Assembly (NCBI RefSeq): GCF_000203815.1
Contig: NW_004457713.1
Coordinates: 137,358-201,357, forward strand
DNA from: Dictyostelium fasciculatum
Taxonomy: Eukaryota
Reading direction: 5' to 3'
Length of the DNA: 64,000 nt
The notes beneath the pieces were generated by a model. That model was not told where the DNA came from. It did no database searches and saw only the letters and a program-made list of their open reading frames with translations. The translations under genes and the position numbers were made by a program. Positions within the stretch are counted from its first letter, which is position 1; every line of letters starts with the position of its first letter. Below are positions 1-64,000 of this stretch, piece after piece.

Positions 1-735
1 GAATCGCAGACAATACACTCTTGGCAGTTTGGGCAATCATAACAGTCGGTGCACTCTTCGCAAAAGCCTTCACACCCTTCGCAGTCTGGACAATCATAAC
101 AAAACTCGCATACATCACATTCCAAGGTAGTACCAAGCTGGGCAGATTCAATATTACTAAAATTCTTGAAAATTCCAATAGAATCCATTTGAGATAAATC
201 GTCATGCATTACAATATTGGAAGCGGTACCTCCTCCACCTCCGCTATTACTTGCTTTTTTATCCCCTGGTTGAACACTATTCCATCTGAATGATTCTACT
301 GACATTGTAATCTGTAATGCTAAGTATGATCAAAATGATATTAAAAAAATAATTCTTGATATTAATTTTCAATTGTCAAATACGTACCAAGAGCTATAAA
401 GGCAGGTAGAACAGCAATCAATAACATCCATCTTCTCCAAATAATATATTTGCTCATTTGACCCTATAGTAGGGGGATTAAAAAGAATAAAAAAGAAATA
501 AATATAATAATACAAAATGAATAATATTTGAATCTATACTTACATCGATTGGTAATAGTTGGTTTCTTTCATTCTCTGTTAATTTGATATCATCCAAATT
601 GGAATTGATAACCAAACCTAATCTATCTTTAAATATATGTTTAAGGTTCTCTCTATTCATTTTCGATAATTGATCAACAATGTCAATAATGCCACAACCT
701 TTTAACTTTGTGATCACAAAGCAAGCCGTCATCAA
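1..735 (-). CDS. Cys-rich (CxxC-repeat) membrane protein, 5' part of gene. Putative exons 735..544, 463..388, 319..1, continuing past the window edge
   Basis: Minus-strand ORF 735..478 ends at a GTAAGT donor. Frame is kept through two short introns (GTAAGT...TATAG and GTACGT...CTTAG) into an ORF that runs off position 1. Exon 2 encodes a hydrophobic segment (YIIWRRWMLLIAVLPAFIALA). Exon 3 encodes dense Cys repeats (ECDVCEFCYDCPDCEGCEGFCEECTDCYDCPNCQEC). The gene could instead start at the ATG at 305..303. Confidence 0.4.
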
Positions 736-1439
736 TTATGAAGAGAATAAGAAAAAAAATATTGATCGCTAGGAGGATCCTCCTTTCCATCCTCTCTCCT
801 AGAAGTTATAAATATCTTTCTCCGAGGAGGACAGATCAATTAGGAGTTTTGAATAGATCTTTCGATGAGAAGAGCCCTACCTTGTGATTTAAAAAATTGA
901 AACCACCCAAATGTCGTGGCACGCAGGTGGGCAAAAAGTTGGCGTTTCAAAAAAAGTCGATGATCTTCAACAATCGTCATGAGGACCTACCTTTCGGGAT
1001 TGGGGATGAACCGCCAAAATAGGTTTGAACCTTCCCTCCATTAAATTCTTCTATCCAATGAGTTGGTAGGAGAAAAACTCGAGTTGTTGTTGTTTCAATT
1101 CCAATTCACAATGTCGTCAATATAATTAAATAAAATAATACAACTTTGGTGTTTGAATAAAAATAGAGATTTTATTACAATGAGTGGAGTGGGGTGTTGA
1201 CTACAAAACAGAGAGAAATAATCAAAAAATAATTAATGTCAACGAAAGTGGTTGCGTGTGGTATATATGGAAATTTTACTTGTAGTTTGGTTTTCCTTGA
1301 TGTTGCCTTTTATCTATCTATGGCTAGGATTGGTATCTGTTATCTACTTTTTTTTTGTAAATATATTGACTAATATATATATATAGAGAGAGAGAAAGAT
1401 TTATAATTCTAAAAAGATTTTAGAAATCAATTTAAATTA

Positions 1440-2816
1440 ATGTCAAGAATGGTTAATTTATCAAGGATATTTATAAATGGTGGAATTATTAATAGTAAAA
1501 ATGAAAACCTAAAATATAATAGTAATAATAATAATTTTGGTAGTAGATGTTTCCGACAACAACAACAAAATAATAATAGTAATAATAGAAAAAGTAATAG
1601 CGGAGGAATAAAATATTTTAGTTCTCCTTCAACTATTTATATTATTTTGGTGATTGCCTATCTCATTTACAATATTGAAGTTGTAAATGCTGCTGGTCAA
1701 TGTACAGCTGAAAAGACTTGTTCTGGACTTGGTGATTCTTGTACAGCCGATCATTATTATAGACAGTAATTATCTAGAGTGTTATTAATTTTAAAATCAA
1801 TCTAACAAAAAAAAAAATTATTTCTTTCTTTCTTTAGGACAAATGATACAAAAGCATTAACATGTAATAGAGGATTATATTGTTCCCAACAAAATGTTTG
1901 TTTACAAGCAGCAATGAGATATGAAAAGTGTTCGACTGATCCAACTGGAACTCCATGTTTCCAATATTTGACTTGTCGTAGTGGTGGTGGTAATAATGCT
2001 GGAGATTATACATGCCAAGAATATCAATATGGTGCATACAATGATCATTGTTTGGATGATAGTCAATGTCTTGACGGTCTGCACTGTTACAATCTATTTT
2101 GTAAATGGAGAGTTGACAGATGTACACAAGACTATGAATGTGACTATCATCGTTATTGTAACATTGCACCTGACAGTTCACACGGTAACTGTCAAGTTCA
2201 AAAGGATGAAGGACATGTTTGCAATCGTGACGGTGTCTGTAAAAAGTACACCCAATGTGTAGCCGATAGCAACAATGAAAAGAAGTGCACTAAAATCTTT
2301 AGTGGTGGCATTGGAGAGAATTGTACACACATTGACACCTACTCTACATGCAAGATGCAAGACAACCTAATCTGTGACGAGACGACATTCAAGTGTGTGA
2401 GAGCTCCTGAACAGACCGTAGGTGACTGTACAGGTGCTGCAGTGTCTTGCAAATCGACAGAGACCTGTTATTGTGACCAATTGCTTGGCACTGCAAACAG
2501 CACTGGAACATGTTACATTAATCCTTACCGTGGTGGACAACAACACAATATCTGTCAACAAGCCATCTATGCCCTGCGAGTATGTCTGTACTCCCATGAA
2601 TGTAAGACTGTCAACCCTGCACCATCATCCTGTCTCATGGCATACTGTGCAGAGAAACATTGCAATATGATTGAAGCATGTCAGTTGAACAAGTTTGGTA
2701 ACTCTAATTGTAATATCTATACTGATGAATGTATTCAATGGAGAATAACTGGTTCTGCCTCAACTATCTCCAAAGTATCCTTGTTATCATTATTATCATT
2801 ATTATTATTACTATAA
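1440..2816 (+). CDS. Secreted, probably GPI-anchored, cysteine-rich protein with Dickkopf-N-like Cys repeats. Exons 1440..1765 and 1838..2816
   Basis: ATG at 1440. N-terminal hydrophobic signal/anchor. GTAATT donor after AGACA, 72-nt intron and TTTAG acceptor restore the frame (..HYYRQ|TNDTKALTC..). About 40 Cys in repeated CxxxxxC / CxxDxxC spacing. C-terminal Ser-rich stretch then a hydrophobic tail (SKVSLLSLLSLLLLL), typical of a GPI signal. Confidence 0.6.
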
Positions 2817-3096
2817 AACTAAAACTAAAATAAATGTATTCTTGACAAAATTTTGTCGACTTGACGAGATAAAGAAAAAGAGGAAACAAAAATAAAAGAG
2901 TATTTCCATCCATTTTTTTATTCTTATTATTATTTATAAAATTTGTTTAAAGGGGATTGAAGGTGATGAAAAAATATACAATTATTAGTATTTGCAGTTT
3001 ACTTTGCTGCTTGTTGTTGTTGCTGCTGGATATAAAGGTTTTGTTTGTTTGTTTGTTGTGGGTGGCGGCTTGTTATGCCAACAGATGTTTTTGTGA

Positions 3097-3146
3097 ATTG
3101 TGATTGGTGAATTGATGGATTGATGGATTGGTGGATTGATGGATTC
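3097..3146. repeat. Tandem 8-mer repeat (TGGATTGA)n, about 6 units
   Basis: Sequence gaattgatggattgatggattggtggattgatggattcg read directly in the intergenic region. Confidence 0.6.
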
Positions 3147-3310
3147 GTTTCGTATTGTTGATTGTATTAATTTTCTCTTTATATATAAAACCAAGGTTAT
3201 ATATACTCGTTGTTGTAAAAATGGAATGATAAATGTTGAAAATAAACTCCTCGTTATATTATATTGTTGTTACTATCTATAGTAGTAGTAGTAGTAGTAT
3301 TATTATTATC

Positions 3311-4067
3311 TTAACATCTACAATAAGAATCCATATTTTGATCTTGTTCATCAGGTTGAACGAGGTTTGTAGATTTCTTTTTCTTTTGAGGTTCTTCATC
3401 TGGTGTTTCGAGAATTTTGTGAGCAAGTTCCTCAAAAGCTTGTTGAATGCCAACTTTAGTCTTTGCGCTACACTCGATAAACAACATTGCTTTGCTACGT
3501 GCAAATTCCAATCCCTCTTCTCTTGTAACCTCTCTATTTTCCTTATCAATCTTGTTACCAACCAATAACTTTACAACATTTGATCTAGTTGAAAAGGTTT
3601 CAATTTCATTTAACCAATATTGAAGATTCTTAAATGTCTCTCTCTTTGTTACATCATATGCTATAATAAAAAAAAAAAAGTAAATGAGTCATATGAGGTT
3701 CTCTCGTTTGTGACTATAGTGATAGATAGTTACTTAGGATGATTCCATGTGCTCCACGATAATATGAACTGATTAATGCTCTAAATTTCTCTTGACCTGC
3801 AGTATCCCAAATATTAAAAGTAACCTCTTTATCGTCTACCTTTAATGTCTTTACTTTATACTCTACACCTATAGTACATAATAAATCTTCATCAAATATA
3901 TCATCAGAGAATCTTTTTACAATTGATGTCTATTGTATGTAAATTTTGTATTGTATTATAAAGAGTTAATATAAATATATGACTATACTATGTTGTTCTC
4001 TTCTTACCTTGCCGACATCACTATCACCGATTAATAATATTTTATATTGTGGAATGTTTTGTTCCAT
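3311..4067 (-). CDS. rab18: Rab18-family small GTPase. Exons 4067..4008, 3929..3734, 3660..3311
   Basis: Spliced product [20 protein letters not shown]|[53 protein letters not shown]|[58 protein letters not shown]...DSYCRC. It carries the P-loop, WDTAGQE, GNKxD and SAK motifs and a C-terminal CxC prenylation motif. Near-identity to human RAB18 across the [10 protein letters not shown]...FIE(A/C)SAKT block. GTAAGA and GTAACT donors with TAG acceptors; both introns preserve the frame. Confidence 0.85.
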
Positions 4068-4425
4068 CCTTCTCTGCTATATATATAATGTTTGTTTGTT
4101 GTTTGTCTATGTATATATTTATATATCAATTAAGTGTTAATTGTTATATATAAAATGTGAATGTGATATTAATTAAAAAAAAAGATAAAAGTAAAAGTTT
4201 GTTTACCTAAAACGGCAAGTCGACAAAAAGAGAGAAAACATGAAAAAGAAAATTAAATTAATAAAAACAAATATTATTATGTTTTGTCTTTGGGAGGTGT
4301 GGTGGTGACTGTTCAAACAAAATTGATTATTGGTATTACTTTTTCTTTTTTTTTTTTTTTTAGATTTGTATAGTGTTTTTATTTATTTGGCATTTCTATC
4401 TATCTTTAATTAATTGATTAGTTGA

Positions 4426-6486
4426 TTAATTATTTTTCTTTGTTGATAATAAACGATCGGTAGCAAAAGCAGATAAAGACTTTTGACCAAAGAAGATGGT
4501 TGGGATTAAAAGTACAGCCAAGTAACGAAGGGTAACGTCCAAGGTGAGGGATAACCAGTACTTGACAATCAAGCCAGTGCAGGCAACCATGCAACCAACA
4601 AAAGCGACAGTGTAGATGAATCCCATACCACCTGGCATCTTTCCAAAGTTGATGCCAATGAACAAACAACCGACGACAAAGATGGCAGTTGGAGCAATGA
4701 CCAACAATGAAAAGACTTGAGTAATCACTTGCTTTGGAGCAGCTGGATCGGCACGGAAAGTGTATTCAATTGGTTGGTGTTCTGGATAACGTGACAATGG
4801 TTGAGCAGCTTGACTAAAGTTGAATGAAATCTCACCAGCGTTCCAAACAAGTGGTGTAATAGATGAATCTCCAATAATAATCTCAATTTGATAGTTTCCA
4901 GTTTGATATTTTAATGATTTACCAATTTCCTTTGTCTAAACACAAATATAAAACAATATAAAATATTAATATCTCTCTATCTATCTATCTACTCTTCTAT
5001 TTTTAATTTTACTTACAACAATAACTGAATAAGCATCAACTGAATAAGTAGCTGGGATGACAACATCGACAGATGGTGAAAAGAATCTAACACCAACTTG
5101 TTGAGCGGCAAAAGATTCAGAGGAAGAGGTGACACGGAAGAAAACACGGGCGACCTTGTTTTGTGGAACGTTGACGACTTGGGAGAGTTTCTTTCCATAG
5201 GCAACTTCATAGGTCAACTTGCTACCGGCCAAAGCGTCCTTGTTGTCGGCAACAGAGAGCTTAAAGTCATCGACCGAGATGGAGCCAGTGACGGTGATCA
5301 AGAGGTTGGCAGAGACAGTGTTGTAGTTGGTGTCCTTTGGTGCAACCTTGATGTCGACAATGTACGAGCCAATCTTGAGCTTGTCAACATCGAGCTTGTA
5401 TTGACCTGGACGCGAGGTGGCGGTCATTTCCTTGGCCGAGAGGAGTGAGGTTTGACGGGCAGAGGAGAGAGCAAGGTTGGAGAGGGTGGCAGTAGACTCG
5501 ACGGCAGTGCCAAAGATGTCGCGTACAGAGACGACAAGTGAGGAGACTGGAGCGGTTGGGAAGACTGATTGCTCGAGTTCGACGGCGATGGGTTGTCCGA
5601 TATTGTTCTTTTGAACGGATTTGAGACCGATCAAGAGGTAGTAGGCGTCGGCCAACGAGTTGACGTTCTTAAAGTGCAAGAGGTAGTGTGCGACACGGAC
5701 AATGGTTGATGCCTCGATAGTGGAGCCTTGGCCACCGTTGGCACTCGACAAGGAGACGAGACCGCGGAGGAGGGTGGCGGTGGTTTGGAGGTCTTCAAAT
5801 CCGAGTGTCTCACGGGTACTCTCGCTCGACATGGAGAGGATATTCTTTACGGGACGTTCAGATGCGATCTTGGCGTCCTTGAGACGATGGGCAAGACGGG
5901 CAAGGACAAAGTGGGCGGTGGCGGTATTGGCAAGGGTGCCAGTACGCTTGTCGTCAGAGAGACGCGATCTAAATGTGCCGTCAGTCTCTTCGAGTGCGAG
6001 GATAGCCTTGGCAATTTGAGCGAGTTGGGCAGGGTCACTCTCAACTTGCTTGGCATCGGCCAAGGCAAAGAGGACGTTGACGGCAGCGGCCAATTCATCA
6101 AGTGAACCAGACTCGATTGAACGGGCGACCAAACTAGTCAATTCATTGTCTTGAACCAACTTGTTGTTGCCTGACAAACACTTGAGGTCAGACAATGTAG
6201 AGACGGCATAGTAGAGTGATGTGATGTCGGTGTCCTTGGCAATGGCACCTCTGACGGCCTGACAGACAGCATCTTGACGTTCGGGCTTCAAACCCAAACG
6301 AGAGAGTGCTCCAACTGCATAGAATGTGTCACGCAACAATCCATTAAACAATCCATTCTGTTGTTGTTGTGCATTCACAAACTTGACCAATTGTTGTTGA
6401 TCCGATGCGCCAAATGTAGTCGATAACGATGTCAATGATATTGGTGCTGCATTATTAATTGATAATAATGTTATCAATATTGTCAA
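4426..6486 (-). CDS. rpn2: Ribophorin II (oligosaccharyltransferase subunit Swp1/RPN2). Exons 6486..5017 and 4935..4426
   Basis: 490-codon exon 1 with N-terminal signal peptide (MTILITLLSINNAAP). GTAAGT donor, 81-nt intron, TTTAG acceptor in phase 0. Exon 2 encodes ..YQIEIIIGDSSITPLVWNAGEISFNF.. followed by three TM helices. Matches the RPN2 C-terminal motif YxLxLIIGD...LWNxA and N-terminal FYAVGALSxLG / LYYAVSTLSDL blocks. Strongly GC3-biased codon usage. Confidence 0.85.
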
Positions 6487-7032
6487 ACATAAATATATTT
6501 TGATTGCTAAAAGAATAATAAGAATATAAATAGATGAGATAGATGGTTTGATATTAATAAATTAATCTATCTTGTTTTTTTAGAGAAAAGAATGCTCTCT
6601 CTGTCTCTCTCTCTTTCTCTTTAACTTACACATTTTAAAACTACTATTGTTTTGATTGAATTCTTCTTTACTCTCTCAAATAACAACAATATACAACAAA
6701 CAAAAGAATTGAATGAAAGGGTGTATGTATGATGGTGAAGTTGATAGCCTTGGTCTTGCCTTCAAAAAAGTCCCATCTTTGTCATCACAAAAAAAAAAAA
6801 AAAAAGTCAAAAAAAAAAAAAAAAAAATTAAGTGAGTCTGCGCAAAAGGAAGAGAGTGCGATCAGATGAATTCTTCGTTTTGTCATTGCACTTTACTCCT
6901 TGATAGACTACTCTCTTAAAGTTGATTAAACTAGATCTTTAATCATCTATCTATCTATCATCATCCAATTCTTATTTTCATATATCACATAGAGAGAAAG
7001 AGGAAAAAGGAATTAGAGAGAAAGAGTTCAAG

Positions 7033-8873
7033 ATGATGCTTAAACAAACATTTTCAAACCTTGGCAGAGCTGCTTTATATAGATCATCATCATCTCGTTT
7101 GATATCATCATCATTTGGATATAATGGTAAAAGAGAGAGAGATAGATAAAAGAGACAGAGTACTGTACTATAGTATGATATTAATATTCTACTTTTATTC
7201 TTTTTTGTAGGAATGAAATCATTTTATTCAACATCAACAAAAAAAGATATAGATCAACAAGAAGAGAATTCTTTATTTCAATATGATAAACCAGTAGATT
7301 TTGCATTCTTATCAAAGCAATTTGGTGTATCATTTGACAAGGATGCACTTAAAAAGGCTGCAGATGGTGTCGAATCGTATGACATTGACAACATGCCAAA
7401 GGCTGCCAAACAATTAGAGACTTTGATGCGTACAGAGGAAGGAAGAAAGTATTTGAATATTTTGGTTGCCGATATCAAGACATCGTTTGGTATGGACAGT
7501 GAAGAGGTGATGGCAAAGACATTGGATCGTGTCAACCAAGAGTTTACCAAACGTGCTGGTGAACCCATCGAACGTTTGGTCGAACGTTGTCAAGGCAAGG
7601 ACACTAGTTTGCTCCAAGGCAGTGACCGTGAAATCTACAGCGACTATATTGACGCACACCCATACGTTCGTTACTCACGTCAACTACGTCTTGTGATGGA
7701 TATCGTTGATTTGGTCGACGTCTACAATAACTCGGATTCGAGTACTTTTGGCAAGGCAATGAGCGAACGTTTCCAAGTCGATACTGAAAAGACGACTGGT
7801 GACGACGTAGACTACTTGGCTCAATCCGAGGACTACCAAGAAGACGATACTGTCTTGGCACGTAGCACCAGACACGACCAACTCCAAGGTGAAATCCTCT
7901 CGATGATCAAGAACGACACTTTGATGCACTACCTCGATCGTCTCTTTGAGAATGCCTCTACCCAACTCTTCCCAGTCACCTCATCGTCCTTGTCAGAGGC
8001 CGAGTCACAACGTCGTCTCGAAGTTGCCCAAGAAGCCCGTCTCCGTCTCGCTCAAGACGCCCTCGACGAAGAGGAAGCTTCCGACCGTCCATTCATGCTC
8101 GCCGACAACAAGGCACGTTCCGACGACGAAGAGATGGCCGTCACCTCTCTCATCCCCGAGTTGGATCTCCTCCAACCACCCGAAAAGCAACAACAAGCCA
8201 AGGACCCACGTGACTTTTTGAAATACTATCGTCTCTACCCCAAGAAAATCAGAAACTGGATCGATTACTCTCACACTCCACTCGGTTTCTTTACAGAGTT
8301 GGGTGTTTGGTACAACTTCCCATCATGGTACGCCAAGATGTATCCAGCTGTTGCTCCAGAACAATTGATCACTGAAAGCTCCTCTTCTACCAACGAGGTC
8401 ACCCTTCCAGAGGATTTACGTGGTCAATACCGTTTCGGTGTCACCAAAGAGGAGGCTGAAATCCTTCATCCAAAATTAAAAGAATTCCTCACCTTTAAAC
8501 ACGCTACTCAAGGTGAAATCAATCAACATAGAAAGAAACTTTGTGTTCAAAAGTATGGCAATGATCATGCTGATACTGGTTCTTCAAGTGTTCAAAGTAA
8601 GAAAAAATAGAAAAAAAAAAGAAATAGAAGAACAAATCTAATCTAACAACAACAATATCTTTATCTTTATGTTTAGTTGCTATATTCACAGAAAAAATTA
8701 ATTATTTAGAGACACATGTTGCAAGAAATAACAAGGATAATCTAGCCAAACGTAGAATCATGTTGTTACAATCACAGAGAAAATCAATGATTGATTATTT
8801 AAAGAGAACCAATGTAGAAGAATATTTCCGTATTACTAAAGATCTAAAGATTAAGAATACTTTAAATATTTAA
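7033..8873 (+). CDS. mrps15: Mitochondrial ribosomal protein uS15 family (MRPS15/MRPS28-like) with an N-terminal extension of about 490 aa. Exons 7033..7126, 7211..8596, 8677..8873
   Basis: Exon 1 encodes a classic mitochondrial presequence (MMLKQTFSNLGRAALYRSSSSRLISSSFGYN), GTAAAA donor in phase 1. Exon 2 is a 462-codon ORF. AGTAAG donor and TTTAG acceptor join ..DTGSSSVQ|IAIFTEKINYLETHVARNNKDNLAKRRIMLLQSQRKSMIDYLKRTNVEEYFRITKDLKI. This reproduces the uS15 signature (GSxEVQIAxLTxRIxxLTxHxKxHxKDxxSRRGLLxLVxxRRxLLxYL) across the splice. Confidence 0.6.
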
Positions 8874-8953
8874 ATATATATATATAAAAAACACTAAACT
8901 TTTAATAAATAATAAATAATAATTTTAAAAACTAATTATTATTTAATTTTTAT

Positions 8954-10618
8954 TTAATTTCCTTGTTCTTGTTCAATTCTTTGATTTAATATTCCAAGGA
9001 CCAATTTACGAGATTGTTTACTTGATATTAAAATTTCATTTACTTCATCTAGGATTGGTTTGGTAAATGATTCGTCGTCTTTGATTTGGTTGACATTTAC
9101 AAAAATATTTCTACTTGCACCCCAAATACCCAAGTGAAGTGACTTGGCACCAACTTGACATTCTGGTAGAGATGCAAAGTTTCCATGATTGGCAATCTCT
9201 ACCATCAATGGCCAACATTGATTACCTAATCTCATCATTCTTAGAGGTACCAATACTGTTTCATTTAATACCTGTCGATTGATTTGATTTGGGTTTTGTT
9301 TGACTTGATTGATATAGTTGTTGTATGCTTTTGGGTCTTCGTCAATGTATGGTGTCAATTGTCTCATTATTTGATCGAGTGATTGAATCAGTGATTTCAT
9401 CTTGTCGTCAAGATGTGTCGAAGAGTTCTTTCGTCCATAGGTCATCCAACCAACCATCGATCCCAAAGCAATACCAACCGATGCAATCAATGCAGATGCA
9501 CTTCCACCACCAGGGTTTGTATTTTTCGAGGCTATCATATCTATAAATTGGTGTATTGGCATTCTTTCAAATGACGGGTCATTCTTTCTAATCATATAAT
9601 CTACTATACATTTTTCAGGGTCAAATATTCTGTTGCATGCATTTAATCCAAGACGATCGATTACCAATGCAATCTTTGATGGTTCGTCTAGTATAAATAG
9701 ATTGTCACGTTCAATGTAAAATTGAGCAGCTGCCAACATTGCATCTAGTGGTATCATGCCTATTATCTCTGATCCGCCTGCTTTTAGACCCATCGACTCT
9801 GCCTGTCTCTTGACCTCTTCATAGACTACATGGATAGGTGTCACGTTGTGATCGTCTAGATTCAACGATACTTGTGCCGAGTCGTATTCGTTCATCCACC
9901 ATCCAATCGCCTTGACCATTTTTAGAGTGCCCGGTGGCTCGCCTTCACATCGACCCGACGATCTAACTCGCTGAGCTATTTCCTGTGCTTGCTCTTTAGT
10001 TCCACTGACATTGATATTATAAGCAATCAGGAAGTTTCTTGCACCAGTAACTGTTGCTCCATACCTCGGTACAAACTCTCGTGGTCCATAGTCTGGTTCC
10101 CAACCCTCTGATACGATCTTTTCAGCCAATCCTTCATACTGTCCCGATCGTATTTGGCGTAGTTGTTTTCTGTGTGGCCCCTTGGTCGATGAGAATTCAT
10201 AGAGGTACAATGGTACGTTGAGTTCGGTTGCAACCCTCTCGCTAAATCTAATTGAACAATCGATACAATCTTGAATGGTTGCATTGCGAACTGGTATAAA
10301 GGGACACACATCCAATGATCCGATTCGAGGATGTTCCCCAACATGCTTTGCCATGTCTATGAGATTATAAGCAGTACGAGCAGCAGCTACAGCTGCATCA
10401 ACCACTTGATCGGGTGTACCAACAAATGTATACACAGTTCGATTTGCAGATACACCAGGATCAACATTTAACAGTTGACATCCTTGAATCGATGATATTG
10501 ATTTAGCAATTGAATCAATTATCTTTTGATCTCTTCCTTCTGAAAAGTTTGGTACACATTCTATTATTATTCTATTATTATTACTATTACTACTATTGTT
10601 GTTATTGTTATTGTCCAT
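8954..10618 (-). CDS. ftcd: Formimidoyltransferase-cyclodeaminase (FTCD), single exon
   Basis: ORF 8954..10690. The probable true start is the ATG at 10618 (MDNNNNNNSS..), downstream of a poly-T tract. IIECVPNFSEGR matches the FTCD N-terminus (VECVPNFSEGKN). Both formiminotransferase and cyclodeaminase halves are present. Length about 554 aa versus 541 in human. Confidence 0.9.
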   Translation of the reverse strand: MDNNNNNNSSNSNNNRIIIECVPNFSEGRDQKIIDSIAKSISSIQGCQLLNVDPGVSANRTVYTFVGTPDQVVDAAVAAARTAYNLIDMAKHVGEHPRIGSLDVCPFIPVRNATIQDCIDCSIRFSERVATELNVPLYLYEFSSTKGPHRKQLRQIRSGQYEGLAEKIVSEGWEPDYGPREFVPRYGATVTGARNFLIAYNINVSGTKEQAQEIAQRVRSSGRCEGEPPGTLKMVKAIGWWMNEYDSAQVSLNLDDHNVTPIHVVYEEVKRQAESMGLKAGGSEIIGMIPLDAMLAAAQFYIERDNLFILDEPSKIALVIDRLGLNACNRIFDPEKCIVDYMIRKNDPSFERMPIHQFIDMIASKNTNPGGGSASALIASVGIALGSMVGWMTYGRKNSSTHLDDKMKSLIQSLDQIMRQLTPYIDEDPKAYNNYINQVKQNPNQINRQVLNETVLVPLRMMRLGNQCWPLMVEIANHGNFASLPECQVGAKSLHLGIWGASRNIFVNVNQIKDDESFTKPILDEVNEILISSKQSRKLVLGILNQRIEQEQGN

Positions 10619-10818
10619 TTTTAGAGGGCAAAAAAAAAAAGTTAACAAACTTTGGCAAGGAGACAAAAACAAAAGTTGTTGTTCATTCAATCATCTTGTG
10701 AAAAAAATAACATAATATGTGGGTGATTAAATCTGGACACTTTTAAGATTATATTGCCCAATCAATATCTGGTTAATCTTGATTTATAAAACATGGATTT
10801 ATTCCTTTTAGAGTTATT

Positions 10819-11944
10819 TTAATTTTCCAAAATTTCCTTTAAATATTTTAATTTCTCTTTCATTTCATCTTCTAAATGTTTGATTGGTGACTAATAATAT
10901 GATACAGGAAAAGTAAGTATATTATTTAAGTTTAGATGTTTTATGATGATGATGATGATGACTTACTCTCATAATATAAATACCAAACATTGAAATAACA
11001 ATGAATTGATATAAAGAATCATTTAAAAGTTTACATTTTAAGAGTCCGAGGATAGGATATGAAAAATGTTTATGTGCATATAATGTATACTTGTCAACTA
11101 TACCCTGGTATTTATAGACCAACAACTCTCTTGAATAACTTCCAATAATCAATTCATTCTCTCCATCTCCATCTATATCAAATACTTCAACACATGTTAA
11201 ACTGTCAAATGAATCTGAATGATCTAATAAAGCTGGTTCCTTTAATTGATTATTTAATATATTTCTTTAAAAAAATAAAAGTAATTAATAATCTATATGT
11301 GTTTGATTGTTTGTTTCAACATACCTAAATATCATAGCATATCCAATTACACTTGCAGCCAATAAATTTAATTTTGGCACTTCTTCTTCTTCTTCTTGTT
11401 CGTTTTGATCTCTTGTATAATTGGTTTCTTGATTATCTTTTTCTTTTTCTTTTTCTTCTTTCATTTTTAAAATTAAATCATTTAAATAGGATGAATCAAT
11501 TGTTGATTTCATTTTTAATTTGCTTCCGTTGCTGGTGGATTGAGATGATATAATTGGTGGCGTTGTTGATTGTTGTTGTTGATATTTATCAAAATGAATA
11601 TCATTCTTATCACTAAATATAGAAATTGCTTGAACTGGTCCATCAAAATAATATGAATCCGTTGTTACATTATTATTGTCCACTAAAAGTAAAAAATAAC
11701 AATAAATAAATATAAGATTCTCTTTTTTTTTTGTCAATTGACAAAGATACAAACAATTTGTAATTGTTAATTGTAAATAACCAGATTGAAATCCAATAGC
11801 AACGAGTCGATAATTTAAATAATATACAATTTCAATCTTTAGTGCTAATGATGGTAAATTAACCATCTCTGGGAAATATTTTGATAAATCTCCTTCTATA
11901 TATTCATTATGTTCATTTAACTAACAAATTAATTTAGAATTAAT

Positions 11945-11982
<38 letters not shown>

Positions 11983-13440
11983 ATGTGAGATACATACATG
12001 ATATAAATGAATCTTTTCATCACTACCAGATAATAAAAATACTTGTTGATTCTTGTTGTTTTGGCCACTAACAATATTACAAGTAGTATGAATTAATTGG
12101 TAAGGTACAAAATCTAAATAAATATTTTGTGTTTTGACCAAGTTGTTGGTGACAATGTTGGATGATTGTAAAAGAGGTGATGATTGGTTGGGTGTTTGAC
12201 TGGTAGGTGATTTCTGTGGCGTTGTTTGTTGTGATGATGAAGATGAGGAGGACGGTTGTGGTTGTAATGGTTGATGAGGTGTAATAATATCATCATATGT
12301 TAAAAATGATAAACAAGCTCGGTGAGTAGTCAATACTCCAGAGATGATTGCAATAGCAAGAACTGATCTTCCACCTTCACAAACAATCGAATCAACTGAT
12401 ATGATAGTATCTTCTTTTTGTTGTGTTTGTTGTTGTATCTGTTGTTGTTGTTGTTGTTGTTGTTGCTGTAATTGTTGTTGTTGTTGTTGTTGTTGTTCTT
12501 GTTGACGTTGTTGTTGTTGTTGTTGTTGCTGTTGTTGAGAAGAATTTGATGATAGAGTAAGAGGTGATACTGCACTGACAGATGACGATGATGATGCACC
12601 TGGTCCATGTACAGAAAGTAGGTTTTGGGTAGATACAGATGATTGTGGACCGCTGGTTTGTTGAGCTGTCCCACCACCTCCACCACCTCCACCACTACCA
12701 GGTAAACTAATATTAGGAGCTGATGGTGACTTCATAGATGATAAAGGTGGCATCTTGTGTTTATGTGATAGAGGTAATCTTGAAAGATGTTGTTGTATTT
12801 GTTGTTGTGATGGTTGTGATTGTAATGGTACATATCCTGATGCTGCCGAAGTAGAAGAGGTTGTTGAAATAGGAGGAGGAGATAATGGTTTGTTTGAATT
12901 CGGACTAACATTATTGACATTTGTATTGTTTCCACCACCACCAGGTGAATTCAATAGATTAGTCGTTGATGTATTATTATTGGTTAAAGGATTAAGCTTT
13001 GGTGAAAAGTGTAGTGGAGAGATGACTTCATTTGTCACCCAATTTAAACTACCATTTCGCAGATTCTCTTCAGAGTGTATTGATAATAGATTCGAACGAC
13101 TTGCAACCAATAGTTGTGATGGCACAGTTGTTGTCATCAGTTGTGATGACATCTTGTTGCTGTTGGTAAGTGACGGAGACAGTACAGAGTGTTGATGAGC
13201 ATCGAGATAACTAAAACTGTATATATTGGTAGGTGAAGGTAACTCGATAAACTCGAGTGTCTCTAGTTGCAACTTTAACAATTTGTCAATGTATCCTCCA
13301 TGGCTACACTCGCAATCCGATTGAACATATACATTGCTGTTGCTGTTGTGTAACACTGACGATGATGAAGATGATTTAGTTGACGCTGATGCTGCTATAA
13401 TCGATGATATGATTTGATCATTCAATTCACTGTCGCTCAT
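10819..13440 (-). CDS. Large protein with a long N-terminal low-complexity region (poly-Q/poly-S/poly-G) and a C-terminal beta-propeller-like FG-GAP-type module. Putative exons 13440..11998, 11920..11752, 11679..11325, 11264..10967, 10890..10819
   Basis: ORF 13440..11929 ends at a canonical GTATGT donor; the intron contains an (AT)n run. Downstream exons keep the frame through the ORFs at 11866..11285 and 11152..10922 using GTATGT/GTAAGT donors and xAG acceptors. Product contains VEVFDIDGDGENELIIGSYSRELLVYKY (an FG-GAP/integrin-alpha-like repeat) and ends ..EILEN. The exon 2/3 junction uses a weaker GTTTGT donor and is the least certain. Possible ITFG2-like protein, not established. Confidence 0.45.
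11951..11978. repeat. (AT)n dinucleotide microsatellite inside intron 1 of the preceding gene
   Basis: atatatatatatatatatatatatatat read directly. Confidence 0.8.
12424..12537. repeat. CAA/CAG trinucleotide (poly-Gln-coding) repeat within the 10819..13440 gene
   Basis: Minus-strand reading gives QQQQQQQQQQRQQEQQQQQQQQLQQQQQQQQQQIQQQ. The plus strand shows (TTG/CTG)n. Confidence 0.8.
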
Positions 13441-13884
13441 CCTCCCTCCTCTATCTATCTATGAATCTATTCTTCTAGAATGAATCATTAATTATCAAAC
13501 GAGAGAGAGAGAGATTTTAATATTTATTTTATTTGAGGGTTTTGCGAGAGAGGTTCACCCTACTGCTAAAAAGTAATTAAAAAGAAAAATAATAATAATA
13601 ATATTAATAACAAGAAGAAGAATAATGTTACCAAAGACAAAATTATAAACTTGATCATATTAATAAAGTTTAATTTTGAGAAGCAAAAAAAAATATAAAA
13701 GAATCTAATATTCTATTATTTATGAAAGAATGAATCAAATATATCTGCGATGTAACTTTAAATTCCATTTTCTGCAATTATAAACAAAATATTTTGGATA
13801 CTATTTATTAATAGTACAAATCTTCATTTTATTGACGTTGCTATCTACTATGTTCTTGTTCTTCTTCCAGAATGACGAGTATAC

Positions 13885-15434
13885 TCACTTTCTTCTTCCA
13901 TTATTGATTCTATTCCAAAAGTTGTTAATTCTTTCATCAATATTATTGGAGGATACATCTTGTAATCTTAATTCAATTGATGGTCGTCTTCTAAAGCTAT
14001 ATAGATATTTGAATTTAAAAGTATCAAGAGTTGTATTTGCCTTGAGTGCTTTGGTAAATCTATCTTCAAGTTGTTTATCTCCATTTGTTTTATCCATTTT
14101 GATACCAATTGATTTAAGATTTGGATGACTATTTGTTTCAATAATCTTTATTATTGAATTGATAACATTTAAATCATCTAAAAAAAAAAGAAATTAATTT
14201 CTTTAGTTATTTATCTAGGTGTTTTTATATACATACCTGTTAATTCAATATATTTAAATTCAATTAATGATTGACTTAGAATATCAGTTGAAATAGAGGG
14301 GGAGGATGGTGATACACCAAATAGATATTGACAAATTGATAAATTGGTAATGGTTTGGTTGAATGCCAATGCCTTTTGAATTCTAATCTTTTCATCGTTT
14401 GTTAAATAAAGTTTTCCCAATTTCAAACTTGTCAATGTACTATTGGTTTTAATTGATTCAACTGCCATATCCAAATCATCAGCATTACTTTCCAATTGTG
14501 CCCTACCACGATAAGCACCAGCTTTGAAAAATATCAACTTGGATTCTTTTCTAAATACATTATATAAATGTTTCATTTGCATTCCATAACAATCGATTGA
14601 AAGTTGTTCGAGGTTAAAGTTGGTTGTTGAGTGATCCCAAAGAGGTTCAAAGCTGTCATATTCAGATCCTTCACCATCCGATCCAGTCTCAATACTCCAC
14701 GACAAATTCTTTACTTGTGTCATATGTTGCTTGATCGTTTCAATCATTGCAAGCATCGTATAACCATCTCGTGTTTCATAGTCCAATGTCAATGTTATTG
14801 AGGAAAGGTTTGCAAAGATTTTGGTCATTTTGAAACCCAATCCAGTCGTTTTACTCCCGCGAGAATACTTCCTCATGTAATCCTCGGTGAAAAAGCGTTC
14901 GAAATCCTCTGCAATATCGTATTCGTCCCACCAGCCGGTTGGAAAGTAGATGTGTTCCAATGATGATGTAAAGGGAAACTTTTCTTGCAATGCAATCTTT
15001 CTAAACATTTCATTGATGCAATTTGCTTCTTCTTGAGTGGTGGCTGGTTTAATGTCTAGTAGAAGTGATTTGAGACGTCTGATGATTGAGTACTTGTCGC
15101 TTTGTTGAACTTTGAGTAACTTGATCAATGGATGAACCTTTCTACCAGAAGGTTTGAATGGCTTATTGGTGAGCTCCCTGACACTGACTTGATCGATTCT
15201 TGAAGAGATTAATGCAAACCATCTTTTGTTGACTTTGGCGAGTTGATACAATTCATCTGTAAATGTAATGTATGTCTTTTCAAAAACCTCTGATCTTTCG
15301 TTCACCAATAAATCTATAATCTTGTTTTGAATCAATACTGGTAATGCTTCTCGATGATTTAAATCTCGATCATCTGTTGTTGTAGTTGAAGTCACCTTTT
15401 TAATAACTTTTTTTGATTTCTTTTTGGGTCCCAT
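13885..15434 (-). CDS. F-box/LRR protein, copy A of an inverted paralogue pair. Exons 15434..14237 and 14177..13885
   Basis: MGPKKKSKKV (basic N-terminus) then an F-box-like motif LPVLIQNKIIDLLVNE...LAKVNKRWFALISS (LPxxIxxxIxxxL ... VxKRWxxL). C-terminal LRR-like NxTLTSLKL / NQTITNLSI units. GTATGT donor in phase 1 after ..IELTG, 59-nt intron, TTTAG acceptor. Exon 2 ..NSHPNLKSIGIKMDKTNGDKQLEDRF..NNFWNRINNGRRK. The exon 1 length (1198 nt) is identical to copy B. Confidence 0.7.
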
Positions 15435-15443
15435 TTTGAAATA

Positions 15444-15470
15444 GATAAGTAAATACAAATGTTGGTTGTA
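15444..15470 (-). promoter_or_regulatory. Conserved upstream element GATATACAACCAAC(A/C)TTTGTATTTA about 10–35 nt 5' of the copy A start codon, shared by all three F-box/LRR copies
   Basis: Reverse complement of 15435..15480 reads ..gatatacaaccaacatttgtatttacttatctatttcaaaATG. Compare 35468..35497 (gatatacaaccaacctttttatttcaaaATG) and 37169..37195 (atatacaaccaacctttgtatttattta). Confidence 0.3.
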
Positions 15471-15992
15471 TATCTTTTAAAGTGTTTGATTATTGTCTAA
15501 CAATACAAAAAAATGATCGATCAAAAAGCCAACACCTAAGAGTTTGGTAGAAAAAAACTTGACCACCTATGAAACCTCTTGATGATCTTGTTTGTAAGAA
15601 TCGATGGTTTTGACCATGAATCAACAACAAGTCTATCTATATTTTTCACCTGAGAACAACTTCAAAGTGGCAATGATATTTAAATTATGGCGATGAGGTG
15701 TATAATATTTAAATTAATATGAATATCTTTATAACTCTGATGATCTACATAACTTTTAAAAAGTAGATTAATAAATAAATAAAATATGTTCTCATTTATT
15801 TAATAATAAAAATTCATACTTGGAAAAAGTTTAATGGTAGACCAGCACTCTTCTTTTTCATCCGCCTATTCTTACTCTTCACATCTTTGTCAAACTATTA
15901 GTTCTTATTTCTTTATTTGTTTTTATATCTCTATTCATCTACATATAGTTATACCTAAAAATAAAAGTAAAAGCAAATACTCATCAACTACT

Positions 15993-18900
15993 ATGAGTAA
16001 ACCAAGAAGAAATAGATCATTGAATACATTGATCGAGGATGGATTAGTTGATACTGAAGCTACCTGGTCTTTTACATGGAGTGATGTAACATACACAGGC
16101 ACTATTACAAAGAGTAAAGGTCATTATTGCTTCAGTGGTGCACAAAAGGATGGTCTAGTCATCACTGAACATGCATCTACAACCTTTATCCGTAACTTTT
16201 TAGCGTTGGACTCTAGTACTATTGTCGATGGCAACAAGATCATGTTTGTCAATAACAAGAGAATCTCTGATTATGTTTTATTGGAGAGCCCATCATCTTC
16301 AACTACATCAACTCCAACATCTAACAATAGTAGTAATAATAATAATAATGTTATGACTACACCGACAAGAGATGGTTCCGTTGTCAATCTTATTGAAAGT
16401 TTCAAGAGTATTGGCCTCACACTTTCACCACCGTCATCGATTACTACTCCACCAAGTACACCCTTTTCAAGTGGACCACCAAGATCACCTGCATCAGTGG
16501 TAGCACCAAATAGTAAACTATTGTCTGGCAACTCTAATTCCTATCATAGTAATATGAGAACTATTGCATACCAATTCTATAGAGAAGGTGATGATAATAT
16601 TCCTTTGTCACCAGTTAAAGATAATATCATTATCCCTGCCACGATCGTACCTTCCTCTCCTACTTCTACTACAACCTCTACAACTTCTACTACCTCTACA
16701 ACTCCTACAACTGCTACAACATTGATTTCAACTCCAACTAAAAAAGAACCAATTAAAATTGAATATGAAGATTCTACAATCAAAGCATCTGGTATTGGTA
16801 GATATTTCCATCTTGATTGTGAAAGATATTTTAATTGGTCAACTAAAAAGAAATCATCTTCCTCTACCTCTTCAACACCATCATCATCATCATCATCCTC
16901 TACTTCTACTTCTACTTCTTCTGATAATGAAACCATTTCAAATGCAATTATACAAGATGGTTTTGCATGGGAAGATAAGGTATTGGAAATTTTAATTCAA
17001 GAGAAACATAAAATCCATCAACCAGTCAAAGGTGCTCAAACCATTCCATTTGATCAAGTAGTAAAATTATTAAAAGAAGAAAAGGAGAATAGTTATATTG
17101 TACAAGCTACTTTGATTGCACCAATTAGTTTCCGTCAAAACATTCCAGACCATGTCAAATTTACACAGTCTATTCCAGATTTCCTTCGCATTGGTAGAAG
17201 TATTGGAGGAGGAAAGAGAAAACTCAAGATTCTCGATGCAAAATCAACGGCCAGTATTCACTTTGCACAAAAAGTACAGTTGGCCTACTACTATATCTGG
17301 TTGCAAGGAATTATTGAAAGCGAGAATATTACCGACCTTGAATTGGATGACTTTGGTGCCATCTTTTTAAAGGGACTCACCACTCCAATGGACTTTAATA
17401 TATTGGAGCCTGTACGATTGTTGAAACGTTTCCTCTACGGTGATAAAACCAACTCTCAATCACAAATGGTAAAGATCATTTCGACACCACGTGAAGAAAG
17501 TGTTTGGAGACTAACCGAAACATGTGAAGGTTGTGAATACCTTGAACAATGTACTGCACAAGCCAATTCAGAACTAAATCATAATGCCATTGCAAATGTT
17601 CAAATTGATACAATTACAAGTTTATTGGAATATCATCAACAAAAACAAGATCAATCAACAACTCCAACCAAATCAGCACCCATTAAAATGAATGAAATTG
17701 AAAAATTAAATAGTATAAAAGTTGAAGATGTAGATGATCCACAACTCAAAGTACAACTACTTAGATTAAAACCAAAACTACAAACGGTGCTATCAAATAC
17801 TGTCGTACCAACTGGTTATGTTGATGTAATGCTACCTTCTTATGAAGATATATCAATCTATTTATCTTTGGTATCACATCCCCTCAAACAAACATTTTAC
17901 AAATGGACTATTTTAAAGGTTGAAAACTCAATCTCTAAAACACCAAAAGATCCACTCAACATTGATTATCAATCTCTATCTCACAATACTATCTTTTATA
18001 ATGGTGAAAATTTTTATAGTTTAATCTTAAAATTAAATTCAATCTTTTCTGATGTATGTTAAAAAGCAAAACAAAACAAAAAACAAAAGATAAATATATT
18101 AATAATTTTATTTTATTTATTTATTTAGGCAATTAATACAAAATCAACATTACAAGTATTTACTTGGGATGCATTTGAAAAAAGTTATTTCTTAAAATCA
18201 TGTTATGAATTGTTAAAGAGATCATATGATATTGATGATAAGGAAATGCAAAGTAATTTGGTACATGTGATGGGAGTATTGATGGATAATTCAAATTGGA
18301 TTAATTTCAATATCGGTGGTGTCTACCCTCAAGAACCATTTTCATACAATGTTGGTGGTCAATCCCAAGGAAGTGGCCCTTCCAACTTCCCATTCATTCT
18401 CGTCAAAGATCAAATATTGAAATCATTGGCAATCAAGGTATCACCTCCCTTTTCAATTGGTGAGATTTCAAAAAAAGTTCTTTCCCTCGACACTATCCCA
18501 TCATCTCTAAACTCGGATTACATTTTTAATAACTATATTAAAAAGGATCACAAAGACAAAGAAGAAAATGTTGTTTTTAATGAAAGAACTGAACAATTAT
18601 TCAATTTAATGGCCCATCTTCGTTCTATCTTATTTACTGATATTTATAAACAAAAATCTCAAAAGGTAAAAAAACAATATTAATAATAGTACATATATAT
18701 ATATTTTATATATAATATATTAATATCATTATTTTATATTTTTAGTTTAATTTTAGAAAATTTTTAAATTATAATAATATATTGGTAAACAAATTATTAT
18801 ATTGTCATCAATTTGAATCAATGGAATCATATAGAGAAATTAAATCTGCAAGATCAAATCCATTGAGTCTTAATATTTATGATGGAAAATATTTAATCTT

Positions 18901-21162
18901 ACGAAAACTATCCAACCAACCAAACAAAGATGGTTTTTATAGATTCCAAGCAGATATCATTCCACAATATTATTCATATTTCCAACAAAAGCTAGCAGAC
19001 GCATTTTCACACTTTTGTTTAACACCAAACACACAAGATGGACTCAATTTCCTATCCAGTTTTAACGATATTAGTTATCAATCACAATATGGAGTTCGTG
19101 GAATGTGTGATATATCTGATTTTGAAATTGATCAAGTTGAAGCTTATCCAACTCAATATTTATTCAATGCAAAGATTTCTATCAAACCTTCAAAAAATTC
19201 AAATTTATTTAATGATTGTAATAGGTAAATATATAAAGAATAAACAAAACAAAAATCATTCTTACTAATCCTTTTTTTTTTTTCTATTTTTGTAGTAATG
19301 AATTTATATTATTTGAAAGATTTGATAATCATTTCTTTTCACAATATAAATGGTTGGTACAAGGATATGATAGTATTGATAGTCAAGGAACAGAAGAATC
19401 AACATTACTTGGGTTATTTGATAAACCATTGGAATGGATAAGGGAGGAGGAAGATTATAAGAAATTCAGCTTGGCCTTTACCAACACTATAGAAGCATTT
19501 AATCAAACGAGTAGTAATCATCCAGACCAAAGATTGACACTGACAAAATCACAAAGAGAGATTGCTATTAGTGTGGTGCAGAGAAGACTTCAATTGGTGA
19601 GAGGACCACCTGGAACGGGCAAGACCCACTTTTTGGCATTACTGGTACTCATGTTTTTCGAAACCATTTTTAGAATGAAGAGTCACGATACCTATACCAT
19701 TGTCATCTCTGCATTGACCCACACTGCCATTGATAATGCTCTGATTCGTATTGCTCAATTAAAGAAAGAGTATGAAGGGTATGCTGGTAGTGCATTGCCA
19801 TTCCACATTTACAAAAAGGAAAACAAACCACTTGCCAAGGAACTCGTCGAACAAGGAATTCTAGAACACAAGCAATTGGACAAGAAAACGTGTCCGAGAT
19901 TTATCGTGGTTGGAGCAACGTGTTGGGGTGTCAATACTTACAAGAATCCAATTGACTTTTTGATCATTGATGAAGCATCACAACTCCAAACACCTATTGC
20001 TGCGCTGGCAATCAACAAGGCACCTAGAGTAGTTGTTTGTGGTGATCCCAAGCAGTTGCCACCCGTTCTCCACGGAACCTATCACTCCAACAAGAGTCTG
20101 TCTGTCGATGAATACACATCCGATCCCAAAGTACACAAATCCATCTTCTCATGTCTCAAGGGATTACTCAGACACCATCTAGTCGCCGATCCATTCCTAT
20201 CACTCAACGAGAACTTTAGAATGACATCTGATCTATGTCAATTCTCTAGTCTCCTCTACGGACCATCCTACAGATGTGCAGAGACTGGTGCAAGAGAATT
20301 TAACATTCATACACTCCAACAGTCAAAAGAATGGAAGGATCTATTGTCACGCTCAACATCAGTTATTCAAGGATTGTATGGTGATCATAGATCGTGTCAT
20401 AGTATTGTACTAGACACCAAGTATCTTGGAAACCGTCGTGTTGAAGTTGAACTGGTCAGAGAAATCTATCGTTTTGAATTGGGATTGTTCAAGAGTAGTA
20501 GATCATCATCGACTACATCGGCCAGTGAATTGGAAGATCAATTTTGGAAGTCAAAACAATTGGGTATTATTACACCTTTGAATATGCAACGTATTGATAT
20601 GCAATCAATGATTAGTTCTGAACAGTATCTTGCTGGTAGTCAAGAATTCAAACCATCGGTTGGTACCGTTGAAAAGATGCAAGGACAAGAATTTGATACT
20701 GTTGTAGTTTGTTACAATGGTTGGAACAGTGGTAGTGGCAAGACTCTAGACTTTATCTTTAATCTTAATCGTCTCAACGTAGGTTTCACCCGTTCCAAGA
20801 CTAGATTAATTTTAATCATCTCTGAATCACTACTTCGTCCCAATCAATTGGTCCTAAATAATGCAAAGACTAGCAAAGCTTATAATCATCTCCTCAACTA
20901 TGTTCAAAACTCTTCTATTCATAAATTTATTATCAAACAAACCAACATTTATCAAAAAACACCAATTAGAGATACAACTCCAACTACTCCTACTACTCCA
21001 ATTTCACCTTTTAATTTTAATATTATTAATAATAATAATAATAATTCACCATCAACTCCAAATAATAATAATCAAACAAATAATATTCCATCAACACCAG
21101 AAACATTACTTCAACAAGAATTTATTAGAAAATTAAATTTAAACAAAGAGGAGGAGGATTAA
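15993..21162 (+). CDS. dna2: DNA2-like nuclease-helicase: RecB/Cas4-type PD-(D/E)xK nuclease with a 4-Cys Fe-S motif plus a Upf1-like SF1B helicase. Exons 15993..18053, 18129..18665, 18746..19224, 19296..21162
   Basis: Four long ORFs join in frame. The junctions are TCTGAT|GTATGT, CAAAAG|GTAAAA and AATAG|GTAAAT, each with a T-rich xAG acceptor. Nuclease signatures: an upstream Cys (YFHLDCERYF), ..ILDAKST.. ((D/E)xK) followed by QKVQLAYYY (QxxxY), then CEGCEYLEQC. The C-x2-C-x5-C spacing with a distant first Cys is the DNA2/Cas4/AddB iron-sulfur pattern. Helicase motifs: GPPGTGKT (I), ISALTHTAIDNAL (Ia), IIDEASQ (II), VVVCGDPKQLPPV (III), MQGQEFDTVVV (V), NRLNVGFTRSKTRLILI (VI). Long Ser/Thr/Asn low-complexity inserts in exon 1. 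The annotated start is the ATG at 15993 (MSKPRRNR); the upstream part of the ORF looks like 5' UTR. Confidence 0.7.
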
Positions 21163-21536
21163 ACAACACATTTAAATGTTTACAAAGAAAGAAAGAATAA
21201 AGAAACTTTTCTTTAGGATTAATTTTAAGTTTTGTTTTTTTTTGTAGTTTTGTTTATTACAATTCTTCTTCTTCCTATTTCCATCCCATTGAAACCCTTT
21301 CCACCGGTGGAGGTTAAATGAAAATATATTATATTATTATTTAATTTGTTGTTATTTTGTTATTTATAGTTATATGATTATTATTATGTGATCGTCGATT
21401 TTCTAATCCCAACAAAGAAATAAATAGTGTGTTATGTTGTTTATAATTGGAGGAAAAGAGAAAAAAGTTATTATTAATTATTAATTATTATTATGTTGTT
21501 GTTGATTATTATTATTATTAAAAATTGATGGTGTGT

Positions 21537-22703
21537 TTATTCATCACCAACAATGATGGAGGTTGGAGACAAGAACTTGTATGGTGGGATGATAAGATTT
21601 TCTGGGGCTGGACCCTTACGAATACGACCAGCGTTATCATAATGAGAACCGTGGCATGGACAGTACCATCCACCAAAGTCACCACCACCGGCAATTGGAA
21701 TGCAACCAAGATGGGTGCAGACACCAATGAGGACGATCCATTCTGGATCCTTGGCACGCTTGACATCTGCTTGTGGATCGACCAAAGTAGAAACGTCGAC
21801 GGCTTGGCTTTGGGAGATTTCATCGGCCGAACGATGACGAATAAAGAGTGGCTTGCCTCTCCATTTCAAGGTGACGGCGGTGGCTTCTGGAATCGATGAC
21901 AAGTCGATTTCAATTGATGAAAGAGCCAAAATATCTTGACCTGGGGCCATGGTGGAAAGAGCAGAGACAACAGTGTTCTTGGCCATAGCGGCAAGACCTG
22001 AAGCAGCAGCTCCAACTACCAAATAGGTGTAACCACGTCCCTCTGGGTCAGCGGCTGAAGAGTGCTTTCTATATTTATCAAAGTTTGGTACACTAGTAGT
22101 ATTGTCAACCATATAACCACTAGAGTAGTTCATTTGACCATTAACCACTATGTAGTATTTGTCAAAAAAGAGAGTCATTCATCATCCATCATTATTATTA
22201 TTATTTAGTAGAATGATAGAGTTTTTCATTTAAATTATCATCAAATTTTGCATGTGTATTAGATAGATATGTGTAGAGAAGAGGAGAGGGAGGAAGATTT
22301 TAATTAGTATCAATTCATGCAACCTTTGTCTATCTTGTTTTAAATATTATTATTATTATTAAAGAATTAATTATTATTATTCTTTCTTTTTGTTTCATTT
22401 GCATGAATGATCCCAGTCACATGCGAAGATCTTCGATTCAAAAAGTTATTGTTGTTGTTGTTGTTTCATCTCCTCTTTCTTGTTTATAAATCTGTATTCT
22501 GTTGTAGTTGTTGTTGTTGTTGATCAATTTTTCGCATTCGTGTTCTGTTTACATCTGATGTGTCATTCATTGTACACTACACTATTTCTCCTATTGTTTT
22601 GTTGTTCTGACTGTTGCTGCTGCTGCTTATAGTTTTATATGTATGATTCTTACATGATTGTCTGGCCAATGGTGTAACTCTTGATACGAATCTTGATAAC
22701 ATT
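21537..22703 (-). CDS. rip1: Rieske iron-sulfur protein of the cytochrome bc1 complex. Exons 22703..22655 and 22147..21537
   Basis: Main exon encodes ..VPNFDKYRK..YLVVGAAAS..KWRGKPLFIRHR..CTHLGCIPIAGGGDFGGWYCPCHGSHYDNAGRIRKGPAP. Both 2Fe-2S boxes are present (CTHLGC, CPCHGS). A 49-nt upstream exon encodes a textbook mitochondrial presequence MLSRFVSRVTPLARQS. It uses a GTAAGA donor in phase 1, a 507-nt intron and a CATAG acceptor that restores the frame. The first exon and the long intron are inferred (confidence about 0.55); the main exon is certain. Confidence 0.8.
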
Positions 22704-23027
22704 CTTCTCTTTCTTATTATATTGCTGAAGGTGCAATCGAAAATGTAATGTAGGTCACCCTCTCACAGGTTGTGTGTGCATAAAAACTGCAACACAGCGA
22801 AAAAAAATTAGCAAAAAAAACAAAAATTAAAAAAAATTGATTTTTTGTTTCTATGGTGGACTGGAAGAAGATCACAATTTCATCTGCATCGTTAAACGAG
22901 ACTACTACATCTAGGATGTTTTAATCAATAGTAATTACATTGAATGCAAATATGTGCAATTGATTTATATATAAATAGTACTTGGAGGGTTGAATTCACT
23001 ACAGACTGAACATGTGTTCGTTTATTT

Positions 23028-23046
23028 CCTCTCTCTCTCTCTCTCT
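23028..23046. repeat. (CT)n microsatellite in the Rieske/RFC4 intergenic (putative bidirectional promoter) region. A second (CT)n lies at about 23138..23157
   Basis: cctctctctctctctctctttctttcc read directly. Confidence 0.7.
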
Positions 23047-23371
23047 TTCTTTCCTCATCGTTTATTTGTGGTACTTGTGGCATTCCATTACTACTGTAGT
23101 GATGCCTAGGCACGATTATGATTGACAAAACCTTTTATTTCCTCTCTCTCTCTCTTCTAAACTTTTGACATGATTATTTGTCCGACCCATTATGACTGCA
23201 AACATTAATACTACTGCATGTTTGTTTGGGATGAGTTCATAGTGGTCACCACCGCGTCTCTGCCAAAAAAAAACTTGAAATTAGGAGGGAAAGTAGAACT
23301 TCTCAGTGCGCAGGTTTTGATAGTCTCTCATTGTTTTCTCTTAATTAAACATATATATATATTTAAACAAC

Positions 23372-24769
23372 ATGTTTTATAACAAGTCAACAGGAAAGAA
23401 TACATCAAATAGTGCACCATCTATAGGGTCTGGTGGTATACAGAAAGCCCCTGAACCTTGGGTATCAAAATAGTATGCTCTGTCTGATGTTGTCTTAATA
23501 AACTCTTATTAAACTAACAAACTATTATTATTATTATTATTATTACAAACAATATAGTCGACCAAGAACAGTAGATGATGTAGCACATCAAGATGAAGTT
23601 GTTCGTGCATTAAAGAAATCATTGGATGGTGGAGCTGTATGTGTTGTTTACAACATTGATTGATTGATATATAAATACTAACCCTACATCATGATTGTCA
23701 TCTCTCTCTAGTTACCACATTTATTATTCTATGGACCACCAGGTACAGGAAAGACATCAACTATTCTTGCTATTGCTATGGATTTATATGGACCTGATTT
23801 GATTAAAGATAGAGTTTTGGAATTGAATGCCTCAGATGAAAGAGGTATCGAGATTGTTAGAACAAAGATTAAGAATTTTGCTTCATTTACTGTTAATAAT
23901 ACTACTGTCGCGTAACTATCAATAATAGATTAATAATCATTCCTCATATAGATCATGAGATATTAATATTTATTAATATTCAATTTGTAGAGGAAAACAA
24001 GTACCATCATTTAAATTGATTATATTGGATGAAGCAGATTCAATGACACAAGATGCACAAGCAGCATTACGTAGAACTATAGAAAATACAAGCAAGACAA
24101 CTAGATTCTGTTTATTGTGTAACTATATCACTAGAATCATTGAACCATTGTCATCTCGTTGTGCAAAGTTTAGATTCAAACCTCTCAAATCAGAGGCAAT
24201 GGGTGAAAGATTAAAATATATTGCCGACCAAGAAGGTGTCAACTTGGCCAATGAATCTACACTCGACGCTATTCACACTGTTTCTCAAGGTGATATGCGT
24301 AAAGCTATCACTTTTATGCAATCTGCTCATAGATTTTATGCTTCAAAATCAATTACTGATGCTAATATTTATGATATTTCTGGGGTAAATATAAATATAA
24401 ATATAAATAATAATAATAATAATTATAATAGTTTTACTAATTCCTTTTTTTTCTATGTCTTTATAGTCTGTAGAACCAAAAACATTAGAATTATTTATCA
24501 ATTCATGCAAGTCTGGTGATTTTTACAAGGTTAGACATTTAGTAGAGAGGGTGATGGCACTTGGATATCCAGCATCACAAATTATTTCACAATTGTTTGA
24601 TATCGTAGTTCAACCTTCTATACATTTTAACAATATACAAAGAACTAAAATAGCAATCAAGATTGGACAAATCGATAGAAACCTTGTCGATGGATCAGAT
24701 GAATTCTTACAACTATTCGATTTGGGTGCATATATGATGAAATGTTTTGATGAAATGGAAATGAATTAA
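23372..24769 (+). CDS. rfc4: Replication factor C small subunit RFC4. Exons 23372..23472, 23558..23636, 23712..23911, 23991..24384, 24467..24769
   Basis: Spliced product (358 aa) ..PEPWVSKY|[26 protein letters not shown]|[57 protein letters not shown]..|[73 protein letters not shown]..|SVEP... It aligns along its whole length with human RFC4 (Walker A, DEAD-like box, SRC motif) and is similar in length to human RFC4. All four introns are 75–85 nt with GTATGx/GTAAAT/GTAACT donors. Confidence 0.85.
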
Positions 24770-25407
24770 TAGATAGATAGATAAATAGATAGAAATAATA
24801 ATAATAAAATAGAATATTAAATTATTACTATTTTTTATTATTATCAAAATTAAATGAATCAAATTTATTTATTTATTTTTATATCTTTTTATTATTTATT
24901 TTTATATACTTTCCAAAAAGGGGATGATGGCTAGGGGTCTTTTCAAACTTATTTCTGTGATGCACTGCCGTTTTCAATTTGCAATTGTTTTTTAGCTGGA
25001 TCATCAGGTAAACATTCAGCCTGAACAATTAGTGTAAAACTAATTTCTTTCTCTCTTTTGTGGTCTTCCATTTCTTTGATTACATAATTATGATCTTTTG
25101 CCTTGGTTTCAAACTCTTGATTTTGTCAACCTTCTTTGAGTTTGAAAAAGTACAAGATTGATTTTCTCCCAGGGTTCTTTTCACGGGTGACACAGAAAAA
25201 CCATTTTCTTTCCAATGCAATGAGGATGCAGTGGGCTCATTATCAGTATTTTTGGTTCACAGTGGGTGATCACAAACACACTGAGAGATGCTGATGTTGG
25301 TTGATGAAGAGTGCTTACCCCCACACCATACTATACTGTATTTAATCACTATCCTCGTTTCAATGTACATTGGTTATGTATATATAAAAAAATCGCTATT
25401 TATTCAA

Positions 25408-27753
25408 CTATAATTCGTAGATATCATTTTCATCAATTTCCTCTAATAGATCCAATTGTACTTGTGATGAAATATTATCTTTTTTCGATGTTGTAGTGGT
25501 GGATATAGTATCAATTAATATTTCAGACTTTGTTACAACATCATTATTGTTGGTACTATTTTCTTGTTGTGATGATATATGTTCATTATTATTATTATTA
25601 TTTCTTGGTGATTGTTGTTGTTCATTCAAAGGAGCAATATAATTAATAAGTTGACTTGATAATTGTTTTGCTAAAACCTTTCCACTTGAATAAAGAGGTT
25701 TTACTGCCTGTGCCGTTTTCTTTGCAGCCAATATACTATTTTCTTGTACTCTAGTCCATCCTTCTTTTACAATTTCCTCAATCTCATTTTCAACCAAATA
25801 ATCCTCTCTAACTGGTTGCTGTTGTTGTTGAGTTGGAGATGTTTGTTTTGGTTGAGGTTGATTGGCTTGATTTGGAGTATCGTCCAACACTCTGTTGATC
25901 AGAGATTGACCAGAGTTGAATAAAAAGGTTGATGCTCCAAAGAGAGCTTTGGAAATACCGGTTGTGATGGGCTGCAAGTCCTTCATGGATGTTGTCAGCT
26001 TGTCTTGTACGCTATCCAAGATATCTGATGGTGGTCCCGATGGATGAATGGGATATTTGGATGGAGGGGGACAAGGGTTTTGTCTAAACAATTGAGTCTT
26101 CCACAATCCAAAGTTTCTAGTTGATGACCAACGACGGATCCACCATTCATTGTATGGTGCAAGTGTATTCAATTGAGTGATAACCGTTCTGCCATCCTCT
26201 ATTTTCAATAATGATGCCATATGTGATAATAAACATAATAAATATAATTCAAATTGATCTCTAATCCATTTATCGCTACCAATATAATTATTATTATTAT
26301 TGTTAGTGTTGTTGTTGGTTTGTTGTTCCAATGTAGTTAAAATATTATCGATAAATCTTCTATCAGATGATGATAGTTCTAAAACTTTATACAATGATTC
26401 ATCTCTATATAATATATCTCCACTTGGTATCTAAAAAAAAATTAATATTAAAATTGAGAATGATGATTGATATTGTTCTTTTCTTACATCAATAATAACT
26501 TGAGTAGTTGAAGGAGGTGATTTTAAAAATAAATTATTTGAAGTACCAACCAAGTATGATTTTTGGTTATTTGTTGTAGTTTGTTGCGGTTGTTGTTGTT
26601 GTTGATTGGTACTACTACTACTACTACTACTACCATTACTTGAAAGAGATGAAATTTGATGTAGCGAAAGGTATGGTTGTAGAATTGACTTTGAAAATAA
26701 GTTGAGTGGGAAAAGATAAGAGTCTAGATCATGTCTATTCACTTCATTGGATCTATCCATATAGAATGACTGGTTGACGGCTGGATTCAATGAAAGGAAT
26801 TGTTCAAAACTACGTGGGAAAAGTGAGACTAGTGATATGATTGAATCACAGACTGCATTGACTGGTTGAGGACAAAACTCTACAACACCACGCTCCAACA
26901 TGAGTAATTTAAAAAGTACCAATGTACTTCTACCAAAATGATTCACCAACTTTTTAACAGATCCTTCCTCTCCCGTAAAAAATAATGATGGTTGAATTGG
27001 TATACGGTCACGTTCCATTGCTTGTTGTTCAGTTGGTAATAATACAGTTGAAGAAGAAGTAGAAGAAGAAGTAGTAGTAGAGGAAGGGGATGATAATGAT
27101 GTTGATGACGAATCTCGTTGTCGTTCGTCCATTGAATCCTTTACTATTTGTTGTAAAAGTCGATTGTTTAATTGTTCTTTACATGTATCTTGAAATGATT
27201 GATTCTTTGTATCAAACCAATTGATCAACATATCATATTTTGTAAAATCACCTTGAGAAAAGAAACAATGAGTTGCTACTCTTAATTGTGTTGAAAATGT
27301 ATAAAATATTGGCTAAGCACATATTGATCAAATAAATGTTAGTTATATATATAGTTCAATATAGTTTTCTTTTCTTTTCTTTTTCTTTTACTTTTTTGAT
27401 TTACTTACAAAGTTTGATAAAATAAATATAGATTTTTGAATAGAGGAACGAGTATCTGAAGAAGATAAAGAATGTGATGGTAGATCCTTTGTATGAACTT
27501 GTTTAAAGTGTGCTATACCATAGAGACGATGAGATGGTGAAGAAATGGGATCGACTTCATTCAATATAAAAAAGGTGTAATCCTCTGAAGAGTTGTGTAC
27601 ACCATCAGGTATTGCAGAGAATGGTAATATATCCCAATCATATCTCTTTTTATCAATATTGTTGTTATCATCTAATGATGGATAAGTCCATTCTAACCTG
27701 TTACCAAGTTGATGATGGAATCCTACAACTCCAATATATTCAATCAATTTCAT
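25408..27753 (-). CDS. avl9: AVL9 (late-secretory-pathway, DENN-related) homologue. Exons 27753..27409, 27312..26488, 26430..25408
   Basis: Exon 1 ..IEYIGVVGFHHQLGNRLEWTYP..DWDILPFSAIPDGVHNSSEDYTFFIL..LYGIAHFKQVHTKDLP..IQKSIFILS matches the AVL9 N-terminus (VVVGFHHKKGCQVEFSYP / LPFLALPDGAHNYQEDTVFFHL). Exon 2 ..LVLFKLLMLERGVVEFCPQPVNAVCDSIISLVSLFP. Exon 3 ..DKWIRDQFELYLLCLL (AVL9 DEWIRAQFAVYIHALL). GTAAGT/GTAAGA donors, introns of 96 and 57 nt, all junctions in phase 0. Confidence 0.75.
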
Positions 27754-28285
27754 TTACTAACTATTACTACTATATCTATTTATCTCTATATTGATTGCTT
27801 TTAAAAAGTTAATACTTCTTTTGTATGAATGAGAGCAATAATAACAAGAACAACCCCAAATGTGGTTAGTCATCTTCATTTTTCGAAAATTAAATTAATT
27901 TATTAATTTAATTATCCAAAACAATATTCTCTCAAAAAAAAATAAAAATAATAATAAAAATGATTATTGTAAGATGAAAAGGTCTCCATTACCAAGGTCG
28001 TCGTCTGATATTCGGTTTGAATCGATAAGAGAGAGGAGGGAGAATGTGAGAGCATTCTGGTCGGCTAAAAAAAATTAATTAAAAAAATTAAATTATCGAG
28101 TGACTCGTCCTTCGCTGTGCTCAAAACCGAAATCGATTTACATTATTGAGGGGTTATTACCCACCACCCAACACAGATAATACTTTATTATTATTTATTA
28201 TTTCTTTATTTTATTTAAATAACGAGGAAGAAACTTGAACACTTTATTGTTCTCTAGAAAAATATACTTATTCACCCCAACAACA

Positions 28286-29146
28286 ATGTCAGTTCATCCA
28301 CACATCAAGAGAGTCATCTTTACTGATCAACAAATTAAGGATCGTATCATAGAAGTTGGCAAAGAAATTACAAATGTATGATGATCATATACACACGCAC
28401 AAACATAAGTATATTCTATAAAGAGAGGAGTGAAGAGTGGAATGGAGAGTGGTAATGAGTGAGGTTGTATAGTTTGTTATGTTTTGTTTTGTTTTGTTAA
28501 AACAATAAAATAAATAAATCAATGGTTTAAACAGTCTTATGTTCTTTGTTTTTCTTTTTCTTTTTCTTTTTTTTTGGTTACATATTTTTGAGAACTTCAT
28601 CATTTCTTTGTTTTATTTGATTTATTTTCGATTTATTAATGATATATTCTTTTCTTTTTCTATTTTATTTTTTTTTAGGATTATAAAGATTCAAAAGAAT
28701 TAGTATTAATTGGAGTATTAAAGGGATCATTTATGTATATGGCAGATTTGGTTCGTGCCATTAATCTCCCAAATACTCATGTTTCCGTTGATTTCATGTC
28801 GATCTCTTCGTATGGTCATGGAACCACTTCGTCTGGTGTCGTTAAAATTAATATGGATCTCAAGGCTGATATTGCTGGCAAGGATGTCATTGTCGTCGAA
28901 GATATCATCGACACTGGTTTGACACTCCAAAGCCTCCTTGTTAACCTCCAAGCACGTAATCCTGCCTCTCTCCAAGTCTCTGTTCTCCTCCGTAAAAAAG
29001 AAGCACTCAAGGTAGAAGTACCATGTAAATACATTGGTTTCGATATTCCAATTGTTTTCATTGTTGGCTATGGTTTGGATTTTGCCGAAAAATATAGAGA
29101 ATTGCCATACCTTGGTGAACTCAAAGAAGAAGCATACAAAAACTAA
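28286..29146 (+). CDS. hprT: Hypoxanthine-guanine phosphoribosyltransferase. Exons 28286..28375 and 28679..29146
   Basis: Exon 1 MSVHPHIKRVIFTDQQIKDRIIEVGKEITN, GTATGA donor, 303-nt intron. Exon 2 DYKDSKELVLIGVLKGSFMYMADLVRAI..VDFMSISSYG..VIVVEDIIDTGLT.. carries the PRPP-binding motif (VVEDIIDTGxT) and the HPRT loop. 185 aa in total. Confidence 0.85.
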
Positions 29147-29531
29147 CCATCATGACACACATATATATTAATTATCTATAAATCCCTCCCTTTAAATTGT
29201 AAACAACTCAACCCAACTCAACTCTCTTCTATAATCTTATTATTATTATTATTATTATTATTTTTTTTTTTGATTGATCAAATGATATCATATTATATAT
29301 TTGAAAGAGATAGAGAAGAGGAAATAGAATCCCTTATTTATTTATTTATTTATTTACAAAAAGTGTACAAGGTTGGTTGGATGATATTATGTTAGATTAG
29401 GTTAGTTAATTTTACAAATGATTTGTTTAAAAGGTTGTGTCACCATGGTGAATATTAATTAATATTAAATTGTGTGATTTGATGATGAGATATTTACAAA
29501 GATTATTTCAAAGGGATGTGATTAAGTTAAT

Positions 29532-30687
29532 TTAGTTTATCATATCACAAATAGTATGAACCATAGCAACACCAGAACTACAAGATGGAACGATTGATTT
29601 ATAGATGGTGGACGATAGAGAAAAACAAGACTTTTGTTTTTGACAGTATAGAGTACCACAGTTTTTGATGGCACACGATGACTCTGTGAATTCTACGAGT
29701 GAGTTGCACTGGTTTTGGTTCATACAGTTGTAGAATGCTACACTGGCATCGCCACATGCAGTGGTGGTGACTTGACCCTGTGAGAAACATCTGCCTTGAC
29801 CATTACCACTACACAAACATGATTCACCAACCTTGCATCCCGACCCAGTCTCAAGGTTACAATTAACAGTTGGTGGAGTTGAAGTCATAAAGGAGGCAGC
29901 GTCTTGAACAGATTCACAAGTGTTACTGGTAGTATTACACAACAGTCCTTTAGTATGATCACATACTCCAAAGTCAACGGATGATGTTGAACAAGCACCA
30001 CCTAGACCAACAGAGAATGGAGCTACACAGATACTAGATTGACCGTCATGTTGAAGTTGACAAATAGCATTGGATTGACATTTTTGTGTGTCGTCTGAAC
30101 AAGTTTCACCTAGACCAACACGATTGGAACATGTGGAGGTGACGGAACTACAGAATTGATTGAATGAACATTGAATGTCTGATGAACATTTTGATGAGGG
30201 GTTGGCACAAACATTGTACATGCAGTCTAGTCCACTACCACATTCATGGTCTTGTTGACAGGATTGACCTAGTTGACCGTAGATCATCTCTGAGCAGACA
30301 CCATATCTACAGGTACTAATCCCCTTACATTGTTTGTCATAGATACAAGGTCCACCCTTTTCAGATTGTGGTTGACATTCACCATAAAATGGATTACAAA
30401 ATAATCCAGTTGAACATAGTGATTCTATATTTGTATCTGGTATCGTTCCACTAAAGTAATTAATTAAATAATTAAAAATTAAAAAGTATATATATTATTT
30501 TTGTTAATATTATAATATTTATAATATTTATATAATTTTGAGAATAAGTTGTAGGTACATACCAAAATTGACCGATACTACCAGAACATTGAACTTTGCT
30601 TCTAAGATCAATACATGAGGAGGATATTAATGAAATATTTAAAATAATAAATGATAATGTCAATAATAATTGTTGTTTGTTGATCAT
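29532..30687 (-). CDS. Secreted cysteine-rich protein with Dickkopf-N-like Cys repeats. Exons 30687..30563 and 30450..29532
   Basis: Exon 1 encodes a signal peptide (MINKQQLLLTLSFIILNISLISSSC..). GTATGT donor in phase 2, about 112-nt intron, TTTAG acceptor joining ..GSIGQF|CGTIPDTNIESLCSTGLFC... The product has about 45 Cys in repeated units (e.g. GQSCQQDHECGSGLDCMYNVC, GETCSDDTQKCQSNAICQ). No TM or GPI tail. Same family architecture as the gene at 1440..2816. Confidence 0.6.
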
Positions 30688-32503
30688 TTTTGTTGTTGTT
30701 GTGAGATTTAAATTGATAAATCAAATGTGATTGTATGTTTAAATAATTATTTGATGAATTGAATTATTTGATTGATTGTGTTATTATTTTTAGGAACCTT
30801 AAAAGTAGGGTTATTTATATTTTGTGATTGCGAAACAAACATGAGGGCAAAGGATTTATGAGAAAAGTTGGAAAGTTGGTTGATACCAAATTTATAAGAT
30901 AAGAAACCTCCCTTCGTACAAAGGGAGTTGGTTGGTGTGTTGTGGGGGTAATAACAAATCACGACGATGGTACCCAATTGGTTGCTGCTGTTGCTGCTGC
31001 TGCTGCTGTTTCTGATTGTTGTGTTTTCAAAGATTTTGATATAACTAGATCACTGTCAATAAACAGTTTAAATCTTGATCGATGTCCAAATACCAACGAT
31101 TCACACAAGTTGTGGTGGTACCCTATCATTCTTTTTTTGACAGATGAAAGAGCAGCAGCAGATGTTGTAAGTTTCCTTTCCAATACTTTTCTGCCAAAAC
31201 CGCTAAACCCTTGCCTCTTGTCTGCAGTGGTGGTGGTTTGTCAAGATCTGTGAGAGAGAGCGGTTGCTGCTATTAGCTGGTATGTTTAGATTACTCGCGC
31301 GGTGCTCATAGCGAACACCACCACCACCATCACCAGAGAAACGATCGTGAATGGGCGGTTCTAAACGTTTACTTAAATCCATTCATTGAATGTATCCTTA
31401 TTTACAATGATGGAGGAGGAGGAGGGGGGGTGCAACAGAGAATAGCCCCTATGAAATATCCATAAAAGATATACAACACTGCAAAGATGCCAGCACAACT
31501 ACTCTTTCTCTCCTGTTGTGTGTGGAGGGGGTTAGCAACCAATGGCGCAATCAGAGTTCAATCTCCAATGATCAATTTCATCGGAATGATGAAACTCTCT
31601 ATTTTATTATTTTTTTAATATAATTCATTTTATAGGGGAGAAGATATCTAGTACAATGAGATCAATCAAGACAGTGATCTACAACGCAACAACCCTAACA
31701 GATAAAGAAAGGAGAAGTTGTAACTTTATTGGTACAACAGCAGCATTAGGAAATAATCTTTTGGATTGAGGGGCAGATCAATGATTTTGTTGTAGCGGTG
31801 ACTGCCAGTCAGTGGCAGGTAGTTAGTTGAACTACTATAAATGAGATGTAAACCATCAATCAAATAGATCTAAATCTATAGTCTAGGCTAGAGAGGAGAG
31901 TAGGTAGAGTCTCTCTAATAACTTATGACTATTAAAAGTAAACTACCGAAATAGGTAGTAAGTGTTGGTGTCCCACGTTGAAGAGGGTGGTGGTATTCCC
32001 TTAATCGTTAGTTAACTATGTAAGATTAACAACAATTATATTACATTGGTGTTTATTACCCCCAAAGAAGAAGAAGAAGAATAGTTGATTGTGTGAGTGA
32101 GGAGCTTTGGAAATGACTGTCATGACATTAATCAATCAATCAATTAATCAATTAATCAGTGGGGTAAACAAATTATTATTATTATTATTATTATTATTAT
32201 TTTTCATTCATTCATTCATTGGTTAGAATATATAGAAATTAGATAACATGTCAAACATGTCATCCATCATTGCTAATTCTATAGAATTTAAATATTAATA
32301 ATATTATTTATTTTATAGAACACCTAAAAGTATTTAAACACCATGGTAACTATCATCATACAAACATACATACAAACAAACATACAAACAAAACAATTAA
32401 CCAACTAAATCAACTTACTATAGTAATATTATTAATTATCATCAACAACAAAAACAAAAACAACAATATTTATTTATTTCCAAAATAATCCTATACTTTA
32501 ATC

Positions 32504-33229
32504 ATGTTTAAATTATCATTAAGATCTTTATTATTAATTTCAATCATTATTATTTCAACAATTAATAGTGGCAGTGGTGGTGTTATTGTTGTTAGAGGAG
32601 AGCAATATATATTCCAAGGTAGTTTTAATAAAGATGATGGTGGTAGAATTACAATTATCAAAACTTTGACTGGATGGTCATTGACAAGTGACGTTGCAAT
32701 GAAGACACCAATGCAAAACAAAGTTGATATTATCATTGATTTTGTACCTGCCAAAGGTTCAAATACCTCTGATGAAGGTTTCCCATTAAAGTTTGTGTCT
32801 ACTGGTTTCCCCACTCCTTCAAATGTCACCATCTACCAAGTCAGTGTCAACGATGTCTCTGGTGTACCATCAATGGACGATGCAGTTGCTCAAGCCACCA
32901 AAACCAATGCTACCGATCGCTTTACACTCCAAATTGAAGATAAAAAGAATAGCTTTACTGCTCCATTAGCCTATGCCCTTCAATCGACCACTGGAGCCAC
33001 CACCAATAATCTAACAACTACTACTTCTTCACCCTTCACTACCACTACATCTGGTAATCTAACAACTACTACTTCAACCTCTACAACTACTTCATCATCT
33101 ACTACAGGTGTTGATGAACCAGTTACTACAACTACAACAACTAGAGCAACCACTGGTAATTCAAACATACTCATCCCATCAACATTATTAATCTCTATCA
33201 TTGTTACCATTATTTCAATTCTTTTATAA
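32504..33229 (+). CDS. GPI-anchored, Thr-rich cell-surface glycoprotein, single exon
   Basis: ATG at 32504. N-terminal signal peptide (MFKLSLRSLLLISIIIISTINSG), a globular region, then Thr/Ser-rich mucin-like repeats (NLTTTTSSPFTTTTSGNLTTTTSTSTTTSSSTTG) and a C-terminal hydrophobic tail (LIPSTLLISIIVTIISILL) that fits a GPI attachment signal. Confidence 0.6.
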   Translation: MFKLSLRSLLLISIIIISTINSGSGGVIVVRGEQYIFQGSFNKDDGGRITIIKTLTGWSLTSDVAMKTPMQNKVDIIIDFVPAKGSNTSDEGFPLKFVSTGFPTPSNVTIYQVSVNDVSGVPSMDDAVAQATKTNATDRFTLQIEDKKNSFTAPLAYALQSTTGATTNNLTTTTSSPFTTTTSGNLTTTTSTSTTTSSSTTGVDEPVTTTTTTRATTGNSNILIPSTLLISIIVTIISILL

Positions 33230-33456
33230 ATCAACTCAACTAAATATAGTTATAGTTAACATAATTGTTATATAGATATATTACTCATCCATTCACTCAA
33301 CAACAACAACAACAATTAATAAAAGTTGTGTATTTGTATTTATTAAATAAAATAATTGATTAATTAATTAATTTACGATATTGTTTGTTTTGAATTTGGA
33401 ACATCCAAAAAAATTGGAGGGAAATTGTATAATATATTATTTAGTTTTGAAATCAT

Positions 33457-35304
33457 ATGATGAGGAGAAGTGTAAAGGTTAAGAAAGAGGTGGAAGAAGA
33501 AGAAGATTACTTTGGAGGTAGTGAAGAGGAGAAAGAAGAGGAATCAGAGTCAGAGGAGGAAGTTAAACAAAAGAAGAAAAGAGTAAAACGAGAGACTGTT
33601 ATTTCGACGACCACGACGACAAAGACTAGTAAACGAAGATCATCAATTAAAATTAAAGAAGAATCAGACGAGTCAGAGGAAGAATCAGAATCAGAATCAG
33701 AATCAGAGTTATCAGATTCAGATATAGATATAGAGAAAAAAAGAAAAGTAGAACATTCAATTAAATATCATCAATTTAAAGCAGATGATATTAAATTGAT
33801 TAGAACTAATTTATTACAATGGTATCAAAAGAATAAAAGAGATTTACCTTGGAGATTGAAATCATTACCAATAAAAGACAAAGATGGTAGTGTGACGGTC
33901 AAACAACTAACACAACAAGAACATGCATATAGAGTATGGGTTAGTGAAATAATGTGCCAACAAACTAGAATATCTGTGGTGGTTGATTATTTCAATAGAT
34001 GGATGACTGAATGGCCAAGTGTTGGTGATTTGGCAAGAGCAACATTGGAAGATGTCAACAAGGTTTGGGCTGGACTAGGTTACTATCGTCGTGCAAAACA
34101 TTTACATCTTGGTGCACAGTATGTTGTCAGTAACCTCAAATCTATCATTCCAGGTACTCCAGATGGTTTGGTAAAGATACCTGGTATCGGTCCATATAGT
34201 GCTGGTGCCATTTCATCCATTGCCTTCAACAACTCTGTACCACTTGTCGATGGTAATGTCATTAGAGTACTAAGTCGATTAAGGGCAATTGGTTCAGATC
34301 CAAAGAAAAAAGATTCAATTAAATTGCATTGGAAGTTGGCCGGTGACATTGTAGACCCTTCTCATCCAGGTGATTTTAATCAATCACTTATGGAATTAGG
34401 TGCAACAGTTTGTACAATCACCTCACCACTTTGTAATCAATGTCCAATCAATACAATATGCAATGCTAAAAAAGAAATGGAAAAAGATTCAAAGACATCA
34501 AAAACAACAACAACAACAACAACAACAACAAAGAATTCCATTTCAAATTATTTTATAAAGCAAACAAATAATAATAATAATACAATTAAAAAAGTTGAAG
34601 AGAAAGAGGAGGAAAAGGAAGAGTCTGAACCGAAAATAATGGATATTGAGGATTTATGTAAAGTTTGTGATAGTTGGTCAGATACTGATTCACCAACTAC
34701 AACTGTTTGTAAATACCCAAAAAAGGTCAAGAAAACAAAAGCAAGAGAAGAGAATGTTCAAGTATTTATCATTCAAGATGTAGATACTGATCTGTTTTGG
34801 GTGGTTCAGAGACCTGATCCTGGACTATTGGCAAATCTTTGGGAATCTCCTTGTCACATTACTACTTTGACGACCGCAACTAAAAAAAAGGCAAAGACGA
34901 AAAAGGATCAAGACTCTGATTCAGATTCAGATTCAGACTCTAGTTTGTCAGATGAAAAAGAACAAGTACAAGTTGGAAAAAGAAAAATGAAGGAGAAGAA
35001 GAATAGTAGTAGTATTAAAGTAAAAGTAGAAGAGAATCAAATTAAAGATACAATTAAAAAAATATCAGCGGCAATGTCAAATGCAATAAGTATTCAATCG
35101 ATTAAATCATTGGGTAGTACAAAACATATATTTTCTCATATCATACAACAATTGGATGTTCATTTGGTGCAAGTTAAATTCAATCAAACCAAAAACAAAT
35201 CTACCGTCAAGGATAAACAAAATCATAAATGGGTAACAAAAGATAAATTAATGTTGATTGGTATATCCAATCAAATGAAAAAATGTTTTAAATTAATTAA
35301 ATAA
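33457..35304 (+). CDS. mutyh: MutY homologue (A/G-specific adenine DNA glycosylase, MUTYH), single exon
   Basis: LLQWYQKNKRDLPWR, VWVSEIMCQQTRISVVVDYFNRWMTEWPSVGDLA, the HhH motif VKIPGIGPYSAGAISSIAFN and the [4Fe-4S] loop CTITSPLCNQCPINTIC (C-x6-C-x2-C-x5-C). C-terminal NUDIX-like domain. The N-terminus has acidic/Ser low-complexity and the C-terminal half has Lys/Ser-rich inserts. Confidence 0.85.
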   Translation: MMRRSVKVKKEVEEEEDYFGGSEEEKEEESESEEEVKQKKKRVKRETVISTTTTTKTSKRRSSIKIKEESDESEEESESESESELSDSDIDIEKKRKVEHSIKYHQFKADDIKLIRTNLLQWYQKNKRDLPWRLKSLPIKDKDGSVTVKQLTQQEHAYRVWVSEIMCQQTRISVVVDYFNRWMTEWPSVGDLARATLEDVNKVWAGLGYYRRAKHLHLGAQYVVSNLKSIIPGTPDGLVKIPGIGPYSAGAISSIAFNNSVPLVDGNVIRVLSRLRAIGSDPKKKDSIKLHWKLAGDIVDPSHPGDFNQSLMELGATVCTITSPLCNQCPINTICNAKKEMEKDSKTSKTTTTTTTTTKNSISNYFIKQTNNNNNTIKKVEEKEEEKEESEPKIMDIEDLCKVCDSWSDTDSPTTTVCKYPKKVKKTKAREENVQVFIIQDVDTDLFWVVQRPDPGLLANLWESPCHITTLTTATKKKAKTKKDQDSDSDSDSDSSLSDEKEQVQVGKRKMKEKKNSSSIKVKVEENQIKDTIKKISAAMSNAISIQSIKSLGSTKHIFSHIIQQLDVHLVQVKFNQTKNKSTVKDKQNHKWVTKDKLMLIGISNQMKKCFKLIK

Positions 35305-35467
35305 ATAAATACCAAGTGTCTGCTAAAATAATTAAACTATTTATTACGTTTAAAAAAAAAGAAAAAACGAATGAAACATCGAGTAACCGATCTTTTTTCT
35401 GTATTGTCCAACAATATTCAAACAAATAAACATATTATAATTAGATATTATATTATATATACATACA

Positions 35468-35494
35468 TAGATATACAACCAACCTTTTTATTTC
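35468..35494 (+). promoter_or_regulatory. Copy of the conserved upstream element (GATATACAACCAACCTTTTTATTTCAAA) immediately 5' of F-box/LRR copy B
   Basis: See the feature at 15444..15470. The identical core ATATACAACCAAC precedes all three paralogous copies. Confidence 0.3.
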
Positions 35495-35497
35495 AAA

Positions 35498-37062
35498 ATG
35501 GGACCCAAAAAGAAATCAAAAAAAGTTATTAATACAGTGACAACAACAACAACAACAGATGATCTAGATTTAAATCATCGAGAATCATTACCAGTATTGA
35601 TTCAAAACAAGATTATAGATTTATTGGTGAATGAAAGATCAGAGGTTTTTGAAAAGACATACATTACATTTACAGATGAATTGTATCAATTGGCCAAAGT
35701 CAACAAAAGATGGTTTGCATTGATCTCTTCAAGAATCGATCAAGTCAGTGTCAGGGAGCTCACCAATAAGCCATTCAAACCTTCTGGTAGAAAGGTTCAT
35801 CCATTGATCAAGTTACTCAAAGTTCAACAAAGCGACAAGTACTCAATCATCAGACGTCTCAAATCACTTCTACTAGACATTAAACCAGCCACCACTCAAG
35901 AAGAAGCAAATTGCATCAATGAAATGTTTAGAAAGATTGCATTGCAAGAAAAGTTTCCCTTTACATCATCATTGGAACACATCTACTTTCCAACCGGCTG
36001 GTGGGACGAATACGATATTGCAGAGGATTTCGAACGCTTTTTCACCGAGGATTACATGAGGAAGTATTCTTGCACGAGTAAAACGACTGGATTAGGTTTC
36101 AAAATGACCAAAATCTTTGCAAATCTTTCCTCAATGACATTGACATTGGACTATGAAACACGTGATGGTGGTACGATGCTTGGAATGATTAAAACAATCA
36201 AAGAGCATATGACACAAGTAAAGAATTTGTCTTGGAGTATTGAATGTGGATCGGATGGTGAAGGATCTGAATATGACAGTTTTGAACCTCTTTGGGATCA
36301 CTCAACAACCAACTTTAACCTCGAACAACTTTCAATCGATTGTTATGGAATGAAAATGAAACATTTATATAATGTATTTAGAGAGGAATCCAAGTTGGCA
36401 TTTTTCAAAGCTGCTCATTATGTATTGAAAAGCAATACTGATGATTTGGATATGGCAGTTGATTCAATTAAAACCAATAGTACAATGACAAGTTTGAAAT
36501 TGAAAAACATTTATTCCAATTTAACAAACGATGAAAAGATTAAAATTCAAAAAGCATTGGCATCCAACCAAACCATTACCAATTTATCAATTTGTCAAGA
36601 TCTATTTGGTGTATCATCGTCCAATTCAACTGATATTCTCAGTCAATCATTAATTGAATTCCAATATTTTGAATCAACACAATTTAATATTAGTGGTATG
36701 TATACGACGTATAATGCGTGATAGAAACAAAACATCGAGTGTATAAATATTTACATTCATTCCATTTTTTTTTTTTAGAACCATTAAATAATTTAAATGT
36801 TATTAATTCATTAATAATGATTATTGAAACCAATAGTCATCCAAATCTTAAATCGATTGGTATCAGAATGGATAAAGATTATTTAGATAAACAACTCAAA
36901 GATAGATTTATCAAAGCATGCAAGTCAAATACAACTCTTGATACTTTTAAATTCAAATATCTATATCCTTTAGAATCATTTGAATTAAGATTACAAGATG
37001 TATCATCATCCAATAATATTGATGAAAGAATTAACAACTTTTGGAATAGAATCAAAAACTAA
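35498..37062 (+). CDS. F-box/LRR protein, copy B of the inverted paralogue pair. Exons 35498..36695 and 36779..37062
   Basis: Same architecture as copy A (13885..15434). Exon 1 is 1198 nt and ends NISG with a GTATGT donor in phase 1; 83-nt intron; TTTTAG acceptor. Exon 2 EPLNNLNVINSLIMIIETNSHPNLKSIGIRMDKDYLDKQLKDRF..NNFWNRIKN. Long stretches are nucleotide-identical to copy A, e.g. from GTCAACAAAAGATGGTTTGCATT through ..GAGGATTACATGAGGAAGTATTC. Confidence 0.75.
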
Positions 37063-37185
37063 CCACTGGGTTTTTTTGATCGATCTTTTTTTTTTGTATT
37101 GTTCAACAACAATAATAATAATAATAATAATATTCATATATATAAACACATATTTATACATTCATAACATATATACAACCAACCT

Positions 37186-38720
37186 TTGTATTTATTTAAG
37201 TTTAAAGAATCCAAGTTGACATTCTTCAAAGCCGGTGCTTATCGTGATACGGCAGAATTGGAAAGTAATGCTGATGACTTGGATATGGTAGGTGATTCAA
37301 TTAAAACCAATAGTACATTGGCATGTTTGAAATTGAAAAACATTTATTCCAATTTAATTAAACAATGAAAAGATTAAATTACAAAAAGCATTGGCCAAAG
37401 TCAACAAAAGATGGTTTGCATTAATCTCTTCAAAAATCAATCAAGTCAGTGTCAGGGAGCTCACCATGAATCCATTCAAGCCAGCTGGTAGAAGACTTCA
37501 TCCAATTATCAGACTACTCAAAGTGCAACAAAACGATAATTACTCTATAATATTAGACGTCTCAAATCACTTGTACTCGACATGGAACCACCAACAACTC
37601 AAGAAGAAGCAAATTGCCAAAATGGGATGTTTACACCATCATTGGAACATCTACCTTTCAACAAACTATTGGGACGAGTATCATATTGCAGAGGATTTCG
37701 AGGGCTTTTTCACAAAGGATTTCAGTAGAAGATATTCTAATGGGAGTAGATCAATAGGATTTTTTAGAATGACCGAAATCTTTGCAAACCTATCCTCTAT
37801 GACATTGAAATTGGATTATGAAATACCAGATGGTGGTTCAATGCTTGCAATGATCCAAACAATCAAGAAGCATATGACACAAGTTAAGAATTTGTCGTGG
37901 AGTATCGGATGGTGAAGGATCTGGATATCCTGATATCGAACCTCTTTGGGAGCACTCAACAACCAACTTTAACCTCGAACAACTTTCAATCGATTGTTAT
38001 GGAATACAAATGAAACATTTATATAATGCCTTTTGCGAAGAATCAAAACTACAAAGTTTTAAAGTTGGTGGTGATGGTGATCCAATGGAATTGGAAAGTA
38101 ATGCTGATGACTTGGATATGGCAGTTGATTCAATTAAAACCAATAGTACATTGACAAGTTTGAATTTGAAAAACATTGATTCCAATTTAACAAACGACGA
38201 AAAGATTAGAATTCAAAAGGCATTGGCATTCAACCAAACTATTACCAATTTATCGCTTGGCCCAATCCAAGGTTTATTTGGTGTATCATCCATTTCAACT
38301 GATATCATAAGTCAATCATTAATTGAATTTAAATATTTAGTATCAACTGAATCCCATATCAGTGGTATGTATATATATTTAATTGTACTTACCTTTTTGT
38401 TATTATTTTTTTTAGAACATTTAAATGTTATCAATTCAATAATAATGATTATTGAAACCAATAGTCATCCAAATCTTAAATCGATTGGTATCTCTTTAGA
38501 TATCAATGATTTAGATAAACAACTTATTGATGGATTTACCAAAGCATTCAAGGCAAATACAACTCTTGATACCTTTAAATTCAAATGGTTTGAATTAAGA
38601 TTACAAGATGTATCCTCCAATAATATTGATGAAAGAATTAACAACTTTTGGACTAGAATCAATAAAGAAGACGAAAGTGAGTATACTCGTCATTCTAGAA
38701 GAACAAGAAGAACTGAATAG
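37186..38720 (+). pseudogene. Rearranged, frameshifted third copy of the F-box/LRR gene (tandem to copy B)
   Basis: The ORF fragments 37186..37368, 37391..37915 and 38010..38720 are all homologous to copy B, but the order is scrambled. A 3' exon-1 piece (FFKAGAYR..SIKTNSTL) precedes the 5' piece (AKVNKRWFALISS.., lacking the MGPKKK/F-box start). The frame breaks at about 37915 (SWSIGW*). The exon-1 donor GTATGT (about 38366) and an exon-2-like tail (..NNFWTRINKEDESEYTRHSRRTRRTE) are retained. Confidence 0.6.
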
Positions 38721-38812
38721 AGCATCAATAAAATTAAATGATTGTTGAAACAAACGTTTATCTCAATCTTTAATCGATTTGTAGCAGTGTATCCATCCAA
38801 AATATATTTTGT

Positions 38813-39439
38813 TTATAATTGATTTTCAATTGTATTTAAAGTTTGTCTACTCTTTTCTAAATTATTTCTTTCTCTACTGTATTCATCTATCATATTGATT
38901 AAAAAATTAAATATTAATATTAATAATGATCATTATACAAATCATGGTACATTATCTATACTTACCAAGAGTTAAACTATTAACATTATTACAAAGCTGG
39001 CTAGTTGATATCAATTGAGGAGAGGAAGAAGAAGGGGACTTTTCATCGTCATTTACTCTTAAATCTGGTTTACTTGATGGATCTTTGACCCTACTTTTGG
39101 TTAAATTCAAATTATACTCTAATTCTTTTCTTTTTTGATTGATTTTGTTTATACGTTGTATAGTATTATTTTCTAAATTTAAATCAATAAAATAAATTAG
39201 ATAAACATAAATTATATATATATATAGATATTTAATATTCTTTAATTCATTTGGGGGTTAACATACCTATAGATTGTTTATCAATGTTCATATTTGAATT
39301 CCAAGATGATACATTTTTAATATCTTGATCTATTTGTTTTAATTGTTTATTTTTCTCTAATGTATCTTGTTGTATCTAATAAATAATAAATAATTGTTAA
39401 TTGAGGAATTGAAAAGAAAAAGAGAGAGAGAGAGAGTTG

Positions 39440-39508
<69 letters not shown>

Positions 39509-40123
39509 TACCATTTGTATTTTCATTCTAAGATTATCCAATTCACTATCTAATGCTTGTTTTTCTTTTCTAGGTGTTTGATGTGATCCGTTATTGTTAT
39601 TATTATTATTATTATTTCCACCATTAAAACTATTAAATAGATTAGGAGGATTATTTTCACCGGGTAATATTAAATCAGCAGGAATATTAAATATGTTTGC
39701 AAGTGTAAACAATTCAAACTTGTCCAAATTCTGTTTAAAGTTATCATTTAACATTGTCCATACTCTATCGGTTCCCTTTTTTTTTTTGATTAATAATAAT
39801 AATAATTAATGGTTAGATAGATAGTTGTTTCTTTTATATATCTTTTTTGATCACTTTGTCTTTTTTTTTACCTTTACAATATTACTTGCAGATTCTTGAT
39901 TTTGGTTGATTACATTGTGACTTGAAAGATATCCATCTAAATTGTTTGTTTCATTTGCAATGATATCATATACAGATTCTTTGATATCATCGATCAGTGC
40001 AAGTGGATGATAGGTAAAAAAGTCTCTTTCACGTATCATCTCTGCTACCTCTTCTTCTTGTTGTTGTTGTTGTTGTAGTTGTGGTAGTAGTTGATTATTA
40101 TCTATTTGTTGTTTAATACTCAT
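38813..40123 (-). CDS. Coiled-coil protein with a Mis12-like N-terminus (low confidence). Exons 40123..~39872, 39775..39512, 39375..39267, 39172..38966, 38886..38813
   Basis: ORF 40123..39851 (MSIKQQIDNNQLL..ERDFFTYHPLALIDDIKESVYDIIANE..) ends at GTAAAG/GTAAAA donors. The ORF 39754..39347 is joined upstream in frame (GTDRVWTMLNDNF..) and ends at a GTAAAT donor. The intron after it contains a long (TTA)n microsatellite. Three further small exons keep the frame to a TAA at 38813 (..ENNTIQRINKINQKRKELEYNL..DEYSRERNNLEKSRQTLNTIENQL). The FFxxxPxxxxxxIxxxxxD pattern resembles the Mis12 N-terminal helix; the rest is a heptad-rich coiled coil. The first donor choice is uncertain by 6 nt. Confidence 0.45.
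39421..39508. repeat. (AG)8 followed by a (TTA)n microsatellite of about 23 units, within an intron of the 38813..40123 gene
   Basis: agagagagagagagag ttga ttattattattattatt... read directly. The ORF track translates it as poly-N. Confidence 0.85.
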
Positions 40124-40550
40124 TATATCTATCTATCAATCTGATTATCTATCTGTATTGCAATATCTTATTTGATTTCTAGTAGTAAACAACTGGTTGG
40201 TTGTTCGTGTGCAAGCGATGAAAACCAATTTAGCAAATTCGAAAAAAAGGAGGGAAAAACTAAACAACCACAACTCTCAGCTCTTGTTAATACTAACACT
40301 GACCATCATCATCATCAGCATCATCATCATCGTACTACTATTGTTATTACTATTACTTATTATTAATCATCATTATGTAAAAAGAGAAGATTAGAAATGA
40401 TTACTCACATGAGAGCTCTGAAATTTAAATTAAATTAAAATTGTTTTTTATTCATTCGTTCGTTTTTAGAGCAGTATTCATTAATGATGATGATAAAGAT
40501 ATAATAGTAGTAGTAGTAGTAGTATTAGAAATAGAAGAAGAAGAAGAAGG

Positions 40551-42290
40551 ATGTTTAATATTATTAAAAGTTCAACGAGTAATGTTGCTTGTTGTAAAAG
40601 ATTACTACTACTTCAACAGTCACTGACTAAAGGTAGTAGTAGTTGTATGAACCATTACTATTATTACTGTAGTAGTAGTACTTCATCTTCTTCATCTTCA
40701 TCATATAATAATAATAATAATAATAATAATAGAAATACAACATACAAGAGTAAAAGTAAATTCTCACCTTTTGATCATAATAAACATAACAATAATAATA
40801 ATCAAAAGAATAATATATTTGTACAATCAACTATAGTATCTACAAGAGTAGGAGCAGAACATTTATCAATAACAAAGGAAATGTTGGCAGAGACTAAATA
40901 CCAAACCATCTATCATCAAAAGGATGATGATCAAATGGGAGAGGTGTTGAGAGGTGTCGTTCCATATGACTATGAATTTGTGTCGAGAGCAAGAGAGAGA
41001 TGGGTTGGAATGAACATTATCGATATGTTTATGAAAGAGTATAGACCACATCCAAGGGAACTGTACGAGATCAAGATTGCAATGGGAAAGATATTGGTCA
41101 ATGATCTCCCGACGACGGCAGACTATGTCATCAAGAGTGGTGACACTTTTAAACATATTGTACATCGACACGAGATTGATGTATTGGCATTGGAACCAAC
41201 ACTGATTGCCGAGACATTGGATTATTTGGTGGTGGACAAGCCACCCTCGATACCGGTGCATCCGGCCGGTCCGTACAGACACAACTCTCTCACCTTTTTA
41301 CTGGCCCGACAATTTGGATACACTAACCTACTCGCATGTCACCGTCTCGACAGGTTGACAAGCGGTGTGGTCGTATTGGCCAAGAACTCAACAGCAAGTG
41401 GTCGACTTGGAAAAGTGTTTAAAAAAGGTGACATTGACAAAATCTATTTGGCAAAGGTGAAAGGAATGTTTCCCTACTTGGAAGAGACGATGGTTGCCAA
41501 ACCCATCATGGTGCTAAACGAGATAACAGGGTTGGGTGTGGAAGATGCGCGGGGTAAGCCATCCACCACCTTTTTCAAGTTGGCACACTATAACAAAGAG
41601 AGTGACACTTCAATCATTTGGTGTCGTCCCATCACTGGAAGAGGTCACCAAATTAGAATACACCTCAAATCGATCGGGTTCCCCATCACCAACGATCCAC
41701 TCTACAATGATGATTTCATCCGATCAAATAGTCATCAAGCTGCTACCCAAGCTACAAACTCTTGGAACAAAACAACATTAATCAGTCAATCAGATAAATA
41801 TAATCAACAAATGAAATTAAAAGAATTTAAATTTAAATCAAAAGAAAAAGAAAATCAAAATGAAATAGAAAAAGAACAACAACAACAACAACAAAAAGAT
41901 GAAGATAATATAGTTGGACATCAATTAAGTCTTGAACAAGTGAATATAGTTATGCAATCGAGTATACAAGAATATAAAGAAAAAGTTAAAAGTATTCGAC
42001 AAGACAGTACATTGACAGACGCTGAAAAGGATGAAAAAGTTAAAAGTGTTGCTCTTCCATGTTTGGATTGTTGTCTCGAACGGTTTTATTCACTTATTGA
42101 CAATGGAACACCAGTGGAATCATTGATCAACGACACTCAAATTGCTCAATCACTTTTACAACAACACCAATTTAGAAAGAATCCAACACACTCTATACAT
42201 CTACATTCTTATAGTTACCAAGGTCCTGATTTCCATTATGTTTCCCAAGTTCCTCTTTGGGCTACTCCAAACAACAACAATAAGAAATAA
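40551..42290 (+). CDS. RluA-family pseudouridine synthase (RPUSD2/Pus-like), single exon
   Basis: ATG at 40551. An S4-like region then the catalytic core DYLVVDKPPSIPVHPAGPYRHNSLTFLLARQ...LACHRLDRLTSGVVVLAKN.. (the RluA HRLD motif with catalytic Asp) and ..CRPITGRGHQIRIHL. N-terminal Ser/Asn low-complexity (possible organellar targeting) and a C-terminal Lys/Glu-rich tail. Confidence 0.85.
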   Translation: MFNIIKSSTSNVACCKRLLLLQQSLTKGSSSCMNHYYYYCSSSTSSSSSSSYNNNNNNNNRNTTYKSKSKFSPFDHNKHNNNNNQKNNIFVQSTIVSTRVGAEHLSITKEMLAETKYQTIYHQKDDDQMGEVLRGVVPYDYEFVSRARERWVGMNIIDMFMKEYRPHPRELYEIKIAMGKILVNDLPTTADYVIKSGDTFKHIVHRHEIDVLALEPTLIAETLDYLVVDKPPSIPVHPAGPYRHNSLTFLLARQFGYTNLLACHRLDRLTSGVVVLAKNSTASGRLGKVFKKGDIDKIYLAKVKGMFPYLEETMVAKPIMVLNEITGLGVEDARGKPSTTFFKLAHYNKESDTSIIWCRPITGRGHQIRIHLKSIGFPITNDPLYNDDFIRSNSHQAATQATNSWNKTTLISQSDKYNQQMKLKEFKFKSKEKENQNEIEKEQQQQQQKDEDNIVGHQLSLEQVNIVMQSSIQEYKEKVKSIRQDSTLTDAEKDEKVKSVALPCLDCCLERFYSLIDNGTPVESLINDTQIAQSLLQQHQFRKNPTHSIHLHSYSYQGPDFHYVSQVPLWATPNNNNKK

Positions 42291-42482
42291 ATTAAAATTA
42301 AAATTATTATTATTATTATTAAAATATCAAAGGTTGAGGAACCTTTCTTTCGTAATTTATTCCAATTTTTTTTAGTATTTATTTTTACTCTAACTCTAGA
42401 GTACCAAAGCTGATCATTATGTATTTAGTAAAATGATTGATTGATATTTTAAATAGTAATAGTAAAAGGAGAAAGAGAAAGA

Positions 42483-44774
42483 ATGTTGTGTAGTATTAAA
42501 CAAGTACTATGTAATCGATATTTGATAAGATTAATTGGAAAGGAGATTACTTTACAAACTAAAGTAATTACAAGAGAGACGTTGCGTAATCGATTGATGG
42601 ATGATAAAGTAGAGTTTGATGTAGATCAACTAAGACACCCAGATCTAATGATTAGAATGTATCATCAAGCAAATAATGTTGAATGGATGTTGCGTAATGG
42701 GTACATCTACTTGTTAAGAGATAGACTACGAATGTTTTTTAAACAAGTAGATACAAATATCGATAGTAGTAATACTGCTACCAATACTATTAGTACGACA
42801 ACTACAACAACTACAACAACTACTACGACAACTACAACCTTTCAAACATACTATCAATTAGATGTTAGTGGTATGTGGTACAGTCATGTAACACCCAGTA
42901 ATTTGGATATTCTATCAGACTGTGACATCAAGAGATTGCTACAATACGCAATTACAACTCTCAAAAATCAATATACACTTGATGTGATGATGATTGGTAT
43001 TTCAATGTCTCGTAATACTAGATTGCTTAGAATTGCATTGGAAAACATCAACCCGACTATTCGTAATACTTTTATTCGTCAGCTACTCAAGAGTAGTTGT
43101 GAAGCTGGTAGTATAGAGATGTACGAAGAAATAGAGAAATATATACCTGTTAAACTATCGGATGACGAGTTGTACAAGTTTGTCTATTATTCTCTATACC
43201 ATCGTCAACCTCACATGGTTCATTATCTTGTCAAAAGACGTGGGTTACCTGGGTGTCCTCAATACACCGCATCGTCACGTCTCCCAGATTGCCTCTACCA
43301 TCTATTAGAGAGTAATGATGCCGAGCTATACAAGTTGTTGTGTATTGACAATTTGATTGTCACCGATTCGCCAACATCCCATGTTCACAATTACTTTGTA
43401 TCATTATTACCAAATATTACAAAGGTCACAAGTAAACATATAGACCTATTACAAGTACTCCAAGTACACCGTAATGGAGGTCAATTAAGAAGTAACAATA
43501 GTTATTTGGCAACTTTAAAATCATTACTCAAAAATTGTAACGACCCAAAAGAACAAGAAAGAATTGGAGAGATTTTGGAGAATATCTCAACTGTCTTGTC
43601 TGCATTCTTTTTGGTGTTGCTCTATGTTGGCAAGAATCCATCTTATTATCTACAAGTAGCAATTAGCAAGGCTGTTCAATCGATACAAAGCATTTATTCG
43701 AGTATGGTAGTAACACAATTCCTCTACGACCAACTACCACAAAACATTGCAAATGGTCAAACTTTGTTATTTAATGCAACGTGTGTTTCAACTCGATTGG
43801 AATGTGTTACATTGGTATATGAAAGATTGGTAAAGGATGGTATTCAAATCCACCAGGCTCCTCCTGGAACCCAACATCTAGAGACCTTTCAATTTATCGA
43901 AAAACATATATCATCATCACTGCTCGACGCAAACTACCTTTGGGACATGTTACGTCAATCAATTGTAATCAATAATTACCAACTCGTCTATCATATCTTG
44001 TACCACTATATCTCACAACTTCAACAATTACCAAAACAATTTTTTATTGATGCACTCGGCACATGCAACATTGACATTGTAACATGTATACTGGAAACAT
44101 ATCAACTTCAAGTGTCAGCTTTCACTCTGGACGATAGTGACCTCGTCAAAATATTCTCATCTAGAAAGGTTGTTTACTTTTTCGTTAAACATTTTACAAA
44201 ACTCGTTACATTGTTTGTAGATATACGTAGTCTATTTAAATACAAGGTTGACGATATTATAGCTTTGGCCATTCACATTAATCGTCCCAATGTAGTACTT
44301 CACCTCCAACCAACCAATATCCTAGGTGGTCTAGATACATACCTAGCAACACCCGAGAAATTACTCAGTTCCATCTTTCCTCTTCTTCGAGAGTATCAAC
44401 AAATGAAAGACCAAGGTTGGACCGATCTCGGTAGACTAGGCAACACCACTCTGGTCGATCGAATCCTATCACAATTCCCCTCTAAAAGACAAGCCATTCA
44501 TCATAAACTTTTACAAATTGCTGCTGGTGCCTATGCAGAGGGTCGTACCGAGTTGCTCGCCCACTTGGGACAGAAATATAATCTAAAACACTACAACGTA
44601 GATAATATAACCATTTTATTGAAAAATAACCAAATCAAATTGTATCGATCAAATAATCTACAAAAAGCTTATAGAGAAAATAGAGATAATTTTGTACAAA
44701 CTAATTTTGGTATTGAAACTTGGAAAAAGGAAGTTTATGATGATACTCTTGGATTGTTGATGGTTTCAAAATAA
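42483..44774 (+). CDS. Hypothetical protein, 763 aa, single exon, no recognisable domain
   Basis: Uninterrupted ORF from the ATG at 42483 with codon usage like its neighbours. Internal poly-Thr tract. No motif I can assign from sequence alone. Confidence 0.55.
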   Translation: MLCSIKQVLCNRYLIRLIGKEITLQTKVITRETLRNRLMDDKVEFDVDQLRHPDLMIRMYHQANNVEWMLRNGYIYLLRDRLRMFFKQVDTNIDSSNTATNTISTTTTTTTTTTTTTTTFQTYYQLDVSGMWYSHVTPSNLDILSDCDIKRLLQYAITTLKNQYTLDVMMIGISMSRNTRLLRIALENINPTIRNTFIRQLLKSSCEAGSIEMYEEIEKYIPVKLSDDELYKFVYYSLYHRQPHMVHYLVKRRGLPGCPQYTASSRLPDCLYHLLESNDAELYKLLCIDNLIVTDSPTSHVHNYFVSLLPNITKVTSKHIDLLQVLQVHRNGGQLRSNNSYLATLKSLLKNCNDPKEQERIGEILENISTVLSAFFLVLLYVGKNPSYYLQVAISKAVQSIQSIYSSMVVTQFLYDQLPQNIANGQTLLFNATCVSTRLECVTLVYERLVKDGIQIHQAPPGTQHLETFQFIEKHISSSLLDANYLWDMLRQSIVINNYQLVYHILYHYISQLQQLPKQFFIDALGTCNIDIVTCILETYQLQVSAFTLDDSDLVKIFSSRKVVYFFVKHFTKLVTLFVDIRSLFKYKVDDIIALAIHINRPNVVLHLQPTNILGGLDTYLATPEKLLSSIFPLLREYQQMKDQGWTDLGRLGNTTLVDRILSQFPSKRQAIHHKLLQIAAGAYAEGRTELLAHLGQKYNLKHYNVDNITILLKNNQIKLYRSNNLQKAYRENRDNFVQTNFGIETWKKEVYDDTLGLLMVSK

Positions 44775-45144
44775 ATATCAAAAAGTATTGACAATGGAGC
44801 CTCTGTGCCCCTCTGTATGGTATGCATATCGAGCAAACGACAGCCAGGGATTTCCTGTTTACCAATACTCTATTAGAACAATCTCCATCGATGGAAGTGA
44901 AACATACTCTTACGACTACAGTCTTGTCAATGTGCACGAAAGAGATCAATTGACAAACCTTGAATGGAACAAAAAAATAATAAAATAATTTAAATTAGTT
45001 TTAAAAAAAGGAGGGAAAATCAATGACCTGCGCAAGTGAGCAATTCTGCAACGATGAAACATGTATTCCATGTATTGGCAACTTTAGAAAAGAGATAAAT
45101 AAAGGAGATTGATAGCTCTTTACAAGACAATACAAGAAGGGAAG

Positions 45145-45715
45145 ATGAATTTCAAAAGAGATAGAAATGAATACGAGAAACCAGATATAAAAAGAACAGA
45201 AGAATCTAATGCATATCCTAATCAAATGAAGATTGATGGTGACGATCAACATCAAAATGATAAAGAAGATAATAGTAATAATGATAATATAATAACAAGA
45301 ACACCATTAAAGAGTAAAAAGAAAGATAATGTTAAATCTGTACATGGTATTGTATCTATGATAGATCGATGATGATGATGATCACAATCTTCTTGTTGTT
45401 GATCAAACAATAATACTAACCATTCGTCCATTTGACGTCAATTTAGAAAATACAATGACATTAATGTATAAATCATCACTAAAAGCATTTTCAAACAAGA
45501 ATATAAGTAATCATCAATCAGATGATAGAAGTAATCCAAATAACATTCCAAAAGATCATTATGAAAATGCCAGAACCAATCAATGTAATATTTGCAGTCA
45601 TCGAGATTTAGTGGTTGGATGTTCGTCGTGTACGCATGACCATTGTATAGAATGTGCTCATCAATGTGATGATTGTAGGGATGTATTTTGTTCGCTTTGT
45701 TGTGTTACAAAGTAA
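45145..45715 (+). CDS. Small protein with a C-terminal Cys/His-rich RING-like zinc-finger. Putative exons 45145..45346 and 45447..45715
   Basis: ORF 45109..45372 (from MNFKRDRNEYEK..) can be joined through a GTATTG donor and a 100-nt intron (TTTAG acceptor) in frame to ORF 45455..45715. That ORF contains QCNICSHRDLVVGCSSCTHDHCIECAHQCDDCRDVFCSLCC (C-x2-C-x11-C-x-H-x2-C-x2-C-x3-C-x2-C) and ends at a TAA. The splice is speculative. Exon 2 alone is a complete ORF. Confidence 0.3.
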
Positions 45716-46225
45716 GTTTTAAAATCATAAAATGGAAAGAATAATAATATTCTGGCAGAAGAGTTAAAATTAACTAACATACATAGTAATCCTCCACAAC
45801 CATCACCATCATGTTGTGAATGTTGTCATTAATTTAATTAAATAATATTATTATAGGTATGATAAAATTGATAATATAGATTATTGTATAGATTGTCATT
45901 TTAAAAGAAAACAACAATCAAAAGAGAATAATAAATAGTAGTAGCATTAGTGTAGGAAATGGAATATATTATATAATATAAATATAATCCAATCTTATAT
46001 TTAATCGAGTGATTAATTTTGTACAATAACACAAAATGAAATGTTGGATATATCAATTCAATTCAATTAACTTAATATTTTGGATTTAAGAAGTGATTGC
46101 ATCACACAATTCAATTTGTTGTCGTCAACAAAAATGAATGGTGATGAATAGAAGGAGGAGGAAGGATTATTTATTAATTTAATTTAATTTACGTTTTGTG
46201 GTTGGATCATGTCAAGTTGGTTAAT

Positions 46226-47341
46226 TTAATCGCAACAAGTTACTTTTGGTTTAAAACTACGGTAACGACCAACTAGAATATTACCAACTACGGTACCAGC
46301 AATGACAGCAAAGAAGAGAGCAACGTTAAATGTCATAGCAACCAACATTAAAAGGTAAGAGAGTGTCAATTCGAAACCATGAAGGAAACCTCTGAGAATA
46401 TCAATCTTTGGGTTAAACTTTGGATAATCACCTTTAAAGAATCCTTGACTGATCGAGACGGTATCGGTTGGTGTGGAATCTGACATGGTCAAATCCTTTT
46501 GTCTTTGTTTCTCGGCTTCCCAACGTTTCTCGAGTATGGAACGAAGAGTCTTTTCACACTCGAAAACGATGGCACCAAAAAAGATGAGGAACCAATAACC
46601 GGCAAATTGACCCTTGGAACGGGGAACCCAAGTTTCAAACAAGATATAGTCGAGAATGCCAGTATGGAAGAACATACGCATGAGTGGGATTTGTTCGCCA
46701 ATAGGTGCCTCGCAATAGGCTTCAGAGAGGACACTGCTACCGAGGACTGCTCCATTTTGACACATGGTCTTCCATGAAGCACATTCACTCATATCGGGCA
46801 TTTGTTGACAGAGTGATGTGTAGACGGACAAGAGATCACAGGTAGTGATCATCGAGCTACTGGTGGCTGGTATAGTGCATTGTGAACATGCATCCATACT
46901 CATTGACGTACAGATACTGTAGATGTATTGCGAGAGTTGGGTGGTTTTGGGTAACCCGGCAATAGCCTGACGTTCAGTACACTCTTTGACTACAGATGTG
47001 TTGCTACACAATTGGTTGTAGTTGGAGCAGTCTTTCATACCTGGCATATCGTATTGGCAACCGTCGGCCAAGATTGAGAATGGGTAGCAAACACCAGTTT
47101 GGCTGTCAATGCTATTGCATTCCTTTTGAACACTACATAATGGCATAAAATCCATATCCATACATAATCCATTAATGTCTTGTGTTACATTGGATACTGG
47201 GTATTGATAGTTTACGCAACTACTATCATTTGGTGTAGCGATACAATTTACTTGAGCATCAACAGATAAGATATTATTGTTGTTGAATATTGTTGCTAAA
47301 AGAATGCAAATGGTTAATGAAAACGGATTTGTTAATTTCAT
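46226..47341 (-). CDS. Ctr-family copper transporter with a large Cys-rich N-terminal ectodomain (p80-like), single exon
   Basis: Signal peptide (MKLTNPFSLTICILLATIF). A lumenal domain of about 200 aa with 26 Cys. Then the Ctr core MRMFFHTGILDYILFETW...FE (TM1), the MxxxM motif (LMLVAMTF) in TM2 and GxxxG (IAGTVVGNILVG) in TM3. Confidence 0.8.
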   Translation of the reverse strand: MKLTNPFSLTICILLATIFNNNNILSVDAQVNCIATPNDSSCVNYQYPVSNVTQDINGLCMDMDFMPLCSVQKECNSIDSQTGVCYPFSILADGCQYDMPGMKDCSNYNQLCSNTSVVKECTERQAIAGLPKTTQLSQYIYSICTSMSMDACSQCTIPATSSSMITTCDLLSVYTSLCQQMPDMSECASWKTMCQNGAVLGSSVLSEAYCEAPIGEQIPLMRMFFHTGILDYILFETWVPRSKGQFAGYWFLIFFGAIVFECEKTLRSILEKRWEAEKQRQKDLTMSDSTPTDTVSISQGFFKGDYPKFNPKIDILRGFLHGFELTLSYLLMLVAMTFNVALFFAVIAGTVVGNILVGRYRSFKPKVTCCD

Positions 47342-47380
47342 GTTTAAAACGTTGTTAAAAGAAGTGGGATTTTAGAAGTG

Positions 47381-47590
47381 GATGAAGAGGATGAAGAGGA
47401 GGAGGATTAAAAGGAGGAAGTAAAATTTATGTAGATGACATAAAAGGAGGATGAAGGATGAAGAAGAGGATAGGAAGAAGAGGAGGATAGGAAGGGGATG
47501 AAGATGAAGATGAAGGGAAGAAGAAAGAAGTGGATGAAGAGGAGGAAGAAGAAGAAGTGGGATAAAGGAAGAGGATGAGGAGGATGAAGA
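47381..47590. repeat. Purine-rich imperfect tandem repeats (GGATGAAGA / GGAGGAAGA units), 5' of the Ctr gene
   Basis: tggatgaagaggatgaagaggaggaggattaaaaggaggaag...gaagaggataggaagaagaggaggatagg... read directly. It generates the spurious minus-strand ORF 47427..47675. Confidence 0.7.
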
Positions 47591-48078
47591 AGTTAACTAT
47601 ATACAACAAAAAAAAGAAATATGACAAAAAGAAAAAGAGATTAGAATAAACAAGTGAAGGTGAAGGTTCAAACAAACAAACAAAAAAGTAGAGACGATGA
47701 GGGGGGGGTTGTTTAAAGTATCTTTTGAATCTAGATCTATCTAAAAAAAGTAGTTACCTCGTTACTAGTCAATCAGCTTTAACACAAATAAAAAGTGTGT
47801 TGTATCTGTATAAGAGTTAGGAGAAAGATAATAATGAATGCATTCAAGGTGAGAGCTGACTTGTGAAGGTCAACTGTCGCGCCCAGAGCCCTAAAAACTT
47901 TACAACATAAAAATTATGTGGTGGGTTGAGCATATCTGAAAATTTCGATAATTTTGGTAATAGCTGCAAAGATAGATCTTAAGTTCTGGGTTGAGCTCGA
48001 CAAATTATTATAATGTTTTTGGTTTATTTATATTTATCATAAAAATGATAACAAACAATCAAACAAGTCAATAGTTTG

Positions 48079-51000
48079 TTATTTTGGTTTATTATTAGTG
48101 AAAATTGATTGTACAGATGGTCTTTGTGCCGTTGACGGTGTGGTGGTGGTACCCCTACTAAAAGTTGATTGGCTTTGAGTGGATCTTAAAACTGGTCGGG
48201 GTGAACTACTACTACTACCACTTAGATTATTATTATTGCCGTCTGACAACTTTGATAGATTGGTATTTCTACCTACGCTTCTTGGTTGTTGAGGTGGTGT
48301 TGTTTGTTGTTGTTTAAATATTTCTTCGACTTGACTAATCTTATCTTTTACTGATGATACCGATGATGGAATGGCTATTGACCCTGAAGAGGATGTTGAT
48401 AACCCACCTCTTGGTGACAAAGGTTGTTGAGATTGTTGTTTCAAAAATGGATTCGATTTAATTGATGCGGAACTTGTAGTTGGTGGTGGTACATTATTGG
48501 CTGGATTGTTGTTAGTATTATTGGTTGCAGGTGGTTTTGTATTTGGTTTTGGTTTAAGTATAATTCTAAAGTTGGTTTTTGGTACATTATTATTATTATT
48601 ACTATTATTATTGATTTGAGTATCTGGTGATGATCCAATGGTAGGATGTAGGCGTGGTGAAAAAGATGGTTGTGTAGGTGTTGGACCTTTAGGTGAAGGG
48701 AGTTCATTGTTCTTGGATGATGATAAAAGTGTAGTATTACTATTACTACGTTCACCTGATGCTCTTAGTGTTGGTCTTGTATTGCGTTCACCAGATGAAC
48801 TTAATGATTTGGTTGGTGATCCTGTAGTACCAGTTGATGATGATGGTGGTGGAACTGTAGATTTTTGATTGATTAAATGAGTGTGTGCATTAATCATTGA
48901 TTTTACACTAGAGGAAGGTGACCCAGTCGTAGTACTACTACCAATTGGAGTAGGAGCAGGTGAAGAATTGGTTGGTGTTGAAGGAGGTGAAATGGTTGAT
49001 GGTTTTTGTGGTGATTGTTGTTGTTGTTCCTTTGACACAAATTGACGTTGTAATTCCATAAAACTTTCTTCCAAGTAGTTATTGTTTGTTGGTTTTAATG
49101 ATGTTGTTGTAGTAGTAGATGATTTTGGTGTAATATTAATCCTTTTAGGTTGTTGTTGTTGAATTGGAATAACAATTGGGGTGACATTGACTTTAGTCTT
49201 GAACGAAGTGTTGGTGTTGGTGTTGGTGTTGGGTTGTGTATTAACCAAACTATTATTGGTATAATGAATAGTGATTGGTTTTGGATTCACAACGGTATTG
49301 ACTGTTGCCACTGTCGTTGTAGTTGCTGGATTCTTTAATACCAACGGTGATTGGGATTGTGGATTATTTGTATTAAAAACAATGGCAGCTTGTTTTGGTC
49401 TTATAAACTCTTCTTGTTTAATAATATGAATACCACCATCATTATTATTGCTAACACTATTATTCGAAACATTACCAATATTATTGTTGTTACTACTGTT
49501 GTTGTTACTATTAAAATTAAATATTTCAATAACTTGAGGTAAAGGTTGAATAACTGTAGATTCAATTGCATTCTTTTGTTCAACTGTTGCCTTTTCAGGT
49601 GAGAGGTTTGATAGTTCCTCTTCGATTTTACTCATTTCACCTTCCAACTCCAATTCAACAGTCCATTCTTTGAGTTCTTGAAGTGACTTTGCATCGATCG
49701 AACCACCTGGAAGTGGTGGATGAGAGTCTGACTTTAGGATAAAAGAGAGACGCTTTCTTTGTGGAGATGCAGTAGGTGACTTGTGAGCAGAGTTTACACT
49801 ACTACCACGTCTTCGATTGATGGTTGAAAGTGTTTTAGAGAGTGGTGATCCAGAGGACAATAAAAGTGAAGAGGATGCTGGTGAAATGTTTGGTGATCCA
49901 TCATTTGATTTGTTTCGTTTAAGTGAATCACTACTACCACTACCACTCTTTTTGTTGGAATAGAGGAGATCGTCATCATCATCACCAAAGCTACGACCAA
50001 GTGCTTTGATTGGTGATAATGCATTGATAAATGGTGTTGGACTACCCGATGCATTATCATCGGATCTAGCTATATCTTGGAAGTCTCCAGTAGTAGTAGT
50101 ATCTCTTTGTCTCTTTGATAGTGTTGGTGAGGAAGAGTTTGAAATTACTACAACTGGAGGAGGAGGAGGTGGTGGAAGATGCATGGTTGATGATGCATCT
50201 TCACTACCACTACTTGCAATACTTGAACACGATGAAGATGCAGTAATCATACCTTCCTTTCTCGCCAATGGTGATGTGAATCTTGGAACGTATGGTGGTG
50301 GTGTAGTAACAGTCGTAATAGGGTTACCTGGTGGTACATCCTTTGATTTCTCCAAATCTTCTACCATTCTATCGATTGATGGGTGTCTACCATTGCCACC
50401 ACCATTAATAGCAGATGCCAATAATCCAACTTGTTGTTGATGTTTATCTTTTTCAGGGATCATGGGCTGAATAATAAAAGAAGAGGATGGTGAACCACCA
50501 GAAGAAGAAGATGAACTTTTAGAACTAGTACGTAGTCTTGATAGTTGGGAATTGTTGAGTGAGAGGAGTCCGAGTGGGCCACGTTTCTTTATCTTTTCAA
50601 CTTCATTGTCCAACTCTAATTCCCATCGTTCGGGAGGTGCCATGTGATGAGATAGAGTGTGTGGACTACCGTATGGTGACGGTACGGTAGACTGTCCCAT
50701 TGCAGGACTATTACCCATGAATAGGGATGATCCTCCGACCGACTCTTCGTCACTCGAGTCATAGTTGAATTGTTCGTGTCTGCTACGATCGACTGTCGAA
50801 TGCATCAACAATGAACTGAGCAATCTATGATCTGCCGATGCTCCAATAAGTGATTGTGGATGTCTTTGTGGAGACTCTAATAAATTCATACTTGATCCAC
50901 CACCGTTAGCGTTGTTATTTGCGTTTGCGTGAAGTGAAGAATCTTGACTTTCCAATTCACTCCAACCATCAAAGTAACTACAAAACTCTCTAGTGTCTGA

Positions 51001-53538
51001 ATTGTTGATATGGTCCGATGCAAAGTTTGAATTGTATAATTCAATGTCTGCACTGGTCAATACGACTACACGGGTAGTTTTGGCATGTCCAACGGTTGAT
51101 TCTTGAACAAGAGATGAAGCAATACGTTCTGCACACTCTCGCTTTCTTCTTGAACATTGTGATCCAACCCATACAAATACCTTGTAGAATGCGTCCACTA
51201 CAAAAGCATCTTCTTCACATAGATCACCTTGACCGTATGGAACCATCTTTACAATGACATAGTTTTTAAGTTTAGAGTGATAGTAGATATGATAGAATCT
51301 AACTGGTTGTCTTGATGTCCAAGGTTGACTAAAATGACTGTTATTTGAATACAATCCTTGAACAGTTTGTTGTAACTGCATAAGATTCAATGCAGATCCA
51401 GATGATGAATTTGCAATAGAAGATGAAATTGAATGACTTGATTTAATACCAGTACCAGCAGAAATTGTACCAGTAAGATTACTAATATTACCAAGATTAC
51501 TATGACTTTGAAATGATTCAATTAGATTATTATCACCTTTGGTAACACCAAATCCAAATTGTTTCCAAAATGATGCAACCTCTTGTCCTTCTTCACATGT
51601 TACAATTAAATTGTATTGAATGGATTGAGAGATGACTCCGATCGTTTGTAGGTACTTGTAGAGACTATTGGTAATGGATGGCGATGAATCGGTTCGTAGT
51701 CTTGGATGACACCCACGTCCATACCACACAAATGTTGTTTTAATCGATGGACTGTACAATATGAATACATCTCTACTGTTGAGATAGGATATTGCACATT
51801 TATCAAATTGTGTAATTCTAATATTTCCTTGACAATTACTAATTGTCAATTGATACAATAAATTAAGTGAAGCCTGTGAAGTTGGAGTAGGAGGAGGAGG
51901 AATAGATGAAGAGGATGAAGATGGTGATTTTGGTATACCACCAGACATTGACAATGTAAGTAATGAAGTAGTTGAAGTACTATTACTTTCTTTGATTTTT
52001 GGTGATTTTGGTGATTTCATAAAAGATGATGATGATGAATCTTCAGATGTTAATGACATTGATGAAAATGATTGTTGAAATTGTCTTTCCACATTATTAC
52101 CAACATTATTGTTGTTATTATTATTAATATTGTTCTTTCGATGAATAAAAATAATATTATTAAAAAGATTTAAAAATGATTGTGATTCTTTTGATTGAGT
52201 GAGACATTCTGTGGGAGGAGGACTAGCTTCAAGTGTTCGAGTATGTTCATGGAGTTCTTTGTAGAGGCCAAATTGGAATACAATCCACCATTTAATACTA
52301 GCACTTGACCCTTGCCAAAAATAAGCTCTTGATCCAAACCTATTGCTAGTTGGATTCTTGAATACATGGTGTACTACATATGCACGGTCACTGTGGAAAT
52401 GTCCGTATTTATCTTTTGTCACTTTTACCCAACTTTCATCTTTACTCTCCCAAATATCTATTCCAACTGTTTGCTGTTGAGTAAGAGTATTTGTGTCATT
52501 TTCATTTGTTTTTAGACTATGAATATGATCAGGAATAGAGAATAAATCGGTGACTAGGAAATGAGAGTCTAGAGCCAATGGATAAAAAGAAGTTGATAGA
52601 GTCTTGATGGTAGTGTCACCACCACTAACAATGACCAGTCCATTATTGGTTGTTTCGTTTTGTTGCAAGTGTTGGTGTTGTTGAAGATAGTTTCGAGGGA
52701 GTGTAGTGTTTCTCTTGGTGTTATCAATCACTGACTCTTCTTCCAACCAGTACAAAAACCTCTCTTTGAATTGCCAAGGTTCCTCGTCTTGATGCACCGT
52801 GTGCACGGTTGCCCATCGCGGACGTTGTGAAAAGATATTGATAAACTCGTTGGCAAAGATGGTGGCAGCACGTTGTTGGAGTGGATCTGAATGTTTACCA
52901 TTCCAAACAAAGATATCGGTCTCACAATCGAGAATAAAGCAAGTCTGGTTATTGAGACTAGTTGGCAAGAGTGGTTTGTCTTCAAGTGCGTTGATTTTAC
53001 CGTTTCCACTGACTCTGTACAACCAAGTGGTTGCAGACTCTTCTTCTTGCAATATCTTGTCATCTTGACATCCGTCACGTTCCAAATGACCAATTGCCTG
53101 CACACGCTCCATAATCACACCTCCGTTGAGATGCATCAAAAAGTAAGACATGTTTTCTTGGTATGCCTGTGATCTATCACCCTCTACAATAATCTCGATG
53201 GTCACTGGTTCAACCAACACTTGTTTCTCGTATTTAATCTTGTTTGCAATAGCACAACCACGTACTTGTTTCTGTAAAGATGATATACTACCCATCCAAA
53301 CATATATCTTTGATCCACAATCCAATACAAATACATCATTTCTACAAAGTGATTGTAATGATAATTCAACCTAAACATAAAAATAAAATAAAAAGTTAAG
53401 TCAAATTGATATAAGTATTGATTATTGTTTTGTAGTTACCCTTTTAGTTTTAAATATTTCAGTTCCAGAAATTTGCCATAAACTATTTGAGATTAAAAGT
53501 GAAGATGATACAATTGGTATTGAAGTTGGTGAAGTTAG

Positions 53539-53573
<35 letters not shown>

Positions 53574-55186
53574 TGTTGTTGTTAAAATTTTGATGATTGG
53601 CCATTGCAAGAGAGATTGGTGAACTATCATTTCTTGAACGTGGTAAAAATACACTCTTTCGTCTTTCTTCTCTTGCTAATCTCATTCTTTCGCGTTTGTC
53701 TCTTGTTACTCTTCTACTTCTTTCTTCTTTGTCGTTTTTAAGAGATTCTTCACGTAATAGTCGTTTACGCATCTCGAATCTTTTCTTTTCCTTTTTCTCG
53801 GTGGTTACTTCTTGCATCAACTCTATCCATTCATCTGGTACACCTTCAAATTGTCCAGTTACATGATTCCAAGATATATGTATTTCTCGTTTAAAATAAG
53901 TTGGTGATCCAATTACTAATCCTCCTATTATATTCTTATCTCTTTTATATTGTTGTTGTGATTGTACATCATCTTCATCTCCTGATGAACAATATTCTAT
54001 ATTATTATTATTACTACTATTTACATTGTTGTTGTTATTGTTGGTAGACATTAAAGATAATGTTGATTTTGAATTACTATTTGCAATCGTATCACCACCT
54101 CCACTTTTAACTCTTGTAGGTGATGATGACCCACCATTACCATTATTTTTTGTTGGTTTTTGTAATTGTTGTTGTTGTTCAATTAGATTTGGAGTACTAT
54201 TACGTGAATATTGTTTTGATAATGGAATATGATGTTGATTACCATTTGAGAATTCTCCAACTGGACTACTCTTTAATCTTTGTTTTTCCTTTTTCTTTGG
54301 TCTTGTTCCATTATTATTACCGTTACTGTTATTATTAGTTGGTGATAATATAATATCATCTTCTAAAGATTTAAATGGCATTTCACTTGATGGCGTAGTC
54401 AGTAGTGATGGTGATGATGTCATTGTCAATGATGGTGATGATTTGATTGAATTCTTTAGAATTGCAAATTGTCTCAATTGAGGTTCCTTTTGATTATGAT
54501 GATTATTATTATCCAATTGATTTAAATTTCTAATTGCATTACTATTACGACGTTTCTTGATTAACTTGTTTGCTGATCTCTTTAATGTACTTGTCCAAGT
54601 ATCAGGTAATCCCTAAATCAACCAATCATCATTGTAATTAGTAAACTATGTTAATAGTACTCATGATTAGTTATCATTGTTTGTACAAACATACCGATAA
54701 TTCTTGATTAGATTCATCGAATCCAATATGAGTAATATGTGTAATATTGAATGGGTGACTAATAACCACTTTATCTCTTTCATTTTGATTGTTATTATTA
54801 TTATTATTATTATTGTTGTTGTTATTACCTTTATCACGACTAAAGAAACTCTTCCATTTATTAGTCGATGATGATGATGGTGATGATACAGATACGGAAG
54901 AGGAAGTTGGTGTAGTTGGAGTACTATGATGTGGAGATGAAGGTGGTGAATGTAAATTTGGTGATAGATTAGTAGGACTGTTTCCATTTGACGCTGAAGT
55001 ACTAGACGGTGATGGTGCAGTTAATAGTGATGTAGATATTGATAACAATGATGATTGTGATCCTAAAAGTATTGGTGTTGTATTATTATTATTTACATTA
55101 TTATTATTATTTTGATTATTATTATTATGATTGCCTAAATGTGGTGATGAAGCAGATTTGCTTGATTTATCTTTCTTTTTATCCAT
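48079..55186 (-). CDS. Very large actin-regulatory protein: two CRIB (Cdc42/Rac-binding) motifs, five or six gelsolin-type repeats and a low-complexity C-terminal region of about 850 aa. Exons 55186..54695, 54612..53440, 53370..48079 (about 2300 aa)
   Basis: Exon 1 (from MDKKKDK) contains ISHPFNITHITHIGFD (CRIB consensus ISxPxxFxHxxHVGxD) and ends at a GTATGT donor, phase 0. Exon 2 (..QKEPQLRQFAILK..) contains a second CRIB IGSPTYFKREIHISWNHVTGQFEGVP and ends ..FKTKR|GTAACT. Exon 3 begins VELSLQSLCRNDVFVLDCGSKIYVWMGSISS (a gelsolin segment) followed by FILDCETDIFVWNGKHS, RAYFWQGSSAS, DVFILYSPSIKTTFVWYGRGC and AFVVDAFYKVFVWVGSQCS. The remaining 850 aa are Ser/Thr/Pro/Asn/Gln-rich. Introns are 82 and 69 nt. 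Confidence 0.7.
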
Positions 55187-55916
55187 CTTTTTTGTAATAT
55201 TATTTTTTGTTGTTTGTTTATCTGTATTTTGGTATAGTTGTATTAAATAAAATATATTAAAAGAGTAATGAGAAGGGAAAGGAAAGGAAAGGAAAAGGGA
55301 GTTAGTGTTGAGCTCCAATCAGCTGATTATAATCACAACATCACAATAATCGTTCGAGTTCATTCGTTCATTCATTTAATGATTTAACATACCTTTAAAG
55401 GAAAGAAACTCTTGTCTGCTGATGATGATGATGATGGTTGATGGATGTCTGTCTATTCAAAACACAAAGACAGACAGATATTAAAACAGTAGTTATAATA
55501 ATTTATGCAAATTTGCAGCCTCTGTGATTGAATTTTAAGCTAACGATGTCAAAGAAAGCAGGAAGGGGGAAAAAGGGGTGGACTCAATCAAACTTCCAAG
55601 GAGAAGGGGCGTTGATTGTTGTTTCTAGTATTATTATTATATTATGTTGTTGTTATTGAGATTTAATCATTCATATAATGTTGTTAAAAATCTATCTATC
55701 TCTCTCTATAATTATTTCTCTGATAATTGATTGATTAATGTAGGATTGATTGAATTGAAGCAGTTACGAGTTGGTTGCTGTGAGCGAGCAGGGCTGCTTG
55801 ATCGATTGATTGATTGATCAAAAAAAAAGGGGATAAAGGAAAGAAGGGAGAGGGAGATGAATTGGTGATTGACAACTTGAGTGAAATTCAACCAGTCAAC
55901 GATAACTACTAAAACT

Positions 55917-55950
55917 GTGTGTGTGTGTGTGTCTGTCTCTCTGTGTGTCT
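55917..55950. repeat. (TG)n/(TC)n dinucleotide tract
   Basis: tgtgtgtgtgtgtgtctgtctctctgtgtgtctgtg read directly in the intergenic island. Confidence 0.7.
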
Positions 55951-57035
55951 GTGTTGTTATTGTTGTGGTGGTATGTAATAATAAAAATAAATAAAATCAG
56001 CAAACAATGCTACAGTACAAGGCTGAGTGAGGAGGAGAGGATCTAGATTCAACTTTCATCGCAATGTCATAGAAAATAAAATAAAATTTGGGTACGTGCA
56101 CCTGATCGTCGAATCAACCGCGTTCTTTTTTTAGTCGACGCGAAAATTATACAACGGCTAATTAATAATGTTGGGTGAGCCAGGCTAACCTGAACTTTCA
56201 AACGACGGTCTCTCCATATGCTGCCTATGGAAGCATAATTAGAATATCTTTATTCCCTCCTCTGTCAGCTGCATTTATAACTATCAAACCCTACGTATAA
56301 AATAGATAAGTTCCTTATTATTTGATTGTTTAAATGTGATAAATCAAATACCAGACTTTTTGATTCAATCAAGCTTTGTTGAGTGACCTTCCACACACAA
56401 ATTCAATGATTTACTTTCGTTCATCAAAAAATCCAAAGAGTGCGCTGCCGTTTTTGAAAAGATCGGGATGATGCAGCTTGCATCGTGCATTGGTCTCATC
56501 AAACAAACAAAAGAGAACAGTTTCTTTTTTAGCAAAGGTGTCATTGTGTCAACTACTACACAACTCGGTGCCTAGTAGGGAAAGATCGCAGAGTAGAAAA
56601 GGATCACAATACAAGAAGCTAGCTCTTTTAAACAACTTGAAAGTTTAAAGTATATAAGTAGGAGTAGGTATAGTGTAGAATACCAGAGAAGAAGGGAGAG
56701 AGAGAGAGAAAGTGTAATAGTACAACAGATAATTAGATCCACAACCAATCAATCACCACTATACTATACTCACACACCCAACCCCTTTCATCAAAATCAA
56801 ATCATCGATCGACAACAGCACAAATACAGTAAATTATAAATACATACTAAGAGTAAGAGTAGACGACTATTCTCTCTATTCTAAGTATAATAATATATAA
56901 GTAGTAATAATAATAATAACCGACCATACTACAACTTTACTGTGTGTGTGTAGTATTAGAATTATTTGTTGGTTGTTATTTATTAGCATACACCGACCTA
57001 CCTACCTTTGGAGTATAACTTAATATTTTAAAAGA

Positions 57036-57068
<33 letters not shown>

Positions 57069-57114
57069 AGACTTGTAGACTCAAGAGTTGTTGTGTAAAA
57101 TAAAAATAAAAAGA

Positions 57115-59972
57115 ATGAGTAATAATAATAATAATAATAATATTAATGCGACGACATCAACGACGACGACGACGTCTACGTCAACATCTTCAACTCCACC
57201 ATCACCACCTTTACAATCAACATCATCACAAATACCATTAACTCCCTCAAGTAGTAATAATAATGGTAAACAAAGTGTCAGAAAGAAGATTCATACTTCA
57301 CATCGGTTAGAGATGAAGAAAGCGTTGCCAAATCGAAATGATCATGAAAAGGCAACTCTACTAGCTGCCACCAATATAGAGAGAGGGTCTAGAATGGTGA
57401 AAGATCTCTTTACACACTTTGTATTCTTTATCATCTTTTTGGTGATCGTTGTACTCCAACGAAACTCTCCCTACGTCTACACGATCAACATGGCTCTCAA
57501 AAATTCATTCATGTTTGATGAAATACCTACACTACCATACCCCAAACCTTATATGGGTATTAATAATGCCGATGATTTTAAAGCTGTATGTAATCATCAT
57601 ATAAATACATTAGATTATTATATTATGTTATATTAACTTATGTTTGATTTGGTTTAGTATTTGACAGAACAATTTGGACCGGTGGTGACAGAGATGGGAA
57701 TGGATAATCCACATGCGATGAACAAGGTAATTGGGAGTGTTGTTAGATTGAGACAATTGAGAGTGACCGATCATTCATGTCCGACCTTTGGATACGACCT
57801 ACCTTGTTATGCAGTTACCTATGGTACACATACTAGAGAGACTGAGCCTATCATAGGCACCAACGGAACCAACTATTATTTTACAAAAGATTCACATGGA
57901 TCACTTGTCTTTGGATACAACCAATACATGTATGACACTAGTGGATACTATGTCGATATTCCCATCTCCAACCTAACCGATGGTATTCAACAACTATACG
58001 ACAATGATTTCTTTAGTGAAAATACAAGAGCCGTCATCATCTCTTTTGTAACACTTAATTTAAATTATGAAGCTAGAGCCACTGTTGTTTATTTGGTATG
58101 ATAAACATATGATGAATATATATATCATGAATAAGTTATTAATATTTCTATTTTTACATCTATGTTTAGTTGGCCGAATGGACAGCAGCAGGATCAGTTG
58201 ACCCATATTATACAATGAGAACATATCGAATTGAAATGTATAATAATGCAGAGGATAGATTCCGTGCATTTCTCGAAATTACATTCCTCTTGTTCTTAAC
58301 CTACTACCTTTACTTTTTCATCAATGAAGCTAGAATCGATTATCAACTTGGTAGATTCCGTTATTTTATTACTTCATTTTGGAATATTTTAGAAGTTATT
58401 AATCTTGTTGTAAGAGAGAAATTAACACAAAAAAATAATAATAATAATTATTTATTTAAACTTTTTCTTTTTTAGTTATTTATAGTTTCAGTTATATTAT
58501 ATTTAATATTTTTGGGAGATAATGATAGAAGAACAGTAACTATATCAGGTGAAGAATACCCAAATGATTTAGAGATACTTGGTCAAACTGCACTTGTATT
58601 TTATCAATTATCTGCCATCAATATCTTATTGTTGGCATTTAAAACATTTAGATTTTTAATGTTACATAGAAGATTATATGCTCTATGGATTACATTGGCA
58701 CATGCCAAAGTACAACTTATCACATTTACAACCATGTTTATTATTATGATGATTGGGTTCCTCATGTCTGGTTGGTTGACATTTGGTCATGAAATGGATG
58801 ACTATAATGGTTTCTTTAATAGTTTGGGTACTTCTTTACAATATATTATTGGCAATCCTCCAAGTTATGCTGATATGCAATATACAAATAGAGCTTTAGG
58901 TCCAATTGTAAATAGGAAATTTAAAAAAACAAAAAAAGAAACTATTATTAATAATATTAATATTAACTATCTACTCTCTTTTTATTTTAACATAGTATAA
59001 TATATTATTCACAATATTTATGTTTTTCATTTTGATAAATATGTTTATTGCTATTATTTCAAATAGTTATCAAGAGATTGCATCATCACTTGACAAGAAA
59101 CAAAAGAACAAACACAAGACCATGTTGTCGAAATGGCAAAGATATGGTCTATCGATTAAATTCCTTTTTAGAAAGAATATCTATTCAGTCTATGATATCG
59201 TTAAATTATTAATGGAAAAGATTCCTGGTCTTTTTCAAGAAGTTAATTTATCAAGTCAAAGAGTTTATGAGTAAGAAACAAAAATATATAGATATAATAT
59301 ATAGAGTATATTCTAATTCAAACTTTAATGATTCTATTTCTATCTTAGTGAAATTCAAGATTTAAGATTAGGAGTTAGATATGATGAAGCTCAATATTAT
59401 ACTGATCTATCAATGAAAGTTTATCATGAAAGAAAGAAATATCTTCAAGAAATTTTACAAGCCAAACAAAATGCAAAGGTTACTAGTGGGGGTGTAAGTA
59501 AAAAGAAAATGAAATGGAAATATAAAATAGTAATAGTATATTTGACTAACTTTGTTGTTGTTATCAATTTTGTCAGGAATTTGAATTAAAATTAATTGGT
59601 AGAAGTAAAATATTTAAATCATATCAAATGAGTGAATGGTTGGAAGAACAGGAAAAGAATCAAGTTAAAATGGAAAAGGAGGAGAGAAGACGTCAAAAGG
59701 AATTAAAAAATTTGGAATTACGTCAAAAGTTGGATAGGCTGTTGACATTGTTGGGTGATTCATCAGTTGTTAGTCAAAGTATTAGTTTACATAATAGTGT
59801 AGTTCAACAACAACAACAACAACAACAACAAAATAGTAATAATAATAATAATCTAAATAATAGTATTATAAATAGTATAGCTACTACTTCAACTGCCAAT
59901 TTAATTGCAACTACATTGATGGGTGATAGTTCTGATACTGATAGTAATCCAAGTGATAGTGATAGTCAATAA
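57115..59972 (+). CDS. pkd2: Polycystin-2 (PKD2/TRPP) cation channel homologue. Exons 57115..57585, 57658..58095, 58170..58409, 58476..58907, 58996..59270, 59349..59493, 59577..59972
   Basis: Seven exons joined in frame through GTATGT/GTATGA/GTAAGA/GTAAAT/GTAAGT donors and 66–88-nt introns. S1 (FVFFIIFLVIVVLQ) is followed by a large extracellular loop with conserved Cys (the polycystin TOP domain). The pore and S6 region ..NRALGPI|YNILFTIFMFFILINMFIAIISNSYQEIASSLDKK aligns with human PKD2 [39 protein letters not shown]. C-terminal coiled coil and poly-Q. About 798 aa in total. Confidence 0.8.
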
Positions 59973-60212
59973 CAATATAAAATGGAATAATAACATTCAT
60001 CATCTTTGTAATACCAAACCTTTGGAAATAAATAAATAATCATTGTATTATTGATTAATATAGGGGAGGGATAGGGGTTAGGGTAAGGGTTAATAAAATT
60101 GATTGATTGTTTTATGGATTAATTAAATTAAAAAATAATCCATTTATGGAATTATTTATGTATGTGTATATCTATCTATTATCTATTATCTATTATTCTC
60201 TATTGTTCTCTT

Positions 60213-61013
60213 TTATAGGTCAGTATTTAAACTATCTCTTGCATTTGATGAACAACAATATTTTGAATAGAAAGCAAGTACATTCTTTTGACGATAGAGT
60301 GTTTTACGAACACGTGGACGATGATCTTGAAGGTATTTTTGTGCGTGGTCGAGTGACATGTTCTTGCTGTAGGCAATCCAACATATCAAGACAGCAGCAC
60401 TCCTTCCACGACCTGCTTTGCAATGTACCAAGACGTTTTGGTTGTTTTGTACGGCTTGTTCGATAAACTGGATGGCCGATGCAATCTCTCCCACCGATGG
60501 CTCGTAATGATCGACAACGTCAAATCGGATCGATCGAATACCCAACTTTTCATAGACTGATAGCGGGCCATAGTATTCATCGCACATATTGACGACAGCT
60601 TCGATACGGTTTTGTTTGAGCAATGGTACGTCCCATGGCATCGGTGCCGATCCAATCCAGACGTGATCGTCGACACGGTCAATCAAGTGACCTCGCAAAC
60701 CGACATATTGTAACGTCACAATGATAGGCAGTGTCGCAAAGTGCACCAGTCTACCAAAATACCGAGCAAACCAAACAGGTAGCTTGCCCTTGTAAAACAT
60801 GTAGAATGTGAATCCAAACTTGATCAAAGAGAATGTATAAAATAGTGTATTACTCGTATATGCAAATGGGTTTAGATATGACAATAGACTTGAAGTTGTT
60901 GTTGCTGTTGTACCGACCACTGATGCTGTAGCAGCAGTACCACTACCACCACTTGCAGCTGCAGTCGCTGCACTAGCTACTGTCGTTAAACCTGAAGTTG
61001 AACTTGTTTGCAT
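60213..61013 (-). CDS. PTPMT1-like dual-specificity (PTEN-type) phosphatase, single exon
   Basis: Active-site P-loop VLVHCKAGRGRSAAVLICWIAYS (Cx5R) with the flanking ..DHRPRV.. block typical of PTPMT1 (VHCKAGRSRSATMVAAYLI...IRPGQ). An Ala/Thr/Gly-rich N-terminus precedes a hydrophobic segment that could act as a mitochondrial signal-anchor. Confidence 0.75.
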   Translation of the reverse strand: MQTSSTSGLTTVASAATAAASGGSGTAATASVVGTTATTTSSLLSYLNPFAYTSNTLFYTFSLIKFGFTFYMFYKGKLPVWFARYFGRLVHFATLPIIVTLQYVGLRGHLIDRVDDHVWIGSAPMPWDVPLLKQNRIEAVVNMCDEYYGPLSVYEKLGIRSIRFDVVDHYEPSVGEIASAIQFIEQAVQNNQNVLVHCKAGRGRSAAVLICWIAYSKNMSLDHAQKYLQDHRPRVRKTLYRQKNVLAFYSKYCCSSNARDSLNTDL

Positions 61014-61747
61014 ATCTCTCTCTTTCTCTCTCTCTCCTAATCCTAACTATCTCTCTCGCTCTTCTTAAATATATAAAATACAAAATTAATTTTTTAAAAC
61101 TTTAATTTAAAATATTTTCAAAACAAACAAACACAAAAAAAAAAGTATGAAGCCATATTCATTTTATTTATTTGTACAATAATTAATTATCTGTAACTTT
61201 TTATTTGTACGATTGTCTGGGTAGCTTTATTTCAACATCTATCTCTATCTTTAATATTGTTATTCTAATATATATATCGAGAATCATCCCTTTCTTTTGC
61301 TTCAAGAAACATCTCTTCGACGTTCACCATCGATATTAATCTTCTGCCACCTTTTCAATCTAAAGATCATAGATGGTTTTTTTTTAGGTCTTTCTTCAGC
61401 AACTTGTGTTAATTGTCTATTGGTATAAAGATTAGAGATCTCAAAGCCAAGTAAACAGATTTGATACAATACATTGTTTTAATTAATATTTATATAATCT
61501 TGATAAACTGTCAAAACACATTCCACAAAAAGCGAATAATAATAATAAAACAACAAACAACAATCCCCCAACACAGATTTTGTAGTTTTGTCAGAGAAAG
61601 TGTTGTTGGTTGTTTGTTGTGTGAATAATCGATGCACAGCAACAACAAATAATAAATAATAATCGTCAAGAAGAAGAATAAATTGAATTCATATTTTTTT
61701 TTGTTCTTGTTGTTGCTGTTATTGATTATAGATAAAAATTAATTAAA

Positions 61748-61790
61748 GAAGAAGAAGCAAGGAAGGAAGGAAGGAAGGAAGGAAGGAAAC
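61748..61790. repeat. (GAA)n then a (GGAA)n tetranucleotide microsatellite of about 8 units
   Basis: gaagaagaagcaaggaaggaaggaaggaaggaaggaaggaaac read directly. Confidence 0.8.
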
Positions 61791-63020
61791 AAAGGCTATA
61801 GTTTGAACAAAGACAATAAATTCATTGAACAAAATAGTAAGAAACCATCACCTTTATTCTATTCACATCATCATAATAAATATTTATATATTATGATGAT
61901 TATTTAGATTTGACAATGGGGATTAAAAAATAATAAATCAATCAATCAATTTGGTGGATTAGATTAATCATAACTATTGTTGTTGTAGGAACAAACAGTA
62001 AAAGGAGAGGAAAAGATATTAATAAAATTTAATTCATGTGCCCCCCAACTCTCCAACCATCACCTGCAAAAGTACGAAATTTCTACTTTTTATTTTATTG
62101 TTGTTGTCCTCCATCGTCCTCTTCATTATTATTTTCTACTCATTTCGATTCAAGCAGCCTCTAGCTCAAATAGAATAATAATATAGACAACAGCAGTAGC
62201 AAAGATAAGAAAAGGTAATAAATAAATAGAAATAGATACATAGGTAGATAGTTGTTGTTCATCAATATAGTATAGTCGTAGTTTAGATTTAATCTCTTTT
62301 CAGAATGATTTCAAAACAAAGACCAATCTCATTATTATTATTATTATCTTTGTGACTAGTTTCATCATCATCAACATCATCATCATCAACTTCACACAAT
62401 CAAGAATAACAGACAAGACAGATACATAATAAGTAGTGCGATATTAATTAATATTATTCTTGCACTGGGGATTATCATAATTTTTTTTTTACAAACAAAG
62501 GATTTTTTCTTTTAAAATTGATTATTTACTTGTTTGTCTCAAATATATAAATATATATTTAATCATCATAAATAATAATAATAATAATAATAATATATTT
62601 TTTTTTAGAAAATAGTATTTATATAGAAATTATAAACTAAAATATTTAGGATAATATAATATTATTGTGTGTATAAATATATTTTTGTGAATTAGATTGA
62701 TTTAATATATTTATTTATTTATATTCATATAACAGAAACAGTGGAAGTGAAATGTATATATATATATTAACATAGATATAACCCTCAATAAATGATTATT
62801 TAATTTAGGTCGCAAACTTTGCTTGAAATTTTAAAAAAACAAAAAAACACAAAAGAAGGTGCAAAGAAGAAAGAAACAAACAAACTATATTGCAGCTAGC
62901 TCATTAATAACAATACAACAAGAAGCAACAAATATCTTTAACGATAGAAATAATTAATAATAATAATATCGAGAGAGTTTGATAAAAGTTAAAGAGAGAG
63001 AGAGAAAACTCAGGTTCTTC

Positions 63021-64000
63021 ATGAAAACAGCTGTAACTCATCCACCAAATACAACTAGTACCAATACAAATACAAACGGCAATAATATTGTTGGGTGTCA
63101 TCATCACGGTCAATTACATCCTCCCAACAACAATAATAATAATAATAATACGTCAACAGACGAAACCGAATTATATAATAATTTAATGGCAAATGATGAT
63201 GACTATGAAGATGACGAGGAATTACTTTCATCGTATGAATCGTCTGCAGGAACAGCACAACATCAACAACATCAACAACAGGTGTTTATAAAGGATAATG
63301 CATATACTACCACGGTTGTTGCTGCTGCTTCGACCACCTTGCTCCAATCGAATGCTTCGCCACCACCACCAGCTTCATCTTCATCTACTCACAGCTCTCC
63401 AACATTGCAGAGTAGCGACAATAGTAACGGTACCCCCTCTACCTCTGCTATGAATCTTATTCATCATCATGGTAATGATCAACTAAAACAAGAAGAAGAA
63501 GAAAAAGAACAACAAAAACAATATTATACAATAATGAAGATATTAATATTAATAATGAAAATAATCAATCAACAAATAATTATTCTACCTCTTCTACTAC
63601 TCCTTCTTCTCCTCCTATCTGTACAGGTTTATCACAATCTACACCTGCTCTTATGACTAGTAGTGCCACCTCGTCGCCATGTAAACTCAATAATGGAAAT
63701 GGAGTTGGTCCAGTTGTGATTGACCCTGCCAATCTTGCCAACAACGGTACTACTACGGTTCTTCCCACGACTCAACAACTTCCACAAAGTCTACAAGGAT
63801 TGCCAATGGCAAGTGAACTCTATGAACTATTCTCATGTTTTAGAAGATACAAGCCTGCCATTTCCGGTAAAAAGGAAGATGAACTTTCAAAGTATCAATC
63901 ACAGGTCAATCAATTCTTTGAAAAAGATTATGTCATCTCGGTGATCAACAATAAGAATGGTGAATTGTGTGCTACCTATCCACCTGAATTGGTTGTAATT
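63021..64000 (+). CDS. Myotubularin-family lipid phosphatase, N-terminal part (gene continues past the window end). Putative exons 63021..63471 and 63540..64000+
   Basis: ORF from the ATG at 63021 (MKTAVTHPPN.. low-complexity). The frame changes between 63470 and 63540. A GTAATG donor after ..NLIHHH (phase 1) and an ..AATGAAG acceptor (68-nt intron) join in frame to DININ...MASELYELFSCFRRYKPAISGKKEDELSKYQSQVNQFFEKDYVISVINNKNGELCATYPPELVV. This matches the myotubularin segment NERYELCDTYPALLVVP that precedes the phosphatase domain. The catalytic domain itself lies beyond position 64000. Confidence 0.55.

Follow-up and report, generated by a model that had tools for sequence, protein, structure and literature searches.

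Gene conversion indicated between inverted leucine-rich-repeat paralogues at the two ends of a 20-kb gene block in C. fasciculata, with a chimeric pseudogene beside one of them

To date, two kinds of described system resemble the locus presented here in layout. One consists of inverted paralogues on the same chromosome, between which non-allelic conversion maintains near-identical stretches (PMC3403216, PMC3924832), an exchange that is favoured by proximity (PMC3924832). The palindromes of the Y chromosome and the ectopic conversion described in Drosophila are examples, and the gene pair reported below, copies A and B, shares with them the inverted orientation and the near-identical tracts. 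Unlike the Y-chromosome palindromes, however, the arms here are ~1.7 kb long with a 20-kb unique spacer, and identity takes the form of a short mosaic instead of >99.9% over tens of kb. The social amoeba is also haploid, unlike the hosts of those cases. The other system is that of Drosophila inversions flanked by inverted duplications that arise from staggered breaks (the Ranz et al. 2007 model, as summarised in PMC7584159). At this locus, too, a duplicated segment lies inverted at each end of the block between A and B, but here an entire gene, promoter included, has been duplicated. That duplicates are born and die, that conversion can be ectopic and that inverted repeats may serve as substrates for inversion is already well established, and current understanding is unchanged by this locus. 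The case is genuine yet ordinary, one of young duplicates evolving together, and A and B illustrate, cleanly and on a small scale, how inverted paralogues of a social amoeba evolve in concert.

The window, meaning the whole 64-kb stretch of Cavenderia (Dictyostelium) fasciculata DNA that was analysed, holds two intact genes of this kind. Copy A (13885..15434, minus strand) encodes 496 aa in two exons (exon 1 at 15434..14237, exon 2 at 14177..13885) separated by a 59-nt intron (14236..14178). Copy B (35498..37062, plus strand) encodes 493 aa, and its exons (35498..36695 and 36779..37062) flank an 83-nt intron (36696..36778). Splicing and translation reproduced exactly the coordinates and two-exon models given in a preliminary description of the locus, including an exon 1 of 1198 nt in each copy that ends at a GTATGT donor in a shared phase (phase 1). 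The equal length is a coincidence, since the copies differ by in-frame indels, four in number (B -12, A -6, A +9, A -15), whose effects on length balance. Every coding indel between A and B is a multiple of three, and omega is 0.54 overall; both genes are intact and under moderate purifying selection. The protein of copy A is a 100% match to residues 1-496 of P0001 (EGG19027.1), and the gene forms the N-terminal part of a fused public model, DFA_02270, of 1277 aa. Current annotation misses the family, for which Pfam gives no domain.

Homology between the copies extends into their flanks. The 5' flank of A (15435..15530, minus strand), at which the left repeat unit ends on its inner side, is homologous to those of B (35383..35497, plus strand) and of the third copy, C; common to all three are GATCGATC, a T-run and TGTATTGT, followed at some distance by ATATACAACCAAC. 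At the other end, A is followed by a relic C-terminal tail and 3' flank (13775..13884, minus strand); C has homologous sequence in its own tail and 3' flank, and B has none. Copy A stops earlier owing to a +1 nt change relative to C in this relic tail, and B is truncated at its 3' end, where the following tandem unit begins.

The inverted orientation at a distance of ~20 kb was confirmed by the longest ungapped arm, a 940-nt repeat at 14511..15450 (minus strand) and 35482..36421 (plus strand) that is 95% identical, with 20,031 nt between the two arms. The 5' flanks of A and B face inward, at the two ends of the block. Across the gene, BLASTN aligned A and B at 88.0% identity over 1632 columns with 14 gap openings, equivalent to 92.1% without gaps. 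Besides the A/B/C set, no other long repeats were found within the 64-kb window, and tblastn returned copies A, B and C only. None of the three observations named as speaking against the preliminary description (identity below ~85% without long tracts, direct orientation, an intact third copy) was made. The intervening block (15531..35382, ~19.85 kb, single-copy) contains, according to Pfam, an SF1 helicase (DNA2-like), a Rieske protein, an RFC small subunit, Avl9, a phosphoribosyltransferase and MutY, largely in agreement with the gene content proposed earlier, together with two unassigned ORFs. The labels 'Cys-rich' and 'GPI' that had been proposed for two genes of the block received no significant support from Pfam.

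Identity between A and B is distributed very unevenly. It amounts to 95.2% in codons 1-63, rises to 99.2% in a core of 384 nt (codons 64-191), and then declines to 93.3% in the mid segment, 89.4% in the 3' part of exon 1, 74.6% in the intron (with 33 gap columns) and 85.6% in exon 2. Within the core lies a perfectly identical tract of 348 nt, at 14862..15209 of A (minus strand) and 35723..36070 of B (plus strand), which would represent the core of a gene-conversion tract. The earlier claim that the central ~600 nt are essentially identical holds for this shorter stretch; the 600-nt window 15300-14700 carries 20 mismatches against B and is only 96.7% identical. The tract is far longer than expected by chance: when the differences were permuted 20,000 times, no run of identity exceeded 114 nt if all differing columns were counted or 172 nt if each indel was treated as one event, and an analytic bound for a 348-nt run is ~1e-11. 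Silent sites are affected as well, with dS between A and B of 0.026 in codons 64-191 versus 0.151 in codons 192-496 (Fisher p = 0.006). Protein constraint does not account for the identity of the core, since dS drops there and copy C differs by ~17% from both A and B within it.

Draft assemblies may homogenise near-identical repeats, and the 348-nt identity could in principle reflect the use of one copy's reads for both. This is hardly credible here, as identity decays gradually on either side of the tract with no sharp joins, the flanks of A and B are copy-specific, the tract is shorter than one Sanger read, and both copies are open-framed with different in-frame indels. Alternatively, A and B might stem from a very recent whole-gene duplication, with rapid adaptive change in the substrate-binding LRRs behind the 3' divergence. 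Diversification within the repeats is common in F-box/LRR adaptor families, and omega between A and B does reach 0.91 for codons 296-399 and 0.67 for exon 2. However, the 3' half also shows a roughly sixfold higher dS, the introns have diverged to the extent given above, several independent indels separate the 3' parts, and the 3' ends and flanks differ. Since silent, intron, indel and flank differences are not producible by positive selection on the protein, this explanation is highly unlikely.

The history of the flanks is incongruent with the pattern of divergence. Copy A keeps a tail and 3' flank in common with C, both of which were lost from B at the tandem junction, and in exon 2 the three copies are equidistant (dS 0.13-0.15). 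In exon 1, in contrast, dS between A and B is 0.07-0.18, versus 0.27-0.67 for A-C and B-C. A copy whose 3' end is C-like but whose exon 1 is B-like requires exchange between copies. Taken together with a mosaic beyond chance that extends to silent sites, this indicates, at the level of sequence, that ectopic gene conversion between the inverted copies, and not selection, produced the A-B mosaic, as the preliminary description had suggested. Conversion may still be ongoing. The alternative offered there, a very recent duplication, was overstated, as dS is ~0.15 outside the converted tract.

Copy C is a tandem pseudogene unit adjoining B (37063..38815, plus strand). Its 5' flank (37063..37209, plus strand) begins directly after the stop codon of B, which places the tandem B-C junction at 37063. 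It is followed by a 186-nt fragment (37210..37395, plus strand), a relic of codons ~312-357 that stands in place of codons 1-63. The fragment is 85% identical to A and B and only 78% identical to the internal copy of the same region in C; it carries stops and a +1 frameshift, and its junction with the body of C falls at the microhomology ATTGGC (~37390-37395). The body (37391..38720, plus strand) comprises codons 64 to the end, collinear with A and B, and retains the intron (38365..38415) and the stop codon (38718-38720). It is interrupted by four lesions, +2 at 37549, -33 at 37629, -2 at 37646 and -11 at 37903, so that the single frameshift reported near 37915 was correct as to the broken frame but not as to the number of lesions. 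The 3' flank (38721..38815, plus strand), homologous to that of A, closes the right repeat cluster on its outer side. The third copy is therefore disrupted, as had been noted, but not by an exchange of 5' and 3' pieces. Such a swap was rejected in favour of a chimera made of a promoter flank, the 186-nt relic of another copy and codons 64 to the end. That the locus had undergone repeated duplication and rearrangement was borne out by the tandem junction and by this relic of a further copy. Omega of C against A and B is 0.2-0.5, which argues that C was once functional.

The proteins compare with FBXL-type SCF receptors (Skp2, FBXL2/3/17, TIR1, COI1, MAX2) in having a short helical N-terminus followed by a curved alpha/beta LRR solenoid, which is also comparable in size. 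The solenoid is solidly predicted: AF2, run on a 6-sequence alignment, gave alternating strand/helix repeats with a pTM of 0.73, and Foldseek matched the model to NLR LRRs, COI1, TIR1 and FBXL3 (E 5e-7 to 1e-4), which assigns the family to the RNI/FBXL class. Unlike FBXL receptors, A and B have neither a Pfam F-box nor a Pfam LRR match, and they share 9-17% sequence identity with solved FBXL proteins. A PDB profile search reached leiomodin and Skp2 LRRs with E of at least 0.05. The sole sequence matches beyond the family, weak ones by phmmer (E 1e-4 to 5e-4), are to RNI-type repeats of 'LKxNxTLTxLxL' form, at residues 320-454. In contrast to RNI-type LRR domains (ribonuclease inhibitor, RanGAP1, NLR LRRs, LRRC34), the repeats of the family are irregular and few, NACHT or GAP context is lacking and the N-terminal half is family-specific.

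Of the earlier 'F-box/LRR' assignment, the LRR part is thus secure, but the F-box is atypical. The Pfam F-box profiles (PF00646 / PF12937; ~45 residues, LPxE...VCKrW) matched neither A nor B, even when the cut-off was relaxed to E <= 1-10; two relatives, P0002 and P0004, gave partial matches (profile positions ~19-38, E 0.03-0.19) that were sub-threshold, scoring 12-14.5 bits against cut-offs of 20.5-24.3. Searching PDB sequences with an HMM of the N-terminus of the family found no F-box protein, and the AF2 model of this part is of low confidence (pLDDT 54-65). Moderate profile-profile support came from hhalign, in which a 5-sequence family N-terminus aligned over 32 columns with seven F-boxes, verified against PDB entries, at a probability of 90.6% (E 1.3e-6). 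In the alignment, the invariant family motif L-A-x-V-x-K-x-W-F falls on the VCKRW helix of F-boxes; either ~12 additional residues separate this helix from the LP helix, or the register is shifted. The Tieghemostelium relative is named 'F-box domain-containing protein' in UniProt. As judged from sequence, the family appears to be dictyostelid-restricted, with an F-box-like N-terminus and an RNI/FBXL-type LRR solenoid, and A and B are putative SCF substrate adaptors. The conversion tract would then cover the presumed ligase-docking end, leaving the ligand-binding repeats free to diverge. Only four relatives turned up when 1.84 billion representatives were searched exhaustively. The 'expansion in progress' once proposed is therefore too strong; a small family with one local copy decaying fits birth-and-death with concerted evolution.

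The history that best accounts for these observations, at a probability of about 0.8 as a whole, is one in which a ~1.75-kb gene unit (~100-150 bp of promoter flank, the two-exon gene and ~100 bp of 3' flank) would have gone through no fewer than three to four rounds of copying in this part of the C. fasciculata genome, with A inverted and 20 kb away from B and C, which form a tandem pair in that order. A and B would have exchanged sequence by ectopic (non-allelic) conversion, latest over the 5' half of exon 1, which would have left the 348-nt perfect tract inside a gradient of declining identity. Copy C would have evolved under constraint for the greater part of its existence before it died, and microhomology-mediated joining to the remnant of an additional copy would probably have made its 5' end chimeric.

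The same homologous-recombination intermediates, if resolved as crossovers, could invert the 20-kb block, and the inverted arms are a plausible candidate substrate for this; the locus is, in that sense, a candidate site of structural polymorphism. The window sequence contains no sign that an inversion of the block ever happened, and the MUTYH neighbourhoods of four other dictyostelids have no gene in common with the window and no synteny. It is possible, but not likely, that the inverted layout is itself the footprint of a past inversion, with staggered breaks at the gene unit, fill-in and later conversion. The copies lie exactly at both block ends with their 5' flanks inward, and such an event fits the layout equally well, agrees with all sequence data here and is compatible with conversion. 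However, a duplicated end of 1.75 kb is long for filled-in overhangs, and in no outgroup (the four dictyostelids, without synteny) is the block found in the opposite orientation.

An active switch, in which crossover between the arms recurrently flips the block so that both orientations segregate in C. fasciculata, is improbable. The arms are inverted, with 940 nt at 95% and 348 nt of perfect identity, and conversion indicates that they pair and recombine; against this, ectopic repair usually yields conversion without crossover, one assembly provides one orientation, and the arms, besides being short, have diverged beyond the core. Less probable still is the joint proposal that the arms are recombining to this day, that the housekeeping block (DNA2, Rieske, RFC, AVL9, MUTYH and others) occurs in both orientations in C. 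fasciculata populations, and that the family is a previously unrecognised dictyostelid class of SCF adaptors with an atypical, insertion-bearing F-box, a homogenised 5' (Skp1-docking) half and a diverging LRR (substrate) half. As to the tempo of exchange between A and B, one recent replacement of the 5' half would leave a similar pattern.

Copy A (13885..15434, minus strand) and copy B (35498..37062, plus strand) are intact two-exon leucine-rich repeat (LRR) paralogues, and the gene models proposed for them in a preliminary description were borne out. In both, exon 1 measures 1198 nt and ends at a GTATGT donor in phase 1; the introns are 59 nt (A) and 83 nt (B) long, and the products comprise 496 and 493 amino acids. 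The protein of copy A matches residues 1-496 of the public Cavenderia (Dictyostelium) fasciculata model DFA_02270 (EGG19027.1) at 100% identity, while an exact-sequence look-up of B's predicted protein in the protein collection returned no entry. The equal length of exon 1 (14237-15434 versus 35498-36695) is a coincidence, since four in-frame indels in its 3' part (12 nt missing from B; 6 nt missing, 9 nt added and 15 nt missing in A) cancel exactly. The inverted orientation was likewise confirmed: the longest ungapped inverted arm is 940 nt at 95% identity (14511-15450 versus 35482-36421), and 20,031 nt separate the arms. By BLASTN, A and B are 88.0% identical over 1632 columns. These arms are the sole long repeats in the 64-kb window, in which tblastn found three family copies only.

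The identity between A and B changes markedly along the gene. It is 95.2% over codons 1-63, 99.2% (3 mismatches in 384) in a core at A 15245-14862, about codons 64-191, and 93.3% at 14861-14550. It is 89.4%, with 42 additional gap columns, in the 3' part of exon 1, 74.6% in the intron and 85.6% in exon 2. A near-identical core therefore exists, but the earlier figure of some 600 essentially identical nucleotides was too generous, as 15300-14700 contains 20 mismatches. Perfect identity extends over at most 348 nt (A 15209-14862 = B 35723-36070); permuting the observed A-B differences 20,000 times gave no identical run longer than 172 nt, and the analytic bound is about 1e-11. The mosaic is thus real and well beyond chance. 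The lower divergence of the core is not caused by protein constraint, because dS also falls there (0.026 for codons 64-191 versus 0.151 for codons 192-496; Fisher p = 0.006) and the disrupted third copy, C, differs by about 17% from A and B within the same core.

In exon 1, dS is 0.07-0.18 for A-B and 0.27-0.67 for A-C and B-C; in exon 2 it is 0.13-0.15 in all three pairs. At the 5' end copy A is B-like, and its 3' end and flank are C-like. Since no single duplication order fits both the junction structure and these dS distances, exchange between the copies, including inverted ones 20-25 kb apart, is required. The suggestion that the mosaic reflects gene conversion is accordingly supported by the 348-nt tract, the permutations, the drop in dS and the segment-wise distances. 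Such distances were used in place of AB|C, AC|B and BC|A site patterns, which were dropped as a topology signal because three sequences give only branch lengths. A separate A-C conversion tract (13901-13976 / 38590-38665, 99%) was also dropped: B is nearly identical there too, so this is a segment conserved in three copies. There is good documentation in the literature of ectopic conversion between linked paralogues, inverted ones among them (PMC3924832, PMC3403216). Phenomena of this kind are known, and the locus is undescribed.

The arms of A and B are a legitimate substrate for inversion, as had been proposed, and the conversion between them shows that they interact, but nothing in the window shows that an inversion occurred, and inversion of the block between them is no more than a possibility. 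The layout is also compatible with the opposite causality, in which staggered breaks during an inversion placed an inverted copy at either end of the block, a model summarised in PMC7584159. The orientation of the block was to be polarised through orthologues of its MutY gene (MUTYH) in Heterostelium album, Tieghemostelium lacteum, D. discoideum and Polysphondylium violaceum. The 20-kb MUTYH neighbourhoods of these four dictyostelids have no gene in common with the window, and are uninformative for block orientation. The view that the family is undergoing an expansion in progress is likewise a possibility. A search for tRNA genes, as a hint of retroelement targeting, found none.

Copy C (37063..38815 with its flanks, plus strand) had been described as rearranged, with its 5' and 3' pieces swapped. 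It is indeed disrupted, but there is no swap: the order is the 5' flank, a fragment of 186 nt (37210-37395) equivalent to codons ~312-357, and then codon 64 onward, collinear with A and B to the stop at 38720. The fragment carries in-frame stops and a +1 shift, and meets codon 64 at an ATTGGC microhomology. It is 85% identical to A and B but only 78% identical to C's own internal copy, and at the indels specific to A as well as those specific to B it shows the ancestral state. The best reading of the fragment is a relic of a further copy, making C a chimera. The body of C bears four lesions (+2 at 37549, -33 at 37629, -2 at 37646 and -11 at 37903), while its intron (38365-38415) and last ~250 codons are still open. 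Judged by its sequence, C is a dead gene. Its omega against A and B is 0.2-0.5, which argues that it was constrained for most of its history and inactivated late.

The coding end of B (37062) directly abuts the 5' flank of C (37063), so that the two form a head-to-tail tandem whose junction deleted B's original C-terminal tail. Copy A retains this tail region and ~100 bp of 3' flank, both homologous to C and seen as two inverted-repeat matches between the A side and C (I12, 99% over 76 nt; I20, 87% over 55 nt); the earlier stop in A arose from a one-base insertion. All three copies have in common a 5' flank of ~100-150 bp (15446-15530, minus; 35383-35490, plus; 37063-37185, plus, for A, B and C), which contains GATCGATC, a T-run, TGTATTGT, an AT-rich variable spacer and later ATATACAACCAAC, the last lying ~20-30 bp ahead of the start. 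This module, still present on pseudogene C, may function as a promoter or 5'-UTR element specific to the family. A strict pattern search for a shared promoter motif gave no match; the motif is visible in alignment only, because the three flanks differ by indels.

All coding indels between A and B are multiples of three. Overall omega is 0.54, with values of 0.1-0.3 across the N-terminal 295 codons and of 0.7-0.9 across the C-terminal repeats. Both genes look functional, and the pattern, although the counts are small, fits a docking end that is conserved and a binding surface with more freedom to change.

The nature of the protein was approached through profiles and structure prediction. Even at E <= 1-10, Pfam assigned no family to A and B. 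When 1.84 billion representatives were scanned exhaustively with phmmer, no more than four relatives emerged, of which three belong to C. fasciculata and one to Tieghemostelium lacteum; weak matches were to RNI-type LRR proteins, over residues 320-454. AlphaFold with a six-sequence alignment (pTM 0.73) produced a solenoid of regularly alternating strands and helices that starts near residue 210, whereas single-sequence AF2 was unusable (pLDDT 42). An invariant family motif, Y..LA.V.K.WF..S, aligned with the VCKRW helix of F-boxes, and a comparison by hhalign between the family's N-terminal profile and seven F-boxes, whose sequences were checked against PDB entries, gave a probability of 90.6% (E 1.3e-6, 32 columns). 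Pfam's F-box matched two relatives partially and below threshold. PDB sequence searches found nothing significant with the full-length profile, and nothing significant, with no F-box, with the N-terminal one. Membership of A and B in the F-box family is thus unproven, and an FBXL-type SCF adaptor is the most likely reading of their function, at a probability of roughly 0.55.

Apparently fused models contain two of the family members from C. fasciculata, namely copy A in DFA_02270 and the member in P0005. DFA_02270 (1277 aa; 11285-15434, minus) unites copy A with the next gene downstream. The fusion intron, of ~436 nt, runs from a GTGAGT donor at 13888, which spans the stop codon of A, to an acceptor at ~13453; the family's own intron is 51-83 nt, and dictyostelid introns have a median of ~80-100 bp (PMC4683709). 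The reading frame of copy C continues through this GTGAGT as far as a stop. DFA_02270 probably represents two genes that were fused in annotation. P0005 (EGG15337.1), an ABC-G transporter model, has an F-box-like/LRR family member at its C-terminus (residues ~950-1232), and looks like a second fused model.

Most of the gene names given earlier for the block hold, as Pfam confirms an SF1 helicase of the DNA2 type, Rieske, an RFC small subunit, Avl9, a phosphoribosyltransferase and MutY. The G+C content of the window, ~32%, and neighbours that include formiminotransferase-cyclodeaminase, ribophorin II, Avl9 and MutY are in keeping with a dictyostelid. A pseudouridine-synthase ORF at 40551..42290 is DFA_02281. 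The DNA2-like gene (15834-21162, plus) seems to be broken up into three or more long ORFs (15834-18062, 18210-18683 and 19354-21162). The first of these (742 aa) is Ser/Thr-rich, has a weak Cas4-like nuclease match (E 0.35) and contains short direct repeats at 16290-16740. A long (ATT)n microsatellite (39437-39500) lies just right of the repeat cluster, within or beside a Mis12-like ORF (39347-39754, minus), and AAT/ATT runs of a similar kind are scattered through the block. The largest ORF in the window is found at 48079-53325 (minus) and encodes 1748 aa.
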